From Ruminococcus sp. (lineage in GTDB: Bacteria > Bacillota > Clostridia > Oscillospirales > Acutalibacteraceae): DNA of 64,000 nt. The notes under the pieces were generated by a model. It was not told the origin of the DNA. It ran no database searches and worked only from the letters and a program-made list of their open reading frames with translations. A program made the translations under genes and the position numbers. Where the stretch lies: positions 32,135 through 96,134 of the forward strand of contig JBJEOV010000087.1 in the NCBI GenBank assembly GCA_051880895.1, read 5' to 3'. Of this stretch, positions 1 through 64,000 are shown one piece after another. How positions within the stretch are numbered: the stretch's first letter is position 1; each line of letters starts with the position of its first letter.

Positions 1-2
1 CA

Positions 3-2114
3 GGCTCGGAATTCTGCCGTACAAAGCAGGGCGACCACAACAGCTATAAATCCTCGGATTCAATCAACGCTATTGATTGGACACGATTAAAAACATATTC
101 GGAAACAGCCGATTACTACAAGGGACTCCTTAAGATAAGGGAAAACTATTCTCCGCTCAAGGGCGGCAGCTTTTCAACACCGTCCTTCCAGTCGAGCCAC
201 GGATATGTTGTTGCCTACACATATTCAAACAATACCTCGGGTGAGTGGGGCAAGGTCTGCGTACTTGTAAACAGCGGCACACAGGCTTACTCAATCAATC
301 TTGACGGCAGCGGCTGGACTGTTGTTGCAAACGGTACAAAGGCAGGTCTTGAAAGTCTCGGCACAGTATCGGGCAGTTCTTATTCAGTACCTGCAAGAAG
401 TGCCTGCGTACTTGTGCAGTCATCAACCTTTAATAACCTTAAGAATGCAGAGCCGACATACGGCACTCTCAATGTAAACCATATTGATGAAAACGGCAAT
501 GTATTAAAGAGTACATCTGCAACCTATAAAACAGGCTCAACCTACAGAGCTTTGCCCGACACCACACTTCTTTATGATTACAGTCTTGTTAATACAACAG
601 GTACAACCTCGGGTACTGTTGAAAGCGGCAAGACCTATACGGTTACATTCACATACAAATCAACAGGTGTATCCTCAGGCTACCTCACGGTTAATTATGT
701 AAATGCCAACGGCACAAAGGTTAAGGAATCCGTTAAGAACAAGATGAGGAGCGGAGATGAGTACTCCGTAAGTCCTGCAACTATTCAGGGCTATCAGCTT
801 GATACCGATAATTTCCCTGCAAACACAAGCGGTACTTTCTCGGGTACAGATACAACCATCAATTTCAGATATAAAAATCTTGATTCAACAAGCACAATAG
901 TACACTACAAAAAGCCGTCCGGCTGGTCTGATGTTCGTTGCTATGCATACACGGATGACGGCAAAAATCCTAACGGCGAATGGAATACTGCAACATTAAT
1001 GACAAGCGAGGGCGACGGCTGGTACAAGTGCACAGTATCTGCGGCTGCCTGCTATGTAATGTTCCACCCAACCTCAAACTCAGCTCAGGAGCCGGGACAG
1101 GGTGCAAGCGGATATCCTGCGTCCGGTGAAGTATGGGTTAATAACGGTGCTATCACATTTAACAGCACAGTAATCACAAGCCATATTGATATTGCGACAG
1201 GTAAAAAGATTTCTGCCGATGTTGTAAGCGAGAAAACAAAGGTTACGGCAAGCGATACATACACAACCTCGGCAATATCGGGCAAAAATGCAGTCACTCC
1301 CGTAAATGCAACAGGCAATTACACAGCAGGTGTTATCAATGTTGTATATCTCTACAACTCAGGCGAGCCTGTAACATCGCCGACTACTGAGCCTACAACA
1401 GCTCCTGTTACACAGCCGACCACCTCTCCTGCAACAGAACCGACTACATCTCCGGCTGAAAAGGTCTGGATAGGCGACATTGATCTGGACGGCAGAATTT
1501 CTATCAATGATGTATCTCTTTTACAGATGTTTATCTGTGAGCAGATGACATTTACAGACAAACAGCTTGTAGCTGCCGATTCGAATGATGACTCGATAAT
1601 TGATGTCATTGACGCTACATTAATTCAGATGTATCTGGTTGATAATTTTGTGGAAAACAGTATTGTAGGTGATTATAAGAATTTCGGCGACCAGCCGATT
1701 ACCGAGCCTACAACTCAGGCTCAGACAACATCGCCTGCAACACAGCCTGCAACTACACAGCCTGCAACCACACAGCCGATTACAACAGCTCCCGTAACAG
1801 AGCCGACAAATCCAAGCGGTACATATACAGTTACTTTTACCAACTCGCTTAACTGGAGCGGTACTATTTACTGCTACTACTGGCCGGACGGCGGTAAGGG
1901 CACAGTAAGCTGGCCGGGAGAAATAATGAATTTTGCAGAAAACAATGACTACGGTCAGGCAGTTTATACATTTGATGTTCCCTCCTCCTGCGATTGTGTA
2001 GTCTTTACAAACGGCTCTTCGCAGACTGTAGATATTAACACAGGCTCAATAGACACCCGTTATTACGCTAAATCTACAAAGACAGAAAAAGGCTATGATG
2101 TAGGCACATGGTAA
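3..2114 (+). CDS. Multimodular type I pullulanase (GH13), C-terminal part; 5' end lies outside the window. Order: GH13 C-terminus, MucBP-like repeats, CBM26-like module, PT linker, dockerin, PT linker, CBM26-like module
   Basis: Frame is open from base 3, well upstream of the tracked 414 start: EFCRTKQGDHNSYKSSDSINAIDW is typical of the pullulanase C-terminal region. Dockerin loops GDIDLDGRISINDVSLLQ and ADSNDDSIIDVIDATLIQ; starch-binding-type modules (HYKKPSGW..YAY..W; FTNSLNW..IYCYYW). Architecture recalls R. bromii amylosome pullulanases. Confidence 0.85.
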   Translation, partial: GSEFCRTKQGDHNSYKSSDSINAIDWTRLKTYSETADYYKGLLKIRENYSPLKGGSFSTPSFQSSHGYVVAYTYSNNTSGEWGKVCVLVNSGTQAYSINLDGSGWTVVANGTKAGLESLGTVSGSSYSVPARSACVLVQSSTFNNLKNAEPTYGTLNVNHIDENGNVLKSTSATYKTGSTYRALPDTTLLYDYSLVNTTGTTSGTVESGKTYTVTFTYKSTGVSSGYLTVNYVNANGTKVKESVKNKMRSGDEYSVSPATIQGYQLDTDNFPANTSGTFSGTDTTINFRYKNLDSTSTIVHYKKPSGWSDVRCYAYTDDGKNPNGEWNTATLMTSEGDGWYKCTVSAAACYVMFHPTSNSAQEPGQGASGYPASGEVWVNNGAITFNSTVITSHIDIATGKKISADVVSEKTKVTASDTYTTSAISGKNAVTPVNATGNYTAGVINVVYLYNSGEPVTSPTTEPTTAPVTQPTTSPATEPTTSPAEKVWIGDIDLDGRISINDVSLLQMFICEQMTFTDKQLVAADSNDDSIIDVIDATLIQMYLVDNFVENSIVGDYKNFGDQPITEPTTQAQTTSPATQPATTQPATTQPITTAPVTEPTNPSGTYTVTFTNSLNWSGTIYCYYWPDGGKGTVSWPGEIMNFAENNDYGQAVYTFDVPSSCDCVVFTNGSSQTVDINTGSIDTRYYAKSTKTEKGYDVGTW

Positions 2115-2119
2115 ATTGT

Positions 2120-2212
2120 AATTTAGTGGTCAGTGGGTAGTGGGTAGCGGTTAGTTTAAAACACTAAACACTCCTCACTCATCACTCCACATTCCTAATT
2201 CCACATTAAATT
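2120..2212. repeat. Heptamer-array imperfect palindrome (family 2, copy A)
   Basis: aatttagtgg-tcagtgg-gtagtgg-gtag... on the left; 7-mer CTCC/CTC-rich units ending ccacattaaatt on the right. Reverse complement resembles 52024-52060. Confidence 0.6.
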
Positions 2213-2235
2213 CCGGTTTAGCTTACAAAAATATC

Positions 2236-2286
2236 AAAACAAAAAACACAGACCTACAGCGAAAATGTGCGGTCTGTGTTTTGTTT
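2236..2286. terminator. Bidirectional intrinsic terminator between convergent pullulanase and bsh
   Basis: AAACACAGACC/GGTCTGTGTTT stem with A-run before and T-run after. Confidence 0.8.
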
Positions 2287-3259
2287 AGTTCTGAAAATTA
2301 ATCTGCTGTTCTGTGATTAACGGATAGCGTATCAGCTCGGAGCGGTCAAGATTTTCTCTGTGCATATCAACAGCGAAAATCTGATGGTTTTCGTAGCTTG
2401 TGTAGTAGTAAATACCCTTTGTTGCGTTACAGCAGGAGGTGTAGATTGTAATTTCGTATTTTCCGTCTGCTACCTCGCAACAGCCTCTCTGCTGGTCAAC
2501 AGAGCCGAGAATGTGGAAAAACTGACTTACGCTTTCGTTTTCCGTATCGCCGGAAATTGAATGTGCTTTTGTGAATGCAACTCTTGCAAAGCGTGATGCA
2601 GACGATAAATCACCCGGAAGTCCTAACGCACCCATTCCACGACTGTATGCGTTGAGGGTAAGCCCGTCTGCAAAGGTGTTTTGCGGTTGCTTTTCTGAGA
2701 GCGACATATAATTGTTGAGTAAAAACATCTGTGTTTCAAACGGCGGATTATTCGTCAGTACGCCGAGGGGATTATCGTAAATGTGAAGTCCGTCGGCAAC
2801 TGACTCGACGGTTATCGCACTGTTTTCGTCAGCAATTATCCAGTGCAGCTGTGCGGCAGGCAGTTTTTCGTTGAACGGTGCGCCTGTAAGATTAATTTCG
2901 GAAAGCATTTGTTTTGCCTCTGAAACATCAGAACAGCGGCTCAGAATATAGGAGATGAATTCGTACTGAGCTACATTCTTTTTGCTGCTGTCTTCTTCAG
3001 AGTAAACGGCATTTCCTACGAAATTCAGTCCAGCCATTCCAAGTCCTTTTTCGTTTATTGCGTCATAGTAAAGCGGATAATTTTCGGCAATGTGCGCCAT
3101 TCCGATTATGGCATAGTGAGAATTGCAGGCGCCCATATAGCGAAAATTGAATACATAGTTCCTCGGTGTGACGGTTATTTCATCTCCGTACGAAAATTCG
3201 TAATCAAGCGTTCGCCCAAAATAAAAATCTTTGGTTTTGTAGGTTGCGGCAGTACACAT
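2285..3259 (-). CDS. bsh: Choloylglycine hydrolase (bile salt hydrolase, Ntn-hydrolase)
   Basis: N-terminal catalytic Cys (MCTAATYKTKDFYFGRTLDYE), DAINEKGL, LTNNPPF, LPGDLSSASRF motifs; AAAGGAGG RBS. Confidence 0.9.
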   Translation of the reverse strand: MCTAATYKTKDFYFGRTLDYEFSYGDEITVTPRNYVFNFRYMGACNSHYAIIGMAHIAENYPLYYDAINEKGLGMAGLNFVGNAVYSEEDSSKKNVAQYEFISYILSRCSDVSEAKQMLSEINLTGAPFNEKLPAAQLHWIIADENSAITVESVADGLHIYDNPLGVLTNNPPFETQMFLLNNYMSLSEKQPQNTFADGLTLNAYSRGMGALGLPGDLSSASRFARVAFTKAHSISGDTENESVSQFFHILGSVDQQRGCCEVADGKYEITIYTSCCNATKGIYYYTSYENHQIFAVDMHRENLDRSELIRYPLITEQQINFQN

Positions 3260-3379
3260 ATAAAAACCTCCTTTGGTTATTGTTGCTATAAAGTATAAAA
3301 TTATGTATAAATGACATCAGACTCCTTACCGAGCGGAAAGGAGTCTTTTTGTTACTGCGTTTTTTTGGCAGCTATAAGG

Positions 3380-3810
3380 TTATTTCCATTTTAATTCTCC
3401 GTCACCGCCCATAAGCTTTGTCATTTCCTCAATTTTATCAAGAGGGAACGGGGGAGATGAAACGGGCTTCATTGCAATAGACATAAGCTTCATCGGGTTA
3501 TCGTCAGCGGCAATTCTGTTGGAGCTTAGCGTACCGCAGATTCTACAGCGATGAATAATTGCCCATTCGCCGTTTTTGCGTACCCATACCGCAACGGGTT
3601 CCATTACGCCTCCGCAGTCTGCCTCACGGTCGCCAGGTTCAATATCAAGATGCTGACTTGAAAGGCAGTAGGGGCAGTGGTTGCGGTGGTCGCTTCCTGC
3701 ACCGTCAGGCACAACAAGCTTTCCACATACCTTGCAGGTGAAGCTCTCGTTACAAGCGTGTGATATATAATAACCTTTTTTGTATGATTTTTTTTGTTTT
3801 CTCTGTTCAT
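3380..3810 (-). CDS. RNHCP-domain zinc-binding protein; the well-spaced start (3810) is out of frame with the domain because of an A8 run
   Basis: HRNHCPYCL and CxxC motifs. GGAGGA is 9 nt from the ATG at 3810 (MNRENKK) but only 2 nt from the in-frame ATG at 3817. A ninth A would join the frames. Confidence 0.75.
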
Positions 3811-3849
3811 AGAGCATAATCCTCCAAAAAGTAAAATCAAAAACCTTTT

Positions 3850-3936
3850 GGGAGGTTTCTTGGCAAAGCAGCAAACCTCCCGGTTATGCTACAATCACGC
3901 TTAATGTGCTAATCTTTGTCAAACAGCAATCTCCTT
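3850..3936 (-). promoter_or_regulatory. Candidate attenuator leader: AAGGAG RBS, 12-codon uORF (3922-3884, TTG start, MTKISTLSVIVA), then GGGAGGTTT/AAACCTCCC hairpin
   Basis: RBS is 8 nt from the TTG; a 9-bp perfect stem at 3881-3850 follows the uORF stop, with T-rich sequence shortly after. Confidence 0.55.
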
Positions 3937-3987
3937 AATTAAAAATTTATGATAAAGCCAAAGGCTGAATCGACATTTTGCACTTAA

Positions 3988-4016
3988 ATTATATCAGCAT
4001 ATGTGACGATTTTCAA
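3988..4016 (-). promoter_or_regulatory. Sigma-A promoter of the RNHCP leader
   Basis: TTGAAA-17-TATAAT with extended TG. Confidence 0.7.
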
Positions 4017-4095
4017 TATATATTTAAAAATTTTGTGTAAATTATACAACCTGACGCTCCCTTAAGCAAACTGAAACAGATACCGTAAAACACAA

Positions 4096-5130
4096 CTATA
4101 TGTGCAAGAACTTTAACCTCGGAAATTTATGCTTTAGCTTGTTCCACAGCAAAATTATGAGGGAACAGACTATTATGTCAACGATTGTCATTATCCACCA
4201 GCTGTAGCTTATGCTTTTCAGACCGGGGATACTGCTCCAGATGAGGTTGGAATAACTGTTTACAGCATAATTAAACGCCATAATTATTATTGTATTTTTA
4301 CCTAAAAATGACAAAAAAGCAAAATTATAGGCATATTTATAGCAAACATACAATACTGCGAATGAAATTGTGACTGAACCGATAAATGTAAGAAAGGCAT
4401 TGTTAAGGGTATTGTTGCACAGATCAACTCTCGGATTGGTGATTATACAGAAAGCGCCTAAAGCTATCATAGCAACAACGAAAGAGATTCCGTGAGTGAT
4501 ATTTTTCAGTGTTCCTGCTTCCTTGAATTTCAGACCTATAAACATAAAAGCCATACCGAGCAGGGCAATATTTATATGCCAGGGGAGCTGAATATGTACG
4601 GTTAAATACAAAATATAGTCTGCTGATACCGCTGAAATGCACAATATTACCTGAACCAATGTGCGTTTTATTTTTTGAAGAAAATAAAAGCAAAGACAGC
4701 TTAAAAACATACAAGGCAAAAACCATAACGGAGTACAGTTAGGCATTTTGTCAATCGCACCCCAGGAATAAAATATCCATTGCAAATGATTAATAGCTGA
4801 GTCAATTAATTTTTGACCGCTCATTCCCCTGAACTGCTCTAAAGGTATGTTTATCAGCAGATTTAAAAATGCCAGTATAAAATACGGCAGCAGGTAAGCC
4901 CTCAGCTTTGCTGTAAGCAATTTTTTAAATCCAAGCTCCGACCATTTATTTTTGTTGTAAAGAAATCCTGACAGTATAAAGAAAAACGGCATATGAAAGC
5001 CGAATATTGCTTTTACAAGCGGCTCAGGCGCATTTGCGTGGCCTATCAGCATCAGAATTATGGCAAATCCTCTCGCTGCATCAATGTAGGCTAATCGTTC
5101 GTTATTTTTGTCAATCATTTTTATCCCCAT
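4096..5130 (-). CDS. Acyltransferase family 3 (OafA-like) membrane protein
   Basis: YIDAARGFAIILMLIGH, FHMPFFFILSGF, PLWFLPCMF motifs; multi-TM. Confidence 0.85.
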   Translation of the reverse strand: MGIKMIDKNNERLAYIDAARGFAIILMLIGHANAPEPLVKAIFGFHMPFFFILSGFLYNKNKWSELGFKKLLTAKLRAYLLPYFILAFLNLLINIPLEQFRGMSGQKLIDSAINHLQWIFYSWGAIDKMPNCTPLWFLPCMFLSCLCFYFLQKIKRTLVQVILCISAVSADYILYLTVHIQLPWHINIALLGMAFMFIGLKFKEAGTLKNITHGISFVVAMIALGAFCIITNPRVDLCNNTLNNAFLTFIGSVTISFAVLYVCYKYAYNFAFLSFLGKNTIIIMAFNYAVNSYSNLIWSSIPGLKSISYSWWIMTIVDIIVCSLIILLWNKLKHKFPRLKFLHI

Positions 5131-5164
5131 ATTATCATCAGAATAAAGGTAATTCCGAACAAAT

Positions 5165-5548
5165 TTATGAATTCAGAAAATCAATTATAAGTTCTTTTTC
5201 AGCCTGCGGCAGAATATGCATATGACCGCTGCCCTTAAGCTCACGGACTTCGCAATTCTGAATAATCTGCTTTGCTCTCGGAAGAACTTTTCTTGCAGGA
5301 AAAAGCAAATCCTTTTCGGATGCAATAACAAGCGCAGGAGCTTTGAACTGCTGCATCAGCTTTCTGCTGACATTTGTGGGCATTCCCACTTTTGTCTTAA
5401 CATTGTCAAAGCTGTCTTTTATAGTTTCCATTGTATCGCTGGAAGTATCAACATAAATATCGCTATACTCCGAATCAAGCTTTTTTATTTGTTTATCATA
5501 CAGTTGTAAAGACTTTTCTTTACCCATTTCAGATTTATATATTCCCAT
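5165..5548 (-). pseudogene. Alpha/beta-hydrolase with a large in-frame internal deletion
   Basis: N-terminus (IYKSEMGKE..YDKQ..DIYVDTS) is joined directly to the C-terminal part (PALVIASEKDLLFP..GSGHM). No nucleophile elbow; only 127 aa. Confidence 0.6.
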
Positions 5549-5577
5549 ACTATTCTCCTTGAATATTATTTTCAGAT

Positions 5578-6756
5578 TTATTTGCGGTTAATCTGACAGA
5601 CGGTTTCGATGTGCGCAGTATGTGGGAACATATCTACGGGTTGGATTTTGGTGATTTTGTAGGTGCTGTTTTGTTCTATATACGCTAAATCTCTTGCGAG
5701 GGTTTCGGGGTTGCAGGAGATATAGACAACTGTTTTCGGATTCATTTTTATCAGGGAGGAGAGGAATTTTTCGTCACTGCCGGCTCTCGGCGGATCCATA
5801 AATACTACATCGGGCTTTTCTTTTTCCTCAGCGACCGTCTGCATAAATTCACCTGCGTCGCCCTGATAGAACCTGATGTTTTTTAAGCTGTTCGCCCTTG
5901 CGTTCTGCACAGCGTCCTTTACGGCGTCCTTGTTCAGCTCGACTCCGATAACCGAGCCTGCGCCGTTTTTGGCGGATACTATTCCGATTGTGCCGATTCC
6001 GCAGTAGGCGTCAAGTACGGTTTCGCTGCCCTTGAGATTTGCAAATTCAACAGCCTTGTTATAAAGCACCTCGGTCTGAATGGGGTTTATCTGATAAAAG
6101 CTCTTTGGCGAAATTCTGAACCTACAGCCGCACAGTATGTCCTCAATATATCCCTTGCCGTACAGCACCTTCTGCACATCGCCGAGCACAAGGTTAGTTC
6201 TGTAGGGGTTTATATTCTGCACAACCGTTTTAATCTCCGGAAACTGCTTTGTGATTGCCTTTACAAAATTATTTTTTGACGGAAAAACAGGCGTACCGGT
6301 AACAAGAACGAGCATAACCTCATTTGTCGCAAAGCCTCTTTTTACAAGAATATGCCTTAAAAATCCCTTCTGCCTGTCCTCGTCATAGGTTGTGAGCTTA
6401 AAAGATTTCAGCATTTTGCGTACAGCTACGATTATTTTGTCCGCCGTTACATCCTCAGTCATACACTCGTCAATGCCGACGATATGATGTGTGCCGGACT
6501 GATACACACCTGAGATTATTCTGCCCTTGCTGTCTGTTCTGAAAGCCGCCTGCACCTTGTTGCGATAGTGATACGGATTATCCATTCCGATGATTTTTTC
6601 AACTCTGCAAAAGCCTGACAGCAGTTTTTCAACCTTTTTCTGCTTGAATTTAAGCTGCTCGGGGTAGGTGAGGTTTTGCAGCTGACAGCCGCCGCATTTT
6701 TTATATACAGGGCAGCTGCCCCTTTTTATGTTTTCTTTTGTATTACTCATAGTCAT
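5578..6756 (-). CDS. rlmD: 23S rRNA (uracil-5) methyltransferase, RlmD/TrmA family
   Basis: CPVYKKCGGCQLQ, SFYQIN, DAYCGIG, MDPPRAG, YISCNPETLARD, DMFPHT. Confidence 0.9.
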   Translation of the reverse strand: MTMSNTKENIKRGSCPVYKKCGGCQLQNLTYPEQLKFKQKKVEKLLSGFCRVEKIIGMDNPYHYRNKVQAAFRTDSKGRIISGVYQSGTHHIVGIDECMTEDVTADKIIVAVRKMLKSFKLTTYDEDRQKGFLRHILVKRGFATNEVMLVLVTGTPVFPSKNNFVKAITKQFPEIKTVVQNINPYRTNLVLGDVQKVLYGKGYIEDILCGCRFRISPKSFYQINPIQTEVLYNKAVEFANLKGSETVLDAYCGIGTIGIVSAKNGAGSVIGVELNKDAVKDAVQNARANSLKNIRFYQGDAGEFMQTVAEEKEKPDVVFMDPPRAGSDEKFLSSLIKMNPKTVVYISCNPETLARDLAYIEQNSTYKITKIQPVDMFPHTAHIETVCQINRK

Positions 6757-6819
6757 TCTCCGTATTAAATCCGAAAAGAGCCAAGGCAGATGTAGCTTGG
6801 CTCTGTATTCTTGCGTGTA

Positions 6820-8118
6820 TTATTCTTCTTTTTCCTTTTCATCCGCTGATTTTTCTTCGCTTTCGTTTTCATCAACAAGTCTTTTTACAACAACCCTGAT
6901 GATTCTCTGGTTGGCAACCTCCATTATCGTAAAGCGGAATCCGCCTGCCTCAACGCTTTCACGCTTGTTCGGAATTGTGCCGGCATTTTCAAGTATGTAT
7001 CCGCCTACGGTTATGCTGTCACTGTCAATGTAGTCCTCGTCAAGGTCGAAGAGTGCAAGCATATCGTCAAGCTCAAGGTCGCCGTTGACAAGAAATTCAT
7101 TCTTGCCGATTTTGTAATAGTTATGCTCAATCTCCTCGTCCTCGTCCCAGATGTCGCCCACGATTTCCTCGAGCAGATCCTCCATTGTGAGAATACCGAG
7201 AGTGCCGCCGTATTCGTCTGTAACGATTGCAAGGTGAACCTTGGTTCTCTTGAAGGTGTTGAGAATTTTGGAAAGAGGCTGTGTTCTGAATACAAAGTAA
7301 GGCGACTGCATAATTTCACGAACATCGGGAGCAATGCCGTCAGCGAGCTTTTCCAGATAATCTCTGGTGTGCAGTACGCCCACAATATTGTCAACCGTGT
7401 CCTTATATACGGGGATTCTTGAATATCTGTTCTCAAGAATTATATTCTTGATTTTTTCTGGCGAATCGTCAACGCTGATAAATGTTACATCAACTCGTGG
7501 CGTGATGACCTCTTCGGCGGTCTTTTCGTCAAAGTCAAGCGCAAGGCGCACCATTTCGCTTTCGCTTTCCTCCAGCACACCCTCTTCTTCAATGCTTTCA
7601 ACAATGTATTTAAGCTCGTTTTCGGTAACGCTCGGTGAATCCTCTGCACCGCCCGAGAGCTTAAGCACAAGACTTTTGAATTTTACAAGTACAAAAACAA
7701 AGGGAGTCAGTATGAACATCAGAAATTTAATCAGTCCTGATGTTTTTAATGTAAAGCTGTCGCAGTTTTCCTTTGCAAGACATTTCGGCAGTACCTCGCC
7801 AAAGGTGAGTACAAGCAGGGTGATTGCGCCCGTTGCAATGGCTGAGCCGTAGTCGCCGAAAAGATTTATGCACAAAACGGTTGCAAGTGACGAACAGCTC
7901 AGATTTACAACATTGTTGCAGATAAGAATTGTTGTCAGAGCCTTGTCAAAATTTTCTATAACAAAAAGTGCGGTAGAGGCTGTTTTGTCACCGTCATCAG
8001 ATTTCTTCTGGATTCTGATTTTATTGACAAAGGAAAGTGCAGTTTCGGTTGCTGAAAAAAACGAGGATAAGGCAATAAGTATTATAATTACTATTGCCAT
8101 CACTATGTTTGATGCCAA
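6820..8118 (-). CDS. HlyC/CorC (CNNM-CBS-CorC) family transporter
   Basis: FFSATETAL, GEVLPK, TPRVD, YSRIPVY, DEYGGTLGILTMEDLLEEIVGDI. Confidence 0.9.
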   Translation of the reverse strand: MASNIVMAIVIIILIALSSFFSATETALSFVNKIRIQKKSDDGDKTASTALFVIENFDKALTTILICNNVVNLSCSSLATVLCINLFGDYGSAIATGAITLLVLTFGEVLPKCLAKENCDSFTLKTSGLIKFLMFILTPFVFVLVKFKSLVLKLSGGAEDSPSVTENELKYIVESIEEEGVLEESESEMVRLALDFDEKTAEEVITPRVDVTFISVDDSPEKIKNIILENRYSRIPVYKDTVDNIVGVLHTRDYLEKLADGIAPDVREIMQSPYFVFRTQPLSKILNTFKRTKVHLAIVTDEYGGTLGILTMEDLLEEIVGDIWDEDEEIEHNYYKIGKNEFLVNGDLELDDMLALFDLDEDYIDSDSITVGGYILENAGTIPNKRESVEAGGFRFTIMEVANQRIIRVVVKRLVDENESEEKSADEKEKEE

Positions 8119-8207
8119 TTTATATTCACTCCAAAAAACATTATTACTTTTATACTACTATAATTCTTTAATATCATTATTGTTTTTAAGAAAAAAGAGC
8201 AAAAAGA

Positions 8208-8236
8208 TTGAATTATATTGCTTTAAATGCTATAAT
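8208..8236 (+). promoter_or_regulatory. Sigma-A promoter upstream of tepA
   Basis: TTGAAT-17-TATAAT with extended TG. Confidence 0.6.
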
Positions 8237-8300
8237 ATTTAATTACAGAATACATTATTAATGCACTTTTGGGAAAAATATTTTTCGGAGGTGCATTGAT

Positions 8301-9101
8301 ATGGCACAGAAAGCAAAAGAAAAGAATACAACGGCTAAAAAGTCTGTAAAAGCCAAGGAATGTAATACTGTAAAAAATCCGAATGAACAGCCCGAAAAAA
8401 AGTCGATTGAAAAGGACAGTCCTATTGATGAACAGCATACCGACCAGGTTGAGGAAACAGGCTCGGTAATTACTGCTCACAAGGACAGTATAATTCACTG
8501 CCTTACCATTATCGGGCAGATTGAGGGGCATTACATCCTTCCTCAGCAGAACAAGACAACTAAGTATGAGCATGTTATTCCTCTGCTCGTTTCTATTGAA
8601 GAGGACGAAAGGATTGACGGCTTACTTATTCTGCTGAACACAGTAGGCGGAGATGTTGAGGCAGGGCTTGCTATTGCCGAGGTTATATCGGGAATGAAAA
8701 AGCCGACGGTATCTATTGTGCTTGGCGGCGGTCATTCAATAGGCATACCGCTTGCGGTGGCGGCTGACAAGAGCTTTATTGCTCCGAGTGCGTCTATGAC
8801 GGTTCACCCTGTCAGGACAACCGGACTTACCCTCGGCGTTCCGCAGACCTTTGAGTATTTTCAGCGTATGCAGGACAGAATTACCACCTTTGTTGCGGAA
8901 AATTCTGATATTTCAAAGGAACGCTATAACCAGCTTGTGCTGAATACCGGCGAGCTTGTTATGGACATAGGAACGATTTTAGAGGGAGAAGAGGCAGTCA
9001 GCGAGGGACTTATTGATGAGGTCGGTACGGTTTCTGACGCAATAGACTGTCTTTACACTATGATTAAGCGTAACAAGAACCGTAAAAAAAGAGGAAAATA
9101 A
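8301..9101 (+). CDS. tepA: ClpP-like translocation-enhancing protein TepA
   Basis: [35 protein letters not shown]; near ftsK/spoIIIE as in Bacillus. Confidence 0.8.
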
Positions 9102-9204
9102 TCTTATTCTACAAGGTATCCGCATACGCATATAAATTACTGTTGCGGTTATTCGGGCGGTCAAGGTCGCCCTTACATATTTTATGGATAAAGGAGTACA
9201 TACT

Positions 9205-10167
9205 ATGTCAATTATTGACGCAATTATTCAGGGCATCGTGCAGGGACTCACCGAGTTCTTACCTGTATCGAGCAGCGGACATCTTTCAATCACACAGCAT
9301 ATTCTCGGAGCTACCGAAAACAATCTTTTCTTCAATGTAATGCTCCATGTAGGAACGCTTGTTGCGGTAGTTGCCTTTTATCACAAGCTGATATGGAGCC
9401 TTATCAAGGAATTTGTTTTGCTTGTTAAGGATGTATTTACAGGCAAATTCAAGTGGAAGGAAATGAATTACGAAAGAAATCTTATTATGATGCTCATAAT
9501 CGGACTTATTCCGCTGTTTTTGCTCTTTGTTCCAATCCCCGGAACAGATATGAAAATCAAGGATCTTGCAGATGTGCTTACCGGCGAGAAATATCTGATA
9601 GTTGTTGCAATTTCACTTCTTGTTACAAGTATTCTCCTTACGGTGGGAATTATCTTCAATAAGAGAAACGTTAATCCGGGTGCAGGCTTTAAGCATTTAA
9701 AGACAGTCAAGCACAGCGAAAAATCGGCAGGCAGAGAGAGCTATAATGTTGTTGACGCTGTCTGCGTAGGACTTATGCAGGTTGTGGCTGCAATTTTCCC
9801 CGGTATTTCCCGTTCAGGCTCAACCCTTGCAGTAGGTGAGATGAGAGGTATTAACAAGCAGAAGGCTCTTGACTACACATTCGTGCTTGGTATTCCGTCA
9901 ATTCTTGCAGCGGCTCTGCTTGAGGGAATTGACGCTGTAAAAAGTCCCGAGGGTATAGCAATCGATCCAATTGTTATAATTGTTGGTATGGTTGTATCGG
10001 CTATTGTGGGCTACCTTGCAATCCTTATTTTTAAATGGTTCTTAAAGACCGACAAAATGATAATTTTCGTTATATATACAGCACTTGTAGGCTTGATTTT
10101 CCTTGTGATTTCCTGTATTGAACTCGGCACAGGAGCTAATGTCTTTACCGGTGCAATGATTCAATGA
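9205..10167 (+). CDS. uppP: Undecaprenyl-diphosphate phosphatase
   Basis: QGLTEFLPVSSSGH, PGISRSGST; AAAGGAG RBS. Confidence 0.92.
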   Translation: MSIIDAIIQGIVQGLTEFLPVSSSGHLSITQHILGATENNLFFNVMLHVGTLVAVVAFYHKLIWSLIKEFVLLVKDVFTGKFKWKEMNYERNLIMMLIIGLIPLFLLFVPIPGTDMKIKDLADVLTGEKYLIVVAISLLVTSILLTVGIIFNKRNVNPGAGFKHLKTVKHSEKSAGRESYNVVDAVCVGLMQVVAAIFPGISRSGSTLAVGEMRGINKQKALDYTFVLGIPSILAAALLEGIDAVKSPEGIAIDPIVIIVGMVVSAIVGYLAILIFKWFLKTDKMIIFVIYTALVGLIFLVISCIELGTGANVFTGAMIQ

Positions 10168-10191
10168 TGCTCTCAGCGGAGGTAGTATAAA

Positions 10192-12930
10192 TTGGCAACC
10201 CCTAAAAATACAACAAAAAAGAAAACTACAAATAAATCAACCTCCTCAAAAGCAAAAAATGCAAAGAAAAAACAGCCGGTTCAAGAGCCTGAGCCAATGC
10301 TGTCGCCGAAAATAAGGGTGATTATTTTCGGCTCGCTGTCGGTGTTTTTCGTCTTTCTGATATTTGTGCAGAGCGTAAATCTCTGGAATACACTGCGCTC
10401 GGCTTTGTTCGGAGTGTTCGGCTTTGCTGCGCTGCTTGTGCCGGTTTTCTTTATGTATATGGCTGTCATTACATACAAGGAAAAACAAATCCGTCATTTT
10501 AAAAGCAAAATTTTACTCAGTGTTATGATTGTTCTGCTGCTTGGAGCAATGATTTTTGTAGCCACGGGCAGTCCGCATATTGAGAAGGGCTATCTTGCCT
10601 GCGCAGGCAAGCTTTATCTTGATATTTACAGCAGCGAGTCATACTTTCCCTTTGGAGCAGGCTTTATAGGCGGCTTGCTCGGTTATCCTATGGTTATATT
10701 AATAGGAAGTGTTCCGACAGTTCTGATTTGTATTCTCTTCTTGCTTGCATTTATTTTCGGAATTACCAACCTTTCACTGAAAGACATTGCAAAAGCGGCG
10801 TCAAAGGTGGGGCAGGGCGTTACATATGTAAAGCAGAAGAGCGAAGAAAGAGCAAAGGCAAGACGGGAGTATATTGCTGAGCGTGAGGCTGAAGAGGCAG
10901 AACAGGAGCAAAAGCGTGAGCTGTTTATAGCAGGCGGCGAGAACGATAAGACCGTAGTAACCGTTCAGAAGAAAAAGCGCAGGGGTAAGGGGAACGGAAT
11001 TGACATACCTCTTGACGAAAACGCTCGCAAGGATAATAAAACCAGACTCAACAGCAAGCTTGAGGTTGAATGCGACTATACAGCCGAGGCTGATAACAGT
11101 CAGAACGAGGAGCAGTCTGTGCATGATTTGCAGGAAGAGGACAATCAGGCTGTTTCAGATGATCTGATGAATATTATCAGCAGAGCAAGTAAATCGTATG
11201 ATGAGAAGAATAAAAGCAAGGCAAGTAAAAGTGATAAAGAAAATGTATTTCAGTATCCGAACGAGCCGAGTGAGGAAGAGCTTTCAAGGTTTGAGGAGGA
11301 GCTTGAGAACGCAGGCTACTCGCCTGTAGATATTAAGGAGGACGAGGAAAAGCCTGAGCACAGCTACAGTTTTCCGCCGATTCAGCTCCTTACCCTTGCA
11401 GATAATAAAAACGATAAAAACGCTATGGCGGAGATGCAGAACAACGCAACAAAGCTTATAGAAACACTTGACAGTTTTAATGTAAAGGCTTCCATTGTCA
11501 ATATCTGCCGTGGTCCGTCGGTTACTCGATATGAGTTAGCTCCTGCGCCGGGAGTGAAAATAAGTAAAATTACAAATCTTTCGGACGATATTGCGCTTAA
11601 CCTTGCGGCGAACGGAGTAAGAATCGAGGCTCCAATTCCGGGCAAGGCGGCGGTCGGCATCGAAGTTCCGAATAAGGTTGTAAGTATGGTAACAATGCGT
11701 GAGCTTATTGATTCCGACGAGTTCCGCAACGGCAAAAGCAAGCTTACCTGCGTTCTCGGCAAGGATATTTCGGGTGCTATTGTTGTGACGGATCTTGCCA
11801 AAATGCCGCATCTGCTTATTGCAGGTACTACAGGCTCAGGTAAATCCGTATGCGTGAACTCAATTCTTATGAGTATCCTTTATAAGGCTACTCCCGACGA
11901 GGTAAAGCTACTGCTTATTGACCCTAAAATGGTTGAATTTTCAAAGTACAAGGGTATTCCGCATCTGCTTATTCCCGTTGTTTCAGACGCTAAGAAGGCG
12001 GCAGGCGCACTGAGCTGGGCGGTGTCTGAAATGCTGCAGAGATATAAGATTTTTTCTGAATATGACTGCAAGAATATAGATGCCTACAACGAGCTTATTG
12101 AAGATAATTTAAGGTATATAGAGCAGAATCCTCCCGAGGAAAACGAGGAGGGCGAGCTTGTGCAGCCCGTGCTTGAGCGAAACGGACTTCCCGTGGCAAA
12201 GGAAAAAATGCCGCAGATTGTAATTTCCATTGATGAGCTTGCCGACCTTATGATGGCGGCGCCGAGCGAGGTTGAGGAGTCAATCTGCCGTCTTGCTCAG
12301 ATGGCCCGTGCCGCAGGTATGCACCTGCTTATTGCTACCCAGCGACCGACCGTTAATGTAATTACAGGTCTTATCAAAGCAAACATTCCGAGCCGAATTG
12401 CGCTCAAGGTAAGCTCAAATATGGACTCAAGAACCATTCTTGACCTTGGCGGCGCTGAAAAGCTAATCGGCAGAGGCGATATGCTGTTTTCGCCTGTCGG
12501 TGCGCCAAAGCCTGTGCGTGTGCAGGGCTGTTATGCATCCGATGAAGAAATCGAAAATGTAACTAACTATATCAAAAAATCATTTTCTGCTCAGTATAAT
12601 GCGGAAATTGAAGAAAAAATCAAGAGGATTGCCGCAGAGGAAATCGCTCAGGGCAAAAAGAACGATGACAGAGGCGGCAATGATGATATTGACATCGACT
12701 CCAAGATGGAAGAGGCTATCAAATGCGTAATTGAGGCAGGACAGGCTTCTACCTCTCTCATTCAGCGCAGACTCAAGGTTGGCTATGCAAGAGCCGGCAG
12801 AATGATTGACGATATGGAGCAGATGGGAATTGTCGGACCTCATCAGGGTTCAAAGCCGAGAGATGTACTTATGACCTATAATGAGTGGCTCGAACGCCGA
12901 AACATTATGGGCAGTGACGAAAATAATTAA
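10192..12930 (+). CDS. ftsK: FtsK/SpoIIIE DNA translocase
   Basis: N-terminal TMs; [36 protein letters not shown]; gamma domain [15 protein letters not shown]. Confidence 0.95.
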
Positions 12931-12940
12931 AGGTGATATT

Positions 12941-14827
12941 ATGGCATTTTTACCGATGAATATTAAAGAGGTCAAGGCTCGTGGCTGGAACGAGGTTGAT
13001 TTTGTGTATGTGATGGGCGACAGCTATGTTGACCATCCGTCCTTTGGTGCTGCCATAATTACAAGAGTGCTTGAGGACTGCGGCTACCGTGTCGCAGTCC
13101 TTTCTCAGCCTGACTGGAAAAATGACGACGACTTTTTGCAGTTCGGCAAGCCAAGGCTGGGTTTTTTCGTTACGGCCGGAAATATTGACAGTATGGTTGC
13201 CCACTACACAGTTGCTAAGCGCAAGCGCAGCGATGACGCTTACACGGCAGGCGGCAAATCGGGCAAACGGCCTGACAGAGCCGTCACCGTCTATTCAAAT
13301 ATAATCCGCAGGCTTTTTCCCGACTCTGTAATTATTATCGGCGGTCTTGAGGCTTCCCTGAGAAGATTTGCCCACTATGATTACTGGAAAAATACCGTTA
13401 TGCCTTCGGTGCTGTTTGACAGTAAGGCGGATATTATTTCATACGGAATGGGTGAATTGCAGACTATTGAAATGGCTAAAAGGCTTTCAGAGGGCTATCC
13501 TGTTGAGGCTCTGTATGATATCCGTGGTATTTGCTATGCGGTAAAAACAAGCGACTATGTGCCGAGAACAGTCGTTGAGCTGCCAAGCTACGAGAGAGTG
13601 TGTGAAAGCAAGCGTGATTACGCAATAGCCGCCCGCAAGGAGCTTGAGGAGGCTGACGCAGTAAGAGGAAAAACTCTTATTCAGCGGCACGGAAACTATA
13701 TATTGATTCAGAATCCGCCGATGCAGCCGCTTGATACAAAACAGCTTGATTATGTTTACTCACTTCCGTATGAAAGATGGTATCCGCCCTGCTATGAAAA
13801 GCTCGGCGGTGTGCCGGGTATTCAGGAGGTATTGTTTTCAATAACTCATAACCGTGGCTGTTTCGGCGCCTGTAATTTCTGCTCGCTTGCATTCCATCAG
13901 GGCAGAGCGGTTACAGTAAGAAGTAAGCAGAGTGTGATTGACGAGGCAAAGTCTTTCTTAAAGGATAAAAGATTTAAGGGATATATAAGCGATGTAGGCG
14001 GTCCTACGGCGAACTTCAGACTTCCGTCCTGCGAAAAGCAGAAAAAGGCTGGACTTTGCAAGAGCAGAAAGTGCCTTGCGCCCACACCCTGCCCTAATAT
14101 GCAGGTGTCGCATACGGAGTATCTTGATATTCTCAGAGAGCTGAGAAATCTTGACGGAATAAAAAAGGTGTTCATTCGCAGCGGTATCCGTTTTGATTAT
14201 CTTATGGAGGACGAAAGCGACGAGTTTTTTGAGGAGCTTGTAAAGCACCACATCAGCGGTCAGCTGAGGGTTGCCCCGGAGCATTGCTCGGCGGCGGTGC
14301 TTGACAAAATGGGCAAGCCGCATATTGAAACCTACAAAAAATTCTGCAATAAGTTTTATAAGCTGACAGGACAGCTCAACAAGGATCAGTACATTGTGCC
14401 GTATCTTATGAGCTCGCACCCCGGCTCAACCTTAAAGGACGCAGTCGAGCTTGCCCTCTTCTGCAAGCGTGAGAACATACACCCAAAGCAGGTGCAGGAT
14501 TTTTATCCCACGCCGGGCACGATTTCAACCTGTATGTTCTACACCGGCATAGACCCTTACACTATGAAAGAGGTTTATGTGCCGAAAACCGAGGAAGAAA
14601 AGGCAATGCAGAGGGCGCTTTTGCAGTATTTTATTCCCGAAAACAAGCAAACGGTTATCAAAGCTCTGATAAAAGCAGGCAGAAAGGATTTAATCGGCTA
14701 TGACTCAAAATGTCTTGTTCAGCCGATAAGCGGTCAGAAGAATACCTCAGGCAAAAACACGGCTCGCAACAGGAACGGCAGGCAGAATAAGGACAGGTAT
14801 GCAAAATACAGAAGAAAAAAGAAGTAA
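12941..14827 (+). CDS. YgiQ/UPF0313 radical SAM protein
   Basis: YVDHPSFG, RRFAHYDYW, GCFGACNFC, VQDFYPTP. Confidence 0.9.
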   Translation: MAFLPMNIKEVKARGWNEVDFVYVMGDSYVDHPSFGAAIITRVLEDCGYRVAVLSQPDWKNDDDFLQFGKPRLGFFVTAGNIDSMVAHYTVAKRKRSDDAYTAGGKSGKRPDRAVTVYSNIIRRLFPDSVIIIGGLEASLRRFAHYDYWKNTVMPSVLFDSKADIISYGMGELQTIEMAKRLSEGYPVEALYDIRGICYAVKTSDYVPRTVVELPSYERVCESKRDYAIAARKELEEADAVRGKTLIQRHGNYILIQNPPMQPLDTKQLDYVYSLPYERWYPPCYEKLGGVPGIQEVLFSITHNRGCFGACNFCSLAFHQGRAVTVRSKQSVIDEAKSFLKDKRFKGYISDVGGPTANFRLPSCEKQKKAGLCKSRKCLAPTPCPNMQVSHTEYLDILRELRNLDGIKKVFIRSGIRFDYLMEDESDEFFEELVKHHISGQLRVAPEHCSAAVLDKMGKPHIETYKKFCNKFYKLTGQLNKDQYIVPYLMSSHPGSTLKDAVELALFCKRENIHPKQVQDFYPTPGTISTCMFYTGIDPYTMKEVYVPKTEEEKAMQRALLQYFIPENKQTVIKALIKAGRKDLIGYDSKCLVQPISGQKNTSGKNTARNRNGRQNKDRYAKYRRKKK

Positions 14828-15698
14828 AATTTACCGAAAAATTATTTTAATCATATTTGCAGTGCTTTTTATCACCATTTCTTTCCTTGCAGATTGGGAT
14901 AGGATTTATTCTTTATTTGCATTAAAAGCAGATACTCGGAATAAATTATCGGTAAGCTTTATCTCGGTTGGTGACGCCGATTGTGCGTATATTCATCTTG
15001 CCGATACCGACATTCTGATAGACTGCGGTACTGAAATTTCTTCGGATAAAGTAATTAATTTTCTGAAACGCTACAACTGCAAAAGCCTTGACGCAATATT
15101 TCTTTCACATCCCGATTCAGACCACATCGGCGGAGCGAAAAGCATAATAAAGGAATTTGTCGTTGAAAAAATATATTGCTATAACACCCCTGCAAGCCTT
15201 ATCGGCTCAGAACGCAGTTTTGCACAGCTTGATAATTCTATATCAGAAAATAATATTGATAAGGAATTTGTAAATTCGGGCGATGTATTGAGTTACGGAG
15301 ATTTAAAATTCAAAGTGATTTCCCCAAAGCACGATTATGATAATTCAAACGACAGCTCGCTTGTTATAAAACTTGGCTATATGGAAAAATCATTCCTATT
15401 TACGGGTGACATAAGCAATGAAGTTGAAGAAGAGCTTGTGCGGAGCGGCGAGGATATTTCGGCTGATGTGCTGAAAATTGCACATCACGGCAGCGCATAC
15501 TCAAGCTCTGAGGAGTTTTTGAAAAGGGTTTCGCCGAATATTTCTGTAATAAGTGCAGGTACAGATGATTTGTATTTGCCCGACTACAAAACCGAATACA
15601 GAATTTCCGGATTATCAAGGCTGTATATAACCGGAAATGTCGGTGATGTTGTAATTACAACAGACGGTAGTAGTATTGAGGTACAAACGGGCTTTTAG
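14799..15698 (+). CDS. ComEC/Rec2-type metallo-beta-lactamase-fold protein
   Basis: [26 protein letters not shown]. Confidence 0.85.
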
Positions 15699-15701
15699 GT
15701 A

Positions 15702-15730
15702 TTGACCTATCGGGAATTATGTTTTATAAT
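15702..15730 (+). promoter_or_regulatory. Sigma-A promoter of tyrS (short leader, no T-box)
   Basis: TTGACC-17-TATAAT. Confidence 0.7.
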
Positions 15731-15772
15731 TATCAAATAGAAAACAAAAATCAGAAAGGATTTTATAATAAA

Positions 15773-16996
15773 ATGGGAGTTTATGAGGAATTGGTAGCCA
15801 GAGGTCTTATTGCTCAGGTTACAGACGAAGAAGAAATTAAGGAGCTTGTCAACAACGGTAAGGCTGTATTCTACATCGGCTTTGACCCTACAGCCGACAG
15901 CCTGCATGTAGGTCACTTTATGGCTCTTTGCCTTATGAAGCGTTTGCAGATGGCAGGCAATAAGCCGATTGCACTTATCGGCGGCGGTACTGCTATGATC
16001 GGCGACCCGTCGGGCAGAACCGATATGCGCCAGATGATGACAACAGAAACAATTCAGCATAATGTTGAATGCTTTAAAAAGCAGATGGAGCGTTTTATTG
16101 ATTTTTCGGACGGCAAGGCTCTTTTGGTGAACAATGCCGACTGGCTGCTCGACCTCAACTATGTTGATGTTCTGCGTGAGGTGGGTGCTTGTTTCTCGGT
16201 TAATAATATGCTCAGAGCAGAATGCTACAAGCAGAGAATGGAAAAGGGACTCAGCTTTCTTGAGTTTAACTATATGATTATGCAGAGCTACGATTTCTAT
16301 GCTCTCTATAAGAAATACGGCTGTAATATGCAGTTCGGCGGCGACGACCAGTGGAGCAATATGCTCGGCGGCACAGAGCTTATCAGAAGAAAGCTCGGCA
16401 AGGACGCTTACGCTATGACAATCAATCTTCTCCTAAATTCCGAGGGCAAGAAGATGGGCAAAACACAGTCGGGCGCAGTATGGCTTTCTGCCGAAAAGAC
16501 AAGTCCGTATGATTTCTATCAGTACTGGAGAAATGTTGCTGACGAGGATGTAATCAAGTGCCTAAAAATGCTTACCTTTCTTCCGCTTGAGGAGATTGAC
16601 GAGCTTGCAAAGCTTGAGGGCAGCGAGCTTAACAAGGCTAAGGAAATTCTTGCTTATGAGGTAACAAGCCTTATTCACGGCAAGGAAGAGGCAGACAAGG
16701 CGCAGGAGGCTGCAAGAGCATTGTTCGGCAGCGGTGCAAATACAGATAATATGCCTTCAACAGAGCTTACCGACAATGATTTTACAGACGGCGGTATTGC
16801 AATTCTTGATCTTCTTACAAAGTGCGGACTTATTCCGTCAAAGGGTGAGGGAAGAAGGCTTATTCAGCAGGGCGGCGTTGCCGTTGATGATGAAAAGGTA
16901 ACCGATGTTTACGCAGTTGTACCCAAGTCGGCTTTTGAAAAGGGTTATGTTGTAATTAAAAAGGGTAAGAAAAAGTTCCATAAGGCTGTTTTATAA
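15773..16996 (+). CDS. tyrS: Tyrosyl-tRNA synthetase
   Basis: [13 protein letters not shown] (HIGH-like), [14 protein letters not shown]-terminal S4 domain. Confidence 0.97.
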
Positions 16997-17016
16997 TTTA
17001 AGAAATAAAAGCAAAA

Positions 17017-17037
17017 TCCCCACTCCTGAAGTGGGGA
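17017..17037 (+). terminator. Hairpin after tyrS
   Basis: TCCCCACT/AGTGGGGA stem; weak U-tract. Confidence 0.45.
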
Positions 17038-17115
17038 AATGTTTATACTTGAGTGTTTTATAAATCGGCAGTTTGAATGAGCTGCATAAAATATTTCAGC
17101 AAAGGAGTTCAGGAA

Positions 17116-17541
17116 ATGAAAAAGTTTTTTGGCGAGTTTAAAACCTTTATTATGAGAGGCAATGTGCTTGACCTTGCAGTCGGCGTTATCATCGGCGCAG
17201 CATTTCAGGCTATTGTCACATCGCTTACATCGGATATTATTTCACCTATTCTCGGTCTGTTCGGCGGAATGAATTTTGACCAATATGCGCTCACGATAGG
17301 CGATGTATCAATCGGCTACGGTAAGTTTCTGACTGCGGTTATCAACTTCATTATTATGGCTTTTGTTATTTTCCTTATTGTAAAACTGGTAAATAAGATT
17401 ATGTCCATAGGCAAAAAGCCGGAAGAAAAGGAAGAACCGAAAGAGCCTGATACCAAAATCTGCCCGTTCTGTCAGAGCGAGATTTCAATCAAGGCTGTAA
17501 AATGCCCCCACTGCACAAGCAACATTCCAAACGAAACCTAA
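17116..17541 (+). CDS. mscL: Large-conductance mechanosensitive channel with C-terminal CxxC..CxxC extension
   Basis: EFKTFIMRGNVLDLAVGVIIGAAF, YGKFLTAVINF; AGGA RBS. Confidence 0.92.
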   Translation: MKKFFGEFKTFIMRGNVLDLAVGVIIGAAFQAIVTSLTSDIISPILGLFGGMNFDQYALTIGDVSIGYGKFLTAVINFIIMAFVIFLIVKLVNKIMSIGKKPEEKEEPKEPDTKICPFCQSEISIKAVKCPHCTSNIPNET

Positions 17542-17715
17542 GGAAACACTGAATAAATCACGCTGAAAGCTGTTTGCACATCTTGCTTGCATATTTTCCG
17601 CCAGCTTGCCCAAAAAATCTCAAAAACAATGCGTCAGCATTACTGCGGTTTGTTTGTGCAACCTGACCAAAAATCTGACGGCGCAATATGCACAAACGAT
17701 TTAATCAGTGTTTCC
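17542..17715 (+). mobile_element. MITE-like repeat copy 1 (174 bp)
   Basis: GGAAACACTGAATAAATC...GATTTAATCAGTGTTTCC ends; CTAA duplicated on both sides, including the mscL TAA stop. Confidence 0.85.
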
Positions 17716-17743
17716 CTAAAAATAAATATTCATACATAAAAAG

Positions 17744-17769
17744 CTCCCTGCTCAAATCTGAACAGGGAG
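17744..17769. terminator. Bidirectional terminator between mscL and the LCP gene
   Basis: CTCCCTG/CAGGGAG stem flanked by A- and T-runs. Confidence 0.65.
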
Positions 17770-17775
17770 TAATTT

Positions 17776-19236
17776 TTATTCATTATATGGCTTGTAGTAG
17801 GTGTCAAGAATAAGCTTGTAAAACTCATCCTCGTTCACATAAAACTCTGTGTAAACCTTTCCCTGCTTAAGCTCGCCGGGTACAGATACCATTGTCATAT
17901 TCATACCGTTGTGAGTGAGCATATTCTGCGACAGGTAACAGATTTTAGAGGGGTTAAGGTTTGTGCAGGAGTAGGGGGAAGAGGCGTTGAAAAGGCTTAA
18001 CGGAGTGGTTAAATCCTTTTTTGTCTGTGTAAGAACAGTGTTCATAAATGAATTTAAGTAAACCTGTTGTCTTTGCATTCGCTTGCTGTTTGCTTCTATA
18101 CTTTCCATATCTCTTGAACGAACAAAGCTTTCGGCGTCTTTTCCCGTAAGGTGATAGCTTTCGCCCTGTGTGAAGCTGCCTATTGTTTCGGGAGATACCA
18201 CATCAACTCCGCCTACAGCGTCATTGAGAGCGGATATACCCTCAAGGTCAAGCGCAAAGTATGAATTTATCGGTATATTGTAGAAAAGTCTTTGAACGGC
18301 TGTAACAGTGTTTACACAGCTTGATTCCTTGCCGTCGCCGTAAGCGTAGGAAAGACAAATCTGTTCCTTAACGGTTTCTACATAATAACCGCTCGCAGAG
18401 TAAACTGCAACATCTGTCATAGTATCTCTCGATACATTGATAAGCTTTGTTTCACCTGTCGATGTGTCCATTGCAACAAGAATAATAACATCAGCCTGTC
18501 CGTTTTCTCCTTTAATATCGCTTACGCTTTCAAAGCTTTCTTTATCAACACCGATACAGAGAATGCTTGTCATATTTTTGTTGTATTCATAGGTGACTCC
18601 GTTATATACAACAAACTGTCCGCCGTTTTGCACGATAACATTTTCCGGTGCGGAGATTATGTTTGTATTATTCAGCATTTCCTGAGAGCCTCTGTAAATG
18701 AACCACGCAAGCAATCCGCTTACAACAAGCATAAAGGCAAGCAAAGAGCTTATAACGGTAAGTATTATTCTTTGCCATTTTTTAAATCTTCTTTTCTTTT
18801 TCTTTCTGCTTTTGTGCTTTTCTTTAATGGCTTTTTTCTGTTCTTTAGAGCCTTTTGCAGGGTGATTACTTTTTACAAGCTCGTCATATTCCTGAAGATA
18901 TCTTTCTTTGCCTGTACTGCTTTTTTTCTTTTTGTGACTGCTGCCCTTTGCGGATCTTGAGCTTTGAACAAGCGGAGTATCATCATCAAAGTCCGAGTTA
19001 TGATGGTGATGGTGGTGACGACTGCGGTGCAACTGCACAAATTTATAATCGCCAATATCATCATTTATACTTCGTTTAGCATAGGAAACTTTACCTTTTT
19101 CTCCGTTGCTTGCAATATTTTCTTCTGTCTGAGGCGGAAGCTTGCTCGAATAGCTGTAAATATCCTCGTGTTTTTCGGAATTATCTGCGATATTATTCTC
19201 CTGATTACTTCCGCTGTTATTATTTTGTGAGTTCAT
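17776..19236 (-). CDS. LCP (LytR-CpsA-Psr) family protein with long charged, His-rich cytoplasmic N-terminus
   Basis: One TM, then GQADVIIL, NVSRDT, FVRSR, RMQRQQ LCP motifs. Confidence 0.88.
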   Translation of the reverse strand: MNSQNNNSGSNQENNIADNSEKHEDIYSYSSKLPPQTEENIASNGEKGKVSYAKRSINDDIGDYKFVQLHRSRHHHHHHNSDFDDDTPLVQSSRSAKGSSHKKKKSSTGKERYLQEYDELVKSNHPAKGSKEQKKAIKEKHKSRKKKKRRFKKWQRIILTVISSLLAFMLVVSGLLAWFIYRGSQEMLNNTNIISAPENVIVQNGGQFVVYNGVTYEYNKNMTSILCIGVDKESFESVSDIKGENGQADVIILVAMDTSTGETKLINVSRDTMTDVAVYSASGYYVETVKEQICLSYAYGDGKESSCVNTVTAVQRLFYNIPINSYFALDLEGISALNDAVGGVDVVSPETIGSFTQGESYHLTGKDAESFVRSRDMESIEANSKRMQRQQVYLNSFMNTVLTQTKKDLTTPLSLFNASSPYSCTNLNPSKICYLSQNMLTHNGMNMTMVSVPGELKQGKVYTEFYVNEDEFYKLILDTYYKPYNE

Positions 19237-20002
19237 CCTTTATTAACACCCCCTGTAAAAGAAGTCTTCCGTCACCTGAATTCAGGCAGGTGCTGAGCGT
19301 AACAATTCTGTCGTCAGTTGTCAGTTCCGGAATATCTCTTACAACCTTTGTGAATGATCTTGGATTCTGAATGTAATCAAGGTATTCTTCAAATACCTTG
19401 TCTTCGTCAAAATCAAAAGAATTCATAATATGTCGGTCGTCATACGAATAAACCGACGCTATACGGTAGGTAAGCTTGTGCTTAGGACGGTAAATATAAA
19501 AATACTCATGGTCGTCAAAAAAGTCGGTATCGGTAAATTTATATAAATCTGCAAACATACTTCCGTCCGCCATATTGTGACCGTAAAGCACAGTCACCCT
19601 GTCGTGCATATAAATTGAATTGCAGTATTGCGAGTAAATAGAGCCTGCAAAGCTGTAATTACCGTAAATATCGTGGTCAAGGTAAAAATTATCGTTAGTA
19701 TTACTTCTGCATACAGGATAATTTATGTTGGTATCGGGAATATAAAGCCAGGAGTAAATCTCATCGTTCTGCGCCTGCAAGGATTCAAAATCTATAGGAT
19801 TATCCACGAGATTTTCATCAATAGACGGCGAGGTGATTTCCTGAGAAATGCTCGGGGCAACCGAGCTTGCAAGGCTGCTGTACTCGTTGCGGGCTTTCTG
19901 CTGGGAATTCATCTGATACATTACATAAATTATACATATGATAATCAGAATAATTGTAATTACAAGAATCGGTATTAAAACTTTATTTCGATTTTTTTTC
20001 AT
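19220..20002 (-). CDS. srtB: Class B sortase
   Basis: N-terminal TM, INYPV, LYGHNM, VTLSTC, GRLLL. Confidence 0.9.
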   Translation of the reverse strand: MKKNRNKVLIPILVITIILIIICIIYVMYQMNSQQKARNEYSSLASSVAPSISQEITSPSIDENLVDNPIDFESLQAQNDEIYSWLYIPDTNINYPVCRSNTNDNFYLDHDIYGNYSFAGSIYSQYCNSIYMHDRVTVLYGHNMADGSMFADLYKFTDTDFFDDHEYFYIYRPKHKLTYRIASVYSYDDRHIMNSFDFDEDKVFEEYLDYIQNPRSFTKVVRDIPELTTDDRIVTLSTCLNSGDGRLLLQGVLIKDELTK

Positions 20003-20124
20003 AACTGAATGCACTGCTTAATTCTATCAAATATTTGTATTAAAGTCAATATTTAGGAATAAATTACCATATTATGCATTAAAAAACAGCTTTCGGAAAA
20101 ACGAAAGCTGTTTTAAAAGCTGAA

Positions 20125-20607
20125 TTAGTTTGATTTCTTTGACTTAACAATGGTTACGCTGACAGCAACAGCTAAAAGTGCTAAGCCAATCATTACATAC
20201 GGTGTTGCGTTTGAAGGACCTGTCTGCGGTGATTTACCTGAATTATCAGTTGTTACAGACTGTGTCGGTGTTTGACCGTCCTTTGTGTAGTAAGGTGTTA
20301 CCTTAATATCACCTGTGATGATAATATCAACATCCTTATCTGTAAGCGGCTGATCGGTTCTGTAAGGACCTTCAATTACCCAATGGTCAAATGTATAACC
20401 CGGATTTGGCTTTGGAGTAATATGAACATGCTGGTTACCGTTTTCGTCAATATCTGTTGTAAATTCGTAATCACCGTCACCGCCGGGGGTAGGGGTTACA
20501 ACTACCACATAAACATATGTACCTGTAGGACTTGGTGCAGCGAATACCGGAATTGCCGCTGCAAGCATCAGCACAAGAGCCAATGCAAGGGATACAACCT
20601 TCTTCAT
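20125..20607 (-). CDS. Small secreted cell-wall-anchored protein with SPQTG sorting motif
   Basis: Signal peptide; PNPGYTFDHW beta-repeat-like domain; KSPQTG, TM and basic tail; ACAGGAGG RBS. Confidence 0.8.
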   Translation of the reverse strand: MKKVVSLALALVLMLAAAIPVFAAPSPTGTYVYVVVVTPTPGGDGDYEFTTDIDENGNQHVHITPKPNPGYTFDHWVIEGPYRTDQPLTDKDVDIIITGDIKVTPYYTKDGQTPTQSVTTDNSGKSPQTGPSNATPYVMIGLALLAVAVSVTIVKSKKSN

Positions 20608-20796
20608 TATACTAACCTCCTGTTAATAATACAAAATTATCTGCGGAATTGCTCCGTAGCTTTTAGATATTAAGTATTATAGCACAATAATAAAATAAAG
20701 TAAAGACAATTATCTAAAATATTTTTGTTATTTTTGATAAATTATATTTCTTTTTTAAACAAAACATAAATACTTTTAATAAAATAAAAAGACCTA

Positions 20797-20825
20797 TTGC
20801 AATAGTAGGCAAAAAAATGTATAAT
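20797..20825 (+). promoter_or_regulatory. Sigma-A promoter of nadA-mnmA
   Basis: TTGCAA-17-TATAAT; the -35 lies inside the palindrome CTATTGCAATAG. Confidence 0.65.
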
Positions 20826-20860
20826 ATCCTTAAAATGAAAAAATGAAGGGAAATGTATTT

Positions 20861-21778
20861 ATGAATATTTCTGAAATTCAGAATAAAATTCTTGAGTTAA
20901 AAAAAGAAAAGGATGTCTGTATTCTTGCTCACAGCTATCAGGCAAGAGAAATCTGCGAAATTGCCGATTTTACGGGCGACAGCTACAAGCTGAGCGTTGA
21001 CGCAAGCAAGGTTAAGAACAAAAATATTCTGATGTGCGGAGTCCGCTTTATGGCTGAAACCTGCAAAATCCTTTCTCCGGATAAAACAGTTTATCTTGCT
21101 CAGCCGGGAGCAGGCTGTCAGATGGCTGACCAGATGGACAGGGAAATGATTTCTTCGGTAAAAAAAATGTACCCTGATTATGCGGTTGTTGCATACATAA
21201 ATACTACCGCAGAATTAAAAACTATTTGTGATGTTTGTGTTACAAGCTCATCTGCTGTTAAAATTGTAGGCAATATGCCTGAAAAGAATATTCTTTTCAT
21301 TCCCGACTGCAATCTCGGCGATTATGTAAGCCGTCAGCTTCCCGATAAAAATATAAAGCTTTTGCAGGGCGGTTGTCCGATTCACGCCTGCGTAACTGCC
21401 GAAGATGTCAGGAAAGCCAAGGCTCAGTTCCCTAATGCTCAGTTACTTGTGCATCCGGAGTGTCAGCCTTCGGTTGTTGAGCTTGCCGATTATGTAGGTT
21501 CAACCTCGGGAATTATGAATTATGCAAAAAACAGCGATAAAAAGGAATTTATCATCGGCACGGAAATCAGCATAGCTGAGCATCTGCAATATGATTGCCC
21601 CGATAAAAAATTCCATATTTTAACGCAGAAGCTCATCTGTCCGAATATGAAGGCTACTACTCTTATGGATGTGTTCGATTGCCTTAACGGCGAGGGCGGC
21701 GAAGAAATTGTCCTTGATGAGCAGACCATTACAGACGCAAGAAAATGTATTGACGAGATGATAAGACTTGGCGGTTAA
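20861..21778 (+). CDS. nadA: Quinolinate synthase
   Basis: ILAHSYQ, CGVRFMAET, YINT, VHPEC, CPNMK. Confidence 0.93.
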   Translation: MNISEIQNKILELKKEKDVCILAHSYQAREICEIADFTGDSYKLSVDASKVKNKNILMCGVRFMAETCKILSPDKTVYLAQPGAGCQMADQMDREMISSVKKMYPDYAVVAYINTTAELKTICDVCVTSSSAVKIVGNMPEKNILFIPDCNLGDYVSRQLPDKNIKLLQGGCPIHACVTAEDVRKAKAQFPNAQLLVHPECQPSVVELADYVGSTSGIMNYAKNSDKKEFIIGTEISIAEHLQYDCPDKKFHILTQKLICPNMKATTLMDVFDCLNGEGGEEIVLDEQTITDARKCIDEMIRLGG

Positions 21779-21788
21779 GGAGAACGGT

Positions 21789-22862
21789 ATGACCGAAAGG
21801 GCATTAATTGCAATGAGCGGAGGCGTTGACAGCTCTGTGGCGGCTTGCCTGATTAAGGAGCAGGGCTATGACGCTACGGGCATAACGCTCAAGCTTTTTG
21901 ACAACGAGGATATCGGCGAAAAGAAAGAAAAAACCTGCTGTTCGCTTGACGATATTGACGACGCAAGAAATGTGTGCAGAAAAATCGGCATACCTTATTA
22001 TGTATATAATTTTAAGGACAGCTTTAAGGAAAATGTTATAAACCGGTTTATTTCTGCATACGAAAACGGCTGTACGCCCAATCCCTGCATTGACTGCAAC
22101 AGATACATCAAGTTTGAAAAGCTGATGCAGAGGGCAGACGAGCTTGATTTTGACTATGTTGTAACGGGACATTACTCGGTTATAGAGTATGACAGGGCTT
22201 TGCAGAGATATCTGCTGAGAAAATCCCCCGACGCAACAAAGGATCAGAGCTATGTACTGTATTCGCTTACCCAAAGACAGCTTTCAAGAACTCTCCTGCC
22301 GCTTGGCAGGCTTACAAAAAGTCAGGTAAGGGAAATTGCGGAAAAATATAATCTGATAAATGCCAAAAAGCACGACAGCCAGGATATATGCTTTGTGCCT
22401 GACGGCAAATATGCACAGTTTATTGAGCAATATACCGGCAGAAAATACGATTGCGGGGATTTTGTTGATGAAAGCGGCAAGGTTCTCGGTACGCACAAGG
22501 GAATTATAAGATATACAATAGGGCAGAGAAAGGGGCTCGGTCTTGCTTTGCCTCACCCTATGTATGTCAAGGAAAAGGATATTGAAAACAACAGGGTAAT
22601 ACTTTGTGAAAATGACGGACTGTTTTCTAAGGAGCTTTATGCAAAGGATATTAACCTTATTGCATACGAAAAGCTCGACAGTCCTTTGCATATAAAAGCA
22701 AGGGTAAGATATAATCAGCCTGAGCAGGACGCCACTGTTGAACAGCTTTCCGACAACAGACTTCACATTGTATTTGACAAACCGCAGAGAGCAATCTCCA
22801 AAGGACAGGCAGTAGTACTGTATGACGGAGATGTTGTTATAGGTGGAGGAACAATAGAATAA
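21789..22862 (+). CDS. mnmA: tRNA 2-thiouridylase
   Basis: AMSGGVDSS, TPNPCIDCN, KDQSY, DSQDICF, TIGQRKGL; AAGGAG RBS. Confidence 0.95.
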   Translation: MTERALIAMSGGVDSSVAACLIKEQGYDATGITLKLFDNEDIGEKKEKTCCSLDDIDDARNVCRKIGIPYYVYNFKDSFKENVINRFISAYENGCTPNPCIDCNRYIKFEKLMQRADELDFDYVVTGHYSVIEYDRALQRYLLRKSPDATKDQSYVLYSLTQRQLSRTLLPLGRLTKSQVREIAEKYNLINAKKHDSQDICFVPDGKYAQFIEQYTGRKYDCGDFVDESGKVLGTHKGIIRYTIGQRKGLGLALPHPMYVKEKDIENNRVILCENDGLFSKELYAKDINLIAYEKLDSPLHIKARVRYNQPEQDATVEQLSDNRLHIVFDKPQRAISKGQAVVLYDGDVVIGGGTIE

Positions 22863-22897
22863 ATACTCGCTGTTTCCTGAATACTCAGTGTTTCCTA

Positions 22898-22931
22898 AAT
22901 CGGCTTGCCTTTACGGTGAGCCGATTTTTTT
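22898..22931 (+). terminator. Intrinsic terminator after mnmA
   Basis: AATCGGCT/AGCCGATT stem plus T-run. Confidence 0.8.
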
Positions 22932-23091
22932 AGAAAAAATCATCAAAAAGCAACATTTTCAAAGTCTTGATATAATGAGATGTGACAATTTTTAACATAT
23001 TATAAAATAAAGCAATTACAGCAACAAATCAGAATATTTCCGCAAAAGCAGTACACTTGTGTTGTAAAAAAACACAAGGAGGTGCCAAAGT

Positions 23092-23136
23092 ATGTGGGAA
23101 AATTTCTGGGAATGGTGGCATAATTTTTTCGGATGA
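23092..23136 (+). CDS. 14-aa aromatic micropeptide MWENFWEWWHNFFG (not in ORF track)
   Basis: AAGGAGGT RBS 8 nt before ATG; extended -10 TGATATAAT at 22968-22976; highly non-random composition. Confidence 0.6.
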   Translation: MWENFWEWWHNFFG

Positions 23137-23150
23137 TGCTCAAATCAATA

Positions 23151-23179
23151 GTGACTTTGTTCACCCGATATGATATAAT
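23151..23179 (+). promoter_or_regulatory. Promoter of the GHKL sensor gene
   Basis: GTGACT-17-TATAAT with extended TG. Confidence 0.55.
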
Positions 23180-23212
23180 GTTTAATATAAAATAATTCCG
23201 GAGTTAAGCATT

Positions 23213-24694
23213 ATGTCAACCGATATTTCAACCTTTATACACGAAACAGCCCTGACTTTCGTATCAAAATTGCCTGTTATTTATTCGGCGGCATATATTT
23301 TTATGAAGGTCACAAACCAAAAATGCAGCAAAGCAAAGTTGATTTTGTCTTTGACTGCATTTTTCGGCGTTGCTCTTGTTTCTTCCTTGCTGAAATTTTT
23401 CAGCGTCGGTTTAGCATTAATGGTATCCTATATCCTGTTTATACTTACAATAACCTTATTAACAAAAAAGCCTATTAAAATCTCTGCTCCGATGTCTGTA
23501 ATAATGTTGGGGATATCCTATTGCATAAGGTTTATATGTATTTTTTTATGCAGTATTATAGGATATTTTTTTGCTCTTAATCCTAAAGATATTTTCCCTG
23601 ATATAATTGTACTTATAATTAATATGACAGCTACCTTTCTTATTATGAAGATAAAGCGGTTAAAAAACGGCTTGAGTTTTTTTGATGATACAAACAATTT
23701 AGGTATCGGACTGCTTTTATCAGGCTTTATAGTTATTGTTGTAATGATTGTATCAGGTGAAAAGGAGATATATATTTCATTTTATCCAATTCTTGCTATC
23801 GGTATGGTAATCTGCTCAATAGGAGCCGTACTATGGATAAAAAACAGCATTAAAAGGCATTATAAAAGCCGACTTTTGCAAAAGGCAGACGAGCATTATA
23901 ATTCTATAATAGCAGAAAAGGACAATATCATTGACGAGCTTACAAAGTCAAACGCCTATCTGTCAAAAATAGTTCATCGTGACAATCACCTTATGACTTC
24001 CCTGCAATATTCCTTAAATGAGCTTTCAGACTGCAATAACAGTGAAGGACAAAAACAAATAATCAAGGAGATATTAACACTTGCAAAGGAAAGAAACGAG
24101 CTTGTACTGCACGAGCAAGCCGAAAATAAAATACTTGCCAAAACAGGCAATTCTGTTATTGACGGCGCTCTTATGAATATGTATATAAAAGCCACTGCTC
24201 ACAAAATAAGCTTTGACCTGATTGCAAACGCCGATGTCAGCTATATTATCAATCATTTTATCTCGCAGACAGAGCTTGAAACCCTGCTTTGCGACCACAT
24301 CAAGGACGCAATCATTGCAGTGGATTCCTGCGGCAGGCAGAACGGCAGTATTCTTGCCTCAATATCAAATTCAGACGGAATATACGAAATCTCCGTACAG
24401 GATAACGGAATTGAGTTTGAGCCTGACACCCTGCAAAGGCTTGGTATTGAAAGAGTTACTACTCACAAGGATAGCGGCGGAAACGGCATAGGCTTTATGA
24501 CAAGCTTTGACACACTCAGAAAGGCAGACGCAAGCCTTATTATAACCGAATACGGAGCAGACAAGCCGTTCACAAAGTCTGTTACATTCAGATTTGACGG
24601 TCAGGGTAAATTTATTATTAAATCCTACAGAAGTAATATTCTGAAAGAAACCGTTAAACGCTCCGATGTAAAGATTTACGGTGTTCATTTATGA
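23213..24694 (+). CDS. AgrC-like multi-TM sensor with GHKL ATPase domain (orphan)
   Basis: About 6-7 TM helices; HRDNH putative H-box; ISVQDNG and GGNGIGF G-boxes; no adjacent response regulator or AgrB. Confidence 0.75.
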   Translation: MSTDISTFIHETALTFVSKLPVIYSAAYIFMKVTNQKCSKAKLILSLTAFFGVALVSSLLKFFSVGLALMVSYILFILTITLLTKKPIKISAPMSVIMLGISYCIRFICIFLCSIIGYFFALNPKDIFPDIIVLIINMTATFLIMKIKRLKNGLSFFDDTNNLGIGLLLSGFIVIVVMIVSGEKEIYISFYPILAIGMVICSIGAVLWIKNSIKRHYKSRLLQKADEHYNSIIAEKDNIIDELTKSNAYLSKIVHRDNHLMTSLQYSLNELSDCNNSEGQKQIIKEILTLAKERNELVLHEQAENKILAKTGNSVIDGALMNMYIKATAHKISFDLIANADVSYIINHFISQTELETLLCDHIKDAIIAVDSCGRQNGSILASISNSDGIYEISVQDNGIEFEPDTLQRLGIERVTTHKDSGGNGIGFMTSFDTLRKADASLIITEYGADKPFTKSVTFRFDGQGKFIIKSYRSNILKETVKRSDVKIYGVHL

Positions 24695-25101
24695 TTAAAC
24701 TATCAAAAGCTGATTATAATAAAATTATTGCTCACGCAGAAAGCGAGCTGCCCAACGAGGCGTGCGGTCTGATTGCAGGCAATATTGACGGCGAAAACAA
24801 GGAGATTAAGAAGGTTTATTTCCTTACAAATACAGACCACTCAAACGAGCATTTTTCGCTTGACCCAAGGGAACAGCTTGCGGCTGTAAAGGATATGCGC
24901 AAAAACGGCTTGATGCCGCTCGGCAACTGGCATTCTCACCCCGAGTCGCCGTCAAGACCGTCTGACGAGGACAAGCGACTTGCCTATGACAGCAAGGCAA
25001 GCTATATGATTCTGTCGCTGATGGACAGGGAAAATCCTGTACTTAATTCGTTTAAAATCAGCTCATCACAGGCAGAAAAGGAAGAATTGATTATTTACTG
25101 A
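24691..25101 (+). CDS. Mov34/MPN/JAB (M67) metalloprotease, Mec-like
   Basis: PNEACGL, WHSHPESPSRPSDED (JAMM motif), YMILSL. Confidence 0.88.
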   Translation: MIKLSKADYNKIIAHAESELPNEACGLIAGNIDGENKEIKKVYFLTNTDHSNEHFSLDPREQLAAVKDMRKNGLMPLGNWHSHPESPSRPSDEDKRLAYDSKASYMILSLMDRENPVLNSFKISSSQAEKEELIIY

Positions 25102-25116
25102 TTCAGGAGGATAATT

Positions 25117-26034
25117 ATGTACGACATTGTTATTATCGGAAGCGGTCCGGCAGGACTTTCCTCGGCAATTTACGCTCAGAGAGCAGGACTGAGGGCTGTA
25201 GTTATTGAAAAAATCTATCTCGGCACAGGTCAGATTGCCGAAAGCGAGAGAGTAGACAATTATCCCGGACTTTACGGAGAAAACGGCTTTGACTTGGGCG
25301 AAAAATTCCGCACCCACGCAGAAAGCCTCGGGGCGGAGTTCCTCGAGGGCGAGGTCGTAAAAATCAGCAAAAAAGATGCAGATTACAGTATTCTGCTTGA
25401 CAATGGCAGTGCTTTGGATACGCACACAATTATTTATGCCGTCGGCACAGAGCGCAGAAAGCTCGGCGTTGAGGGCGAAAAGGAATTTTCGGGCAGAGGA
25501 GTATCGTACTGTGCGGTTTGTGACGGTGCTTTTTACAGAGATAAAATCACAGCCGTAGCAGGCGGCGGAGATACTGCGCTCGGAGATGCGGTTTTGCTCT
25601 CAAAATTTGCCAAAAAGGTTTATCTGATTCACCGCAGAGATAAATTCAGAGCAAACAAAACCTTACAGCAACGGGTAGAAAGTATTGCGAATGTTGAAAT
25701 TCTCCTTGATTCGCAGATAACGAAAATCGGCGGCACAAATAAGGTAGAGAAGATAACAGTTTTGCAAAACTGTGAGTCCAAGGAAATTGACGCTGACGGT
25801 GTTTTCGTTGCAGTAGGCAGCGTGCCTAATTCGGCAATTATCAGGGATTTGGTTGATATTGATGAAAACGGCTATATAATTGCAGACGAGGACGGAGTAA
25901 CCTCGGCGCAGGGTATATTTGTTGCAGGCGATGTACGCACCAAAAAGCTCAGACAGGTGGTTACCGCCGTATCGGACGGAGCAAACTGCGTATTGTCAGC
26001 AGAGGAGTATCTGCAAAAGAATTTTGGGTATTAA
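25117..26034 (+). CDS. trxB: Thioredoxin reductase-like FAD oxidoreductase
   Basis: IIGSGPAG, GVSYCAVCDG, AGGGDTA, IFVAGD. Confidence 0.85.
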   Translation: MYDIVIIGSGPAGLSSAIYAQRAGLRAVVIEKIYLGTGQIAESERVDNYPGLYGENGFDLGEKFRTHAESLGAEFLEGEVVKISKKDADYSILLDNGSALDTHTIIYAVGTERRKLGVEGEKEFSGRGVSYCAVCDGAFYRDKITAVAGGGDTALGDAVLLSKFAKKVYLIHRRDKFRANKTLQQRVESIANVEILLDSQITKIGGTNKVEKITVLQNCESKEIDADGVFVAVGSVPNSAIIRDLVDIDENGYIIADEDGVTSAQGIFVAGDVRTKKLRQVVTAVSDGANCVLSAEEYLQKNFGY

Positions 26035-26046
26035 GGGAAAAAACCT

Positions 26047-26136
26047 ATGAAAACAGAAAGGCTGAGTACGGATATACTGATAATAGGCGGCGGAACGGCA
26101 GGGACTTTGAAATTTAATGAAATTCAGAATTCATAA
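26047..26136 (+). pseudogene. N-terminal stub of an FAD flavoprotein, probably adenylylsulfate reductase alpha (AprA-like)
   Basis: MKTERLSTDILIIGGGTAG (FAD dinucleotide-binding start), then AT-rich repeat-like sequence and a stop. Confidence 0.55.
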
Positions 26137-26160
26137 TTCAAAATTTTTTATATGTAAGCA

Positions 26161-26200
26161 AAAAACAAGCAACAGTAATAAAGCTGTCGCTTGTTTTTTT
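26161..26200. terminator. Bidirectional terminator at the glmS 3' end
   Basis: AAAAACAAGC/GCTTGTTTTT stem. Confidence 0.7.
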
Positions 26201-26228
26201 GAAATATTTATTGTTTATTTTTACTGTA

Positions 26229-28058
26229 TTACTCAACAGTAACCGATTTTGCAAGGTTTCTTGGCTTATCGGGGTCGTTGCCCTTATTTACTGCTGTGTA
26301 ATATGCGAGTATCTGAAGCGGTATTACCGCAGAAATAGGCATAAGAAGCTCATCCGTCTGAGGCACCTTGATTACATAATCTGCAATGCCGTCCTCGAGA
26401 GTTCTTGCGCAAGCCTCCGAGCATACAAGTATATTCATAGCCCCTCTTGACTTGACCTCAACAATATTACTGATAGTCTTTGCAATAAGGTCGCTCTGTG
26501 TAGCAACAGAAATAACAGGCATACCGTCCTCAATAAGAGAAATTGTGCCGTGCTTTAATTCGCCTGCCGCATAGCTTTCGGAGTGAATGTAAGATACCTC
26601 CTTGAGCTTGAGCGAGCCTTCCATTGAAAGCGCATAGTCAAGACCTCTGCCGATATAAAGCAGGCTGTCGGTTGTAATAAGCTTTGTAGCCACATATTTG
26701 CACTGCTCTTCTGTTGTTTCAATAACATACTTAACAGCGTCAGGCATCTTAAGAAGTGCCGCAACAAGCCTTTTGCACTCAGCCTCGCTTACGGTTTCCT
26801 TTGCAAGAGCAAGCTCAAATGCAAACAGATACATAACGGAAAGCTGTGTTATATAAGCCTTTGTGGAAGCAACGGAAATTTCCGGACCTGCAAGAGTATA
26901 GATGAGCATATCAGCCTCTCTTGCAATAGAGCTGCCCTTTGCATTGACAATAGCAAGCGTTGTAGCTCCCTTTTGCTTTGCAAGACGCATAGCGGCAAGG
27001 CTGTCGGCAGTTTCGCCCGACTGAGAAATAATAATTACAAGGTCGCCCTTGCCGACTATCGGATTTCTGTATCTGAATTCAGAGGCAATGTCAACATTAA
27101 CAGGCACTCTTGCAATGCCTTCAATAATATATTTTCCGACAAGACCGGCGTGCATTGCTGTACCGCAGGCAACAACAGAAACAGACTTGAATTCCTTAAG
27201 CTTTTCAAGTGTAATACCGCATTCCTCAAGGCAGGGAAGACCGTCCCTTACTCTCGGCGCAACAGTAGTTCTGATAGCCTGTGGCTGTTCGTTTATTTCT
27301 TTTATCATAAAGTGAGGATAGCCGCCCTTTTCGGCAGCCTCCATATCCCAGTCTGCAACCTTAAGTTCCTTTTCGATAGGATCGAGGTGTTCGTCAACAA
27401 AGGATACGCCGTCGGCAGTGAGCGTAGCGATTTCGTCGTGGTCGAGAAGATAATAATTCTTTGTATATTTAAGAATTGCAGGCACATCAGACGCAATAAA
27501 GCATTCGCCGTCAGCCACACCTACGATAAGCGGACTTTCCCTTCTCACTGCAAAAATTCTGTCAGGAAAATCCTTGAACATAATACCGAGTGCAAAAGAG
27601 CCTTTAAGCTCAGCCATTACGCTGTCTATGGTTTCAAGAGGGTTTCCGTTGTACTTATAGTCAAGCAGCTGTGCGACAACCTCTGTATCGGTATCGCTCA
27701 GAAAGGTTCTTCCCTTGGATACAAGAAATTCCTTTAATTCAATGTAATTTTCAATAATTCCGTTATGAACAATGGTAACTCTTGCGCCGCTGTGCGGATG
27801 TGAGTTTACATCTGACGGCTCGCCGTGAGTTGCCCATCTTGTATGACCGATACCGACATGCCCCTCGGGCTTGCCCTCCTCAGCCATTTTATCAACAAGA
27901 TTTTTAAGCTTACCCTTTGTTTTTACTGTTTCAATTCCGTTTTCTCCAAAAACAGCTATGCCTGCTGAATCATAGCCTCTGTACTCAAGCTTTGTGAGTG
28001 CGCTTACAAGCACATCGCTGCAGTCCTTGAGTCCAACATATCCAACAATACCACACAT
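26229..28058 (-). CDS. glmS: Glutamine-fructose-6-phosphate transaminase
   Basis: MCGIVG, LEYRGYDSAG, GHTRWATHG, SQSGETAD, PRNLAKSVTVE. Confidence 0.97.
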   Translation of the reverse strand: MCGIVGYVGLKDCSDVLVSALTKLEYRGYDSAGIAVFGENGIETVKTKGKLKNLVDKMAEEGKPEGHVGIGHTRWATHGEPSDVNSHPHSGARVTIVHNGIIENYIELKEFLVSKGRTFLSDTDTEVVAQLLDYKYNGNPLETIDSVMAELKGSFALGIMFKDFPDRIFAVRRESPLIVGVADGECFIASDVPAILKYTKNYYLLDHDEIATLTADGVSFVDEHLDPIEKELKVADWDMEAAEKGGYPHFMIKEINEQPQAIRTTVAPRVRDGLPCLEECGITLEKLKEFKSVSVVACGTAMHAGLVGKYIIEGIARVPVNVDIASEFRYRNPIVGKGDLVIIISQSGETADSLAAMRLAKQKGATTLAIVNAKGSSIAREADMLIYTLAGPEISVASTKAYITQLSVMYLFAFELALAKETVSEAECKRLVAALLKMPDAVKYVIETTEEQCKYVATKLITTDSLLYIGRGLDYALSMEGSLKLKEVSYIHSESYAAGELKHGTISLIEDGMPVISVATQSDLIAKTISNIVEVKSRGAMNILVCSEACARTLEDGIADYVIKVPQTDELLMPISAVIPLQILAYYTAVNKGNDPDKPRNLAKSVTVE

Positions 28059-28091
28059 TATGCTTTCTCTCCTTTATTTATGCAGATTTTA

Positions 28092-29960
28092 TCAGTTAAT
28101 CTTATGGTTAAAAGTAGGTACAAGATTTGCAAGAAGCTCGACTGTCTTTTCACTGTCGTTGCGTTCAGCCGCTTTCTTAAGCTCGTCAAGCTTTTTAAGC
28201 AATTCATCTGAATTAATATTTATCTGATTACCGATAAATATCTTTTCATTCGCAGTGGATTTCAGTCCTTCTTCGTCCATCAGAAGCTCCTCAAAAAGCT
28301 TTTCGCCCGGTCTTAAGCCGGTAAAGACAATCGGAACATCCTTGTACGGAATCTTGCCATACATTCGGATGAGATTTTCGGCAAGAGTAGTGATTTTTAC
28401 GGGAGCGCCCATATCAAGAACAAAAATCTCGCCGCCGTGAGCCATTGCGCCTGCCTCAAGCACAAGCGAAACAGCCTCGGGAATAGTCATAAAATATCTT
28501 ATTATGTCGGGGTGAGTAACGGTTACGGGCGAGCCGCTTTCAATCTGTCGCTTGAACAGCGGAATAACCGAACCGTTTGAGCCAAGCACATTGCCGAAAC
28601 GGGTGGTTACAAATTCGGTATGAGTGCTGTGCTGAGCCTTGTGCTGAATAATCATTTCACAGGCTCTCTTGGTTGCGCCCATAACATTTGTGGGATTTAC
28701 AGCCTTATCAGTTGAAATCATAACAAATTTATCGGCACCGTATTTTTCCGCAAGCTCTGCAACATTAAATGTACCGAAAATATTATTCTTAACTGCCTCC
28801 TCGGGCACGGTTTCCATCAGGGGAACATGCTTATGAGCGGCAGCGTGAAATACAAGCTGAGGTCGGTATGTTTTAAATATCAGCTCCATCTTGTCGTAAT
28901 CACGGACAGATGAAATCAGGGTTACAAGATTCAGCTCTGAGCCGTACTCAAGCACAAGCTCCTGCTGAATATCGTAGGCGTTATTTTCATATATATCTAC
29001 GATGATTATCTGCTTGGGTGAATACTTTGCAATCTGTCTGACAAGCTCGCTTCCGATAGAACCGCCGCCGCCGGTGACCATACAGATTTTCCCCGTAACT
29101 AATTGCTTAATCTCTTTTTTATCAAACTCAATCGGCTTTCTGCCGAGCAGATCGGCTATTTTTATTTCCTTTGCCTGAGAAATAAGCTGTGTGTGCTTAT
29201 CGTCAAACAAAAGCTCGCTCAGATAAGGAATTATCTTGATTTTACACTCTGTTTCAGAGCAATAATCAAGGATTTTGCGCTTTTCCTCTTCTTCGCAGGA
29301 CGGCACGGCTACAATAATATTTGTAATTCTGTTATCAATGCAAATCTTAGGAATTTCTCTGCATACGCCTAAAACAGGCACGCCGTTAATACTTCTGTTA
29401 AGCTTTGTTTCGTCATCATCAACAAAGCCTACCGCCGTAAGGTTGCGTGCAGGACTGTTTTCGTCATAGCTTGCATTCTGAATCTCGGTAAGTATCATTC
29501 TGCCAGCGTTGCCTGCGCCGACAATAAGTGTACGCTCGGAGTTGTCGGCTCTTCCGACCTCCGTAAGATTAAGAAAAGTACGCTTGAACAATAATCTGAA
29601 CAAAAGCACTCCACCCGTTGCAAGCACTGCATACAGCGCAACAAACAAAACAGATGGGCTTATTTGTAAAACAGTCATAATTATAAAGCTAAGGCAAAAG
29701 CCTGCCATCATAGCCAGACCGCAGACAAAATAGTCCCTGACATTAAAATATCTCCATAGTCTTTTATATGCACCCGCACCGTACAAAAAAAGAATGCAAA
29801 GGGGGAGATTAATTATTATAGTGTAAAGCAGACCCTTGCTTCCCTCGGAAAGCTCGGGGAATATAAGTGACAATATATAATTAAGCACTATGCCGCTGAC
29901 TACAATAATAAATACATCTGCTGCCGCAAGAATAATTTTACGATAATTTATTTTCCTCAT
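28092..29960 (-). CDS. CapD/PglF-type UDP-GlcNAc 4,6-dehydratase (polysaccharide biosynthesis protein)
   Basis: 4 TMs; TGGGGSIGSEL, HAAAHKHVP, STDKAVNP, RFGNVLGS, GLRPGEKL. Confidence 0.92.
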   Translation of the reverse strand: MRKINYRKIILAAADVFIIVVSGIVLNYILSLIFPELSEGSKGLLYTIIINLPLCILFLYGAGAYKRLWRYFNVRDYFVCGLAMMAGFCLSFIIMTVLQISPSVLFVALYAVLATGGVLLFRLLFKRTFLNLTEVGRADNSERTLIVGAGNAGRMILTEIQNASYDENSPARNLTAVGFVDDDETKLNRSINGVPVLGVCREIPKICIDNRITNIIVAVPSCEEEEKRKILDYCSETECKIKIIPYLSELLFDDKHTQLISQAKEIKIADLLGRKPIEFDKKEIKQLVTGKICMVTGGGGSIGSELVRQIAKYSPKQIIIVDIYENNAYDIQQELVLEYGSELNLVTLISSVRDYDKMELIFKTYRPQLVFHAAAHKHVPLMETVPEEAVKNNIFGTFNVAELAEKYGADKFVMISTDKAVNPTNVMGATKRACEMIIQHKAQHSTHTEFVTTRFGNVLGSNGSVIPLFKRQIESGSPVTVTHPDIIRYFMTIPEAVSLVLEAGAMAHGGEIFVLDMGAPVKITTLAENLIRMYGKIPYKDVPIVFTGLRPGEKLFEELLMDEEGLKSTANEKIFIGNQININSDELLKKLDELKKAAERNDSEKTVELLANLVPTFNHKIN

Positions 29961-30055
29961 ATTTTAGTTGTCCCCTACAAATTTATATGATTATATAAAA
30001 ATAAATGAATGTTGAGTTCCAAAATTAAAGATATTACACAAATTTATTACACAAT

Positions 30056-30084
30056 ATTATACAACAAAATTCAATTTTTGTCAA
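30056..30084 (-). promoter_or_regulatory. Sigma-A promoter of the capD-like gene and glmS
   Basis: TTGACA-17-TATAAT. Confidence 0.75.
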
Positions 30085-30218
30085 ATGAGAAACAATTTTG
30101 TTTTTTATTATTCGGGCAGTTTTTTATGTTATTTTTCGCTATATTTGACAAATACTTATTTTAGATATAATATAAATTTATAGACAACATAATATTATTA
30201 TGAAAAAAGGACAATTTT

Positions 30219-31085
30219 ATGAAAAAATCTAAAAAATCAAAAAATAAAATACCCATAATAATTATTTCTGCGCTGTCAGCCTTAGTAGCTGCGGAGCTGA
30301 TACACAGCAACCTGTTTTTTAAAACTACCGAATATAATATAAAATCCGATAGTATCGGCAGTAATTTAAAAATAGTGCTGATTTCCGATTTACACAACAA
30401 GGAATACGGGCAGAACAACGAGGAGCTTGTTGATGCCATAAAAAAGCAGAGTCCCGATTTTATAGCAGTCTGCGGAGATATGGTAACTCGGAGTTTTATT
30501 AACGATGACAATATGAAAAATGTATTGACAAAGCTTTCGCAGGTTGCTCCCGTTTACTGCTGCCTTGGAAATCACGAAAGAGCTATTTCGGATAAGCTTG
30601 ATTTGAATGCCGACATAGCCTCCTGCGGTGCTGTGCTTCTCGATAATGAATCAACATTTTTCACCACAAAAAGCGGAGAAAAAATCTTAATCGGCGGGCT
30701 GACTGATTACCCTTATTATGAATTTAACGCCCCTGACTATGACACCCGGGACAGATACTTCTGGGAGAGCTTTAAGGAAGAATCAAAAAAATACTACTCG
30801 GTTCTTCTTCATCATCAGCCCGAATATATAACAGATATGGTTGCAGATACACCGGTAAATCTTGTTTTATGCGGTCACACCCACGGAGGACTTGTTCAGA
30901 TTCCGTTTATAGGCGGACTGATTGTGCCGAATCAGGGTATTTTTCCTCAATATGACAAAGGAGAATTTGATTTTAATAATACCACAATGATAATTTCAGG
31001 AGGTCTCGGCGTATCTCATCCGATTCCGAGATTTAACAATCCGCCTGAAATCTGCGTAATAAACATCACAAAGGGCAATTCCTGA
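30219..31085 (+). CDS. Metallophosphoesterase (YkuE-like)
   Basis: SDLH, GD, LGNHE, LCGHTHGG. Confidence 0.88.
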   Translation: MKKSKKSKNKIPIIIISALSALVAAELIHSNLFFKTTEYNIKSDSIGSNLKIVLISDLHNKEYGQNNEELVDAIKKQSPDFIAVCGDMVTRSFINDDNMKNVLTKLSQVAPVYCCLGNHERAISDKLDLNADIASCGAVLLDNESTFFTTKSGEKILIGGLTDYPYYEFNAPDYDTRDRYFWESFKEESKKYYSVLLHHQPEYITDMVADTPVNLVLCGHTHGGLVQIPFIGGLIVPNQGIFPQYDKGEFDFNNTTMIISGGLGVSHPIPRFNNPPEICVINITKGNS

Positions 31086-31105
31086 TGCGGAACTGCCCTT
31101 TTGCT

Positions 31106-33490
31106 TTAGCCTAAAACCTTTTTTGCTGTATCTACGCTTTCCTTTGCATCTCTGCAATAGTAGTCAGCGCCGATTTTCATTGCATAATCCTCCGTAAGCA
31201 CAGCGCCGCCCACAAAAACAACGCACTTGCTGCTGCCGTCGGGATTTTGTAATTCCTTTGTTTCTCTTATGAGCTTTATGGTTTCCTCCATACTTTTCAG
31301 TGTGGTAGTCATAAGAGCTGACAGGCCAATCATTTTTATATTCTGCTCAACGGCAGTGTCCACAACAAGCTGAGGGTCAACATCCTTGCCGAGATCGACA
31401 ACGGTATAGCCGTAATTGTCGAGCAGCACCTTGACTATATTTTTGCCGATATCGTGAATATCGCCCTTAACGGTTGCAAGTATTATCCTGCCCTTGCTAA
31501 CTGTTTCTCCGCTTGTTTTTGAAATATGTTTTTTGATTACCTCAAAGCAAGCCTGTGCTGCGTTTGCACTCTGGATAAGCTGGGGTAAGAAGATTTTGTT
31601 TTTTTCAAAGCCGTCGCCCACCTTGTCAAGCGCAGGAATGAGCATTTCGTTTACAATCTGCATTGCATCTCCCGTTTCGGCAAGAAGCTTTTCGGTAAGC
31701 AGAGCGCCTTCCTTTTTTAAGCCATTATAAACAGCCGTCATAATATCCATATCAGCTGACGGATTTTCGACAGCGGGAGCTTTTACGGCGTCATTGTATG
31801 CGGCGATAAAGTCCATTGAATTTTTATCAATTCCGTCAAGCACACGGTAGGCACGGACTGCGCCCGTAATTGACTCAATATTCGGATTTATTATCGGCAA
31901 GTCAAGTCCCTCTTCAAGAGCCATTGTAAGAAATGTTCTTGTAACAAGGTCACGGTTAGGAAGTCCGAAGGAGATATTTGAAACGCCAAGGCAGGTCTTA
32001 CAGCCAAGCTCTGCTTTTACTCTGTGCAGAGCGTTCAAGGTCTGACGGCAGGCGGACTGCTCGGCTGAAACAGTCATTGTAAGGCAGTCAATGAAAACAT
32101 CCTTTCTGTCAATGCCGAATTCCTCTGCTCTCTCTACAATTCTTTTTGCGATTTCAAATCGTCCCTCCGCTGTCTTTGGAATACCGTTTTCGTCAAGGGT
32201 AAGACCGACAACGCAGGCACCGTATTTTTTTACAAGCGGTAAAACCGTACTCAGGCTTTTTTCTTCACCGTTTACGGAGTTCACTATAGGTCTGCCGTTA
32301 TATGCACGAAGTCCTGCCTCAAGCACCTCAGGCTTAGTTGAGTCAATCTGCAAGGGTGCGTCGCAAACGCTCTGAATTGCCTTAAGCACACGCACCATCA
32401 TCAGCTTTTCGTCAATTTCAGGGTGACCGACATTTACATCAAGAATTTCCGCACCTGCGCCCGTCTGACTTAAAGCCTGTGTGAGAATATAGTCAATGTT
32501 ATTGTCAACAAGAGCCTGCTTGAAGAGCTTTTTGCCTGTAGGATTGATTCTTTCACCGATAATTCTCGGCTGATTTATCTCAACAACTGCGCTCGCACTG
32601 CACACAGCGGTATCAACGCTGCTCTTTGCAGGCTGATATTTTTTATCTGCAATACCAACCTTAAGAGCCTTGATGTACTCGGGATTGGTACCGCAGCAGC
32701 CGCCGAGCACCTTAACGCCGTATTTTAAGAGAGAAAGCGACGATTTTGCAAAATCCTCGGGCAAAACATCATACTCGTTGCTGTCAGGGTCGGGCAGACC
32801 TGCGTTCGGCTTGATAACAAGCGGAAGATTTGTATATTTTGAAATTTCGCTTACAATCGGCTCAAGCTCATCGGGACCGAGCGAGCAGTTCACTCCGAGT
32901 GCGTCAACGCCGAGATGCTCCATAGTAACAGCAAAGGCAGACGGCAATGTGCCTGTAAAGGTACGCATATTGCGCTCAAAGGTCATAGTTGTGAATACCG
33001 GCTTGTCGCTGTTTTCCTTTGCGGCAAGCACAGCGGCTTTCAGCTCGTAAAGGTCAGTCATAGTTTCAAAAACTATAACATCAGCCTCCCTGCCTGCAAG
33101 GACAAGCTGTTTGTAGTATTCATAAGCCCGTTCAAATGTAAGCGAGCCTGCCGGCTCAAGGAGCTGACCGATTGGTCCTATATCGAGCGCAACAAAGGCT
33201 CTGTCGCCTACGGCATTTTTTGCAATGCTCACGCCTGCGCCCACAATTTCCTCCACGCTGTAGCCGCAGCCCTCAAGCTTGTACGCATTTGCGCCGAAGG
33301 TATTGGCATACACAATATCCGCACCGGCGTCCACATACGCTTTATGAAAAGACGCAATAAGCTCAGGATGCGTGATATTAAGCGTTTCAGGCACCTCGTC
33401 ATAGCTGACTCCGCTTTTCTGAATCATAGTGCCTGTCGCACCGTCAAGTATAATAAATTCTTTTTCCTTTAATAATTCTCTAACCCCCAC
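31106..33490 (-). CDS. metH: B12-dependent methionine synthase: Hcy-binding, pterin-binding and B12-binding domains
   Basis: LDGATGTM, GVNCS, GGCCGT, IGERINPTGK, GVSNISFG, DIHDIGKN. Confidence 0.92.
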   Translation of the reverse strand: MGVRELLKEKEFIILDGATGTMIQKSGVSYDEVPETLNITHPELIASFHKAYVDAGADIVYANTFGANAYKLEGCGYSVEEIVGAGVSIAKNAVGDRAFVALDIGPIGQLLEPAGSLTFERAYEYYKQLVLAGREADVIVFETMTDLYELKAAVLAAKENSDKPVFTTMTFERNMRTFTGTLPSAFAVTMEHLGVDALGVNCSLGPDELEPIVSEISKYTNLPLVIKPNAGLPDPDSNEYDVLPEDFAKSSLSLLKYGVKVLGGCCGTNPEYIKALKVGIADKKYQPAKSSVDTAVCSASAVVEINQPRIIGERINPTGKKLFKQALVDNNIDYILTQALSQTGAGAEILDVNVGHPEIDEKLMMVRVLKAIQSVCDAPLQIDSTKPEVLEAGLRAYNGRPIVNSVNGEEKSLSTVLPLVKKYGACVVGLTLDENGIPKTAEGRFEIAKRIVERAEEFGIDRKDVFIDCLTMTVSAEQSACRQTLNALHRVKAELGCKTCLGVSNISFGLPNRDLVTRTFLTMALEEGLDLPIINPNIESITGAVRAYRVLDGIDKNSMDFIAAYNDAVKAPAVENPSADMDIMTAVYNGLKKEGALLTEKLLAETGDAMQIVNEMLIPALDKVGDGFEKNKIFLPQLIQSANAAQACFEVIKKHISKTSGETVSKGRIILATVKGDIHDIGKNIVKVLLDNYGYTVVDLGKDVDPQLVVDTAVEQNIKMIGLSALMTTTLKSMEETIKLIRETKELQNPDGSSKCVVFVGGAVLTEDYAMKIGADYYCRDAKESVDTAKKVLG

Positions 33491-34124
33491 AATGAAGCCC
33501 CTTTCTCCTGAAATTACAGGTTTCTCTCATATTACAGATGGCACAGCCACGCTTTTTTCTCGCTATAGGATTTTTGGAAAGTCCCATTACGGCAGTCACC
33601 GACTTTGCAGGCGTAAGCAGAAAGCTTTCGTTTGTGCAAAGTCCTATTTTCTTTGGTGCGTCAAGCATTTGCAGAATAGTTTTCTGCATTTCAATCGGAT
33701 AATCTCCATAGCCGGGGCTGAACCTGAAGGTCATATAATAACCGCTGTATTTTTCGGCAATCATTCTGTCAAAGGAATTGCACACCTGCTCAACCGCTAC
33801 GCTTGAAAGGCTGTCCATAACCACGGCACTTGCCATATCTGAAATCTGCGATACTCTTATAAGCTTGTCAATTTCCGAGCCTATGGTGGCGCACATTATT
33901 ATTGCCTTTTCACAGCCTTCAAGGTGTGCTTCAATATCTTTTCCGCCCATAAGCTGAGCGCAGGGCAACGCCTTTTCAATATATAGATACTTAGGTGACG
34001 CTTTTTCAAGCACCGCCCTTTCACATTCATCCATAAGTGCGTCCATTCGGTAATTGAGCTGAATACCTGCTCCGCCGAGATAGCGCACAGCTTCATTTCT
34101 GTTAAGCTTTTCTAAATTAATCAT
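33480..34124 (-). CDS. Stand-alone methionine synthase reactivation domain
   Basis: RFSPGYGDYP, LTPAKSVTA; AGGAG RBS before ATG 34124. Confidence 0.88.
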   Translation of the reverse strand: MINLEKLNRNEAVRYLGGAGIQLNYRMDALMDECERAVLEKASPKYLYIEKALPCAQLMGGKDIEAHLEGCEKAIIMCATIGSEIDKLIRVSQISDMASAVVMDSLSSVAVEQVCNSFDRMIAEKYSGYYMTFRFSPGYGDYPIEMQKTILQMLDAPKKIGLCTNESFLLTPAKSVTAVMGLSKNPIARKKRGCAICNMRETCNFRRKGLHCGG

Positions 34125-34322
34125 AGCACAGCTCCTATAAATAACTGCTATTATTTTAACACAAAAGCCTCGATAATACAATAAGATTATCGGTTTTGGC
34201 AGGTTGAATATATGTAAACACCGAATATTGCAAATGCTGTGTTTTTGAGATAAAATTATAAATATAATTATTCTTCACATAAAATACAGATTAAAGGATT
34301 AAATTTATATACGGTGATTACA

Positions 34323-34997
34323 ATGTACAAAATACTTCTTGTTGAAGATGACAAAAATATAAGAGAAATGGTTGTAGAGTATTTTTCACGCAAGGGTGAC
34401 GGAAAATTTCCTGTTTCAGTTGCGCCCAACGGAGAAATCGGATTGCAGATGGCGTATGAAAATCCATATGATTTACTCCTGCTTGATGTAAATCTTCCTA
34501 AAATGGACGGATTTTCCATATGCAAGGAGGTCAGGCGGTACAGCGATGTGCCGATTATGTTCATTACCGCACGGATAAACGAGGAGGATGTGCTCAACGG
34601 CTACGCCCTCGGCTGTGACGATTACATAATAAAGCCCTTTGCATTGCCTGTGCTGTTTGAAAAGGTAAAGGCTCTTATAAAGCGTTCAAAGGGACTTGTA
34701 CGCTCGTCGGTGCTTACGGCAGGCACTCTTACCCTGAATCCGAACAACGGCATTGTAATTTCGGACGGCGACGAGGTGGAGCTTACTGCAAAGGAATACA
34801 AAATACTTAAATTTCTTTTAGAGAATAAAAATATTGTAATCTCCCGAACAAAGCTTATTGAAAACCTCTGGGGCTATGACAGTGATGTTGACATACGGGT
34901 GCTTGACTCGCACATTAAAAATCTGCGTAAAGCCTTAAAGGACAACTCAAAGCTTATAAAAACCGTAATCGGCAGAGGCTACAGGATTGAGGAATGA
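34323..34997 (+). CDS. OmpR-family response regulator
   Basis: LLVEDD, LLDVNLP, DDYIIKPF, LDSHIKNLR, VIGRGY. Confidence 0.93.
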   Translation: MYKILLVEDDKNIREMVVEYFSRKGDGKFPVSVAPNGEIGLQMAYENPYDLLLLDVNLPKMDGFSICKEVRRYSDVPIMFITARINEEDVLNGYALGCDDYIIKPFALPVLFEKVKALIKRSKGLVRSSVLTAGTLTLNPNNGIVISDGDEVELTAKEYKILKFLLENKNIVISRTKLIENLWGYDSDVDIRVLDSHIKNLRKALKDNSKLIKTVIGRGYRIEE

Positions 34998-36757
34998 TTA
35001 TGAATAAAAAGCTGAAAAAGGAAAACCGTAAAATTCTTGCAAGCATAATATCAATAGTTCTTTTCATTTGCCTGCTTGCAATGAGCGCATTTACATATCT
35101 GATATACGATTCTACAAAGTCAATAGAATTGTATCAGGCTGAGTTAAGGGCTACAAATCTCTTTTCAAGCACAAGTAATATTGATATAACCCAGCCGAAT
35201 GCAATCAGCGCATTTATAACCACAAAGCTTAATGAAGAGGAAATGCGGGATGTATATATTTCATTGGAGAACGACTACTATAATATTTCGGTAGATACTG
35301 CAAATAAATGCAGGATAGAAACAGATGATTTCACAGGTTACAGTGATTTATATCTTGATTATTTTACACTGCGAGAGTCAATGACAGATGAGCAGTATAA
35401 CAAAATCAGCGATTACCTCAGCAAAGAGCCTGACGAAAACGGCAATTACTATATTCTGTCGGTCAATCAATATGCGTCTGATTATTATCTGCCGATAAGC
35501 ACAGGACAGATGATTCCGATAAGACTGGAAATTCTGCGCACAAACGATAAACACAGCTGGTATGTAGAGGACGAGCATATTGAATTTTTTGAGCTTTCTT
35601 CTGATAAAATTGATGAAATCAAAAGAATGCAGAAAGAAGACGAGGAGAACTATAAAAAGAATTACAGCAATGATGATGAAAATACAACCTATTTCAGCGG
35701 ACTGATTTACTCTGTCGGTGAAATGAGAAAGAATGAAATCAGCAAGGACTTTTTCTTTAACGGCGGTACGGAGAATGAATTGAAAAAGTACGATGAGGAA
35801 AATCCGTTTGATCCCGGGTTTTATTCAGCACTTGTAATCCTTGATAATTTTAACTATATATACAGAGAAGTAAGCTCTACAAATCCTGCCTATATTCTGT
35901 CGGTCTATGAAGAGGGCGAAGAAATATCGTATGACGATATGAATGATTACAACAATAAAATATGTAATATTACAATATATCAGAAGCTTGAACCGCTCAA
36001 TGCCTGTATGCCTACTCTGATAATCGGCAATATTATAATTCTTGTTTTCTTCATTATAGCCGGTACTATTATGATACTGATAGTATGGCGTAATTTAAGA
36101 AACAGGGCAATACGGGAACAGCACAGAATAGAAATGACAAATGCGGTCGCACACAACCTCAAAACTCCGCTTTGCGTAATTAACGGCTTTTCCGAAAACC
36201 TCAGAGAAGAGGAGGGATTTATAACCAAACAGCACTACATAGATGTTATTCAACAGCAGGCAGGCGATATGGACATTCTCGTGCATAAGATGCTGGACTT
36301 TTCAAGGCTTGAGGCAGGCTCGGCAAGGCTTAATAAAAAGCCATTCGGCATTAAGCAGGAGCTTGAAAAGCTTGCGGAAAAATACGGCAATATCTCAGAC
36401 AAAAGTATTATTGTGAATGCTGACGATAAGGAAATCAACGCAGATAAAGAGCTTATGGAGCTTGTTTTTGAAAATCTGACGGACAATGCCGTAAAATACG
36501 CAAGGAAAAATTCCGATATAGAAATATCTTTTGTAAACAACTGTTTCAGCATTTCAAATGAATGTGAGGAAATTTCCAAAAAGGAACTAAAAAGAATGTG
36601 GAAACCGTATAACCGCCTTGAAAAGGACGAGGATGTGCGTGGCACAGGCATAGGTCTTGCCATTGTAAAGCAAATCCTAAGACTTCACAAAATCAAGCCG
36701 ACCACAGAATACTCGGACGGCAGGCTGACAATCAGCTTCTTCATCAAAACAAAATAA
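34994..36757 (+). CDS. Sensor histidine kinase
   Basis: AHNLKTPL H-box, NLTDNAVKY, GTGIGL; two TMs. Confidence 0.9.
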   Translation: MIMNKKLKKENRKILASIISIVLFICLLAMSAFTYLIYDSTKSIELYQAELRATNLFSSTSNIDITQPNAISAFITTKLNEEEMRDVYISLENDYYNISVDTANKCRIETDDFTGYSDLYLDYFTLRESMTDEQYNKISDYLSKEPDENGNYYILSVNQYASDYYLPISTGQMIPIRLEILRTNDKHSWYVEDEHIEFFELSSDKIDEIKRMQKEDEENYKKNYSNDDENTTYFSGLIYSVGEMRKNEISKDFFFNGGTENELKKYDEENPFDPGFYSALVILDNFNYIYREVSSTNPAYILSVYEEGEEISYDDMNDYNNKICNITIYQKLEPLNACMPTLIIGNIIILVFFIIAGTIMILIVWRNLRNRAIREQHRIEMTNAVAHNLKTPLCVINGFSENLREEEGFITKQHYIDVIQQQAGDMDILVHKMLDFSRLEAGSARLNKKPFGIKQELEKLAEKYGNISDKSIIVNADDKEINADKELMELVFENLTDNAVKYARKNSDIEISFVNNCFSISNECEEISKKELKRMWKPYNRLEKDEDVRGTGIGLAIVKQILRLHKIKPTTEYSDGRLTISFFIKTK

Positions 36758-36847
36758 ATATGGCTATCCCTTTTGTGCTGATAATTTCAGCTTAGTTAAA
36801 GAAATAGTCAAAAACAAAAAGTCCGACAGTGAAATCGGACTTTTTGT

Positions 36848-37174
36848 TTAGTCAGTTTTTGTTTTTATTTCTGTATCAGAATAGGTATAATTCTCAACAG
36901 GAATTATATCCTGCAATACTGCAAGACTTCCTGAGGAAATAATTTCTTCCTTCTGCTTTTTGGAAAGCCTTTTTATATGGTATTCAAGCCTTGAGGCTGT
37001 GGCACGGTTTTCACTTATCCAGAGTGACTCAAGCCTTTCGGCTTTATGTGTGCGGGTATATTTTGCACATTTTTCGTTCTGAGAAAAATGCTCTGACATT
37101 CTTTTGCTTATGTCTGCGGCAATTCCTGTGTAAAGCGTGTTGTCACAGCACCTGAGTATATATGTATAGTACAT
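36848..37174 (-). CDS. GIY-YIG nuclease family protein (UPF0213)
   Basis: YTYILRCCDNTLYTG, AKYTR, SRLEYHIK. Confidence 0.88.
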   Translation of the reverse strand: MYYTYILRCCDNTLYTGIAADISKRMSEHFSQNEKCAKYTRTHKAERLESLWISENRATASRLEYHIKRLSKKQKEEIISSGSLAVLQDIIPVENYTYSDTEIKTKTD

Positions 37175-37264
37175 TTTATCACCGGGCAAATTATAACACA
37201 TACATAGTTATCTTTGCAATAAAAATCCTGACAATTCCGAGAGAACTGTCAGGAAGTTTTACAC

Positions 37265-37975
37265 TTATTTTGTTTCCGTTTTCAGCTTTTTATCGTGGAT
37301 TTTCCTTGCCAGATAAACAAACGGGGTGTCAAGCAGACTTGTGAATACATAAATAATATAGCTTGACAGGAAAATCGAGATAAGAGTCGGAATATCGTAG
37401 GTTCCCCAGAAGGCAAAGGCTGTGAAAAGAGCTGTGTTCAGAAGCTGGCTTATGAGCGTTGAACCGTTGTTTCTCAGCCATAAAAAGCTGCGTTTGCTGC
37501 CGGATTTTTTTTCGGTAAGCCTCCACCACTTGTGATACAGCCATACATCAAACATCTGACTTATTGCATACACAACAAGAGATGCAAGAATCATTCGGGG
37601 AGTGCTTGAGAAAACAGTCTTTATTGACGGCATCATAACATCTGCCTCACTCGGAGTGTAAAGCATCCAGCTCTGAGAAAGCACAAGGAAAAAGACCGAT
37701 GAAAAAATACCTGCATATACTGCGGTCTGCGCTGCCTTTTTGCCCTCACATTCCGAGAGAATATCGGTTATTAAAAATGTAACTGCAAACAGAATGTTGC
37801 CGAGCGTCTGCTCCATTCCGAATGCGTTAATCAGTATTGTAACTTCAATATTTGCAAGAATAGACGCTATTACAGATATACAGTAAAGCCCCGTTTTGCC
37901 GAAAAGCGCATAGCCTGTAATTGCCGAGCCGTAGATAAATACTACGGAACATATAAGTATAAGTTCGTTTGTCAT
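37265..37975 (-). CDS. yhhQ: Queuosine-precursor transporter (YhhQ/VUT family)
   Basis: FAVTFLITDILSE and WLRNNGSTLISQ motifs; downstream of a preQ1 riboswitch. Confidence 0.85.
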   Translation of the reverse strand: MTNELILICSVVFIYGSAITGYALFGKTGLYCISVIASILANIEVTILINAFGMEQTLGNILFAVTFLITDILSECEGKKAAQTAVYAGIFSSVFFLVLSQSWMLYTPSEADVMMPSIKTVFSSTPRMILASLVVYAISQMFDVWLYHKWWRLTEKKSGSKRSFLWLRNNGSTLISQLLNTALFTAFAFWGTYDIPTLISIFLSSYIIYVFTSLLDTPFVYLARKIHDKKLKTETK

Positions 37976-37976
37976 A

Positions 37977-38684
37977 TCAGTCGCCCACCCCGAAATCAGT
38001 ATTGTTTATTAAAATATCTGCTCTGTCATTATCCTTGTAAATAGGATATATTTCCTTAATAAATGCACTGATAAGCTCCTTATCGGGCTTGACCGAGGTG
38101 GAATTCTCGCACATTATATTAATGCAGATTCGTTCAAAATATTTAAGCCCAAGCTCAATATCTTTTTTTATTGATTCGACAGTCTGACCTTTAATTCCGA
38201 AAAGGAAATTAGCCTCATCAAAGCTTTCTGAGATTTTCTCGGGATTTTTCTCTTTGATACCTTTTTTCAGTACATTCTCTCTGAAATCATAATCAAAGGT
38301 TTCAAGACCGAGCTTCATTTTAAGCGTAAAATCCGAAAATTCCTTACGCAAATCAGCAATCCTGCTGTTGTAGAGATAGTGCGACTCAAAATGAATTGTG
38401 TGGATATTCTTTTTTCTGCAAACCTCTTTTATAAGCCCGATGGTATTTTTGTCAAGCTCAAATACCGAACCCGAGTTTATAACCTCAAGGTTTTGATAGA
38501 CGCCTGAAATTTTTTCAAGCACCCTGCTGTTCAGCCTGAAATTTTCCTCTTCATTATTACAGCTGTCACTGTAATAATCGCAGAAGGTGCATTTTTTGTA
38601 AACACAGCCGCTTCCACGCAGAAGTACAATTTCACGCCTGTTTTTTTCGTGAATGATACTGTACCTTTCCATAATTTTCGGCAT
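37977..38684 (-). CDS. queL: Radical SAM protein, QueL-like queuine lyase
   Basis: RYS..EKN.REIVLL, CVYKKCTFC (CX4CX2C) and FESHY; context of preQ1 riboswitch and yhhQ. Confidence 0.65.
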   Translation of the reverse strand: MPKIMERYSIIHEKNRREIVLLRGSGCVYKKCTFCDYYSDSCNNEEENFRLNSRVLEKISGVYQNLEVINSGSVFELDKNTIGLIKEVCRKKNIHTIHFESHYLYNSRIADLRKEFSDFTLKMKLGLETFDYDFRENVLKKGIKEKNPEKISESFDEANFLFGIKGQTVESIKKDIELGLKYFERICINIMCENSTSVKPDKELISAFIKEIYPIYKDNDRADILINNTDFGVGD

Positions 38685-38705
38685 AAAAAAACACCCGTAA
38701 GGGTG
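38685..38705 (-). terminator. Riboswitch expression-platform terminator
   Basis: CACCC-TTAC-GGGTG followed by T7, directly before the start codon. Confidence 0.75.
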
Positions 38706-38737
38706 TACGGGCATAGCAAGCCCTATGCCTTTCCTCC

Positions 38738-38799
38738 TTAGTTTTGATTGGGCAAGCCCCTGTTGGTTATTGCCCGAGCAGGATGGTTACGAACTGCTC
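38738..38799 (-). ncRNA. preQ1-I (type I-like) riboswitch aptamer with an extra hairpin in L3
   Basis: GAGCAG/CUGCUC P1 with GUUCGUAACCAUCC loop; AAAACUAA tail after an inserted GGGCAA/UUGCCC hairpin. Confidence 0.8.
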
Positions 38800-38806
38800 T
38801 TATATT

Positions 38807-38835
38807 ATAATATCATAATACGGAGATTTTGTCAA
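38807..38835 (-). promoter_or_regulatory. Promoter of the que salvage operon
   Basis: TTGACA-17-TATTAT with extended TG; start site predicted at the aptamer 5' end. Confidence 0.7.
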
Positions 38836-38972
38836 ACTATAAGAAAAACTTATGTTTATTTACAAAATTACTTGAATTTGTGGGTGAAATTGTATATAAT
38901 TTTATAGAGAGAACAGCATTGACAGGTGTTGTTTGCCGATAATAATCTTATGGAGTTTTGAAAGGTGAAAAA

Positions 38973-39983
38973 ATGAGAGATTTTGGTTTTTATGGAGATA
39001 CTACAGAGAGATTTCCTTTTTCGGGAAAGGAAATGCGTCAGTATCAACAACAGGTAAAGCGCATACGCAGTAATCACAGGCTTACAGTGCTGACATTTGT
39101 ACTTCTGACTTTAGCGATAATTGAATCAATGTTTTTTGTCGCTGTTCAGCTGATGCTCAAAAGCTTTGAATATGCAGGACTGCTCGGTGTAATTCTCGAG
39201 GTGCTTACCTTGCTTGTAATTGCAGGCGCAATATACGGCTACAGGAGAATTTCGCTTGATTTAAGGGCGATTGATCTGGCGGTCATAATAATATCCGAGT
39301 TATTGTTCGGCTTTTCTGAGTATATGCTGTATATGTATAAACAGCCGTTTTATCTGTATGTTATTGCAGGTGTTTCTTTTGTGCTTATTCTCTATGTTTT
39401 CCTTTTTGTTAAAGCAAGAATCAGGCAAAGAGTTCTGTTTTCTGCAATTCCGCTTGTGGTGCTTGCAGCGGCTTGCTTTCTGAGTATAAACAACTCGGTT
39501 TTTACTGTAAGATATGTTTATCTTTCGCCGGACGGTTACTATAACGATGTAAGCAATAATGATATTACACATTTTTATTATACGCAACCGATTAATGCAA
39601 AGAGCTTTTCTGAATTTTGTTCAAACAGCAACAGCGTTATTTACAGTATGGATCAATTTAACAGCTTTTGCGATTCATATAAAGGCTCTGCAAATATGGG
39701 CGAATTGCTCAATTTCAGCCGTACCTACAGCGAAAGCTTTTTTGAAAATAACTGCCTTTATCTTGTTCCTGTGGAGCTTGAATCGCCGTCAGACAGAATA
39801 TACTTTAAAGGACTGAGCTACGCCTTGAGCGCACAAAAGCCTTGTGTTCAGTATGTAAAGGATAAGGACGGTAAAAAGACAGGCAGTGTTTGCCTTATGC
39901 TTATAGAGGTTCCGCTCAGAGATGATGAAAAGCTGAACAGTGTGGTAAAGCTTAAAACAGACGATGTGATTATGGCAAGATAA
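38973..39983 (+). CDS. Hypothetical membrane protein (about 5 TMs plus extracellular domain)
   Basis: Long ORF, AAAGGTGA RBS, hydrophobic N-half. Confidence 0.7.
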   Translation: MRDFGFYGDTTERFPFSGKEMRQYQQQVKRIRSNHRLTVLTFVLLTLAIIESMFFVAVQLMLKSFEYAGLLGVILEVLTLLVIAGAIYGYRRISLDLRAIDLAVIIISELLFGFSEYMLYMYKQPFYLYVIAGVSFVLILYVFLFVKARIRQRVLFSAIPLVVLAAACFLSINNSVFTVRYVYLSPDGYYNDVSNNDITHFYYTQPINAKSFSEFCSNSNSVIYSMDQFNSFCDSYKGSANMGELLNFSRTYSESFFENNCLYLVPVELESPSDRIYFKGLSYALSAQKPCVQYVKDKDGKKTGSVCLMLIEVPLRDDEKLNSVVKLKTDDVIMAR

Positions 39984-40032
39984 TTTTTGAATATATGTTT
40001 AATTCTTGTGAATGCGTCATATAAATACCTTG

Positions 40033-40206
40033 GGCAACACTGAATAAATCACGCTGAAAGCTGTTTGCATATCTTGCTTGCATATTTTCCGCCAGCTTGC
40101 CCAAAAAATCTCGAAAATAATGCGACAGCATTACTGCGGTTTGTTTGTGCAACCTGACAAAAAATCTGACGGCGCAATATGCACAAACGATTTAATCAGT
40201 GTTCCC
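40033..40206 (+). mobile_element. MITE-like repeat copy 2 (174 bp), flanked by a 34-bp direct duplication
   Basis: Same element with slightly degenerate ends; 39999-40032 matches 40207-40240 with 2 mismatches. Confidence 0.85.
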
Positions 40207-40269
40207 TTAATTCTTGTGAATGCGTCATATAGATACATTGTAATCGACACATAAAACAGGAGATTTGCT

Positions 40270-41184
40270 ATGAAAGCAGTAAAAAAGGCTTTTGCTTTTT
40301 ATGATAAAATAATGAAAAGATATGATCCGATAATAAGCAAATGTATTCACGATAATATATTCGCCATAGCCGGACAGTCTGCGTTTTTTATAGTTCTTTC
40401 CTCTGTTCCTCTGATAGCGTTCTGCCTGTCAATACTTCAGAATCTGCATATATCAACAGTTTTTATCGAGCAGGCTCTCCAGAGTGTGTTTGCTGATGAT
40501 TTTCTTATGCAGATAAAGGATTTTCTGACAGAAACCTATCAGAATACCCTTGGAATTTCATTTATTTCAATTATTGTCACCTTATGGTCTGCCTCTCAGG
40601 GCATACACGCAATTACAAACGGTCTTAACAGAGTTTATGACGCATATGAAAACCGAATGTGGATAGTTTTGCGAATTCGTGCAATGGTTTATACTGTCAT
40701 TTTCTTTGTGCTTATGTCTGTATCGCTGGTTATTGTTTCGCTTGGCTCTTATCTTGACGATTGGATACAGCCCTATGTCAGCAGTCTGCCCGATATTATT
40801 ACTGCGATTTTCAGATTAAGATACCTGCTTGTGTTCTTAATTCTTACCTTTACCTTTGCGTCAATTTACAGAAACCTACCCTGTATATCAAAGGAGCAGA
40901 AAAAGGAATACAATTTTAAGTACCAGCTGCCGGGAGCAATATTATGCACAATTTCGTGGTTTGCGGTTGCATTGGGCATTTCAATTTATGTAAAAAGCTT
41001 TAACGGCTTTTCTGTTTACGGTGTAATCACCGGTCTTGCTATTGTGATGTTTCTGTTGTATTTCCTGATGCTGCTGTTGATGATATGTGCAGAAATAAAT
41101 TATGTTTATCACGATACAATTAAGAATTTTTCCGTTAAAAGGCTTGTTGCTGCTATAAAACGAAAGCTAAAAATAAAAAAGTAA
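40270..41184 (+). CDS. YihY/BrkB family membrane protein
   Basis: AGQSAFFIVLS.VP, TLWSAS.G, GLN.VY, QLPGA, YG.I. Confidence 0.85.
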   Translation: MKAVKKAFAFYDKIMKRYDPIISKCIHDNIFAIAGQSAFFIVLSSVPLIAFCLSILQNLHISTVFIEQALQSVFADDFLMQIKDFLTETYQNTLGISFISIIVTLWSASQGIHAITNGLNRVYDAYENRMWIVLRIRAMVYTVIFFVLMSVSLVIVSLGSYLDDWIQPYVSSLPDIITAIFRLRYLLVFLILTFTFASIYRNLPCISKEQKKEYNFKYQLPGAILCTISWFAVALGISIYVKSFNGFSVYGVITGLAIVMFLLYFLMLLLMICAEINYVYHDTIKNFSVKRLVAAIKRKLKIKK

Positions 41185-41239
41185 ATATCAAGGTTTTAAA
41201 GCACCTTTTCAGAGTTATACTAACTTTGGAGGTGCTTTT

Positions 41240-41953
41240 ATGTTGAAAAAAATAATTTGCACAGTGCTTTCCGCTGTATTGATAATTTTTGGCACGGTTT
41301 GTGCGTCGGCAACTTCAAAAAATGATTTTTCACTCCAAAAGGTTGACGAATATTTTTCGTTGATGAACGGCTGTTCAAGGATTTCGCTGGAAAATTACAG
41401 CGATGAAGCTGTGGTTGACGCAATAGCTTACTGCGGACTTGATCTGAACAGTCCGAGGATTATGTTTTATTTATCTGTGTTTTACTTTGCAAATAATATT
41501 GATACCGCAAAAATAACCTCAGATCCTGAGTATTCAACACAGATAATCAGCAGTCTTGACGGTTATCTTTCAGAAAAGGGGATAGCAAACAGCAGGTCAG
41601 GAGAGTTTTTTAAAAAGTATCAGGGTGAAATCAGTCAGAGTAAGCTCAGCTTTTCTACAGTCGGCGCATATACCTTTAAGGCTAAAAAATCGGTTGTGGA
41701 AAAAATGCTTGATGACAGCTGCGTTGATTTTATAATTGTCGGCACCGGTTTTATGCTTAAGCAGGGAGATGTGAATGCTGACGGCAGAATTGATTTAAAA
41801 GATGTGAAAAGTATGCAGTCGATAACGGCAGAGTTGATTAAAACCGAAAATGCAGAGGAGAAAAAATTTTTTGCCTTTGCAGGCGATTTGAACGGCGACG
41901 GCAGAGTGAATATAAATGACGCTACCTCTCTACAACAAAAACTGACAGCATAA
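41240..41953 (+). CDS. Secreted dockerin-containing protein of unknown function
   Basis: Signal peptide; C-terminal GDVNADGRIDLKD...GDLNGDGRVNIND duplicated Ca-loops. Confidence 0.8.
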   Translation: MLKKIICTVLSAVLIIFGTVCASATSKNDFSLQKVDEYFSLMNGCSRISLENYSDEAVVDAIAYCGLDLNSPRIMFYLSVFYFANNIDTAKITSDPEYSTQIISSLDGYLSEKGIANSRSGEFFKKYQGEISQSKLSFSTVGAYTFKAKKSVVEKMLDDSCVDFIIVGTGFMLKQGDVNADGRIDLKDVKSMQSITAELIKTENAEEKKFFAFAGDLNGDGRVNINDATSLQQKLTA

Positions 41954-41975
41954 AGCTGTCATACATAATAATTAA

Positions 41976-42147
41976 GGAAACACTGATTAAATCGTTTGTG
42001 CATATTGCGCCAGCAGATTTTTTTGTCAGATTGCACAAACAAACCGCAGTAATGCTGACGCATTACGAGGATTTTTTGGGCAAGCTGGCGGAAAATATGC
42101 AAGCAAGATGTGCAAACAACTTTCAGTGTGATTTATTCAGTGTTTCC
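41976..42147 (-). mobile_element. MITE-like repeat copy 3 (172 bp, inverted)
   Basis: Same terminal repeats; TTAA on both sides. Confidence 0.85.
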
Positions 42148-42159
42148 TTAAATAAGTTC

Positions 42160-42188
42160 TTGACAAATTAAAACAAAAAGCCTATAAT
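42160..42188 (+). promoter_or_regulatory. Sigma-A promoter of the marR-ABC operon
   Basis: TTGACA-17-TATAAT; imperfect palindrome AGTTTGATATAAAACT downstream may be the MarR operator. Confidence 0.8.
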
Positions 42189-42274
42189 ACTGTAAAAGTT
42201 TAGTATCGAACAATTCTATATATAACAGTTTGATATAAAACTTATAGCTTATGCAGAATCGGAGGTGATTTTGG

Positions 42275-42766
42275 GTGTGTGATTTTTTTGAGGAGGCAGA
42301 GGAAGTCGGTGCGGTTAATAGCGATGATTTTCATATCTGCGATGCAATCGGCCACGAAATTAAAGCGGTAAATCATATTATTCACAGAAAAATGCTTGAA
42401 AGTGCGGTAAAAAACGGCGTGGATAAGGTAACCATTATGCACGGCTGGATAATAGCATATCTGTATAATAATCAGGACAAGGATATTTTTCAGAAAAATC
42501 TCGAAAGGGAGTTTTCAATTTCACGCTCATCTGTAACAAATATTCTTCAGTTAATGGAGAAGAAGGGGTATATAAAAAGGGTGTCGGTTGAAAATGACGC
42601 AAGACTCAAAAAAATTGTGCTTACCGAAAAGGGGATAAGCATAAAAAACTCTATGGATCAGGCAATTAAATCTAACGAGCAGGAATTTGACAGTGTTTTT
42701 ACTCCTGAAGAAAAGCAGACCTTTTTGTTTCTGATAAGAAAGCTCAGGGCAGGCATTTCAGGATAA
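42275..42766 (+). CDS. MarR-family transcriptional regulator
   Basis: IFQKNLE, ISRSSVTNILQLMEKKGYI.R, DARLKKIVLT. Confidence 0.9.
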   Translation: MCDFFEEAEEVGAVNSDDFHICDAIGHEIKAVNHIIHRKMLESAVKNGVDKVTIMHGWIIAYLYNNQDKDIFQKNLEREFSISRSSVTNILQLMEKKGYIKRVSVENDARLKKIVLTEKGISIKNSMDQAIKSNEQEFDSVFTPEEKQTFLFLIRKLRAGISG

Positions 42767-42773
42767 TATTACA

Positions 42774-42944
42774 GGAAACACTGAATAAATCACGCTGAAA
42801 GCTGTTTGCACATCTTGCTTGCATATTTTCCGCCAGCTTGCCCAAAAAATCCTCGCAATGCGTCAGCATTACTGCGGTTTATTTGTGCAACCTGACGAAA
42901 AATCTGACTACGCAATATGCACAAACGATTTAATCAGTGTTTCC
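42774..42944 (+). mobile_element. MITE-like repeat copy 4 (171 bp) inside the marR-ABC operon
   Basis: TACA duplicated on both sides. Confidence 0.88.
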
Positions 42945-42964
42945 TACAGTAAAGGAGAAAGAGT

Positions 42965-44713
42965 ATGATAAAAACCTTAGCTAAACAGGTTAAGGGCTTC
43001 GTTATGGAATCGCTGCTTACACCTGTGTTTATGATACTTGAGGTTATTTTTGAAACGCTGATACCGCTTCTTATGGCTTCAATCATCGATGACGGCATCA
43101 ACAAGGGCGATATGAACCATATTCTCTTTGTCGGCGGAGAAATGGTGCTTTGCGCAATCGGCGGACTGATTTTCGGTGTGCTGGGCGGCACATACGGTGC
43201 AAAGGCGTCTGCCGGCTTTGCAAGGAATCTTCGCCGTTCAATGTTTGCCAATATTCAGACATTTTCATTTGCAAACATTGACAAGTATTCAACGGCAGGT
43301 CTTGTAACCAGACTTACAACCGATGTAACAAATTTACAGAATGCATATCAGATGATACTGCGAATGTGTATGAGAGCGCCGGCAAGCCTTATCTGCGCAA
43401 TGGTAATGGCGTTTATGATAAATGCCGGACTTGCAAGCGTTTACCTGGTTGCCATTGTTTTCCTCGCAATAGTAATGGCTTTTCTTATGAAATTTACAAT
43501 GAAGTACTTTATGCAGGTATTCAAAAAGTATGACGACCTCAACGCAAGCGTTCAGGAAAATGTTTCGGGTATCAGGGTAGTAAAGGCATTTGTGCGTGAG
43601 GACCACGAAACCGTTAAATTTTCAAAGGCGGCAAACAGCCTTTACAAGCTTTTTGTAAAAGCTGAAAACTGTATGGTATCCGTTATGCCGATAATGCAGC
43701 TTACCGTTTACGGCTGTATTATTGCAATAAGCTGGTTCGGAGCAAATATGATAGTCGGTTCAACTCTTACAACTGGCGAGCTGACAAGTATGCTTACATA
43801 CTGTATAAATATTCTTATGTCGCTTATGATGGTTGCAATGGTGTTTGTAATGATTACAATGAGCTCGGCAAGTGCAAGGCGAGTAGCAGGTGTGCTGAAC
43901 GAAAAAAGCAGTCTTACAAACGGCGAAAATCCGGTTGAAAATGTGCCTGACGGAAGTATTGAGTTTAAGAATGTTTACTTCAGCTACAACGAAACAGGTG
44001 AAGAGCCTGTGCTTGATAACATCAACATAAAGATAAATTCGGGAGAAACAGTCGGAATTATCGGCGGTACGGGCAGTTCAAAAACAAGCCTTGTAAATCT
44101 TATCGGCAGACTCTACGATGTTACGGGCGGCGAGGTGCTTGTCGGCGGCATTAATGTCAAGGACTATGACCTCGAAAAGCTCCGTGACGAGGTATCCGTT
44201 GTTCTTCAGTCAAATGTACTTTTCAGCGGTACAATTTTGCAGAATCTCCGCTGGGGCAATGAAAACGCAACGGAAGAGGAATGTATAAACGCCTGTAAGC
44301 TTGCGTGCGCAGATGATTTTATTCAGACATTCCCCGATAAGTACAACACATTCATCGAGCGTGGCGGTACAAATGTATCGGGCGGACAGAAACAGCGTAT
44401 ATGCATAGCAAGAGCGTTGCTCAAAAAGCCTAAAATTCTTATTCTTGACGACTCAACAAGCGCAGTAGATACTGCAACAGACGCTAAGATAAGAAAGGCT
44501 TTTGCAGAGGAAATACCGAATACTACAAAGCTTATTATTTCCCAGAGAATCTCAAGCGTTCAGCACGCCGACAAAATTATTGTTATGGATAACGGTAAAA
44601 TCAGCGGTATCGGCTCGCACGATGAGCTTATTAATAAAAATGAAATTTACACCGAGATTTATGACGCTCAGACAAAGGGCAACGGTGATTTTGATGCAAG
44701 GGGGGAGATGTAA
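42965..44713 (+). CDS. ABC exporter subunit (TMD+NBD), multidrug-type heterodimer half
   Basis: GGTGSSKT, VSGGQKQR, LILDDSTSAVD (degenerate site). Confidence 0.92.
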   Translation: MIKTLAKQVKGFVMESLLTPVFMILEVIFETLIPLLMASIIDDGINKGDMNHILFVGGEMVLCAIGGLIFGVLGGTYGAKASAGFARNLRRSMFANIQTFSFANIDKYSTAGLVTRLTTDVTNLQNAYQMILRMCMRAPASLICAMVMAFMINAGLASVYLVAIVFLAIVMAFLMKFTMKYFMQVFKKYDDLNASVQENVSGIRVVKAFVREDHETVKFSKAANSLYKLFVKAENCMVSVMPIMQLTVYGCIIAISWFGANMIVGSTLTTGELTSMLTYCINILMSLMMVAMVFVMITMSSASARRVAGVLNEKSSLTNGENPVENVPDGSIEFKNVYFSYNETGEEPVLDNINIKINSGETVGIIGGTGSSKTSLVNLIGRLYDVTGGEVLVGGINVKDYDLEKLRDEVSVVLQSNVLFSGTILQNLRWGNENATEEECINACKLACADDFIQTFPDKYNTFIERGGTNVSGGQKQRICIARALLKKPKILILDDSTSAVDTATDAKIRKAFAEEIPNTTKLIISQRISSVQHADKIIVMDNGKISGIGSHDELINKNEIYTEIYDAQTKGNGDFDARGEM

Positions 44714-46614
44714 TGCATCCGCCAATGGGTAAAAAACGGCCGACGGGCGAAAGTAAAAAGGTAGATAAGCCGGGTAAAATTCTCGGAAGAATCCTTGGCT
44801 ATGTCTTTAAAAAATATAAAGTTCATATGATAATTGTATTTGTATGCATTATTGTAAGCGTTCTTGCAAATGTACAGGGAACATTATTCATTCAGAAGCT
44901 TATTGATGACTACATCACTCCTCTTATGAATACAAGCTCACCCGACTTTACTCCCTTGCTGTATGCAATGGCACGGGTTGCAGGCTTTTATCTGCTGGGT
45001 GCCGCATCAACATTTCTGTATTCAAAGTTGATGGTCTATGTTACTCAGGGTACAATGCGCAGTCTGAGAATTGATGTTTTCTCGCATATGGAGAGCTTGC
45101 CAATCAAATTCTTCGATACACATTCTCACGGCGATATTATGTCTGTTTATACAAACGATATTGATACTCTCCGCCAGATGATAAGCCAGAGTATGATACA
45201 GCTTTTCTCAAGTGCAATTACTATAGTATCCGTGCTTGCAAGTATGATTTCAATCAGTATTCCGCTCACCCTTCTGACACTGGTTATGGTTGTTGTAATG
45301 TTTTTTGTATCGGGCAAAATCGGCAGTAAGAGTGGCAAATACTTTACAGCACAGCAGCAGGACCTTGGTAAGGTAAACGGATATATTGAAGAAATGGTGA
45401 ACGGTCAGAAGGTTGTAAAGGTGTTTAATCACGAGGGCAAGGCTGTTGAGGAATTCAACGAGCTTAACGACAAGCTTTTTGACAGTGCATATAACGCAAA
45501 CAAATTTGCAAATATCCTTATGCCGATTAACGCTCAGCTTGGCAATATAAGCTATGTACTGTGTGCGATAGTCGGCGCAGTGCTTGCCTTCAATAATTTT
45601 GCAGGACTCACGCTCGGCGGACTTGTTGCATTTATGACCTTCAATAAAAACTTCAGTCAGCCAATCAATCAGATAAGTATGCAGCTTAACAGTATAATTA
45701 TGGCTCTTGCCGGCGCAGAAAGAATTTTCAACCTGCTTGACGAAAAGCCGGAGGAGGACAACGGTTATGTAAGCCTTGTAAATGCAAAGGTTGTTGGCGG
45801 CAGGCTTGAACCCACAGAGGAAAGAACAGGTATGTGGGCGTGGAAGCATACTCACAGCGAGGACGGCACAACAGAGTACACACAGCTCAGGGGCGACCTT
45901 GTGATGGATGATGTTGATTTTGGCTATACCGATGATAAAATGGTACTCCACAACATTGATTTGTACGCAAAGCCCGGTCAGAAAATTGCATTTGTAGGTT
46001 CAACCGGTGCGGGCAAGACTACAATTACTAACCTCATAAACAGATTTTATGACATTCAGGACGGTAAAATCCGTTATGACGGCATAAATATCAATAAGAT
46101 AAAGAAGTCGGATTTAAGACGCTCGCTTGGTATTGTTTTGCAGGAAACTCATCTTTTCACCGATACGGTTATGGAAAATATCCGTTATGGCAGACTTGAC
46201 GCCACTGATGAAGAGGTTATTGCAGCGGCAAAGCTTGCAAATGCAGACAGCTTTATCCGAAAACTGCCGCACGGCTATGACACCGTACTTACAGGCGACG
46301 GCGGAAACCTGAGTCAGGGACAGCGGCAGATGCTTGCAATCGCAAGAGCCGCAGTCGCAAATCCGCCTGCGCTTATTCTTGACGAGGCAACAAGCTCTAT
46401 TGATACCCGTACGGAAAAAATAGTTCAGGACGGTATGGATAAGCTGATGAAGGGCAGAACAACATTTGTTATCGCCCACAGACTTTCAACCGTAAGAAAT
46501 TCAGACTGCATTATAGTTCTTGAACACGGCAGAATTATTGAAAAGGGTACTCACGAACAGCTTATTGAGCAAAAGGGCAAGTACTATCAGCTCTATACGG
46601 GTAAAACCGCATAA
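44713..46614 (+). CDS. ABC exporter subunit (TMD+NBD), partner half
   Basis: GSTGAGKT, LSQGQRQ, LILDEATSSID, IAHRLST. Confidence 0.92.
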   Translation: MHPPMGKKRPTGESKKVDKPGKILGRILGYVFKKYKVHMIIVFVCIIVSVLANVQGTLFIQKLIDDYITPLMNTSSPDFTPLLYAMARVAGFYLLGAASTFLYSKLMVYVTQGTMRSLRIDVFSHMESLPIKFFDTHSHGDIMSVYTNDIDTLRQMISQSMIQLFSSAITIVSVLASMISISIPLTLLTLVMVVVMFFVSGKIGSKSGKYFTAQQQDLGKVNGYIEEMVNGQKVVKVFNHEGKAVEEFNELNDKLFDSAYNANKFANILMPINAQLGNISYVLCAIVGAVLAFNNFAGLTLGGLVAFMTFNKNFSQPINQISMQLNSIIMALAGAERIFNLLDEKPEEDNGYVSLVNAKVVGGRLEPTEERTGMWAWKHTHSEDGTTEYTQLRGDLVMDDVDFGYTDDKMVLHNIDLYAKPGQKIAFVGSTGAGKTTITNLINRFYDIQDGKIRYDGININKIKKSDLRRSLGIVLQETHLFTDTVMENIRYGRLDATDEEVIAAAKLANADSFIRKLPHGYDTVLTGDGGNLSQGQRQMLAIARAAVANPPALILDEATSSIDTRTEKIVQDGMDKLMKGRTTFVIAHRLSTVRNSDCIIVLEHGRIIEKGTHEQLIEQKGKYYQLYTGKTA

Positions 46615-46629
46615 GCATTTATTTCGGCA

Positions 46630-46755
46630 AATACGACGGTCAGAGATTACTGTTTTTCCGACCGTCGTATTTTGCAGTACCGTTCCGATTGGCTGAATGT
46701 CAATGAAAAATTAACAAAAAACTACCGACAGAGTATTCTCTGTCGGTAGGTATTG
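46630..46755. terminator. Two hairpins after the ABC operon
   Basis: AATACGACGGTC/GACCGTCGTATT and CTACCGACAGAG/CTCTGTCGGTAG stems. Confidence 0.7.
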
Positions 46756-46779
46756 CTTGTGTTGAAATCTGAATTTATT

Positions 46780-47374
46780 ATCATTATTGCTTAATAACTG
46801 TTATTTGTTATCAGCTTTTATAAACTAAATTTCGGACTCATCTCCAATTAATTGATATTTAAAAATCAGTAAAGTTTACATTGGAATTATCTCCTATACA
46901 ATATTGTACCTAAATATAAACTTCCTTGTACATCGGTATTATCTCCATTCTTTAATTCTTTTTTGAATGAATTTTATCTGTACATTGGTATGACCACCAT
47001 TAACAAGATTTTAAATATTTATAATATTAAGTTGTAATCATAATTTCGGATAAACCTGATTACCTTAGAATTGTGATTACTCTAAGACTCATTTTTACGA
47101 ATAATAATTTAACAACTGCTTTCTCAGACTATATATAAAAATATGAAGTTCTTTTTGTATTCGTATGCTTTGAATGTAGCTGTTAAATCGGAAGTAATCG
47201 GAAACCTTGTCTGATGTAATGAAGGAATATGTTTAATAACATTGAAATTATCAGCTGTCCGACAAACAAACGAGATATTATAACCTTTTCTAATGTATCA
47301 GGTTATCGCTTGTTTGGGGGAAGGCTCCGCATGAAATCTCTGATATGTCTTATGTAATGGACTTTTACTTTCAT
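46780..47374 (-). pseudogene. Decayed AT-rich gene of unknown family
   Basis: TTGACA-17-TATAAT promoter and AAGGAGG RBS before ATG 47374, but the frame breaks repeatedly; 3' limit approximate. Confidence 0.45.
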
Positions 47375-47619
47375 ATTAGAAACCTCCTTTTGTTCCTTTT
47401 CTTTGTCTATATTATACAGAATAAATCAAGGCTTGTCAATATAAATATTAAAAATATTTATAATTTTATTTTTGTAAAATCTATTGAAGAAAAATTCGGG
47501 TTGTGCTATAATAAAAATGTTGGGGTATTGCAAAATACTCCTTTTATTGACTTTTTAATCGCTTTTGTGTATAATGTTTACACATAATTCAGATTTTGAA
47601 CGGATAAGAGGTGTGGTAT

Positions 47620-47937
47620 ATGATAAAGAAGTATAATAAGCTTGTCAGAGATAAAATTCCACAGATTATTGAAGAAAACGGACAGATGTGCGAAACCGAG
47701 ATTCTTTCTGACGAGAGATACCTTGAAATGCTTGAGTTAAAGCTCTCTGAGGAATGCACAGAGTATCAGATTGATAAGGATGTCGAGGTGCTTGCCGATA
47801 TTCTTGAGGTTGTTTATGCCATTGCCAATGCAAAGGGTGTGACTGACGGCGAGCTTGATAGAATCAGACTTGCAAAAGCCAATAAAAACGGAAGATACAA
47901 GGATAAGATTTACATCAAAGAGGTTACTGAGTGGTAA
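47620..47937 (+). CDS. MazG-like / phosphoribosyl-ATP pyrophosphohydrolase-like protein
   Basis: YNKLVRDKIP.II, KLSEE..EY, LADILEV, K...NGRY. Confidence 0.8.
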   Translation: MIKKYNKLVRDKIPQIIEENGQMCETEILSDERYLEMLELKLSEECTEYQIDKDVEVLADILEVVYAIANAKGVTDGELDRIRLAKANKNGRYKDKIYIKEVTEW

Positions 47938-47990
47938 ACAAAAGCACGGTGCAAAAAACGCATCGTGCTTATTTTTTTATCTTTTCAACA

Positions 47991-48542
47991 TTACATATTA
48001 TCGTCGTACATTGCTCTGCAGCCGCCGATAAATTTTGGTCTTGTCCTTGCGGCGAGTAAAACAGCGTTGCCTATACGGTCAAGGCTGAGCCTTACGGGAA
48101 CGGCAACTCTTCTAAGGTGCATACCGATTAATGTACCGCCAATATCAAGTCCTGCGTCCGCCCTGATTTCCTCAAGAGCAACGGGATTTTTAAATGTATT
48201 GTATGCGGTTGTGGCAAAAGAGCCGCCTGCCTTTGGCTGAGGAACAACATTCACGATTTCGGCAAAGGGAACAGCCTCACGCTCAACAATGATTGCACGG
48301 TTGAGATGCTCACAGCACTGGGCGGCAAGGTAGATTTTCCTTTTGCTGAGTACTTCGTAAATTCCTTTAAAAATCTGCTCGGCAACCTCAAGATTTGAGT
48401 TTTTGCCGATAGTTCCTCCTGCAACCTCGCTTGAAGAACAGCCCACAACTACAATACTGCCCTCTTTAAGCTTTGCAATATCGCAAAGCTCCTCACAAGC
48501 CTGCTTTGCCTGAGAATAAACATCAACTGACATATATTTCAA
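47991..48542 (-). CDS. YwlG / TIGR01440 (UPF0340) protein
   Basis: VVGCSSSEV, AAQCCEHLNRA, VVPQPKAGGS, DIGGTLIGMHL. Confidence 0.88.
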   Translation of the reverse strand: MKYMSVDVYSQAKQACEELCDIAKLKEGSIVVVGCSSSEVAGGTIGKNSNLEVAEQIFKGIYEVLSKRKIYLAAQCCEHLNRAIIVEREAVPFAEIVNVVPQPKAGGSFATTAYNTFKNPVALEEIRADAGLDIGGTLIGMHLRRVAVPVRLSLDRIGNAVLLAARTRPKFIGGCRAMYDDNM

Positions 48543-48556
48543 CTCCTTGAAGCTAT

Positions 48557-48727
48557 GGAAACACTGAATAAATCATGCTAAAAGCTGTTTGCACATCTTG
48601 CTTGCATATTTTCCGCCAGCTTGCCCAAAAAATCCTCGTAATACGACAGTATTACTGCGGTTTGTTTGTGCAATCTGACAAAAAATCTGCTGGCGCAATA
48701 TGCACAAACGATTTAATCAGTGTTTCA
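48557..48727 (+). mobile_element. MITE-like repeat copy 5 (171 bp)
   Basis: CTAT duplicated on both sides; right end TTTCA variant. Confidence 0.85.
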
Positions 48728-48850
48728 CTATGTTATGTATTTATTATAGCACTATTTTTGCAAAGTACAAGCCAAGAAAATTCTTGATACAAAAATTACA
48801 AAATTTGTATAACAATATTGATTTTTTAGTAAATATGTTATACAATAGAT

Positions 48851-48868
48851 TTGTAAATTTTTTTGCAA
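48851..48868 (+). promoter_or_regulatory. Possible Rex operator downstream of the fucO promoter (TTGATT-17-TACAAT)
   Basis: TTGTAAA-TTTT-TTTGCAA versus clostridial Rex consensus TTGTTAA-N4-TTAACAA (3 mismatches). Confidence 0.35.
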
Positions 48869-48880
48869 AGGATGATTGCT

Positions 48881-50026
48881 ATGAATAGATTTGTATTAAA
48901 TGAAACCTCCTACCACGGAGCAGGAGCAATTAACTCAATTCCCGAGGAAATCAAGGGAAGAGGCTTTAAAAAGGCTTTTGTCGCATCTGACCCCGACCTT
49001 GTAAAATTCGGAGTAACTAAAAAGGTGACCGATGTGCTTGACGGTGCAGGTATTGAATACACCCTGTACTCAGACATCAAGCCGAACCCGACAATAGAGA
49101 ATGTTCAGCACGGCGTTGAGGTGTTCAGGGAAAGCGGAGCTGACTGCATTATTGCAATCGGCGGCGGCTCTTCAATGGATACTGCAAAGGCAGTGGGAAT
49201 TATCATCAAAAACCCCGAATTTGCAGATGTCCGTTCACTCGAGGGCGTTGCTCCCACAAAGAACAAGTCAGTGCCGATAATTGCAGTTCCCACCACAGCT
49301 GGTACAGCCGCCGAGGTTACTATCAATTATGTAATCACAGACGCTGAAAAGAACAGAAAAATGGTGTGCGTAGATGTTAACGATATTCCCGTTGTTGCCG
49401 TTGTTGACCCCGATATGATGTCAACTATGCCTAAGGGACTTACAGCCGCTACGGGTATGGACGCTCTTACTCACGCTATTGAGGGTTACATAACAAAGGG
49501 TGCGTGGGCACTTTCCGATATGTTCCACCTGAAAGCCATTGAAATAATTTCACAATCCCTGCGTGGCGCAGTAGATAATACACCCGAGGGCAGAGAGGGA
49601 ATGGCACTCGGTCAGTATGTAGCCGGAATGGGCTTTTCAAATGTCGGACTCGGTATAGTTCACTCAATGGCTCACCCGCTCGGCGCATTGTATGACACAC
49701 CTCACGGTGTAGCGAATGCAATTATTCTGCCGACCGTTATGGAATACAACGCACCCGCAACAGGGGATAAGTATAAATATATCGCCGCCGCAATGGGCGT
49801 TGAGGGAACGGAGAATATGAGCGTTGACGAGTACCGCAAGGCTGCTGTTGACGCAGTAAGAAAGCTCTCGCAGGATGTGGGTATTCCTGCCGACCTCAAG
49901 GAAATCGTAAAGCCCGAGGATATACCGTTCCTCGCTCAGTCAGCCTATGATGACGCCTGCCGTCCCGGCAACCCGAGAGATACCAGCGTAGAGGAAATCA
50001 CAGAGCTTTACAAGAGCCTTATGTGA
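48881..50026 (+). CDS. fucO: Lactaldehyde reductase (Fe-dependent alcohol dehydrogenase)
   Basis: IGGGSSMD, PTTAGTAAE, GMDALTHA, GIVHSMAH, PHGVANA. Confidence 0.88.
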   Translation: MNRFVLNETSYHGAGAINSIPEEIKGRGFKKAFVASDPDLVKFGVTKKVTDVLDGAGIEYTLYSDIKPNPTIENVQHGVEVFRESGADCIIAIGGGSSMDTAKAVGIIIKNPEFADVRSLEGVAPTKNKSVPIIAVPTTAGTAAEVTINYVITDAEKNRKMVCVDVNDIPVVAVVDPDMMSTMPKGLTAATGMDALTHAIEGYITKGAWALSDMFHLKAIEIISQSLRGAVDNTPEGREGMALGQYVAGMGFSNVGLGIVHSMAHPLGALYDTPHGVANAIILPTVMEYNAPATGDKYKYIAAAMGVEGTENMSVDEYRKAAVDAVRKLSQDVGIPADLKEIVKPEDIPFLAQSAYDDACRPGNPRDTSVEEITELYKSLM

Positions 50027-50052
50027 ATATAAAATTTAATATCAACAATTTA

Positions 50053-50170
50053 GGAAACACTGAATAAATCACTCTGAAATTTGTTTGCACATCTTGCTTG
50101 CATATTTTCCGCCAGCTTGCCCAAAAAATCTGACGGCGCAATCTGCACAAACGATTTATTCAGTGTTTCC
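50053..50170 (+). mobile_element. MITE-like repeat copy 6, internally deleted (118 bp)
   Basis: Segment between two AAAAATC motifs is missing; TTA on both sides. Confidence 0.85.
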
Positions 50171-50176
50171 TTAGGT

Positions 50177-50324
50177 AAAAGAAAAAAGCGTTGTCTTATC
50201 TGAGAATGTGTAAGCCGCAATTCTACGCATTTTTCCTTCCTGCTTTGCACAGTCTGTACTCGTTCACCCTCATCAGATACATTAACGCCTTTGTTATTCA
50301 ATATTTACCGTTTTTATATGAATT
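50177..50324 (-). ncRNA. Candidate small RNA forming a long imperfect hairpin
   Basis: TTTACA-17-TATAAT extended promoter at 50359-50331; AAAGGCGUU/AACGCUUUU and UAUCUGA/UCAGAUA stems; ends in a U-run. Confidence 0.5.
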
Positions 50325-50444
50325 AACTGTATTATAACACATTTTTCATTCTGTGTAAATTGCCTGAGCGAAAAAAATATGAAATTTTGCCTGTTGAGTA
50401 TATATTTAAAACAATATAAGCATAAAAATAATTTTATTTTTGTA

Positions 50445-50507
50445 TAGACAACAGAAAGAAATAATAATATAATAAATATTGACTGTAGTACGGATTTAGT
50501 ACGGATT
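50445..50507 (+). promoter_or_regulatory. purF promoter plus tandem 11-bp repeat resembling PurBoxes
   Basis: TAGACA-17-TATAAT; TAGTACGGATT twice at 50486-50507. Confidence 0.5.
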
Positions 50508-50541
50508 GTATTTTGCAGAAAGAATTAAAAAGGAGAAGATT

Positions 50542-51951
50542 ATGGGCGGATATATGGGAGTAGCAGCAAAGGAAGACTGCGTTTTTGATTTGTATTTCGG
50601 TATTGACTATCACTCTCACCTCGGTACAAGAAGAGGCGGTATGGTAGTTTATGACGATGAAAAAGGCTTTGACAGGTCAATTCATAATATTGAAAATGCC
50701 CCTTTCAGAACAAAGTTTGATAAGGATATGCAGAATATGAAGGGCAGACTCGGCATCGGCTGTATTTCCGACTATGAGCCGCAGCCGCTTATGGTGCGTT
50801 CGCATCACGGCACATATGCCATTACAACCGTAAGTAAGATTAACAATACGGACGAGCTTGTCAAAGAGGTTTTTACGGCAGGCAATTCACATTTTCTTGA
50901 AATGAGCGGCGGGGATATTAACCCGACTGAGCTTGTTGCAACATTAATCAATCAAAAGGAAAATCTTGTTGACGGCATTAATTATGCCCTTGAAAAAATA
51001 GACGGCTCGCTCTCGCTTTTGCTTATGAACAAAAACGGCATTTATTGCGCAAGAGATAAGTACGGCAGAACTCCTATTGCCATAGGCAAAAAGGAAGACG
51101 CTTTTTGTGCGGCTTTTGAAAGCTTTTCTTACAAAAACCTCGGCTACAGCAACTACAAGGAGCTTGGTCCAGGCGAAATTGCAGTAATAACAGATAAAAA
51201 CTGCGTCACACTTAAGCAGCCCGGCAAGGATATGAAGATTTGCACCTTCCTCTGGGTGTATTACGGCTATCCCGCAAGCTCATATGAGGGTATGAGCGTT
51301 GAGCAGATGCGTTATCTTTGCGGCGCAAAAATGGCTGAAAGAGATAATGTAAAGCCTGATGTTGTTGCAGGCGTGCCTGACTCGGGTATTGCCCACGCAG
51401 TAGGCTATGCAAATGCCTCGGGAATTCCGTTCTCAAGGCCGTTTATTAAATATACTCCCACATGGCCGAGGTCGTTTATGCCGACAATCCAGAGCCAGCG
51501 CAACCTTATTGCTAAAATGAAGCTGCTTGCCGTTGAGGATTTAATAAGAGATAAAAGCCTGCTTCTGATTGACGATTCAATCGTGCGTGGTACTCAGCTC
51601 AGGGAAACAACAGAGTATCTTTTTGAAAGCGGCGCGAAGGAGGTTCATATAAGACCTGCGTGTCCTCCTCTTGTTTACGGCTGTAAGTATCTTAATTTCT
51701 CACGCTCGTCTTCTGAAATGGACCTTATAACAAGAAGAGTTATCGAAAGACTTGAAAACGGTAATGTTACCGATGAAGTCTTAAAGGAATATACCGATCC
51801 CGATTCGGAAAAGTATGAAAGAATGGTTGACGAGATTTGTAAGGAGCTTAAATTTACATCACTCCGCTTTAACCGTCTTGACGATATGCTTGATTCCTGC
51901 GGTATAGAAAAATGCAGGCTCTGCACCTATTGCTGGAACGGCGAGGAATAA
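50542..51951 (+). CDS. purF: Amidophosphoribosyltransferase, variant lacking the N-terminal catalytic Cys
   Basis: GVPDSG, LIDDSIVRGT, IRPACPP, CTYCW; starts MGGY behind an AAGGAG RBS. Confidence 0.9.
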   Translation: MGGYMGVAAKEDCVFDLYFGIDYHSHLGTRRGGMVVYDDEKGFDRSIHNIENAPFRTKFDKDMQNMKGRLGIGCISDYEPQPLMVRSHHGTYAITTVSKINNTDELVKEVFTAGNSHFLEMSGGDINPTELVATLINQKENLVDGINYALEKIDGSLSLLLMNKNGIYCARDKYGRTPIAIGKKEDAFCAAFESFSYKNLGYSNYKELGPGEIAVITDKNCVTLKQPGKDMKICTFLWVYYGYPASSYEGMSVEQMRYLCGAKMAERDNVKPDVVAGVPDSGIAHAVGYANASGIPFSRPFIKYTPTWPRSFMPTIQSQRNLIAKMKLLAVEDLIRDKSLLLIDDSIVRGTQLRETTEYLFESGAKEVHIRPACPPLVYGCKYLNFSRSSSEMDLITRRVIERLENGNVTDEVLKEYTDPDSEKYERMVDEICKELKFTSLRFNRLDDMLDSCGIEKCRLCTYCWNGEE

Positions 51952-51964
51952 TTCTGGATTAGTC

Positions 51965-51990
51965 AAAAGGGCAGTTTGTACTGCCTTTTT
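51965..51990 (+). terminator. Terminator after purF
   Basis: AAGGGCAG/CTGCCTTT stem plus T-run. Confidence 0.7.
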
Positions 51991-52023
51991 GTGTTTGAAG
52001 TATTCTTTTGATAAGATAAACTG

Positions 52024-52202
52024 AAATTTAGTGTGGAATTTGGAGTGTGGAGTGTTTAGTTAATTGAAATAGTGCGTGTTGTTTGGGTAGTTTTGATTGT
52101 TGAATTGATTTTGATATATTGCAGCGTTATAGCGAACACAGTTCGCCGCACAAAACTGAAAACTCCACACTCCACACTCCAAACTCCAAACTCAAATAAA
52201 TT
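52024..52202. repeat. Heptamer-array palindrome (family 2, copy B) enclosing a REP-like hairpin
   Basis: aaatttagtgtggaatttggagtgtggagtgt... and (actccac)2(actccaa)2...aaatt arms; GCGAAC-ACA-GTTCGC at 52132-52146. Confidence 0.65.
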
Positions 52203-52259
52203 ATAGTTTTCACAATCTGAGCGGATATTTTTATCAAAATAAATTTTACGGAGTTAAAA

Positions 52260-53003
52260 ATGGGTGGAAAAAATTTAATAAAATCTAATCGAAGGATTAT
52301 TGCCGAGGGTATTCGTGACGGAATACCGATAGGGCTCGGTTACCTTGCGGTATCGTTTTCACTGGGAATAGCGGCAAAAAACGCAGGACTTACAGCCTTT
52401 CAGAGCTTTCTGGCAAGCCTGCTGTGCAACGCCTCCGCAGGCGAATACTCGGGATTTACCGTAATTGCGGCTGACTCGGCTTATTTTGAAATGGCAGTAG
52501 TAACGCTTGTGGCAAATGCAAGGTATCTTTTAATGAGCTGTGCGCTGAGCCAGAGGATAAAAAGCGGTACTTCGCTGATACACAGACTATTGCTCGGCTT
52601 TTACATAACCGACGAATTTTTCGGAATTACAATATCAAGAAAAGGGAGCGTAAATCCTTATTATACATACGGAGCAATACTCTTTGCCGCACCCTGCTGG
52701 GCGGTCGGCACGGCTCTCGGCACGATAGCCGGAAATCTTCTTCCGCTCAGAGTGGTAAGCGCATTAAGCGTTGCTCTCTTCGGAATGTTCCTCGCTATTA
52801 TTGTGCCGCCGACAAAAGGAAATAAATCGCTTATGGGGGTAATTGTGCTCAGCTTTCTGGCAAGCCTTGCCTTTGCGTATCTGCCTGTGATAAGCGAGCT
52901 TTCAGAGGGTACGAGAACAATTATTCTCACCGTTGCCATATCTGCCGCCGCAGCGTTGCTTTTCCCTGTAAAAGAACAGGAGGGTGACGAAAATGACGCA
53001 TAA
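52260..53003 (+). CDS. azlC: AzlC branched-chain amino acid exporter
   Basis: GIPIGLGYLAVSFSLG, ASAGEY, NARYLLMS, ITDEFFG. Confidence 0.88.
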   Translation: MGGKNLIKSNRRIIAEGIRDGIPIGLGYLAVSFSLGIAAKNAGLTAFQSFLASLLCNASAGEYSGFTVIAADSAYFEMAVVTLVANARYLLMSCALSQRIKSGTSLIHRLLLGFYITDEFFGITISRKGSVNPYYTYGAILFAAPCWAVGTALGTIAGNLLPLRVVSALSVALFGMFLAIIVPPTKGNKSLMGVIVLSFLASLAFAYLPVISELSEGTRTIILTVAISAAAALLFPVKEQEGDENDA

Positions 53004-53301
53004 TCCTTATATCTACATTCTGATAATGGCAGGAGTTACCTTTGCTGTCAGAGTTCTGCCGCTTACGCTTGTAAAAAAGCAGTTTACAAACCGTTTTGTA
53101 AAATCGTTTCTTTACTATGTGCCGTATGTAACCCTTTCGGTTATGACCTTTCCTGCCATAATAAATGCAACGCAAAGTCCGATAGCCGGCGCAATAGCCT
53201 TTGCGGCAGGTCTTGTTGCGGCGTGGTTTGACGCCGGACTGTTCAGGGTTTCGGTTATCTGCTGCGTTCTCGTTTTTGTATGTGAATTTATACTGTGCTG
53301 A
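52993..53301 (+). CDS. azlD: AzlD partner
   Basis: MAGVTFAVRVLP, FLYYVPY; overlaps the azlC stop. Confidence 0.85.
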   Translation: MTHNPYIYILIMAGVTFAVRVLPLTLVKKQFTNRFVKSFLYYVPYVTLSVMTFPAIINATQSPIAGAIAFAAGLVAAWFDAGLFRVSVICCVLVFVCEFILC

Positions 53302-53566
53302 AAATGCAGGCTCGGACTTTACAAATTGCATTTTGTAAAAATGTAATTAAGCTCCGAGCCTTTTTATTTTACAGATAACAACTTGAAATCAGATAAATTT
53401 ACCGCTTTAATTCGATAAAGGAATTGTATTTTGCAAACTTATAAAAATTGGTACAAAATACACCTTTATGTACCAATAATCTCACTTTAATTGTTGACAA
53501 ATCACGATAATGAGTATAATATATACATATAAGAGAATTTGCCTGCTATGAAAGGAAGTAATATAT

Positions 53567-54592
53567 ATGGAAAAACAGCATATTGATTGGGCAAATATCG
53601 GCTTTGGCTATATGCCTACCGGTGAAAGATTTGTAGCTAATTACAAGGACGGCAAGTGGGACAGCGGTGCAATGACAACTGACGCAACAATCACAATGAG
53701 TGAATGCGCAGGCGTTTTGCAGTATGCTCAGACTTGCTTTGAGGGCTTAAAGGCTTATACAACTCAGGACGGAAAAATCGTTGTTTTCAGACCTGACCTT
53801 AACGCAGCGAGAATGGCAGATACCTGCAAAAGACTTGAAATGCCTGTCCTTCCCGATAATATGTTTGTTGACGCAGTATGCAAGGTTGTAAAGGCTAACA
53901 CAGACTATGTTCCGCCGTACGGCTCAGGCGCAACACTGTATCTTCGTCCGTTTATGTTCGGTATCGGACCTGTTATCGGTGTTAAGCCATCAGACGAATA
54001 TCAGTTCAGACTTTTTGCAACTCCCGTAGGTCCTTACTTCAAGGGCGGCGCAAAGCCGATTACAATCAAGGTTTCCGACTTTGACAGAGCTGCACCTCAC
54101 GGCACAGGTCACATCAAGGCTGGTCTTAACTACGCAATGAGCCTCCACGCAATCGTAACGGCTCACAACGAGGGCTTTGCCGAGAATATGTATCTTGACG
54201 CCGCTACACGCACAAAGGTTGAGGAAACAGGCGGTGCAAACTTTATCTTCGTTACAAAGGACAATAAGGTTGTTACCCCTAAGTCAAGCAGCATTCTTCC
54301 GTCAATCACACGCCGTTCTCTGATGTATGTTGCAAAGGAGTATCTCGGTTTGGAGGTTGAGGAAAGAGAGGTTTACTTTGACGAGGTCAAGGATTTTGCA
54401 GAGTGCGGACTTTGCGGTACAGCCGCAGTTATCTCGCCTGTTGGCAAGATTAACGACCACGGCAAGGAGATTTGTTTCCCGAGCGGTATGGAAGAAATGG
54501 GTCCTGTTACAAAGAAGCTCTACGATACTCTTACAGGTATTCAGATGGGCAGAATTGAAGCTCCAAAGGGCTGGATAAAGGTAATTGAATAA
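53567..54592 (+). CDS. ilvE: Branched-chain amino acid aminotransferase
   Basis: LQYAQTCFEGLKAY, LYLRPF, KAGLNYA, EETGGAN, ILPSITR, GTAAVISP. Confidence 0.93.
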   Translation: MEKQHIDWANIGFGYMPTGERFVANYKDGKWDSGAMTTDATITMSECAGVLQYAQTCFEGLKAYTTQDGKIVVFRPDLNAARMADTCKRLEMPVLPDNMFVDAVCKVVKANTDYVPPYGSGATLYLRPFMFGIGPVIGVKPSDEYQFRLFATPVGPYFKGGAKPITIKVSDFDRAAPHGTGHIKAGLNYAMSLHAIVTAHNEGFAENMYLDAATRTKVEETGGANFIFVTKDNKVVTPKSSSILPSITRRSLMYVAKEYLGLEVEEREVYFDEVKDFAECGLCGTAAVISPVGKINDHGKEICFPSGMEEMGPVTKKLYDTLTGIQMGRIEAPKGWIKVIE

Positions 54593-54690
54593 TTACATAT
54601 TTTTATAATATTTTAGTGCCTGAGTTTTTCGCTCAGGCACTTTTTGCATACAAAAACAGTCCTCAAATCATAGCTGAGGACTGCTTTTTA

Positions 54691-54727
54691 GGAAACATTT
54701 ATTAAATCGTGATTTATTAGTATTTCC
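54691..54727. repeat. Ends-only relic of the MITE (37 bp)
   Basis: GGAAACATTTATTAAATCG joined to TGATTTATTAGTATTTCC; abuts the PAP2 gene stop codon. Confidence 0.65.
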
Positions 54728-55252
54728 TTAAATTATAAAAAATGAAAACCAGCCGTAAAGCAGGGAAATCAACATTCCGACTATTACATCGCTGATAAAA
54801 TGTACTCCCGAAAGCACCCTTGAAATCATAATAAGCACACTTATTATGAGATAAGCTATCCCGAGAGGAGTGCTGATGTAAAGAAAAGACATTGCAATAA
54901 TAAATGCAGAGGCGGTGTGCCTGCTCGGCATACTTTCACCCTTTTTATCCTTGCCGAATACCGAGGGAATACCGAATTTTTCATACGGCCGCTGTCGGTT
55001 GAAAATTTTTCTGAAAATCGTAATCACGGCAAACACCGTAAGCGGCGAAAGCGTAATTCTTGCAAAGACCTTAGCATCGGAAAAAAGCATAAATACCGTA
55101 AGCACACCGTAGGAAAAAAATACTGTAAACGGCAGAAAATTATAGCAGAATTTTAAAACTGAATTACAAGGCTTATTTCGCTTGAAGAAATTAACCATAT
55201 TTTCGTACATTTCAGCGTTTACGGCAATCACCCTCTTTATACTTCTTTCCAT
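54728..55252 (-). CDS. PAP2-family phosphatase
   Basis: RQRPY, SMPSRH, SRVLSGVHFISD. Confidence 0.85.
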   Translation of the reverse strand: MERSIKRVIAVNAEMYENMVNFFKRNKPCNSVLKFCYNFLPFTVFFSYGVLTVFMLFSDAKVFARITLSPLTVFAVITIFRKIFNRQRPYEKFGIPSVFGKDKKGESMPSRHTASAFIIAMSFLYISTPLGIAYLIISVLIMISRVLSGVHFISDVIVGMLISLLYGWFSFFII

Positions 55253-55268
55253 TATTCTATCACAATAA

Positions 55269-57101
55269 TCACACTATTTCAACATTGTATTTTTCAAACC
55301 AGTAATCAAGCTCAATTATATATGCAAGTATCTGCGGAGCTTTCATAAGCTGACCGTACCAGGGTGTGGTAATGCTGTCGGGGTTTTCAATTATTTTCAT
55401 TATTCCGTCCTTACTGAGAATTTCCGTGAGCTGATTTTTCTTTTGCAGAATATTTATAACACGCTCCTTGCAGATTTCAAAATAAACCGGATTGTGAGTT
55501 TTGGGGTAGGGACTCTTTTTTCGCCAGCAGATTTCACCGGGCAGAATGTCCTCAAAGGCTTTGCGCACAATTCCCTTTTCACGGTTGTTGTACGCTTTGA
55601 TTTTCCACGGCATATTGTAGGCGTATTCTGCAAGCCTGTAGTCGCAGAACGGCACACGCACCTCAAGACCGTTATACATAGAACAGCGGTCCTTGCGTTC
55701 GAGCAGACATTGCATAAACCAGTAAAAGTTCAGGTAGAACATTTCACGCATACGGGCGTCAGCTTCAGAGTCTGTTTTCAGCTTGGGCGCAAGGCGGATT
55801 GTATCAAGGTATTTCTGCCGTACATATTCCGCTCCCCTTGGCAGTACGCCGTCCCTGAGAATAGCGGCTCTTACCTCCTGACTTTTTGACCACGGAAAAT
55901 TATCCTCAAACAAAATATCCTTATTGTGATACCACGGATAACCGCCGAAAAGCTCGTCGGCACATTCGCCCGAGAGGGCAACGGTGTAGTCCTTTTTAAT
56001 TTCACCGCAGAACAGCAGTAGAGAGGAGTCAACATCAACATACCCCGGCAAATCTCTCGCAATAACGCTGTCATACAACGCATCTGCCACCGCCTTGTTG
56101 TCGAGTATTATTTCTCTGTGACGGCTGTCGGCATTGCGTGACATAAGAGAAATAAATTCATAGTCTGCGTTCGGCTGAAAAAGGCTCTTCTGAAAGTATT
56201 TTTCATTGTCACGGTATTCAACCGAATAGGTGTTGATTTTGCCGAGCTTGTTTTCCTTGTAGTACCTTGATGCGGTTTTTACAATAATACTGCTGTCAAG
56301 TCCCCCTGACAGGAAAAAGCAAAGCGGCATATCGCTCACAAGCTGGCGTTTGATTGCGTCTGTAAGCAGAAAGCGTGTTTTTTCAATGCTTTCCTCAATA
56401 CTGTCGGTATGCTCCATTGCCTGAATTGTAAAGTAGCTCATTTTGGTGAGCCTTTGGTTTTTATATACTGCCATTTCGCCCGGCTTTAATTCCTTTACAC
56501 CCTTGAAAACACCGCAGGACGGAGTTCGGGCAGGCCCTAAGAAGAATATTTCATACAGTCCGTTTTCGTCAATCTGAGGCTTTACTTTCTTGCTTGCAAG
56601 CAGAGCCTTTATTTCAGACGCAAAAATAATTCCGCCGTCATATTCATAATAAAACAACGGCTTAACCCCGATTTTATCACGGCATAAAAATATACTGTTT
56701 TCGCTCACATCATACACCGCAAAGGCAAAAATACCGTTGAGCATATCTGCACATTTTTCCCTGTATTTTATATATGCTTTCAGTACAACCTCGGTGTCGC
56801 TGTGACCTCTGAAATGAAAACCGCTTGCTTTCAAATCCTCTCTCAGCTCATCGGTGTTGTAAAGCTCGCCGTTATACACAATTACATATGTTTTTCCTCT
56901 GTGCCTTGCCGACATCGGCTGCTTGCCGTTTTCCTTGTCAATAACAACAAGCCGTCTGTGGAGCAGGGCGCAGCCTTTGTTGATGTAAAGACCGTTTTCG
57001 TCAGGCCCTCGTTTACTCAGAGCTTGCGACATCTCATACAGAACAGGGATTTGTCTGCTCATTTCAATTTCATTGTCAAACCAACCTGCAATACCGCACA
57101 T
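55269..57101 (-). CDS. asnB: Asparagine synthase (glutamine-hydrolyzing)
   Basis: MCGIAG, YNGELYN, RDKIGVKPL, LSGGLDSS, SGECADELFGGY, EVRVPF. Confidence 0.93.
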   Translation of the reverse strand: MCGIAGWFDNEIEMSRQIPVLYEMSQALSKRGPDENGLYINKGCALLHRRLVVIDKENGKQPMSARHRGKTYVIVYNGELYNTDELREDLKASGFHFRGHSDTEVVLKAYIKYREKCADMLNGIFAFAVYDVSENSIFLCRDKIGVKPLFYYEYDGGIIFASEIKALLASKKVKPQIDENGLYEIFFLGPARTPSCGVFKGVKELKPGEMAVYKNQRLTKMSYFTIQAMEHTDSIEESIEKTRFLLTDAIKRQLVSDMPLCFFLSGGLDSSIIVKTASRYYKENKLGKINTYSVEYRDNEKYFQKSLFQPNADYEFISLMSRNADSRHREIILDNKAVADALYDSVIARDLPGYVDVDSSLLLFCGEIKKDYTVALSGECADELFGGYPWYHNKDILFEDNFPWSKSQEVRAAILRDGVLPRGAEYVRQKYLDTIRLAPKLKTDSEADARMREMFYLNFYWFMQCLLERKDRCSMYNGLEVRVPFCDYRLAEYAYNMPWKIKAYNNREKGIVRKAFEDILPGEICWRKKSPYPKTHNPVYFEICKERVINILQKKNQLTEILSKDGIMKIIENPDSITTPWYGQLMKAPQILAYIIELDYWFEKYNVEIV

Positions 57102-57113
57102 AAGAAACCTCCG

Positions 57114-58181
57114 TTAATTGTTTCTGCTATTTTTTATTGAGAATAAAAAGCAAATCATAAGCAATGTAAGCGCAATTCCCGATAAAGCAGTACCGCCGTA
57201 AACCGAACTGCCCGTAACCGTACCAACCGAAAACACGCTCCTTGCGTCATAGAACATCAGCATACCAATATAGGTGAATAACGCAGTTATACACCCTTGC
57301 ATAATTCTGTAAAGGAAAAACTTTATTCTGCTTATTTTAAGACCTCCGAGTACGGAAAATATCTGAAAATGAACGCATATTCCGCCAAAGCCTGCAACAA
57401 AGGCAGTCGCCCATACGGGCATTTCGGCAGAAACCGCCTTTATTCCCGTGCATACCTCCAACGCTCCTAAAACAGCCGTTTTTACAAAGCTGTCTTTAAT
57501 TACAGCCGTCAGTATGCCTGCAACGGCAGAAAAAAATATGACAAACGAGCATATCGACAGCATACCCCCTGATGCGTCTGCCACCGACTCAACAAGTGCT
57601 TTTGTAAGGCTGAGCCTGATTTTTTTGCTTTCGCTTTTTTTCACAGATATTTTACCTCTGTTTATTATTCTATTCGCAATTCCGCTGATAATTACCGAAA
57701 AAATCTGCGAGCAAAGCATAATTGCGCCGATTTTTTTATCATTGTAAACCGACATTCCGATAAAGCTTATCATAAATCCCGGTCCTGCGCACACCATAAA
57801 CATACAGGCTCTTTTACATTCGTCTGTATCGGCATTTCCGCTTTTATACAGCTCACTGCAGCTTTTTGCGCCTACGGGATAACCGCCTGTTACGGAAAGC
57901 AGAAGTACGGGCGCAAAGCAGGGACTCAGTCCGAACACATACCTCATAATTTTTGCGAACGGTCTGCCGAGCGTATGCGAAATACCGCTTTTTACAATAA
58001 AGGAAGAAACTGCCATAAACGGAAAAAGCGAGGGAATAAGCACATTTATGCACATTTCAATTCCCGAAAGCGCACCGTCTGCACATTCCCTTGAAAAAAT
58101 CAGAAGCAGGGTGCATATAATAATTATTACAAGGGAAAGAAGTGCCGCCGTAAATCTGTGAAAATCTGCCTTTATAAACAT
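57114..58181 (-). CDS. ylbJ: YlbJ-like sporulation membrane protein; tracked extension to 58448 is MITE-derived
   Basis: LIPSLFPFM, GGYPVGA, PGF, GALEV..G, GFGGICVHFQ; GGTGA RBS before ATG 58181. Confidence 0.75.
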   Translation of the reverse strand: MFIKADFHRFTAALLSLVIIIICTLLLIFSRECADGALSGIEMCINVLIPSLFPFMAVSSFIVKSGISHTLGRPFAKIMRYVFGLSPCFAPVLLLSVTGGYPVGAKSCSELYKSGNADTDECKRACMFMVCAGPGFMISFIGMSVYNDKKIGAIMLCSQIFSVIISGIANRIINRGKISVKKSESKKIRLSLTKALVESVADASGGMLSICSFVIFFSAVAGILTAVIKDSFVKTAVLGALEVCTGIKAVSAEMPVWATAFVAGFGGICVHFQIFSVLGGLKISRIKFFLYRIMQGCITALFTYIGMLMFYDARSVFSVGTVTGSSVYGGTALSGIALTLLMICFLFSIKNSRNN

Positions 58182-58229
58182 AGCAATCACCATTAATATA
58201 TATGTAACACTCTGCATAAAAATAATTAT

Positions 58230-58401
58230 GGAAGCACTGATTAAATCGTTTGTGCATATTGCGCAGTCAGATTTTTTGTCAGGTTGCACAAACAAACCGC
58301 AGTAATGCTGACGCATTACGAGGATTTTTTGGGCAAGCTGGCGGAAAATATGCAAGCAAGATGTGCAAACAGCTTTTAAGCGTGATTTATTCAGTGGTTC
58401 C
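58230..58401 (-). mobile_element. MITE-like repeat copy 7 (172 bp, inverted) between divergent ylbJ and yqfC
   Basis: Degenerate ends; ATTAT duplicated on both sides (5 bp). Confidence 0.85.
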
Positions 58402-58433
58402 ATTATAATGCTTTGTATTGGGAGAGATATATT

Positions 58434-58706
58434 TTGCAGAGGAAACACGATAAGCCGAAAAGTCAGTCGGCAGGCTCAATGGCTCTTGATTTGAACTCAG
58501 CCTTGCCAACGCTTGATATGCTCGGCAACAGAAGAATAACTATAGAAGGCTCAACGGGTGTGCTCAGATATGAAAGCGAAAACATTAAAATAAACACGAG
58601 CAAAATGGTAGTGTCTGTGTGCGGCAGAGGGCTTACCGTAAAGTGTATTTCTGCTTATGATGTTGTAATCGAGGGCTTTATAACGGGAATTGATTTTATT
58701 ACATAA
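58434..58706 (+). CDS. yqfC: YabP/YqfC-family sporulation protein
   Basis: ITIEGSTGVLRY, V.V.G..L, I.G.I..I pattern; directly before yqfD; TTG start behind GGGAG. Confidence 0.7.
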   Translation: MQRKHDKPKSQSAGSMALDLNSALPTLDMLGNRRITIEGSTGVLRYESENIKINTSKMVVSVCGRGLTVKCISAYDVVIEGFITGIDFIT

Positions 58707-58720
58707 AGCGAGGCGTTGAT

Positions 58721-59899
58721 ATGCTGTTAAGGCTTATACGGTGGAGCAAGGGCTATGTTGATTTTTCGGCAAAGGGAAAATTCCCCGAGCGTTTTATAAA
58801 TCTTACCACACGAAACGGAATAAATGTATGGAATTTAAAGCCGACAGAAAACGGTCTGACAGCCTCAATGCAGGTTTACGATTATAAAAATATTCACAAT
58901 ATTGCGCATAAGTCAAGGCTGAAAATGCGGGTAACGGGCAGACACGGACTGCCCTTTTACGCAGAGCGTTACAAGTCGAGAGCAGGACTTGTGATTGGCG
59001 CAGTAATGGGGATAATACTTATTTCCGTTCTCTCAAAATTCATTTGGTATATTGACGCTCCTCCTACAAAGAGCCTCAGCACCTCGCAGATACTTTCGGC
59101 TCTTGAAGACGATAATGTACGGATAGGCTCATACACTGCCGCAATAGATACCGAAAACACGGAGCGGAAAATGATTCTGCAAAATGAACAGATAGGCTGG
59201 ATAAGCCTTAATATTATGGGCAGTACCATAAAGGTAAACATTCAGGAAAAAACGCCTAAGCCAGACACCCCCGACTATAAAACACCCTGCAACATAAAGG
59301 CAAAAAATGACGGCGTAATAACAGACATAAAAACCTCAAAAGGCGAAACCAAGGTGCTCAAGGGCAGCGGAGTGGTAAAGGGCGATCTGCTTGTAAGCGG
59401 TATAGTAGAAACAAAGCAGGAAACAATAGAATATGTACACGCAAGCGCAGAAATTATGGCGGATGTAATATATAAAAAGGAATACACCCTGCCCGAAAGC
59501 TACGATTATTTTTATATAACCGATAACCGTACCGACAGATATATGTGCAGCTTTCTGAATTTTAAATTTCCCTGTTCGCTGAGCTTTTTGTCGTATGACG
59601 ACAGCGTATATGTTTTCGGCAGGGAAAAGCTGCGATTGAACAACACCGATATTCCTGTTGAACTGATTACCGAAAGCGAGGTTGAGGTTAAAAAAAGCGA
59701 AATAACCCTTGACAGACCGACGCTTGAGAAAAAAATCCTTGCTCAGTCTGTGCTGTATGAGGTTTTTGAAAAGCAGGACAGCAGGCTTGTCAGCAGAAAA
59801 ATCAGCACAAAAAGCAACGGCGAAGATTTCAATGCGGAAATAAGCTATATTTTCAACGAAAATATTGCACAAACCGCAGAATTTAGTGTGACAGAATAG
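58721..59899 (+). CDS. yqfD: Sporulation protein YqfD
   Basis: ERFINL, GLPF, IW.I, AK..GVI, V..GDLLVSG. Confidence 0.85.
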   Translation: MLLRLIRWSKGYVDFSAKGKFPERFINLTTRNGINVWNLKPTENGLTASMQVYDYKNIHNIAHKSRLKMRVTGRHGLPFYAERYKSRAGLVIGAVMGIILISVLSKFIWYIDAPPTKSLSTSQILSALEDDNVRIGSYTAAIDTENTERKMILQNEQIGWISLNIMGSTIKVNIQEKTPKPDTPDYKTPCNIKAKNDGVITDIKTSKGETKVLKGSGVVKGDLLVSGIVETKQETIEYVHASAEIMADVIYKKEYTLPESYDYFYITDNRTDRYMCSFLNFKFPCSLSFLSYDDSVYVFGREKLRLNNTDIPVELITESEVEVKKSEITLDRPTLEKKILAQSVLYEVFEKQDSRLVSRKISTKSNGEDFNAEISYIFNENIAQTAEFSVTE

Positions 59900-59947
59900 A
59901 TTAAATATGTTATAATAAACCTATCAGATTATTTTTAAGGTGATATT

Positions 59948-60721
59948 ATGCGGATTTTATGTATAGGCGATGTTGTGGGCAGTATAGGCTGCCGATTTCT
60001 GCGCAGTAAGCTGCCTGCCTTAAAAAAGGTTAAGGGCATTGATTTTGTTATCTGCAACGGCGAAAATTCTGCCGACGGCAACGGAATTACCCCCTCTTCG
60101 GCAGATTATCTTCTCGACAGCGGCGTAAATGTGATTACACTCGGCAATCATTCGTTCAGGCGAAAAGAGGCTTACGAATTTATTGATGAAAATCCGTTTA
60201 TTGTCCGCCCTGCAAATTTTCCTGACGGCACTACCCCCGGAACAGGAATTGTAAATGTTGATACGGGCAGAAAAATTATTACCGTAATGAACATTATGGG
60301 CAATACCTTTATGGATAATAATCTTGACTGCGCCTTTGAGTGTGCACAAAATCTGCTGAAAAAAGCCGAGGGCAATATTATTATTGCCGATTTTCACGCA
60401 GAGGCTACGGGCGAAAAGAGGGCGATGGGATATTTCCTTGACGGCAGAGTATCGGCAATTTTCGGTACGCACACCCATGTGCAGACCTCGGACGCTCAGG
60501 TTCTGCCAAAGGGCAGCGGCTATATTACGGATGTCGGTATGACGGGTACTGTCCACTCTGTGCTCGGCGTGAAAAGCGAAATAATTATCAATAAGTTCAG
60601 AACAAAAATGCCTGCAAGATTTGACCTTGCAGACGGCGACTGTAAAATGGAATGTGTTATTTTTGATATTGATGACAAAACAGGCAAAACCCTCACGGCT
60701 GAGTCGCTGAGAATTGAATAA
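59948..60721 (+). CDS. ymdB: YmdB-family 2',3'-cyclic phosphodiesterase (TIGR00282)
   Basis: IGDVVG, NGENSA, TLGNH, DFHAEATGEK, GTHTHVQT, DVGMTG. Confidence 0.92.
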   Translation: MRILCIGDVVGSIGCRFLRSKLPALKKVKGIDFVICNGENSADGNGITPSSADYLLDSGVNVITLGNHSFRRKEAYEFIDENPFIVRPANFPDGTTPGTGIVNVDTGRKIITVMNIMGNTFMDNNLDCAFECAQNLLKKAEGNIIIADFHAEATGEKRAMGYFLDGRVSAIFGTHTHVQTSDAQVLPKGSGYITDVGMTGTVHSVLGVKSEIIINKFRTKMPARFDLADGDCKMECVIFDIDDKTGKTLTAESLRIE

Positions 60722-60764
60722 GGTTACCAAAATTTTTATTTTGCTATATTTTTGCGATTTTCTC

Positions 60765-60793
60765 TTGCAAAATTACCGTCTGAAATATATAAT
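60765..60793 (+). promoter_or_regulatory. Promoter of the DAK2 gene
   Basis: TTGCAA-17-TATAAT. Confidence 0.65.
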
Positions 60794-60838
60794 AACTATG
60801 TCTATAATTTTAATTGTACGATAAAGGATGTGTTCGCA

Positions 60839-62482
60839 ATGTTTAACGGCGAAATATTAAAGAATGCGATAATTTCCGGAGCTAATAATATAAGCTTGCA
60901 GAAAAATCAGATTAACGATTTAAATATTTTCCCTGTTCCCGACGGTGATACAGGTACAAATATGTCTATGACCATAATGGCAGCCGCAAAGGCTCTTGCA
61001 GATTACGACGGCGACGACGCAGGCGAGGTGGCACAGCTTACAGCGTCTGCAATGCTCAGAGGAGCAAGAGGAAATTCGGGCGTTATTACTTCTCTTATTT
61101 TCCGTGGCTTTGCGCAGGGACTCAAGGGAATGAAAGAGGTAAACGGCAAAAGTCTTGCAGCAGCTCTCGGTATCGGCGTTGACGCAGCCTACAAGGCTGT
61201 AATGAAACCGACAGAGGGTACAATCCTCACGGTAGCAAGAATGGCTTACGAGGAGGGCGTTGAGGCTTCAAGGATTAACTCGGACAGCCTGTATGTATGG
61301 CAGTGCATCTGCAACAAGGCGAACGAGGCTTTAGCCATTACTCCCGAGCTTTTACCTGTTCTTAAAAAAGCAGGCGTTGTTGACGCAGGCGGCAAGGGAC
61401 TCTGCGTGATTTTTGAGGGTATGCTTTCATATTTCAAGGACGGCGTAATGGTTGAATATACCGAGGACAAGGCAGAGCCTACTATGGAAAGCTTTGAGAG
61501 TGCGGCGGCTGAATTTGATGACGATATTGAGTTTACCTACTGCACAGAGTTTATTGTCGGCAGAAATGCAGAAAACGCACCGAATCCGGACGGACTGAGA
61601 GAGTATTTGCAGACAATCGGCGACTGCGTTGTGGTTGTAAATGATGACGAGATTATCAAGGTGCATGTTCACACCGAGCAGCCGGGTAATGCGCTTTCAA
61701 AGGCACTTGAGTTCGGTCAGCTTTTAACCGTAAAGGTTGAAAATATGAAGGAGCAGCATAAGAATGTAAAGTCGTCTGCAAAGCCTAAGAAAGAAACCTT
61801 TGAACCTTGTGAGCCTGTTGAGGACTTTGGCTTTGTAGCAGTTGCGGCGGGCGAGGGACTTAAAAACCTCTTCAGGGATTTGGGATGTGCAAATGTTGTG
61901 TCGGGCGGTCAGAGTATGAACCCCAGCACAGATGATATCTATGCCGCTGTTATGGCTACACCGGCTAAGAATGTTCTGGTGTTCCCGAATAATAAGAATA
62001 TTATCCTTGCTGCCGAGCAGACTGTTCCTATGGTAAAGGACAGAAATGTTGTTATTGTTCCCACAAGAACCATTCCACAGGGTATGACAGCCCTGCTTAA
62101 TTTTGACTCCGAGATTTCACCCGAGAGCAACGCCCAGCTTATGATGGACGCAGCGGCAGGAGTCGGCACAGGTCTTGTTACATTTGCCGCAAGAAACAGC
62201 GAATTCGGCGGCAAGAAAATCAAAGAGGGCGACATTATTGCCCTTGAAAACGGCAGACTTACCATAACGGAGAAAAATCCCGTAAAGGCTGTTGTAAAGC
62301 TTGCAAAGAATATGGTATCCCGTGATACCTCGTTCATCACTCTGATATACGGTAATGAAATCAGCGAGGAAGACGCAAAGACGGCATACGAGGAGCTTTC
62401 GGATAAGTTCGGCTCACGCACTGACATTACTCTTGTTAAGGGTGATCAGCCGGTTTATTACTTTATTCTCAGCGTTGAATAA
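60839..62482 (+). CDS. fakA: DAK2-domain protein YloV / fatty acid kinase FakA
   Basis: LNIFPVPDGDTGTNM, GARGNSGVI, KPTEGTILTV, YCTEF, GGQSMNPST, GDQPVY. Confidence 0.9.
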   Translation: MFNGEILKNAIISGANNISLQKNQINDLNIFPVPDGDTGTNMSMTIMAAAKALADYDGDDAGEVAQLTASAMLRGARGNSGVITSLIFRGFAQGLKGMKEVNGKSLAAALGIGVDAAYKAVMKPTEGTILTVARMAYEEGVEASRINSDSLYVWQCICNKANEALAITPELLPVLKKAGVVDAGGKGLCVIFEGMLSYFKDGVMVEYTEDKAEPTMESFESAAAEFDDDIEFTYCTEFIVGRNAENAPNPDGLREYLQTIGDCVVVVNDDEIIKVHVHTEQPGNALSKALEFGQLLTVKVENMKEQHKNVKSSAKPKKETFEPCEPVEDFGFVAVAAGEGLKNLFRDLGCANVVSGGQSMNPSTDDIYAAVMATPAKNVLVFPNNKNIILAAEQTVPMVKDRNVVIVPTRTIPQGMTALLNFDSEISPESNAQLMMDAAAGVGTGLVTFAARNSEFGGKKIKEGDIIALENGRLTITEKNPVKAVVKLAKNMVSRDTSFITLIYGNEISEEDAKTAYEELSDKFGSRTDITLVKGDQPVYYFILSVE

Positions 62483-62526
62483 TTCTGTAAGCATTTGTTT
62501 TGGCTTGCCCTGTGGCTGAGAGTTAA

Positions 62527-62700
62527 GGAAACACTGAATAAATCACGCTGAACGCTTTTTGCACATCTTGCTTGCATATTTTCCGTCAGTCTGCCCAAAA
62601 AATCTCAAAAACAATGCGTCAGCATTACTGCGGTTTATTTGTGCAACCTGACAAAAAATCTGACTGCGCAATATGCACAAACGATTTAATCAGTGTTTCC
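62527..62700 (+). mobile_element. MITE-like repeat copy 8 (174 bp)
   Basis: TTAA on both sides; intact terminal repeats. Confidence 0.88.
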
Positions 62701-62768
62701 TTAAGAAAAGTGATTTTGTGATTAAAGGGGGCGTGTAATTACGCCCTTTTGCTGTATTCGGTGGTACT

Positions 62769-64000
62769 ATGGCTTCTCTGTATAAAATTTCAATCGACAA
62801 ACTGAACGGAATAGGCAAAAAAAGAGCCGGGCTGTTTAATAAGCTGGGCATATACAGCATCGGCGATTTGCTCAGCTTTTACCCGAAGGGATATGAGGAC
62901 TGGAGCAATACAACAAAAATTGAAAGCCTTCAGGACGGCGTGAGCGTGTGCATAAGGGCGGTGCTCGGCACTCATATAAGTGATTCTGTTTTGCCCGGCG
63001 GCAGAATCATATCAAAGGGTATGGTGTATGACGATACGGGTACGCTCCAGCTTGTTTTCTTTAACAACAGATACATAAGCACTATGCTCCACGCAGGTAA
63101 CGAATATTATTTTTACGGCAAGGTAACTGGCGGATTTGGCACAGCGCAGATGATTTCGCCTACCTTTTCGCCTGTCGGCGAAGGCTCAAAAATCCACCCT
63201 GTTTACAGGCAGACGGCAGGTCTTAATTCAAAAATAATTGCCAATGCCGTAAAACAGGCTCTCACCTTTCTGCCCGAAAAGGTAAACGACCCCTTGCCCG
63301 AAAGCGTACGCAGTACATTTTCACTTTGCGATTTGAAATTTGCAATTCAGAACATACATTTTCCCGATAATTCAGACTCGCTTGCAGCGGCAAGGAAAAG
63401 ACTTGTCGTTGAGGAGCTTTTGGTGCTTAACCTCGGTATGCGTTCCTTAAAGGAGCACAGCAGGGGAGAGAGCGGAGTTGACATAACCAAAAGCTATTTT
63501 GAAGAATTTAAAGGACTTTTGCCCTTTACGCTGACAAACGCTCAGAGCCGTGTTGTGGGCGAGTGTATATCGGATTTAACTAAGGGCAGCAAGCCTATGA
63601 ACAGGCTTGTGCAGGGCGATGTCGGCTCGGGTAAAACGGCGGTTGCGGCGGCTGTCTGCCACACAGTAATACGCAACGGCTTTCAGGCGGCTTTTATGGC
63701 GCCTACCGATATTCTTGCAAGACAGCATTACAAAACCTTTTCCGAGCTTTTCAAGGGTACGGATATAAAAACCGCACTTCTCACAGGCTCAATGAAGGAG
63801 TCGGAAAAAAAGGCGGTAAGGGCAGGTCTTGAAAGCGGAGAAATCTCGTTTGCAGTCGGCACTCACGCTCTGATTACGGAAAAAACGAGCTTTTATAACC
63901 TCGGCATAGCCGTAACGGACGAACAGCACCGCTTCGGCGTATCGCAGAGGGCAAGGCTGCTGTCAAAGGGCAGAAATCCGCATTTGCTTGTTATGAGTGC
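62769..64000 (+). CDS. recG: ATP-dependent DNA helicase RecG, truncated by window end (not in ORF track)
   Basis: LNGIGKKRA, RLVQGDVGSGKT, MAPTDILARQH, VGTHAL, TDEQHRFGVSQR, LVMS. Confidence 0.95.
   Translation, partial: MASLYKISIDKLNGIGKKRAGLFNKLGIYSIGDLLSFYPKGYEDWSNTTKIESLQDGVSVCIRAVLGTHISDSVLPGGRIISKGMVYDDTGTLQLVFFNNRYISTMLHAGNEYYFYGKVTGGFGTAQMISPTFSPVGEGSKIHPVYRQTAGLNSKIIANAVKQALTFLPEKVNDPLPESVRSTFSLCDLKFAIQNIHFPDNSDSLAAARKRLVVEELLVLNLGMRSLKEHSRGESGVDITKSYFEEFKGLLPFTLTNAQSRVVGECISDLTKGSKPMNRLVQGDVGSGKTAVAAAVCHTVIRNGFQAAFMAPTDILARQHYKTFSELFKGTDIKTALLTGSMKESEKKAVRAGLESGEISFAVGTHALITEKTSFYNLGIAVTDEQHRFGVSQRARLLSKGRNPHLLVMS

Follow-up and report, generated by a model that had tools for sequence, protein, structure and literature searches.

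Copies of the repeat in the window

The window analysed here, a 64-kb stretch of DNA, contains a short self-complementary sequence that recurs between genes, and the question is whether it represents mobile DNA, and if so which enzyme moves it, or a structured RNA encoded at several places. The initial annotation had placed eight MITE-like copies and a relic in the window; all were found, with every coordinate correct. A search of the window with up to three mismatches to the terminus GGAAACACTGAWTAAATC gave 17 matches against 0.20 expected, a number reached in 0 of 100 shuffles.

The full-length copy at 17542-17715 (174 bp, plus strand) is flanked by a perfect CTAA target duplication, and the TAA with which the upstream ORF 17077-17541 stops lies in the left CTAA. 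TTAA duplications flank the full-length copies at 41976-42147 (172 bp, minus strand) and 62527-62700 (174 bp, plus strand). The copy at 42774-42944 (full-length, 171 bp, plus strand) has a TACA duplication and was inserted into the 23 bp that separate a MarR-family gene from the first in a pair of ABC-transporter genes, and that at 48557-48727 (full-length, 171 bp, plus strand) has a CTAT duplication and a right terminus mutated at the last base. These five duplications are as previously annotated; the flanks of three further copies are imperfect. The full-length copy at 40033-40206 (174 bp, plus strand) has mutated outermost bases (GGC...CCC), with CTTG on the left side only and a 34-bp direct duplication on both sides (39999-40032 and 40207-40240). 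The full-length copy at 58230-58401 (172 bp, minus strand), located in a divergent intergenic region, has ATTAT on both sides. The copy at 50053-50170 (plus strand, flanks TTTA and TTAG) is an internal-deletion variant of 118 bp, in which the apical ~55 bp are gone, the deletion lying between two AAAAAATCT direct repeats. The relic at 54691-54727 (37 bp, plus strand) consists of the left and right termini joined with almost no core; it is flanked by TTTA and TTAA, and the minus-strand ORF 54728-55252 has its stop codon right beside it.

Copy number and insertion sites in the genome

The genome is a 1.85-Mb draft in 117 contigs, 97.9% complete. The 18-bp terminus has 126 matches in it, and 49 copies with both termini were found, plus fragments, about 55-65 in all, so that the earlier suggestion of hundreds of copies was too high. 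The window is about 4-fold richer in copies than the genome (Poisson probability of at least 8 in 64 kb, about 4e-4 to 2e-3). The copies encode no protein and span 116-176 bp; their lengths group at 171-175 bp, apart from four copies of 116-118 bp. These four comprise the variant at 50053 and three at other sites, and one such variant was also found in sister species G012.

Perfect 4-bp direct repeats flank 31 of the 49 copies, compared with a chance rate of 0.48%. They vary by site (TTAA 18, CTAA 3 and others 10, the last including TTAG 1 and CTAG 1) and represent 10 different 4-mers; looser targets include TACA, CTAT, ATAA and TTTA. A perfect duplication is absent at the other 18 copies, some of which show one-base decay, and recombination between copies may account for others. 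Nearly all copies (48/49) are intergenic. In tandem gene contexts 17 copies are co-oriented with the flanking genes and 12 opposed, with no orientation bias.

Empty and occupied sites in other strains

Precise empty alleles of three window sites (42774, 41976 and 40033) were found in conspecific metagenome contigs, the target 4-mer being present once (TACG/TACA, TTAA or ATTG). Contigs L033 and L037 carry the element at site 42774; L034, L035, L036, L039, L040 and L041 lack it and show TACG or TACA once. Site 41976 is empty with a single TTAA in conspecific contigs L038 and L040, and empty in all 7 fetched loci that span the region, where the gene spacing is 145 bp versus 321 bp. Site 40033 was found elsewhere in three states: empty, plainly filled with a CTTG duplication, or occupied by a MITE nested inside another MITE. 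At site 58230 the element is absent from a diverged strain contig (L157), and site 62527 is filled in two further samples, whose contigs (L155 and L156) stop inside the element. Look-ups of the proteins encoded at 48863-50026 and 17077-17541 for more empty sites returned no record, the start codons probably being different, and a look-up through the protein 59948-60721 gave partial information. Conspecific strains thus do have the unoccupied, single-target sites that had been proposed as a check; together with the site-specific 4-bp duplications, these bear out the view that the copies arose by independent insertions.

An IS with the same termini

The terminus of the MITE is an 18-bp inverted repeat, GGAAACACTGA(A/T)TAAATC. 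A parent-type IS was found in sister species G012 at L011:988-2216; it is 1,229 bp long with termini GGAAACACTGATTAAAT(A/C), and encodes, at L011:1090-2079, a 329-aa transposase that matches NF033581 'IS5 family transposase' at 298.3 bits (cut-off 140), with domains PF05598 (DUF772, 77 bits) and PF01609 (DDE_Tnp_1, 100 bits). The initial annotation had pointed to mobilisation by an IS5-subgroup element and to a search for a transposase gene within the same termini, and this IS fits both. Its suggestion that IS1182 elements are related is unneeded, because the transposase scores 107 bits against NF033551, below the cut-off of 270 for that model.

In other gut and rumen Clostridia, about 20 related IS copies carry GGAAMCRCTGATTTAATC at their termini and are flanked by 4-bp duplications of TTAA, TTAG or CTAA. 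Overall, the IS copies are flanked by TTAA, TTAG, CTAA or CTAT; in the two closest full copies (L043 and L044) the flanks are CTAA...TTAG and TTAG...CTAA, that is, inverted and not direct. The MITE and the IS have only 17-20 bp at the termini in common, and the core is unrelated to the interior of the IS. With about 80 related IS loci compared and just these 17-20 terminal bp common, an origin of the MITE as an internal deletion of the IS was ruled out. Also considered as parent was a DDE transposase of 454 aa, with 9 copies in the complete genome G002, that begins near a GAAAACACTGATAAAATC string; it was rejected because the search for a matching right end was negative and because it belongs to another type of protein.

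As previously annotated, there is no transposase in the window, and a search for PF01609 across the whole draft genome gave no match; an intact cognate transposase is absent from the assembly. An intact IS could have been missed because it is unassembled in the 117-contig draft. The genome does hold a 205-bp relic of the IS (C83:12991-13195), which matches the initial 204 bp of the G012 IS at 89% identity.

Secondary structure and the nature of the element

The initial annotation had expected the element to be highly structured, and its fold is a single long hairpin with an energy of -52.4 kcal/mol (z = -4.6 versus shuffles). Among 17 variants of the core, 83.6% of cells in the hairpin are paired, against 30-46% with partners slid, and the covariation score is 0.147 versus 0.093 +/- 0.009, a value reached in 0 of 500 shuffles. 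Compensatory changes were seen in the apical stem (AATGC/GCATT, AAGGC/GCCTT, CATAC/GTATG and CAAGGC/GCCTTG). No promoter-like sites were found inside the copies scanned. As for catalogued families, the whole window had no match in Rfam at gathering thresholds, and around one copy at E <= 10 the only match was a plant microRNA model, whose 16 bits fall far short of its gathering score of 100. Literature searches returned no description of the element or of its termini, in agreement with the initial annotation, which did not recognise it as a described element.

The strong fold, the conserved pairing and the almost exclusively intergenic position are what one would expect of structured regulatory RNA or sRNA genes fixed in place. 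That the repeats are such genes and not mobile DNA is nevertheless extremely improbable: it is refuted by the empty sites in conspecific contigs, which hold a single target and show that presence differs among strains of one species. Moreover, the 4-bp duplications vary by site, the orientation is unbiased, neither promoter-like sites nor an Rfam family were found, and the termini are shared with an IS that encodes a transposase. The overall palindromic form and conserved hairpin would equally suit a REPIN/REP-type element or an IS200/IS605-type palindromic element (PATE) moved by a Y1 (HUH) transposase, an explanation we give scarcely any weight. Y1 elements insert without target duplication and lack terminal inverted repeats like those of a DDE IS, whereas here 4-bp duplications accompany most copies (31/49) and the ends match those of a DDE element of the IS5 family. 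Given the 4-bp duplications, the empty sites and the IS with the same termini, the repeats are very probably a non-autonomous type-II MITE of the IS5 family, carrying the termini of an IS of about 1.23 kb that would move the element in trans.

For such an IS5-family MITE, an IS5-family transposase supplied in trans would bind the 18-bp repeats at both ends and carry the element to a target of 4 bp, TTAA or the broader YTAR, which would become duplicated in the process. Nearly all surviving insertions are between genes. A TAA stop codon is often part of the target, and the duplication then restores the codon. Since only a 205-bp stub of the parent IS is present in the genome, the copies here are probably now stranded, barring transposase in unassembled or incoming DNA.

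Distribution among species

The MITE was found in 14 of 25 members of the genus, whereas the 16 other genera of the order that were searched lacked it. The ~120-bp core occurs in 90 of the 201 species sampled from the genus (~45%). The best copies in G012, G010 and G017 are 97%, 95% and 93% identical to those of the present genome, while the identity of a purF-like gene is 70% with G012 and 64% with G017; this gene was not detectable in G020, G006 and G015. MITE copies are thus far more alike between species than housekeeping genes are, which implies that the family probably moves horizontally between species. Viral contigs were scanned for a phage vector with an exact pattern of the conserved core, and nothing was found.

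A second set of termini around the same core

In G020, G006 and G004 the same core is surrounded by different termini, GGCAACACCGCACAATTC... (type B); the GGAAACACTGAWTAAATC terminus set itself has a GTAACC variant. The type-B termini match those of a second IS5-family IS, which is degenerate in G020, and a search of 100 species of the genus for an intact type-B IS found the degenerate G020 copy only. Intact relatives of it were found in metagenomes. There, terminus pairs lie 1,000-1,400 bp apart in 63 of 80 loci, and the loci inspected are mostly 1,132-1,144 bp with 4-bp duplications. The two IS5-family transposases that match the two terminus sets are about 40% identical.

Across subfamilies the core is ~80% conserved, versus ~57% for the termini. 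A MITE that is wholly selfish and drifts neutrally would not be expected to show such an excess in the core. Read on its minus strand, the element has a hairpin of -9.7 to -16 kcal/mol with T5-T6 immediately after it in 12 of 17 variants, among them all those of type B. In types A and B, as in the G004 and G008 variants and one from G003, the run after the hairpin reads ATTTTTTG or TTTTTGGG, and the A/T tracts beside the apex are among the most invariant columns of the alignment. The tip of the core thus resembles an intrinsic terminator, a putative function suggested by its sequence.

These features raise the tentative and rather doubtful idea that the ~120-bp core is not carried along passively but is a conserved hairpin and terminator-like module with at least two unrelated terminus sets, switching mobilising enzymes and spreading horizontally among almost half of the species in one gut and rumen genus. 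As each terminus set matches a different IS5-family transposase, the module would be able to switch mobilising enzymes. A long palindrome would be pre-adapted to such switching, because a change mirrored between its arms makes both transposase-binding sites.

In an extension of the IS5-family MITE explanation, the core of the same element would have a selected function in cis, as a portable hairpin/intrinsic terminator or mRNA-stability module, tolerated or used by the host between genes, to which other termini have been attached so that different IS5 transposases can move it. We consider this possible, though on the whole unlikely. The conservation of the core above the termini speaks for it, as do the pairing and covariation above those of the controls, the compensatory variation of the apical stem, the hairpin and T run of the minus strand, and the nearly invariant A/T tracts beside the apex. 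Against it stand the unbiased orientation to flanking genes and the 116-118-bp variants, which lack the apex but still reached new sites. The symmetry of the arms of a palindrome can also be kept by template-switch repair without selection on RNA, and the compensatory events that are independent are few because there are only few subfamilies. If the core does work as a terminator or stability element, the MITE would clearly exemplify a regulatory module that is mobile and exchanges the enzyme by which it is moved.

Comparison with known elements

The IS5 group, of which IS5 of E. coli is the type element, generates a 4-bp YTAR target duplication. The parent IS resembles this group in its ~330-aa DUF772/DDE_Tnp_1 transposase, its size of ~1.2 kb, its GGAA ends and its YTAR duplication. 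In contrast, the MITE of the window has no transposase gene and only ~18 bp in common with the IS.

The density of the MITE in the genome is about 1 per 30 kb, and that of Correia copies is higher. The MITE is similar to Correia/CREE of Neisseria, ERIC, RUP and BOX in size, inverted termini, target duplication and high copy number, and also in its potential for co-transcription, its hairpin RNA and its differences in presence and absence among strains (PMC3184786). It differs from them in its termini and in its duplications, those of Correia and RUP being TA (PMC3184786). Their mobilising enzymes belong to other families or are unknown.

The closest parallels are MITEs linked to the IS5 family. 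The MITEs of Porphyromonas gingivalis with IS5-family termini (BrickBuilt, MITEPgRS/MITE464 and MITE239/700) and the Neisseria ATR, a 'type II MITE' linked to ISNme1, are short, non-coding, multicopy and intergenic and have an interior unrelated to the IS, all as found here (PMC4596501). In both cases the termini equal those of resident IS5-family ISs (PMC4596501). The present element is unrelated to them in sequence and occurs in another host phylum (Bacillota, order Oscillospirales); it has a clean 4-bp TTAA/YTAR duplication and a core formed by a single long hairpin and not by tandem repeats, and its parent IS is absent here except for a stub. A dispersed terminator-hairpin repeat of ~105 bp (SPRITE-like) is similar in that the tip of the core appears to be a hairpin followed by a T5-T6 run, but the present MITE is marked off by clear inverted termini, duplicated targets and a parent IS that could be identified.

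The repeats represent a new MITE family of a familiar kind and not a new kind of biology. For a large genus of Clostridia from gut and rumen, most of it uncultured, they provide a named mobile element for which boundaries, target, parent IS and polymorphisms are described. Because the sites differ between conspecific strains, the copies can serve as strain markers, and at least one polymorphic insertion lies in an operon, that of the MarR-ABC transporter genes, whose expression it could alter. MITE copies also break short-read assemblies; about 11 contig ends in the present genome fall inside them.

Copies of the repeat in the window

Scanning the window for the 18-bp terminus with at most three mismatches revealed 17 sites against 0.20 expected, a number reached by none of 100 shuffles, and these sites pair into the copies at the positions listed in the initial annotation. 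Seven full-length copies of the MITE, the non-coding repeat bounded by these inverted termini, are 171–174 bp long; the junctions of the copy at 17542-17715 read ctaa-GGAAACACTGAATAAATC...GATTTAATCAGTGTTTCC-ctaa. A 118-bp variant (50053-50170) has lost the stretch between two direct repeats of AAAAAATCT, and in a 37-bp relic (54691-54727) two termini are joined with the core, the MITE interior between them, almost absent. Extraction of the copies with their flanks returned the annotated duplications CTAA, TTAA, TACA, CTAT and TTAA; the repeats flanking copies 50053, 58230 and 40033 are imperfect.

Copy number and target sites in the genome

The 1.85-Mb draft genome (117 contigs, 42% G + C, estimated 97.9% complete) gave 77 BLAST matches to the MITE consensus, 45 of them full-length. 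Pairing of termini found 49 complete MITEs: 44 of 170–176 bp (mainly 171, 172, 174 and 175), one of 163 bp and four of 116–118 bp. About 20 further termini are solo; about 11 of them lie at or near contig ends, which indicates that the MITE breaks the assembly. From these figures the true copy number is about 55–65, and not the hundreds that had been extrapolated from the window, where the density is about 4-fold above that of the genome (Poisson probability 4e-4 to 2e-3).

A perfect 4-bp direct repeat flanks 31 of the 49 copies (TTAA 18, CTAA 3, ATAA 2, TTTA 2, and CTAG, TATA, TTAG, ATAG, TACA and CTAT once each), while 4-mers at random positions 172 bp apart match by chance in 0.48% of cases. 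When genes were called crudely from ORFs, 48 of the 49 copies proved intergenic, and the remaining one fell in a doubtful N-terminal extension. About eight copies lie 0–1 bp from a stop codon; thus TAA is part of the target.

Empty sites and insertion polymorphism

An exact-protein look-up with the MarR-family gene (42275-42766) retrieved 10 contigs of the same species from other metagenome samples. At site 42774, two conspecific contigs are filled (TACA-element-TACA), and six read aagg...ataatatTACGgtaaagg or a TACA version of it, a precise empty site with a single 4-mer. Site 41976 carries a single TTAA in the contigs where both anchors were found, and with a gene spacing of 145 bp versus 321 bp it is empty in all seven loci that span it. 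At site 40033, one contig is empty, two have a simple insertion with a CTTG duplication, and the conspecific loci L033 and L042 carry one MITE inside another, the second having entered the first at TTAA and left a 22-bp right-end stub. The intergenic gap orthologous to 40033-40260 is evidently an insertion hot spot. The copies are therefore not all fixed, and the independent transposition events proposed from the differing duplications are borne out by empty alleles with one copy of the 4-mer. The MITE family is mobile.

In the region 39999-40240, the window copy at 40033 is itself flanked by a 34-bp direct duplication. Its left junction is that of the simple CTTG insertion of other strains, and its right junction, ...GTTCCC-TTAATTCTTG, looks like that of an element inserted at a TTAA 30 bp upstream; the right-hand 34-bp repeat has two variants (atagatacattg) shared with the empty allele of conspecific locus L038. 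Recombination within the MITE between two alleles with insertions 30 bp apart is a possible, unproven origin, and an allele with the upstream insertion was not found among the strain contigs compared.

Parent insertion sequence

Transposases matching PF01609 (DDE_Tnp_1) were found in 38 of 100 species searched in the same genus, and none in the whole draft genome. In a sister species (G012), one locus has the MITE termini 1,229 bp apart, ctaa-GGAAACACTGATTAAATA...GATTTAATCAGTGTTTCC-ttag, enclosing a single ORF of 329 aa from its probable ATG start. The product contains DUF772 (77 bits) and DDE_Tnp_1 (100 bits) and matches NCBIfam NF033581, 'IS5 family transposase', at 298 bits against a cut-off of 140, so that a search for a transposase gene within the same termini confirmed the IS5-type link that had been suggested. 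With the IS1182 model, this transposase scored below the cut-off (107 bits against 270). Among prokaryotes, scanned at one genome per species, 197 relatives were detected; the nearest of them come from MAGs labelled Acutalibacteraceae, uncultured Ruminococcus, Oscillospiraceae and Clostridiales and from Oscillibacter valericigenes, and about 20 of the relative loci have termini GGAAMCRCTGATTTAATC about 1.2 kb apart with TTAA, TTAG, CTAA or CTAT direct repeats outside. Since the MITE and the ISs with these termini (type A) have only 17–20 terminal bp in common, the MITE is a 'type II' MITE, and an origin as a deletion derivative of the IS was rejected.

The own genome retains a stub (contig C83, 12991-13195) that matches the first 204 bp of the G012 IS at 89% identity. 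It runs from the left terminus through the leader into the coding region, where it is cut off after 34 codons (94% amino-acid identity). With only this stub, the MITE copies appear to be stranded, unless the IS is missing from the draft. In C83:12991-13300, the stub continues directly into what looks like the C terminus of an ORF resembling a tyrosine recombinase (...LGHKNVSFTLNVYGS...), a pair of truncated mobile-element genes thus adjoining each other. The 4-mers flanking the two closest full-length IS copies, L043 (G012; CTAA...TTAG) and L044 (an Acutalibacteraceae MAG; TTAG...CTAA), are inverted, whereas those of nearly all other IS and MITE copies are direct repeats; this may have arisen through an inversion involving two copies, or the true termini may reach 4 bp further.

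Second and third terminus types

Matches in three other species (G020, G006 and G004) cover consensus positions 35-153 only, at about 80% identity. Their flanks have a second set of termini (type B), ttaa-GGCAACACCGCACAATTCAAGG...CCTGAATTATGCGGTATTGCC-ttaa, likewise bordered by 4-bp duplications, and a third form, GTAACCACTGA...CAGTGCTTAC, was found in G015, G003 and G022. On alignment, types A and B are about 57% identical in the right-hand 21 bp and about 80% in the core. G020 also has a degenerate IS with type-B ends and a TTAA duplication, whose transposase is 40% identical to that of G012 and matches the same IS5 model (183 bits). Human-gut and rumen metagenomes commonly contain relatives of this IS, with about 80% amino-acid identity in the N-terminal 185 aa; GGCAAYACCGCAC... 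termini lie 1,000–1,400 bp apart in 63 of 80 such loci, and the copies inspected are mostly 1,132–1,144 bp with TTAG, CTAG, CTAA or TTAA duplications. With type-B MITE termini and a matching second IS, one homologous core is thus equipped with ends that fit either of two distinct IS5-family transposases.

At L031:2278-2375 (G020), half a type-B MITE sits where the middle of the IS transposase gene has been lost. This is the sole type-B IS copy of that genome, a presumed helper disrupted by the non-autonomous MITE that would depend on it.

Comparison with known elements

No Rfam family matches the MITE, and its terminus and core strings were not found in the literature searched, in agreement with the initial view that it is not a described element; the literature on MITEs in Ruminococcus and Clostridia yielded only large-scale censuses without it. 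The nearest described analogues are the MITEs of Porphyromonas gingivalis, which have the same termini as IS5-family ISPg elements and unrelated interiors, and the type-II MITE ATR of Neisseria (PMC4596501). Correia, ERIC, RUP, BOX and the terminator-like SPRITE (PMC3184786) are analogues among abundant intergenic repeats. Both the original observation and its reading as an IS5-linked MITE stand: the repeats are a mobile MITE family, probably mobilised by IS5-type transposases and abundant across one gut and rumen genus. Only one feature goes beyond the ordinary, the reuse of a conserved hairpin core with two transposase-specific terminus sets.

Distribution and probable horizontal transfer

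Full-consensus matches were found in 14 of 25 genus members, and 16 other genera of the order gave none. Of 201 species sampled from the genus, 90 were positive for the 122-bp core, the highest count being about 180 candidate hits in one genome. Counts range from about 179 (G102), 98 (G020), 79 (G174) and 65 (G085), with 73 in the own genome, to none in about 55% of species, which suggests separate amplification bursts. An exact-pattern scan with the conserved core found no copies on viral contigs.

Copies within the own genome have a mean identity of 93.5%, and the best cross-species identities are 97% (G012), 95% (G010) and 93% (G017). The purF-like gene (50506-51951) is 70% identical in G012 and 64% in G017, and no counterpart could be detected from DNA similarity in G020, G006 and G015. 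Non-coding multicopy DNA cannot stay 93–97% identical vertically over such depth; recent horizontal transfer within the genus is the economical explanation, and the family is probably spreading by this route.

Core hairpin and terminator-like apex

The strong structure anticipated from the internal stems was recovered: the consensus folds as one long hairpin (-52.4 kcal/mol, z = -4.6), as do 16 of 17 representative variants in predicted folds. Only G003_1 departs from this, its minimum-energy fold being branched; the divergent G007 variant leaves its outermost termini unpaired. When the fold of one copy was projected on the 17-sequence alignment, termini excluded, 83.6% of cells were paired versus 30–46% with partners slid 1–3 columns. 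Both-side changes occurred in 29 cells against 16 ± 2.8 in shuffles, and the covariation score of 0.147 (0.093 ± 0.009 shuffled) was reached by 0 of 500 shuffles. The apical stem is AATGC/GCATT, AAGGC/GCCTT, CATAC/GTATG or CAAGGC/GCCTTG by subfamily. On the minus strand of most variants, ATTTTTTG or TTTTTGGG comes immediately after the apical hairpin (-9.7 to -16 kcal/mol), an arrangement resembling the anatomy of an intrinsic terminator; the plus-strand tail, TTTATTTG, is weaker.

A putative selected role of the core as a terminator would fit this minus-strand arrangement, the covariation beyond shuffles and the retention of pairing where the apical stem differs between subfamilies. We nevertheless consider it doubtful, because MITE orientation relative to flanking co-directional genes is unbiased (17 to 12), apex-less 116–118-bp variants have spread to four sites in the own genome and one in G012, and independent compensatory events in the hairpin are few; moreover, the symmetry of DNA palindromes can be kept through templated repair.

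In the region 42767-42964, the copy at 42774 occupies the 23-bp gap that separates the MarR-family regulator gene from the first of a pair of ABC-transporter genes, just upstream of the ribosome-binding site of the transporter. Since some strains carry this insertion and others the empty site, polar effects on the operon could be compared between natural alleles.

Follow-up and report, generated by a model that had tools for sequence, protein, structure and literature searches.

A Trp-rich micropeptide gene conserved upstream of a divergent seven-TM histidine kinase family in Clostridia, and a candidate peptide-kinase partnership

Upstream of a seven-TM histidine kinase gene in Ruminococcus sp. 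lies a Trp-rich micropeptide gene that is lacking from the annotation, and ORFs of the same kind accompany most homologous kinases of gut and rumen Clostridia. Comparative sequence analysis suggests, with a probability of roughly 70%, that the leaderless, unprocessed amphipathic peptide is the dedicated partner of this kinase and acts on its membrane domain. We infer that the peptide functions as a ligand or modulator; to our knowledge, no kinase ligand made without processing is known. Literature searches covering the peptide strings, Spo0A paralogues and a micropeptide together with a kinase found no description.

The micropeptide gene occupies positions 23092..23136 on the + strand of the analyzed stretch of 64,000 nucleotides (the window). 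It encodes MWENFWEWWHNFFG, 14 amino acids including four Trp and three Phe, followed by a TGA stop codon. The Shine-Dalgarno (SD) sequence AAGGAGGT (23076..23083, +) stands 8 nt ahead of the ATG and is embedded in a hairpin (23051..23085, +) made of a short outer stem (GTAC/GTGC) and an inner stem in which CTTGTGTT (23056-23063) pairs with AACACAAG (23071-23078) and reaches 3 nt into the SD from its 5' side. This hairpin has a predicted dG of -13.4 and a z-score of -4.2 against shuffled sequences. Further upstream, the extended -10 element TGATATAAT (22968..22976, +), kept as TGATATAAC in the related locus L092, is the putative promoter for transcription of the peptide gene. The original prediction had described the ORF, its ribosome-binding site with 8-nt spacing, the stem and the extended -10, and all of them are present at these positions.

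Among the homologous kinase loci, 71 had sufficient upstream sequence, and 63 of these carry a Trp-rich ORF of 12-18 amino acids upstream of the kinase, on the sense strand and preceded by a Shine-Dalgarno sequence. The original prediction had chosen the presence of W-rich small ORFs with codon-level conservation upstream of kinase homologues as its own refutation test, and this is the conservation observed. An automated screen for family-like ORFs gave 57/69 hits on the sense strand, 0/69 on the antisense strand and 2/1628 in control regions, while a loose motif-plus-SD filter passed only four ORFs in the whole 1.85-Mb genome, among which the window ORF alone is family-like. The genome-wide rarity of such ORFs and their excess upstream of the kinases indicate that the window ORF is not a product of chance. 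Judged by sequence and conservation, the Trp-rich ORF is evidently a real, translated micropeptide gene. The carriers number dozens, from gut and rumen, and include Ruminococcus, Oscillospiraceae, Defluviitaleaceae and other Clostridia MAGs.

The peptides share a pattern in which an invariant Trp is followed by E/D, W/Y and L/I, while the synonymous codons used for these residues vary widely. The anchor Trp was seen in 60/60 peptides, and the conserved motif lies at residues 2-6. The acidic residue after the anchor is encoded by GAA, GAG, GAT or GAC, more than 10 codons occur at the hydrophobic positions +3 and +7, and the Ser at -2 is encoded by AGY and also by TCN codons. Such codon diversity at fixed residues points to selection on the peptide at the level of translation. 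Locus L095, whose kinase is 97% identical to that of the window, differs in the peptide ORF by two synonymous changes only; the peptide of L092 (kinase 85% identical) is MWENFWEWWHNLFR, that of Ruminococcus intestinalis NSJ-71 is MWDDIYEFLKQLLGK, and that of Eubacterium sp. OM08-24 is MWETLYELLKRLWG. The gene occurs in tandem copies in L065 and L081, and its distance to the kinase gene ranges from 25 to 330 nt. Eight kinase loci have no recognizable peptide, and in L007 and L036 the kinase starts immediately after the regulator stop codon; such loci indicate that the kinase is able to exist without the peptide. Natural peptide-kinase fusions were looked for and none was found.

As a helix, the window peptide has a larger hydrophobic moment than 500/500 shuffled versions. 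The peptide is free of Cys, a residue that makes up 0.1% of the peptide family, and the net charge of family members is mostly 0 or -1. With 12-18 residues, these peptides are too short to span a bilayer, an observation that counts against the partnership reading.

The kinase gene (23213..24694, +) encodes 493 amino acids, comprising a TM domain (aa 1-210), a DHp domain with His255 and a CA domain (aa 314-493). The AF2 model (pLDDT 89.6) shows seven TM helices with tiny outer loops followed by a DHp-CA core, in line with the six to seven TM segments originally proposed. His255 (codon 23975-23977, +) belongs to a VHRDNH H-box, sits on a long helix (187-273) of the model and is invariant in 78/78 family members. 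The GHKL G1 (DxG) and G2 (GxGxG) boxes are present, with D397, G399, G423, G425 and G427 invariant. At the N-box, whose Asn coordinates Mg-ATP, the sequence DHIKDAIIA carries Asp365 (codon 24305-24307, +), and this position is Asp in 69/78 and Asn in 9/78 members. The HRDNH and DHIKDAIIA sequences were thus read correctly by the original prediction, which regarded them as an oddity of this gene; the oddity turns out to be family-wide. The best-conserved part of the sensor domain is the cytoplasmic TM5-TM6 loop KIKRLKNGLSFFD (aa 147-159; 23651..23689, +), where the mean top-residue frequency is 0.61, against 0.17-0.25 in the outward-facing loops, and where R149, G153 and F156 are at least 91% conserved.

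Regarding its relationships, the best Foldseek matches of the kinase are HK853, WalK/YycG, KinB and CpxA (E 1e-6 to 1e-4), and a PDB profile search returned KinB alone (E = 0.0013). The Pfam HATPase_c score of 23.3 bits lies below the cut-off of 26.4, and the Pfam HisKA family gave no match. The kinase had been taken for AgrC-like, a view at odds with these results: HATPase_c_5 (HPK10) does not match at E <= 0.1, the PDB matches by sequence or fold include no AgrC chain, and the fold is the generic DHp-CA arrangement of HK853, WalK and KinB. The protein is a divergent class I (DHp-CA) histidine kinase with a family-wide N-box Asp, and not an AgrC homologue. Its family comprises 876 clusters at E <= 1e-30 in a 50%-identity library; a search of viral contigs found no relatives.

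Around the peptide, only three protein families are conserved: the kinase (84 loci), a Spo0A-like response regulator (66) and an XRE protein (46). No conserved transporter or protease was found near the peptide in the 84 loci. The ancestral order is a divergently oriented XRE repressor gene, the Spo0A-paralogue regulator, the peptide and the kinase, and the regulator-peptide-kinase order is found in about 60 loci. The XRE protein has 108-126 amino acids with an HTH_3 domain resembling SinR and phage repressors, and lacks TPR repeats. The regulator has a REC + Spo0A_C architecture and coexists with canonical Spo0A in relatives. It was considered as a candidate for canonical Spo0A itself, which was ruled out by its Spo0A_C score of about 80 bits, compared with about 160 for the canonical copy of the same genomes, and by the missing synteny with spoIVB; it is 27% identical to the canonical Spo0A of a relative, which does adjoin spoIVB. 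Two spo0A paralogues have been described in some Clostridiales (10.1101/2022.02.25.481979), and Clostridium thermocellum has a second Spo0A homologue of unknown function (PMC4890492).

In the window genome this cassette is split. A block holding the peptide promoter region, the peptide gene and the kinase gene (22936..24675, +) aligns by blastn in direct orientation and at 87.7% identity with positions 2713-4463 of L092, in the same arrangement as the ancestral cassette seen in relatives, while the mnmA-nadA flank matches L092 in inverted orientation. The regulator side of L092 (1-2642) corresponds to positions 3051-5680 of contig C73 of the window genome. The block is now found between mnmA and a JAB gene, and the regulator and XRE genes lie on C73. 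Promoter, peptide and kinase thus moved as an intact unit, with breakpoints exactly at the block ends. The kinase, originally called an orphan, is one only because of this rearrangement, which left its regulator pair on another contig. Genome G010 has the genes for regulator and XRE protein but neither kinase nor peptide. Relocation as one block and joint absence act as natural experiments that tie the peptide to the kinase. The neighbors within about 5 kb (LCP, sortase, NadA, MnmA, JAB, TrxB-like, GlmS and CapD-like) are housekeeping genes, without AgrB or LytTR genes among them, as had been noted. The core of the original proposal, a peptide-kinase module without known processing genes, withstands the refutation test set for it; the AgrC likeness, the orphan status and the gene-specific peculiarities do not hold.

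The peptide gene would form an expression unit separate from the kinase: its SD is strong, its leader is structured, and most loci have a terminator. At the -35 position of the upstream promoter, TCAAAAAGCAAC (22943..22954, +) is a copy of the motif ACAAAAA[C/G]CAAC, a candidate binding site for the regulator. This motif, found post hoc, is common to the regulator and peptide promoters of the Ruminococcus clade: 27 of its 31 matches in 287 kb fall in the regulator promoter or 90-150 nt upstream of peptide ORFs, and at the promoter of the regulator gene the copies are in tandem with 10-bp spacing. Repeats similar to Spo0A boxes occur only in some other loci, and TTCGACA-like boxes are not a general feature upstream of the peptide (1.6 vs 1.0 per kb). 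By-eye comparison of the peptide promoter with alternative sigma factors (H, E, K) gave no convincing match.

Downstream of this promoter, the leader segment AAGCAATTACAGCAACAAATCAGAATATTTCCGCAAAA (23010..23047, +) is nearly invariant within the window clade, being almost identical in L092, L095, L013, L014 and L015, whose kinases are 62-85% identical (97% for L095). It might represent a second promoter, a regulator site or an RNA element. Hairpins equivalent to that of the window leader reach z < -2 in 44/63 loci and end 0-3 nt from the SD core in 39/46 distinct leaders. Long-range anti-SD pairing was positive in a fixed-register count on one clade; by a crude MFE test it did not exceed the level of shuffled sequences. 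An intrinsic terminator follows the peptide stop at a median of 13 nt in most loci, while the window clade has none between the peptide ORF and the kinase. As already recognized in the original prediction, the kinase has its own promoter, a near-consensus sigma-A type (23151..23179, +) composed of GTGACT (23151-23156), a 17-nt spacer and TG-n-TATAAT (23174-23179), kept as the pattern TAGTGACA-N-TATGATATAAT in L013-L016 and L096.

The coupling between peptide and kinase extends to their divergence. Peptide distances correlate with those of the TM domain when the cytoplasmic domain is controlled for (partial Mantel r = 0.22, p = 5e-4; converse r = 0.09), a correlation to be read with the liberal nature of the Mantel test and the faster evolution of the TM domain in mind. 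The closest relative, whose peptide is nearly the same, has a kinase TM domain that is 90% identical and a cytoplasmic part that is only 81% identical.

According to the proposed mechanism, the peptide would be made leaderless, in agreement with dedicated processing and export genes being unlinked in more than 60 loci, and would fold as a short amphipathic Trp-rich helix of near-neutral charge, as its sequence statistics predict. The helix would then enter the membrane and bind the membrane domain of the kinase. Binding may alter His255 autophosphorylation and phosphotransfer to the Spo0A-paralogue regulator, a step suggested by gene linkage, and the regulator might, more tentatively, act back on its own promoter as well as that of the peptide through the shared repeat motif. 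Whether the peptide acts as a feedback modulator from the membrane of the producing cell, or also as an intercellular pheromone, is nearly evenly balanced; the former is slightly preferred because no exporter is present and because the residues conserved in the sensor are located at the cytoplasmic face of the membrane. A more specific version should be regarded as tentative: the Trp-rich 12-18-residue helix would be the cognate signal of an unrecognized seven-TM kinase family phosphorylating Spo0A paralogues, self-partitioning and exporter-free, with an SD-sequestering leader gating its translation in most members.

The alternative closest to this partnership is a classical secreted pheromone, exported by an unlinked PptAB/EcsAB- or Pmt-type ABC transporter, maybe trimmed, and sensed by the kinase from outside; it differs from the preferred explanation solely in the site of peptide action. 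SHP/XIP peptides and PSMs are exported via unlinked transporters, and a pheromone would fit a peptide gene that immediately precedes a polytopic kinase gene and shares the cassette with a regulator, the tandem copies, the strong expression signals, and the hypervariability of outer loops and peptides, which co-vary like pherotypes. It remains the less favored choice, though a serious one, given that more than 60 loci lack an exporter, a protease or a leader sequence, that the conserved motif, which includes an acidic residue, is located at the very N-terminus and does not resemble export-type N-termini, and that the sensor is conserved at residues facing the cytoplasm. The peptide could also work as a SinI-type anti-repressor, with the XRE repressor or the Spo0A-like regulator as its target, an idea encouraged by the conserved XRE HTH protein of about 110-125 amino acids with its SinR-like HTH. 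This is improbable: in the split cassette of the window genome the peptide accompanies the kinase instead of the XRE-regulator pair, G010 retains that pair without kinase or peptide, peptide divergence tracks the kinase TM domain, and a partner of cytosolic proteins would not be expected to be so hydrophobic.

There is a similarly small chance that the peptide is the output of the system, a membrane-active effector like delta-toxin, PSMs or a bacteriocin. The Trp-rich amphipathic helix and the separate transcription unit, predicted from sequence signals to be highly expressed, agree with such a role, but the charge of mostly 0 or -1 contrasts with that of cationic Trp-rich antimicrobial peptides, immunity or export genes are not linked, the place between regulator and kinase is fixed, and the peptide co-varies with the sensor domain. 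Finally, the ORF might be a cis-regulatory uORF, a Trp-sensing attenuator or a dual-function RNA controlling kinase expression, its product being irrelevant. The many Trp codons, the intrinsic terminator behind the ORF in most loci and the structured, SD-sequestering leader recall such elements. Against this, the kinase promoter lies downstream of the terminator, antiterminator pairing of any kind appears in just 15/37 loci with no common pattern, the amphipathic pattern is kept at the amino-acid level over the whole peptide beyond the Trp codons, the spacing to the kinase is variable, and Rfam gave no match above noise in the window and none at gathering score in six related loci. A Trp-type leader-peptide attenuator in particular was rejected, as there is no conserved antiterminator, the kinase has its own promoter and the window clade is terminator-less; this whole class of explanations is the least probable.

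If the peptide is indeed the kinase partner, it would reveal a widespread, completely unannotated signaling cassette of abundant gut and rumen Clostridia, with a logic akin to peptide quorum sensing or MgrB-type feedback but with all parts different. It would also provide the shortest known ribosomal ligand candidate, devoid of processing genes, a kinase family that is new and has a changed residue in the ATP lid, and a testable input for Spo0A paralogues of unknown function, and would imply that gene callers overlook functionally central genes of about 45 nt. Should the cognate-signal version hold, a further type of Gram-positive peptide signaling would stand beside agr, double-glycine-leader and RRNPP systems. 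The cultured carriers Ruminococcus intestinalis NSJ-71 and Eubacterium sp. OM08-24 make the idea directly testable.

Among known systems, ComC-ComD-ComE, PlnA-PlnB-PlnCD and AgrD-AgrC-AgrA share with this cassette a peptide gene directly upstream of a polytopic kinase (6-7 TM, tiny loops), and, as in such three-component pheromone systems, the cognate regulator is part of the cassette and peptide and sensor domain diversify together. Unlike in these systems, window-type peptides are encoded as 12-18 amino acids without a double-glycine leader or an AgrD-type Cys/thiolactone, the cassette has no AgrB, C39 ABC transporter or ComQ, the kinase is not of the HPK10/HATPase_c_5 type, and the regulator carries Spo0A_C instead of LytTR. 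SHP and ComS/XIP, the latter with a WW motif, are likewise small, unmodified, aromatic hydrophobic peptides from unannotated ORFs with an unlinked exporter. However, they mature from the C-terminus of a precursor with a basic N-terminus, and are re-imported to bind cytoplasmic TPR regulators (Rgg, ComR), whereas here the motif is N-terminal and acidic, the neighbor is a membrane kinase, and the sole HTH protein of the cassette, the XRE protein, has no TPR domain, unlike RRNPP/Rgg regulators, PlcR included.

With PSMs, delta-toxin and leaderless bacteriocins, the peptide has in common the lack of a signal or leader peptide, an amphipathic helix that is often Trp-rich, and two-component control, although PSM-type peptides are effectors or toxins of 20-50 amino acids, usually cationic, with dedicated exporters (Pmt), and are not kinase ligands. 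As in MgrB-PhoQ, SafA-PhoQ and Sda-KinA/KinB, a small encoded protein would tune a kinase directly, possibly as regulon feedback. MgrB and SafA are single-pass membrane proteins of 47-65 amino acids and Sda is a soluble protein of 46, with no sequence relationship to the 12-18-aa peptide, which, unlike them, is syntenic with its kinase family-wide and unable to span the membrane. The cassette regulator differs from that of the Spo0A system in being a divergent paralogue that does not adjoin spoIVB; what links the cassette to Spo0A and the orphan sporulation kinases of Clostridia is the REC + Spo0A_C regulator itself and the kinase, whose best PDB sequence match is KinB.

The 14-residue tryptophan-rich micropeptide MWENFWEWWHNFFG is encoded at 23092-23136, behind the Shine-Dalgarno (SD) sequence AAGGAGGT (23076-23083, 8-nt spacing to the ORF start). 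An 8-bp stem (23056-23063 with 23071-23078) extends into the SD with its 3' arm, and the candidate promoter element TGATATAAT lies at 22968-22976. The kinase gene (23213-24694; 493 aa, H-box VHRDNH, motif DHIKDAIIA) has a near-consensus promoter of its own at 23151-23179 (GTGACT, 17 nt, TG-n-TATAAT). All of these elements are present as the original prediction described them. The surrounding genes are housekeeping genes, with LCP, sortase, NadA and MnmA upstream, and JAB, a thioredoxin-reductase-like gene, GlmS and a CapD-like gene downstream. A loose filter (N-terminal Trp, SD, 11-20 aa) is passed by only four ORFs in the whole 1.85-Mb assembly, among which only the micropeptide ORF is family-like.

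Homologues of the kinase were found in 11 of 61 related genomes and at 79 loci in the species-representative genome collection, with Ruminococcus intestinalis NSJ-71, Eubacterium sp. OM08-24, and numerous Clostridia MAGs from rumen, gut and termites among the carriers. The original prediction had proposed looking upstream of such homologues for conserved W-rich small ORFs, and this search was positive: a sense-strand ORF of 12-18 codons with an SD precedes the kinase in 63 of the 71 loci having at least 150 nt of upstream sequence, at a distance of 25-330 nt, mostly 50-150 nt. Examples of the encoded peptides are MWDYLYEWLKRFWG, MSWWEYLKWLLGLGY, MSFWEWIRYWLG, MWEWIMKALGYWGGWK, and MAFWDWLIRLMVGKT, and two loci (L065 and L081) each hold two tandem copies. 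With a single fixed criterion, an automated screen detected a peptide ORF in 57/69 upstream regions on the sense strand, against 0/69 on the antisense strand and 2/1628 among control regions (other 420-nt regions from the same loci).

The peptides can be aligned on an anchor, defined as the first Trp with E, D, N, S, G, Q, K or A directly after it; all 60 peptides (60/60) have this anchor. Immediately behind it stands E or D in 49/60, encoded by GAA, GAG, GAT, and GAC; the second position after the anchor is W or Y in 43/60, and positions +3 and +7 hold L, I, F or V, for which more than 10 codons are in use. Ser just before the motif is encoded by AGY as well as by TCN codons. The ORF of the 97% relative (percentages for relatives are kinase identities) differs from that of the window by two synonymous changes, and the peptide of the 85% relative is MWENFWEWWHNLFR. 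This codon-level conservation, which the original prediction had sought, shows selection on the protein sequence. Among 61 distinct peptides, Trp makes up 20% of residues, net charge is mostly 0 or -1, and the helical hydrophobic moment exceeds that of shuffles (z > 1) in 50; for the window peptide z is 2.9, a value reached by 0/500 shuffles. Judged from these comparisons, the peptide gene is a real gene, and most likely belongs functionally with the kinase.

Natural peptide-less variants, of use as controls, include three kinase loci. At L007 (genome G002, contig C1, about 540-542 kb) and L036 the kinase start directly adjoins the regulator stop, and at L016 the small ORF is lost and the kinase promoter kept. 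Another locus, L020, carries a tandem pair of genes from the 7-TM kinase family (915-3928). A distant paralogue (24-27% identity) at L009 (genome G027, contig C45) has an H-box without His (LLKDNK), and neither a peptide nor a Spo0A-like neighbor; it may be a pseudokinase. In genome G020, the XRE gene, regulator, and peptide MSWWDFWRWIFGGGN lie at one contig end (L100, C6) and the kinase at a different one (L003/L030, C69), the cassette being probably split by an assembly break that contains an insertion.

The gene upstream of the peptide in about 66 loci encodes a response regulator of about 260 aa with REC and Spo0A_C domains, and in 46 loci a 108-126-aa XRE protein (HTH_3) is encoded divergently from it. 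Clustering of all ORFs of the loci returned kinase, regulator, and XRE as the only conserved families; transporters, proteases and modification enzymes were not among them. This regulator is distinct from the master regulator Spo0A, since relatives hold a separate canonical copy (about 160 bits on Spo0A_C) adjoining spoIVB; the copy beside the kinase in kinase-bearing genomes is a second one of about 80 bits. Two spo0A paralogues have been noted in some Clostridiales, with no function assigned (10.1101/2022.02.25.481979; PMC4890492). In the assembly studied here, the paralogue is the sole Spo0A_C gene and lies at 4901-5677 of contig C73 (XRE neighbor at 4375-4755); tblastn with a relative's proteins found no canonical spo0A or spoIVB in this 97.9%-complete assembly, only the C73 paralogue. 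SpoIVA is present (contig C29, 8084-8791, 393 bits). The absence is probably due to a gap in the assembly where spoIVB and spo0A would lie, a real loss being less likely.

The separation of kinase and regulator in this genome can be traced by blastn against the locus of the 85% relative (L092), which retains the ancestral order as in R. intestinalis. Its positions 1-2642, up to the regulator stop, match C73 3051-5680; 2713-4463, which run from the peptide promoter almost to the end of the kinase gene, match the window directly at 22936-24675; and 4503-7474 (mnmA terminator, mnmA, nadA, and beyond) match it inverted at 22931-19980. These three matches indicate that the promoter-peptide-kinase block is detached from the regulator and flipped relative to mnmA, with breakpoints coinciding with the two ends of the block. 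Relatives have nothing that corresponds to the last six or so codons of the kinase, which are new here, and this places the junction within the final part of the kinase gene; the new stop overlaps the JAB-domain start codon (ATGA, 24691-24694). In the 97% relative, too, this arrangement is fixed. Read from gene order, the rearrangement is a natural experiment in which peptide and kinase stay together; the converse case is genome G010, where XRE and regulator genes are present and kinase and peptide are both absent. The kinase, called an orphan in the original prediction, is therefore one only by position, its regulator/XRE pair surviving on C73.

A predicted hairpin abuts or overlaps the SD of the peptide ORF in most loci (z < -2 in 44/63), ending 0-3 nt from the SD core in 39/46 distinct leaders. 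A large non-Ruminococcus clade (L044, L048-L053, L060-L069, L077, L083, L085) has a more elaborate leader about 90 nt upstream of the ORF. Here 96% pairing is seen in an upstream 11-bp hairpin, 7 of whose 11 pairs show compensatory changes, and an outer helix between anti-SD (CACTTCC or GTTCACTAC) and SD (GGAGGTG or GGGTGGTGAAC) encloses two hairpins and is 82% paired in fixed register vs 35-49% in slid controls. Neither this leader nor that of the window matches an Rfam family, and the elaborate form appears to be a translational control element of the peptide mRNA not described before. A strong intrinsic terminator follows the peptide stop in most loci (median 13 nt), and no conserved antiterminator was found across them. 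The window clade has no terminator after the peptide ORF, and transcription could therefore continue into the kinase gene. At L019 (about 1990-2190) and L037 (about 2053-2250), the stretch between regulator stop and peptide contains a MITE-like element (about 160 nt, terminal inverted repeats ATACTAATACCTGATAAAAA) inserted into the terminator loop of the regulator gene; the otherwise near-identical L022 lacks it.

The motif ACAAAAA[C/G]CAAC is a candidate autoregulatory site, with 27 of 31 occurrences either in the regulator promoter, where the copies stand in tandem at 10-bp spacing, or 90-150 nt upstream of peptide ORFs; the window copy (22943-22954) sits at the -35 position of the candidate promoter with TGATATAAT. 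In the regulator promoter on C73 (4852-4881), two GTTNGTTTTTGT copies with 10-bp spacing lie directly upstream of TAGTATAAT, an arrangement kept in 13 related loci. Spo0A-box-like TTCGACA repeats occur in a few other loci, and not generally.

The kinase itself gives only a sub-threshold Pfam match (HATPase_c, 23.3 bits vs a cut-off of 26.4) and no meaningful NCBIfam match. An AF2 model built from a 78-sequence alignment (pLDDT 89.6) has seven TM helices, the N-terminus being outside by the positive-inside rule, with TM7 running on into a long DHp helix that bears His255; another DHp helix and the CA domain come next. The AgrC-like assignment did not hold, as Foldseek matches are generic DHp-CA kinases (HK853, WalK, KinB, CpxA), none of them AgrC-specific, and a PDB profile search returned only KinB (E = 0.0013). 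His255, the G1 box (D397-x-G399), and the G2 box (G423-x-G425-x-G427) are invariant in the alignment. The HRDNH H-box and N-box Asp singled out as unusual are indeed present, but are signatures of the family, because the N-box position is Asp in 69/78 sequences (Asn in 9/78). With 876 clusters (50% identity, E <= 1e-30) this family is large, and its distribution is patchy (11/399 sampled Clostridia genomes, 6/217 genera). Conservation in the sensor domain is lowest in the outward-facing loops (0.17-0.25) and highest (0.61) in the cytoplasmic TM5-TM6 loop KIKRFKNGFxF, where R149, G153, and F156 are at least 91% conserved; the remaining conserved positions are also at cytoplasmic helix ends.

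Peptide and TM domain may co-vary. With cytoplasmic distance controlled, 53 loci show a correlation between the dissimilarity of the peptides and the distance of the TM domains (partial r = 0.22, permutation p = 5e-4; reverse partial correlation 0.09); as Mantel tests are liberal, this is no more than suggestive. In the closest relative the peptide is almost identical (TM identity 90%, cytoplasmic 81%), and in R. intestinalis it is much changed (48% and 74%).

Most economically, the leaderless amphipathic peptide would partition into the membrane and act on the 7-TM domain of the kinase, which would signal through the Spo0A-paralogue regulator. Such a peptide could be a feedback modulator acting on the producer itself, as the lack of a linked exporter and the cytoplasmic location of the conserved sensor surface suggest, or, with nearly equal likelihood, an intercellular signal, to which the hypervariable outer face of the kinase, the pherotype-like peptide variation, and the tandem peptide genes point. 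Less likely than action on the kinase are roles as an anti-repressor of the XRE protein or as an effector peptide, or that the ORF serves as an attenuator uORF. Among known systems, the cassette is laid out like three-component pheromone systems, but beyond this layout it has none of the membership features of the agr, double-glycine, and RRNPP systems.

Follow-up and report, generated by a model that had tools for sequence, protein, structure and literature searches.

A predicted type I preQ1-I riboswitch with a hairpin embedded between P1 and L3 in the leader of a queuosine-salvage operon from Ruminococcus sp.

The queL–yhhQ locus and its leader

The window, the whole stretch of 64 000 nucleotides of Ruminococcus sp. 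DNA that was analysed, carries on its minus strand two adjacent genes of queuosine salvage preceded by a structured leader. The first encodes a 231-residue radical-SAM protein which, by its gene context, is probably the queuine lyase QueL, whose role has been described elsewhere (PMC11477304; PMC11130926); its 1870 homologues are mostly of this same length and go under the database name 'radical SAM protein'. The second encodes a queuosine-precursor transporter. Features of the leader and the two genes are given below in window coordinates.

38807–38835, minus strand: near-consensus sigma-70-type promoter, TTGACA-17-TATTAT with an extended −10 TG (11 of 12 consensus positions matched)
38776–38799, minus strand: aptamer stem-loop, P1 and loop (sequence and RNAfold)
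38798–38794 and 38781–38777, minus strand: P1, AGCAG paired with CUGCU (5 bp)
38793–38782, minus strand: 12-nt loop UUCGUAACCAUC, bearing U6, U7, C8, A12 and the specificity base C17
38775–38750, minus strand: inserted 26-nt hairpin GGGCAA-UAACCAACAGGGGC-UUGCCC (sequence and RNAfold)
38749–38733, minus strand: A-rich segment and tail AAUCAAAACUAAGGAGG, comprising L3 and the pseudoknot tail
38749–38741, minus strand: L3 AAUCAAAAC, 9 nt, canonical positions 23–31 including A28–A30 and C31
38740–38736, minus strand: UAAGG, the 3' strand of P2 and also the putative antiterminator strand, with AGG coming next
38729–38710, minus strand: middle hairpin GGCAUAG-GGCUUG-CUAUGCC, between tail and terminator
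38706–38685, minus strand: intrinsic terminator ACACCC-UUAC-GGGUGU followed by U7 (terminator scan)
38702–38698, minus strand: CCUUA within the terminator, complementary to the tail UAAGG, 6 nt before U7
37977–38672, minus strand: QueL-like radical-SAM protein, 231 residues, starting MERYSIIHEK; weak match to TIGR01210 (RaSEA)
37265–37975, minus strand: YhhQ/QPTR queuosine-precursor transporter (PF02592, 156.6 bits; TIGR00697, 174.4 bits)

From the promoter spacing, transcription is predicted to start at about position 38800, 1–2 nt 5' of P1. A sixth pair, G38799–C38776, extends the five pairs of P1, and the equivalent of C17 is C38782. The inserted hairpin follows P1 with a linker of 0 nt and combines the outer stem GGGCAA/UUGCCC with an apical mini-hairpin, CC-AACA-GG (38766–38759, minus strand). 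RNAfold yields exactly four hairpins for the element (−42.7 kcal/mol; z = −2.3 against shuffled sequences), and among aligned queL leaders a GGCAU-type hairpin between tail and terminator is common. The stems, loop, 26-nt hairpin, tail, second hairpin and U7 terminator listed in a first-pass annotation of this DNA were all recovered on the minus strand at the places it gave.

The start codon of queL was set at the ATG at 38672 (MERYS...) by alignment of 38 leaders and of the 231-residue homologues. Starts at 38684 and 38714 were rejected: these upstream in-frame ATGs are not conserved and the homologues begin MERYS. In the closest relative the upstream ATG is out of frame. The start chosen lies 12 nt further downstream than the ATG at 38684 and 19 nt from the terminator GGGUG, which had been taken for the ribosome-binding site and, at this distance, is unlikely to be one; what precedes the AUG in queL leaders is generally just a U-rich tract, with no recognizable Shine–Dalgarno sequence. 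In the window (38670–38691, minus strand) and in leaders L013–L125 the queL AUG comes 4–12 mostly U/A nucleotides after the terminator U-run, and ORF prediction tends to lengthen the gene to spurious in-frame starts further upstream (245 versus 231 residues in the window). On the other side of the riboswitch promoter and facing away from it, two strong promoter-like sites (38872–38946, plus strand; TTGACA-16-AATAAT and TTGAAT-17-TATAAT) point towards a 341-residue membrane ORF (38958–39983) that is without a Pfam match; with the riboswitch promoter they make the intergenic region a divergent promoter pair.

The genome to which the window belongs (G000, 98% complete) contains tgt (506 bits), and queC was not detected in it; it therefore depends on queuosine salvage, and the organism appears to rely on salvage entirely for queuosine. 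Feedback by preQ1 on the salvage genes makes sense in such a background. The window element is the sole match to a type I model in the whole genome.

Assignment to type I preQ1-I and failure of the Rfam model

Type I aptamers of preQ1 riboswitch class I are marked by UU after the 5' strand of P1, UC before its 3' strand and CUA in the tail (PMC11625349; PMC8752633), and the roles of their residues, among them C17 as the specificity base, have been worked out (PMC8752633). All three marks are present in the window, the UC containing C17, and the type I assignment of the first-pass annotation is thereby upheld. P1 has five base pairs with the closing G5–C18 pair and covaries between the window and its relatives; the 12-nt loop with the UU/UC signature is UUCGUAACCAUC; and the A-rich L3 ends in C31 followed by UA(A)GG. 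L3 matches the consensus L3 of RF00522, AUAAAAAACUAAGG, in length and sequence, so that AAUCAAAAC-UAAGG in the window corresponds to AUAAAAAAC-UAAGG in the consensus. Since the 9-nt L3 has exactly the consensus length, the hairpin is inserted cleanly between positions 22 and 23; apart from it, the aptamer is undisturbed relative to RF00522. The element lies in the 5' leader of queuosine synthesis/salvage genes, and the 5' half of its terminator is able to pair with the 3' tail of the aptamer. Judged by its sequence, the element is a preQ1 riboswitch of class I, type I. Both strands of P2, in the loop and in the tail, are invariant in the relatives, leaving no covariation signal for the pseudoknot; in type I structures P2 is largely non-canonical, with a C8–A12–U32 triple and a G9–A33 pair (PMC8752633).

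RF00522 gives the window site a score of 14.4 bits (E = 2.5), compared with a gathering threshold of 39 bits. No Rfam family matches anywhere in the window at its gathering threshold, and a permissive scan returns only this 14-bit match, the alignment of which is wrong in that it places the tail in the loop of the inserted hairpin. That alignment suggested the hairpin loop AAUAACCAACAGGGG as an alternative (decoy) tail, a candidate that was dropped since the family shows no conservation of hairpin loops. None of the 18 hairpin-bearing relatives tested reaches the RF00522 cut-off (0 of 19 when the window is counted), and across the whole genome the model finds sub-threshold chance matches only, such as L001, which falls within a coding sequence. 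The printed RF00522 consensus structure, checked for a routine variable stem at the insertion point, has none at the P1–L3 junction. The first-pass annotation had called the insertion non-canonical and had foreseen that covariance models might miss it, and both points are borne out: the hairpin sits exactly between P1 and the A-rich L3, and the model fails.

The type definitions of preQ1-I are said to go back to McCown and co-workers in 2014. A 2024 review of the preQ1 families and the papers on type I structures present class I as a plain H-type pseudoknot and mention no inserted hairpin; full-text searches of the literature likewise brought up no preQ1-I variant with a hairpin that is inserted, optional or embedded, and the supplement to McCown et al. 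(2014) may mention one. What would be new in the predicted element is its topology and the annotation blind spot that goes with it; the ligand-binding core and the regulon are already known.

Comparison with characterized systems places the element accordingly close to type I members of RF00522 from Carnobacterium antarcticum, Haemophilus influenzae and Neisseria gonorrhoeae (PMC8752633; PMC11625349), with which it shares the 5-bp P1 closed by a G–C pair, the 12-nt loop with its UU and UC signatures, the 9-nt A-rich L3 ending in C and followed by UAAGG, and the control of queuosine genes. Type I aptamers bind two stacked preQ1 molecules and, by analogy, the same is expected here. In these known members L3 directly follows P1 to form a plain H-type pseudoknot of about 34–45 nt, whereas in the window the 26-nt hairpin parts the two, giving an aptamer of about 69 nt in place of about 34–36 nt and an embedded-hairpin pseudoknot. 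The resulting topology, HLout, in which the loop running to the 3' strand of the pseudoknot contains a hairpin, is that of preQ1-II (RF01054), whose ligand is the one expected here and whose associated genes include queT; the binding pocket and consensus of preQ1-II are, however, unrelated, and its P4 is a constant part of the consensus, while the window-type hairpin is optional, from 16 to about 70 nt long and variable in sequence. The third comparison is with the preQ1-I (type II) OFF switch of Bacillus subtilis queC, which like the proposed window switch has a tail common to the pseudoknot and to an antiterminator that competes with the terminator. The B. subtilis element has AC before P1 (UC in the window), binds one ligand and contains no embedded hairpin, and in the window an extra middle hairpin separates tail and terminator.

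Recurrence of the hairpin form in other species

Where the first-pass annotation had taken the insertion to be specific to this locus, the searches reveal a widespread optional module: the P1–loop–hairpin–tail architecture was found, with covariation, in more than 118 other species, a recurrence that takes the arrangement far beyond chance. An exact-pattern scan (the loop, a gap of 20–50 nt and AAAACUARGG, with one genome per species), which is biased to near-consensus loops, matched at least 120 loci in Ruminococcus, other Oscillospiraceae, Christensenellaceae, Lachnospiraceae, Coriobacteriaceae, Eggerthellaceae, Neisseriaceae (Snodgrassella, Eikenella) and Hallerella. The pattern placed no condition on P1; a perfect 5-bp P1, in at least ten covarying versions, surrounds the loop in 119 of the 121 sequences formed by the window and the matches listed, and in 113 of the 121 the gap holds a hairpin of 4 bp or more. 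Two exceptions were recognized, L020 as a chance match and L042 as a canonical aptamer with a duplicated tail. The latter (L042 7226–7276, from an Acidaminococcaceae MAG) has a canonical tail AAACAAAACUACGG and a second copy of the tail, AAAACUAAGG, 9 nt later, upstream of a YhhQ-like gene; the doubling may represent a duplicated tail or an alternative pseudoknot partner.

The inserts are more stable than their shuffled counterparts, with a mean folding energy of −7.55 kcal/mol for the 114 distinct inserts among the matches listed and of −2.97 kcal/mol for dinucleotide shuffles. For the most part the hairpin begins 0–2 nt after P1 and ends 3–6 nt before AAAAC, giving an L3 of 9–11 nt, and its sequence and length are unconstrained across the family, again among the matches listed. 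A covariance model of P1 and a 5-bp hairpin (R1), built from trimmed real stems, matches 100 of the 100 sources searched at 28–68 bits, most of them above 41 bits, with the window at 63.6 bits. In the model-fitted alignment A4, which leans towards the structure and was for this reason accompanied by shuffle and slide controls and by the independent folding-energy test, two-sided changes occur at each of the five modelled hairpin pairs, with 92% of cells paired; the hairpin covariation score is 0.458, whereas shuffles give 0.107, not one of 500 reaching the observed value, and controls with the partner strand slid stay at or below 0.048. The first helix, P1, is 99.6% paired in 102 relatives, and four of its five pairs change on both sides. 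A MAFFT alignment of the queL subclass (A1) was discarded for pair counts: its outer stems were out of register, hence the use of A4.

A search at the level of sequence similarity (BLAST) across 60 relatives found one copy. The frequency of the hairpin form was estimated in two samples. With the strict pattern, 401 genomes of the order to which the window belongs gave the canonical form (11-nt gap) in nine and the hairpin form in seven. R1 gave 92 matches in 84 of 300 genomes of the class Clostridia; 13 of these matches are longer than 52 nt, of which 10–11 are clear hairpin-bearing aptamers, with loops and tails outside the scan pattern such as UUCGAAACCAUCC, UUCGAGACCUUCC and ...CUAUGG. The hairpin form thus makes up roughly one in eight of the type-I-like preQ1-I matches in the Clostridia samples, a rough figure because R1 favours that form. 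A long example comes from the family of the window itself, where L145 (G104:C117:1700-1845) has a type I aptamer with a long imperfect hairpin of about 70 nt between P1 and the tail, and an ORF beginning 10 nt after the tail. In a Lachnospiraceae MAG, a THF riboswitch (L019 2333–2429; RF01831, 76.7 bits) lies 2 kb upstream of a hairpin-bearing preQ1 element.

The genes that follow are the usual ones of queuosine metabolism. In 107 of 116 loci among the matches listed the first downstream gene encodes QueT (56), a QueL-like protein (38), YhhQ (12) or QueC (1), and representatives were confirmed with Pfam and NCBIfam. Natural comparisons of leaders with and without the hairpin are available within one genus, in which the queT leaders of three species are about 98% identical over 400 nt, and their queT genes likewise about 98% identical: L131 (G431) has the canonical CUCAC-UUAAAUC-AAAAC, and L132 (G281) and L133 (G346) carry a 22-nt hairpin, with differing loops. 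The only large difference is this 22-nt indel at the P1–L3 junction (columns 137–158 of alignment A2), flanked by a 4-nt CTTA direct repeat that fits either a slipped-strand deletion or an insertion with duplication. In Eikenella/Neisseriaceae, two preQ1-I aptamers occur about 1 kb apart at the same locus (L034 1502–1557 and 2821–2863; L098 3048–3103 and 3975–4017); in the Eikenella pair a canonical 43-nt copy immediately precedes queF (TIGR03139) and a hairpin-bearing copy precedes yhhQ (NF008406). In the crystal structure of the Carnobacterium aptamer the P1–L3 junction is disordered (broken) in one chain (PMC8752633), which fits a flexible junction able to accept the insertion of a helix.

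These observations bear on the idea, raised in the first-pass annotation, that the insertion alters ligand stoichiometry or specificity. In its fullest form the idea is that the hairpin changes sensing and so defines a functionally distinct subclass, for example one that binds a single ligand where type I stacks two preQ1 molecules, that has a different cooperativity, or that recognizes queuine or preQ0. QueL acts on queuine, which makes a queuine signal conceivable, and the hairpins of queL-linked leaders keep an apical YC-RANA-GR motif while their stems drift. The ligand-contacting positions G5, U6, U7, C17, A28–A30, C31 and U32 are nevertheless unchanged in the window, as is the 9-nt L3, so that nothing suggests a new ligand; the regulated gene set is the same as for canonical copies, leaders that are otherwise about 98% identical may either carry the hairpin or lack it, and across the family the hairpin is free in sequence and length. 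We regard a change in sensing as quite improbable, and the suggestion of altered stoichiometry or specificity is not sustained by these comparisons.

Proposed termination switch and the role of the hairpin

Taking the established anatomy, conservation with covariation, gene context and failure of the Rfam model together, we favour, with a probability of roughly 80%, the reading that the element is a functional type I preQ1-I riboswitch with an embedded P1–L3 hairpin, that it controls termination ahead of queL–yhhQ and that the hairpin is dispensable for recognition. The hairpin at the P1/L3 junction would turn the H-type pseudoknot into an embedded-hairpin pseudoknot of HLout topology. With preQ1 bound, the pseudoknot would form by docking of the tail AAAACUAAGG onto P1 and the loop; the ACACCC/GGGUGU-U7 terminator could then fold and transcription would stop before queL–yhhQ. 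When preQ1 is absent, UAAGG would be free to pair with CCUUA, which spans the 5' half and the loop of the terminator, as soon as that segment has been transcribed, and the UAAGG/CCUUA antiterminator would permit read-through and expression of the salvage genes. A tail common to the ligand-stabilized pseudoknot and the antiterminator would amount to a transcriptional OFF logic. The hairpin, abutting P1, probably stacks under it as a helical extension; such coaxial stacking, like the ligand binding and the switch itself, is what we infer from the leader, and any tuning by the hairpin would at most affect the stability of P1 or the kinetics of folding.

Termination dependent on preQ1 is the most likely mode of control. 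Among the matches listed, 29 of 38 queL leaders have a complement to the tail of at least 5 nt situated 6–10 nt before the U-run, and the mean length of the complement in the 38 leaders is 5.0 nt, compared with 3.3 nt in shuffles. The typical terminator of these leaders has the form GCGUCCUUAGGGACGC-U6-7, the target of the complement being the tail CUAAGG(A); the antiterminator of the window, with 5 bp, is shorter than the 6–7 bp common in relatives. The equilibrium favours the terminator fold (−18.9 to −20.0 kcal/mol) over the 5-bp antiterminator (−14.5 kcal/mol), so that read-through would have to be decided kinetically, during transcription, and the antiterminator is retained as a kinetic mechanism because the complementarity is conserved in queL leaders. 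Among the 56 QueT-linked relatives the AAGGAG tail doubles as the Shine–Dalgarno sequence, with the ORF starting a median of 11 nt past the tail, and the hairpin-bearing aptamer thus also serves translational platforms.

A thermodynamically favoured terminator, together with an Rfam score so far under threshold, would also be expected if the insertion had inactivated the aptamer, leaving a relic, and the leader were only a constitutive or otherwise regulated terminator. We consider this extremely improbable: more than 118 species preserve the split aptamer base for base, its two helices have undergone compensatory changes, and the window copy is the sole element of preQ1-I type detected in this salvage-dependent genome.

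The queL lineage offers a further feature. In 24 queL leaders, including the window, among the matches listed, the hairpin is longer and made of three parts: a 6–7-bp outer stem, wholly different from one species to the next, leads through a small internal loop to an apical YC-RANA-GR mini-hairpin that is conserved. The apical part occurs as CCGAUAGG, CCAAUAGG and UCAAUAGA, its closing pair covarying from C–G to U–A; it reads CCAACAGG in the window (38759–38766, minus strand) and CCAAAAGG in R. intestinalis. The leader of the window recurs in the cultured relatives Ruminococcus intestinalis NSJ-71 and Pseudoruminococcus massiliensis (L037, L052). The other 14 queL leaders among the matches listed have unrelated hairpins. 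On a tree of QueL proteins the apical motif is clustered in a manner compatible with a single origin, and shared ancestry would accordingly explain part of its conservation; the QueL proteins of this group are only about 70–75% identical, which argues for some constraint on the apical loop. The conserved loop may mean that in the queL lineage the hairpin is more than a mere spacer.

Tuning of preQ1-II by its embedded P4 hairpin offers a precedent, by which the queL-lineage hairpin could be an active tuning or docking module in which a contact of the apical loop sets the kinetics of the termination decision. The retention of YC-RANA-GR and its closing-pair covariation in 24 leaders with wholly different outer stems, in the company of QueL proteins as divergent as noted above, speaks for such a module. 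The single origin with which the motif is compatible and the 14 queL leaders that work with unrelated hairpins weigh on the other side, and no partner sequence was found for the apical loop. We take an active module to be improbable, and the same holds for the contact it would need, be it a tertiary one to, say, the middle hairpin or the terminator, or one to a bound factor. The wider proposal that hairpin-bearing preQ1-I forms a functionally distinct subclass, in which a helix or apical-loop contact alters the cooperativity, affinity or timing of the two-ligand switch, seems to us rather unlikely. If it were true, the smallest riboswitch would have been repeatedly upgraded with a tuning domain, in the manner of preQ1-II with its P4. 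The reading of a type I termination switch with a dispensable hairpin is the one preferred here.

PreQ1-I is the textbook minimal riboswitch and a model for drug targeting. The finding that its P1–L3 junction takes hairpins of 16 to about 70 nt or more identifies a tolerated insertion site of the fold, which would be useful for engineering and for crystallization modules, and the natural matched pairs with and without the hairpin offer a direct test of the effect of a helical extension on a cooperative two-ligand switch. As far as can be told from genome sequences, hairpin-bearing preQ1-I is a common natural variant in gut and rumen bacteria. Since none of the 19 examples scored reaches the RF00522 cut-off, queuosine-salvage regulons in gut and rumen genomes are under-annotated. 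For the Ruminococcus studied here, the arrangement suggests a simple regulon logic, in which a genome lacking a detectable queC would place its queL–yhhQ salvage operon under feedback by preQ1.
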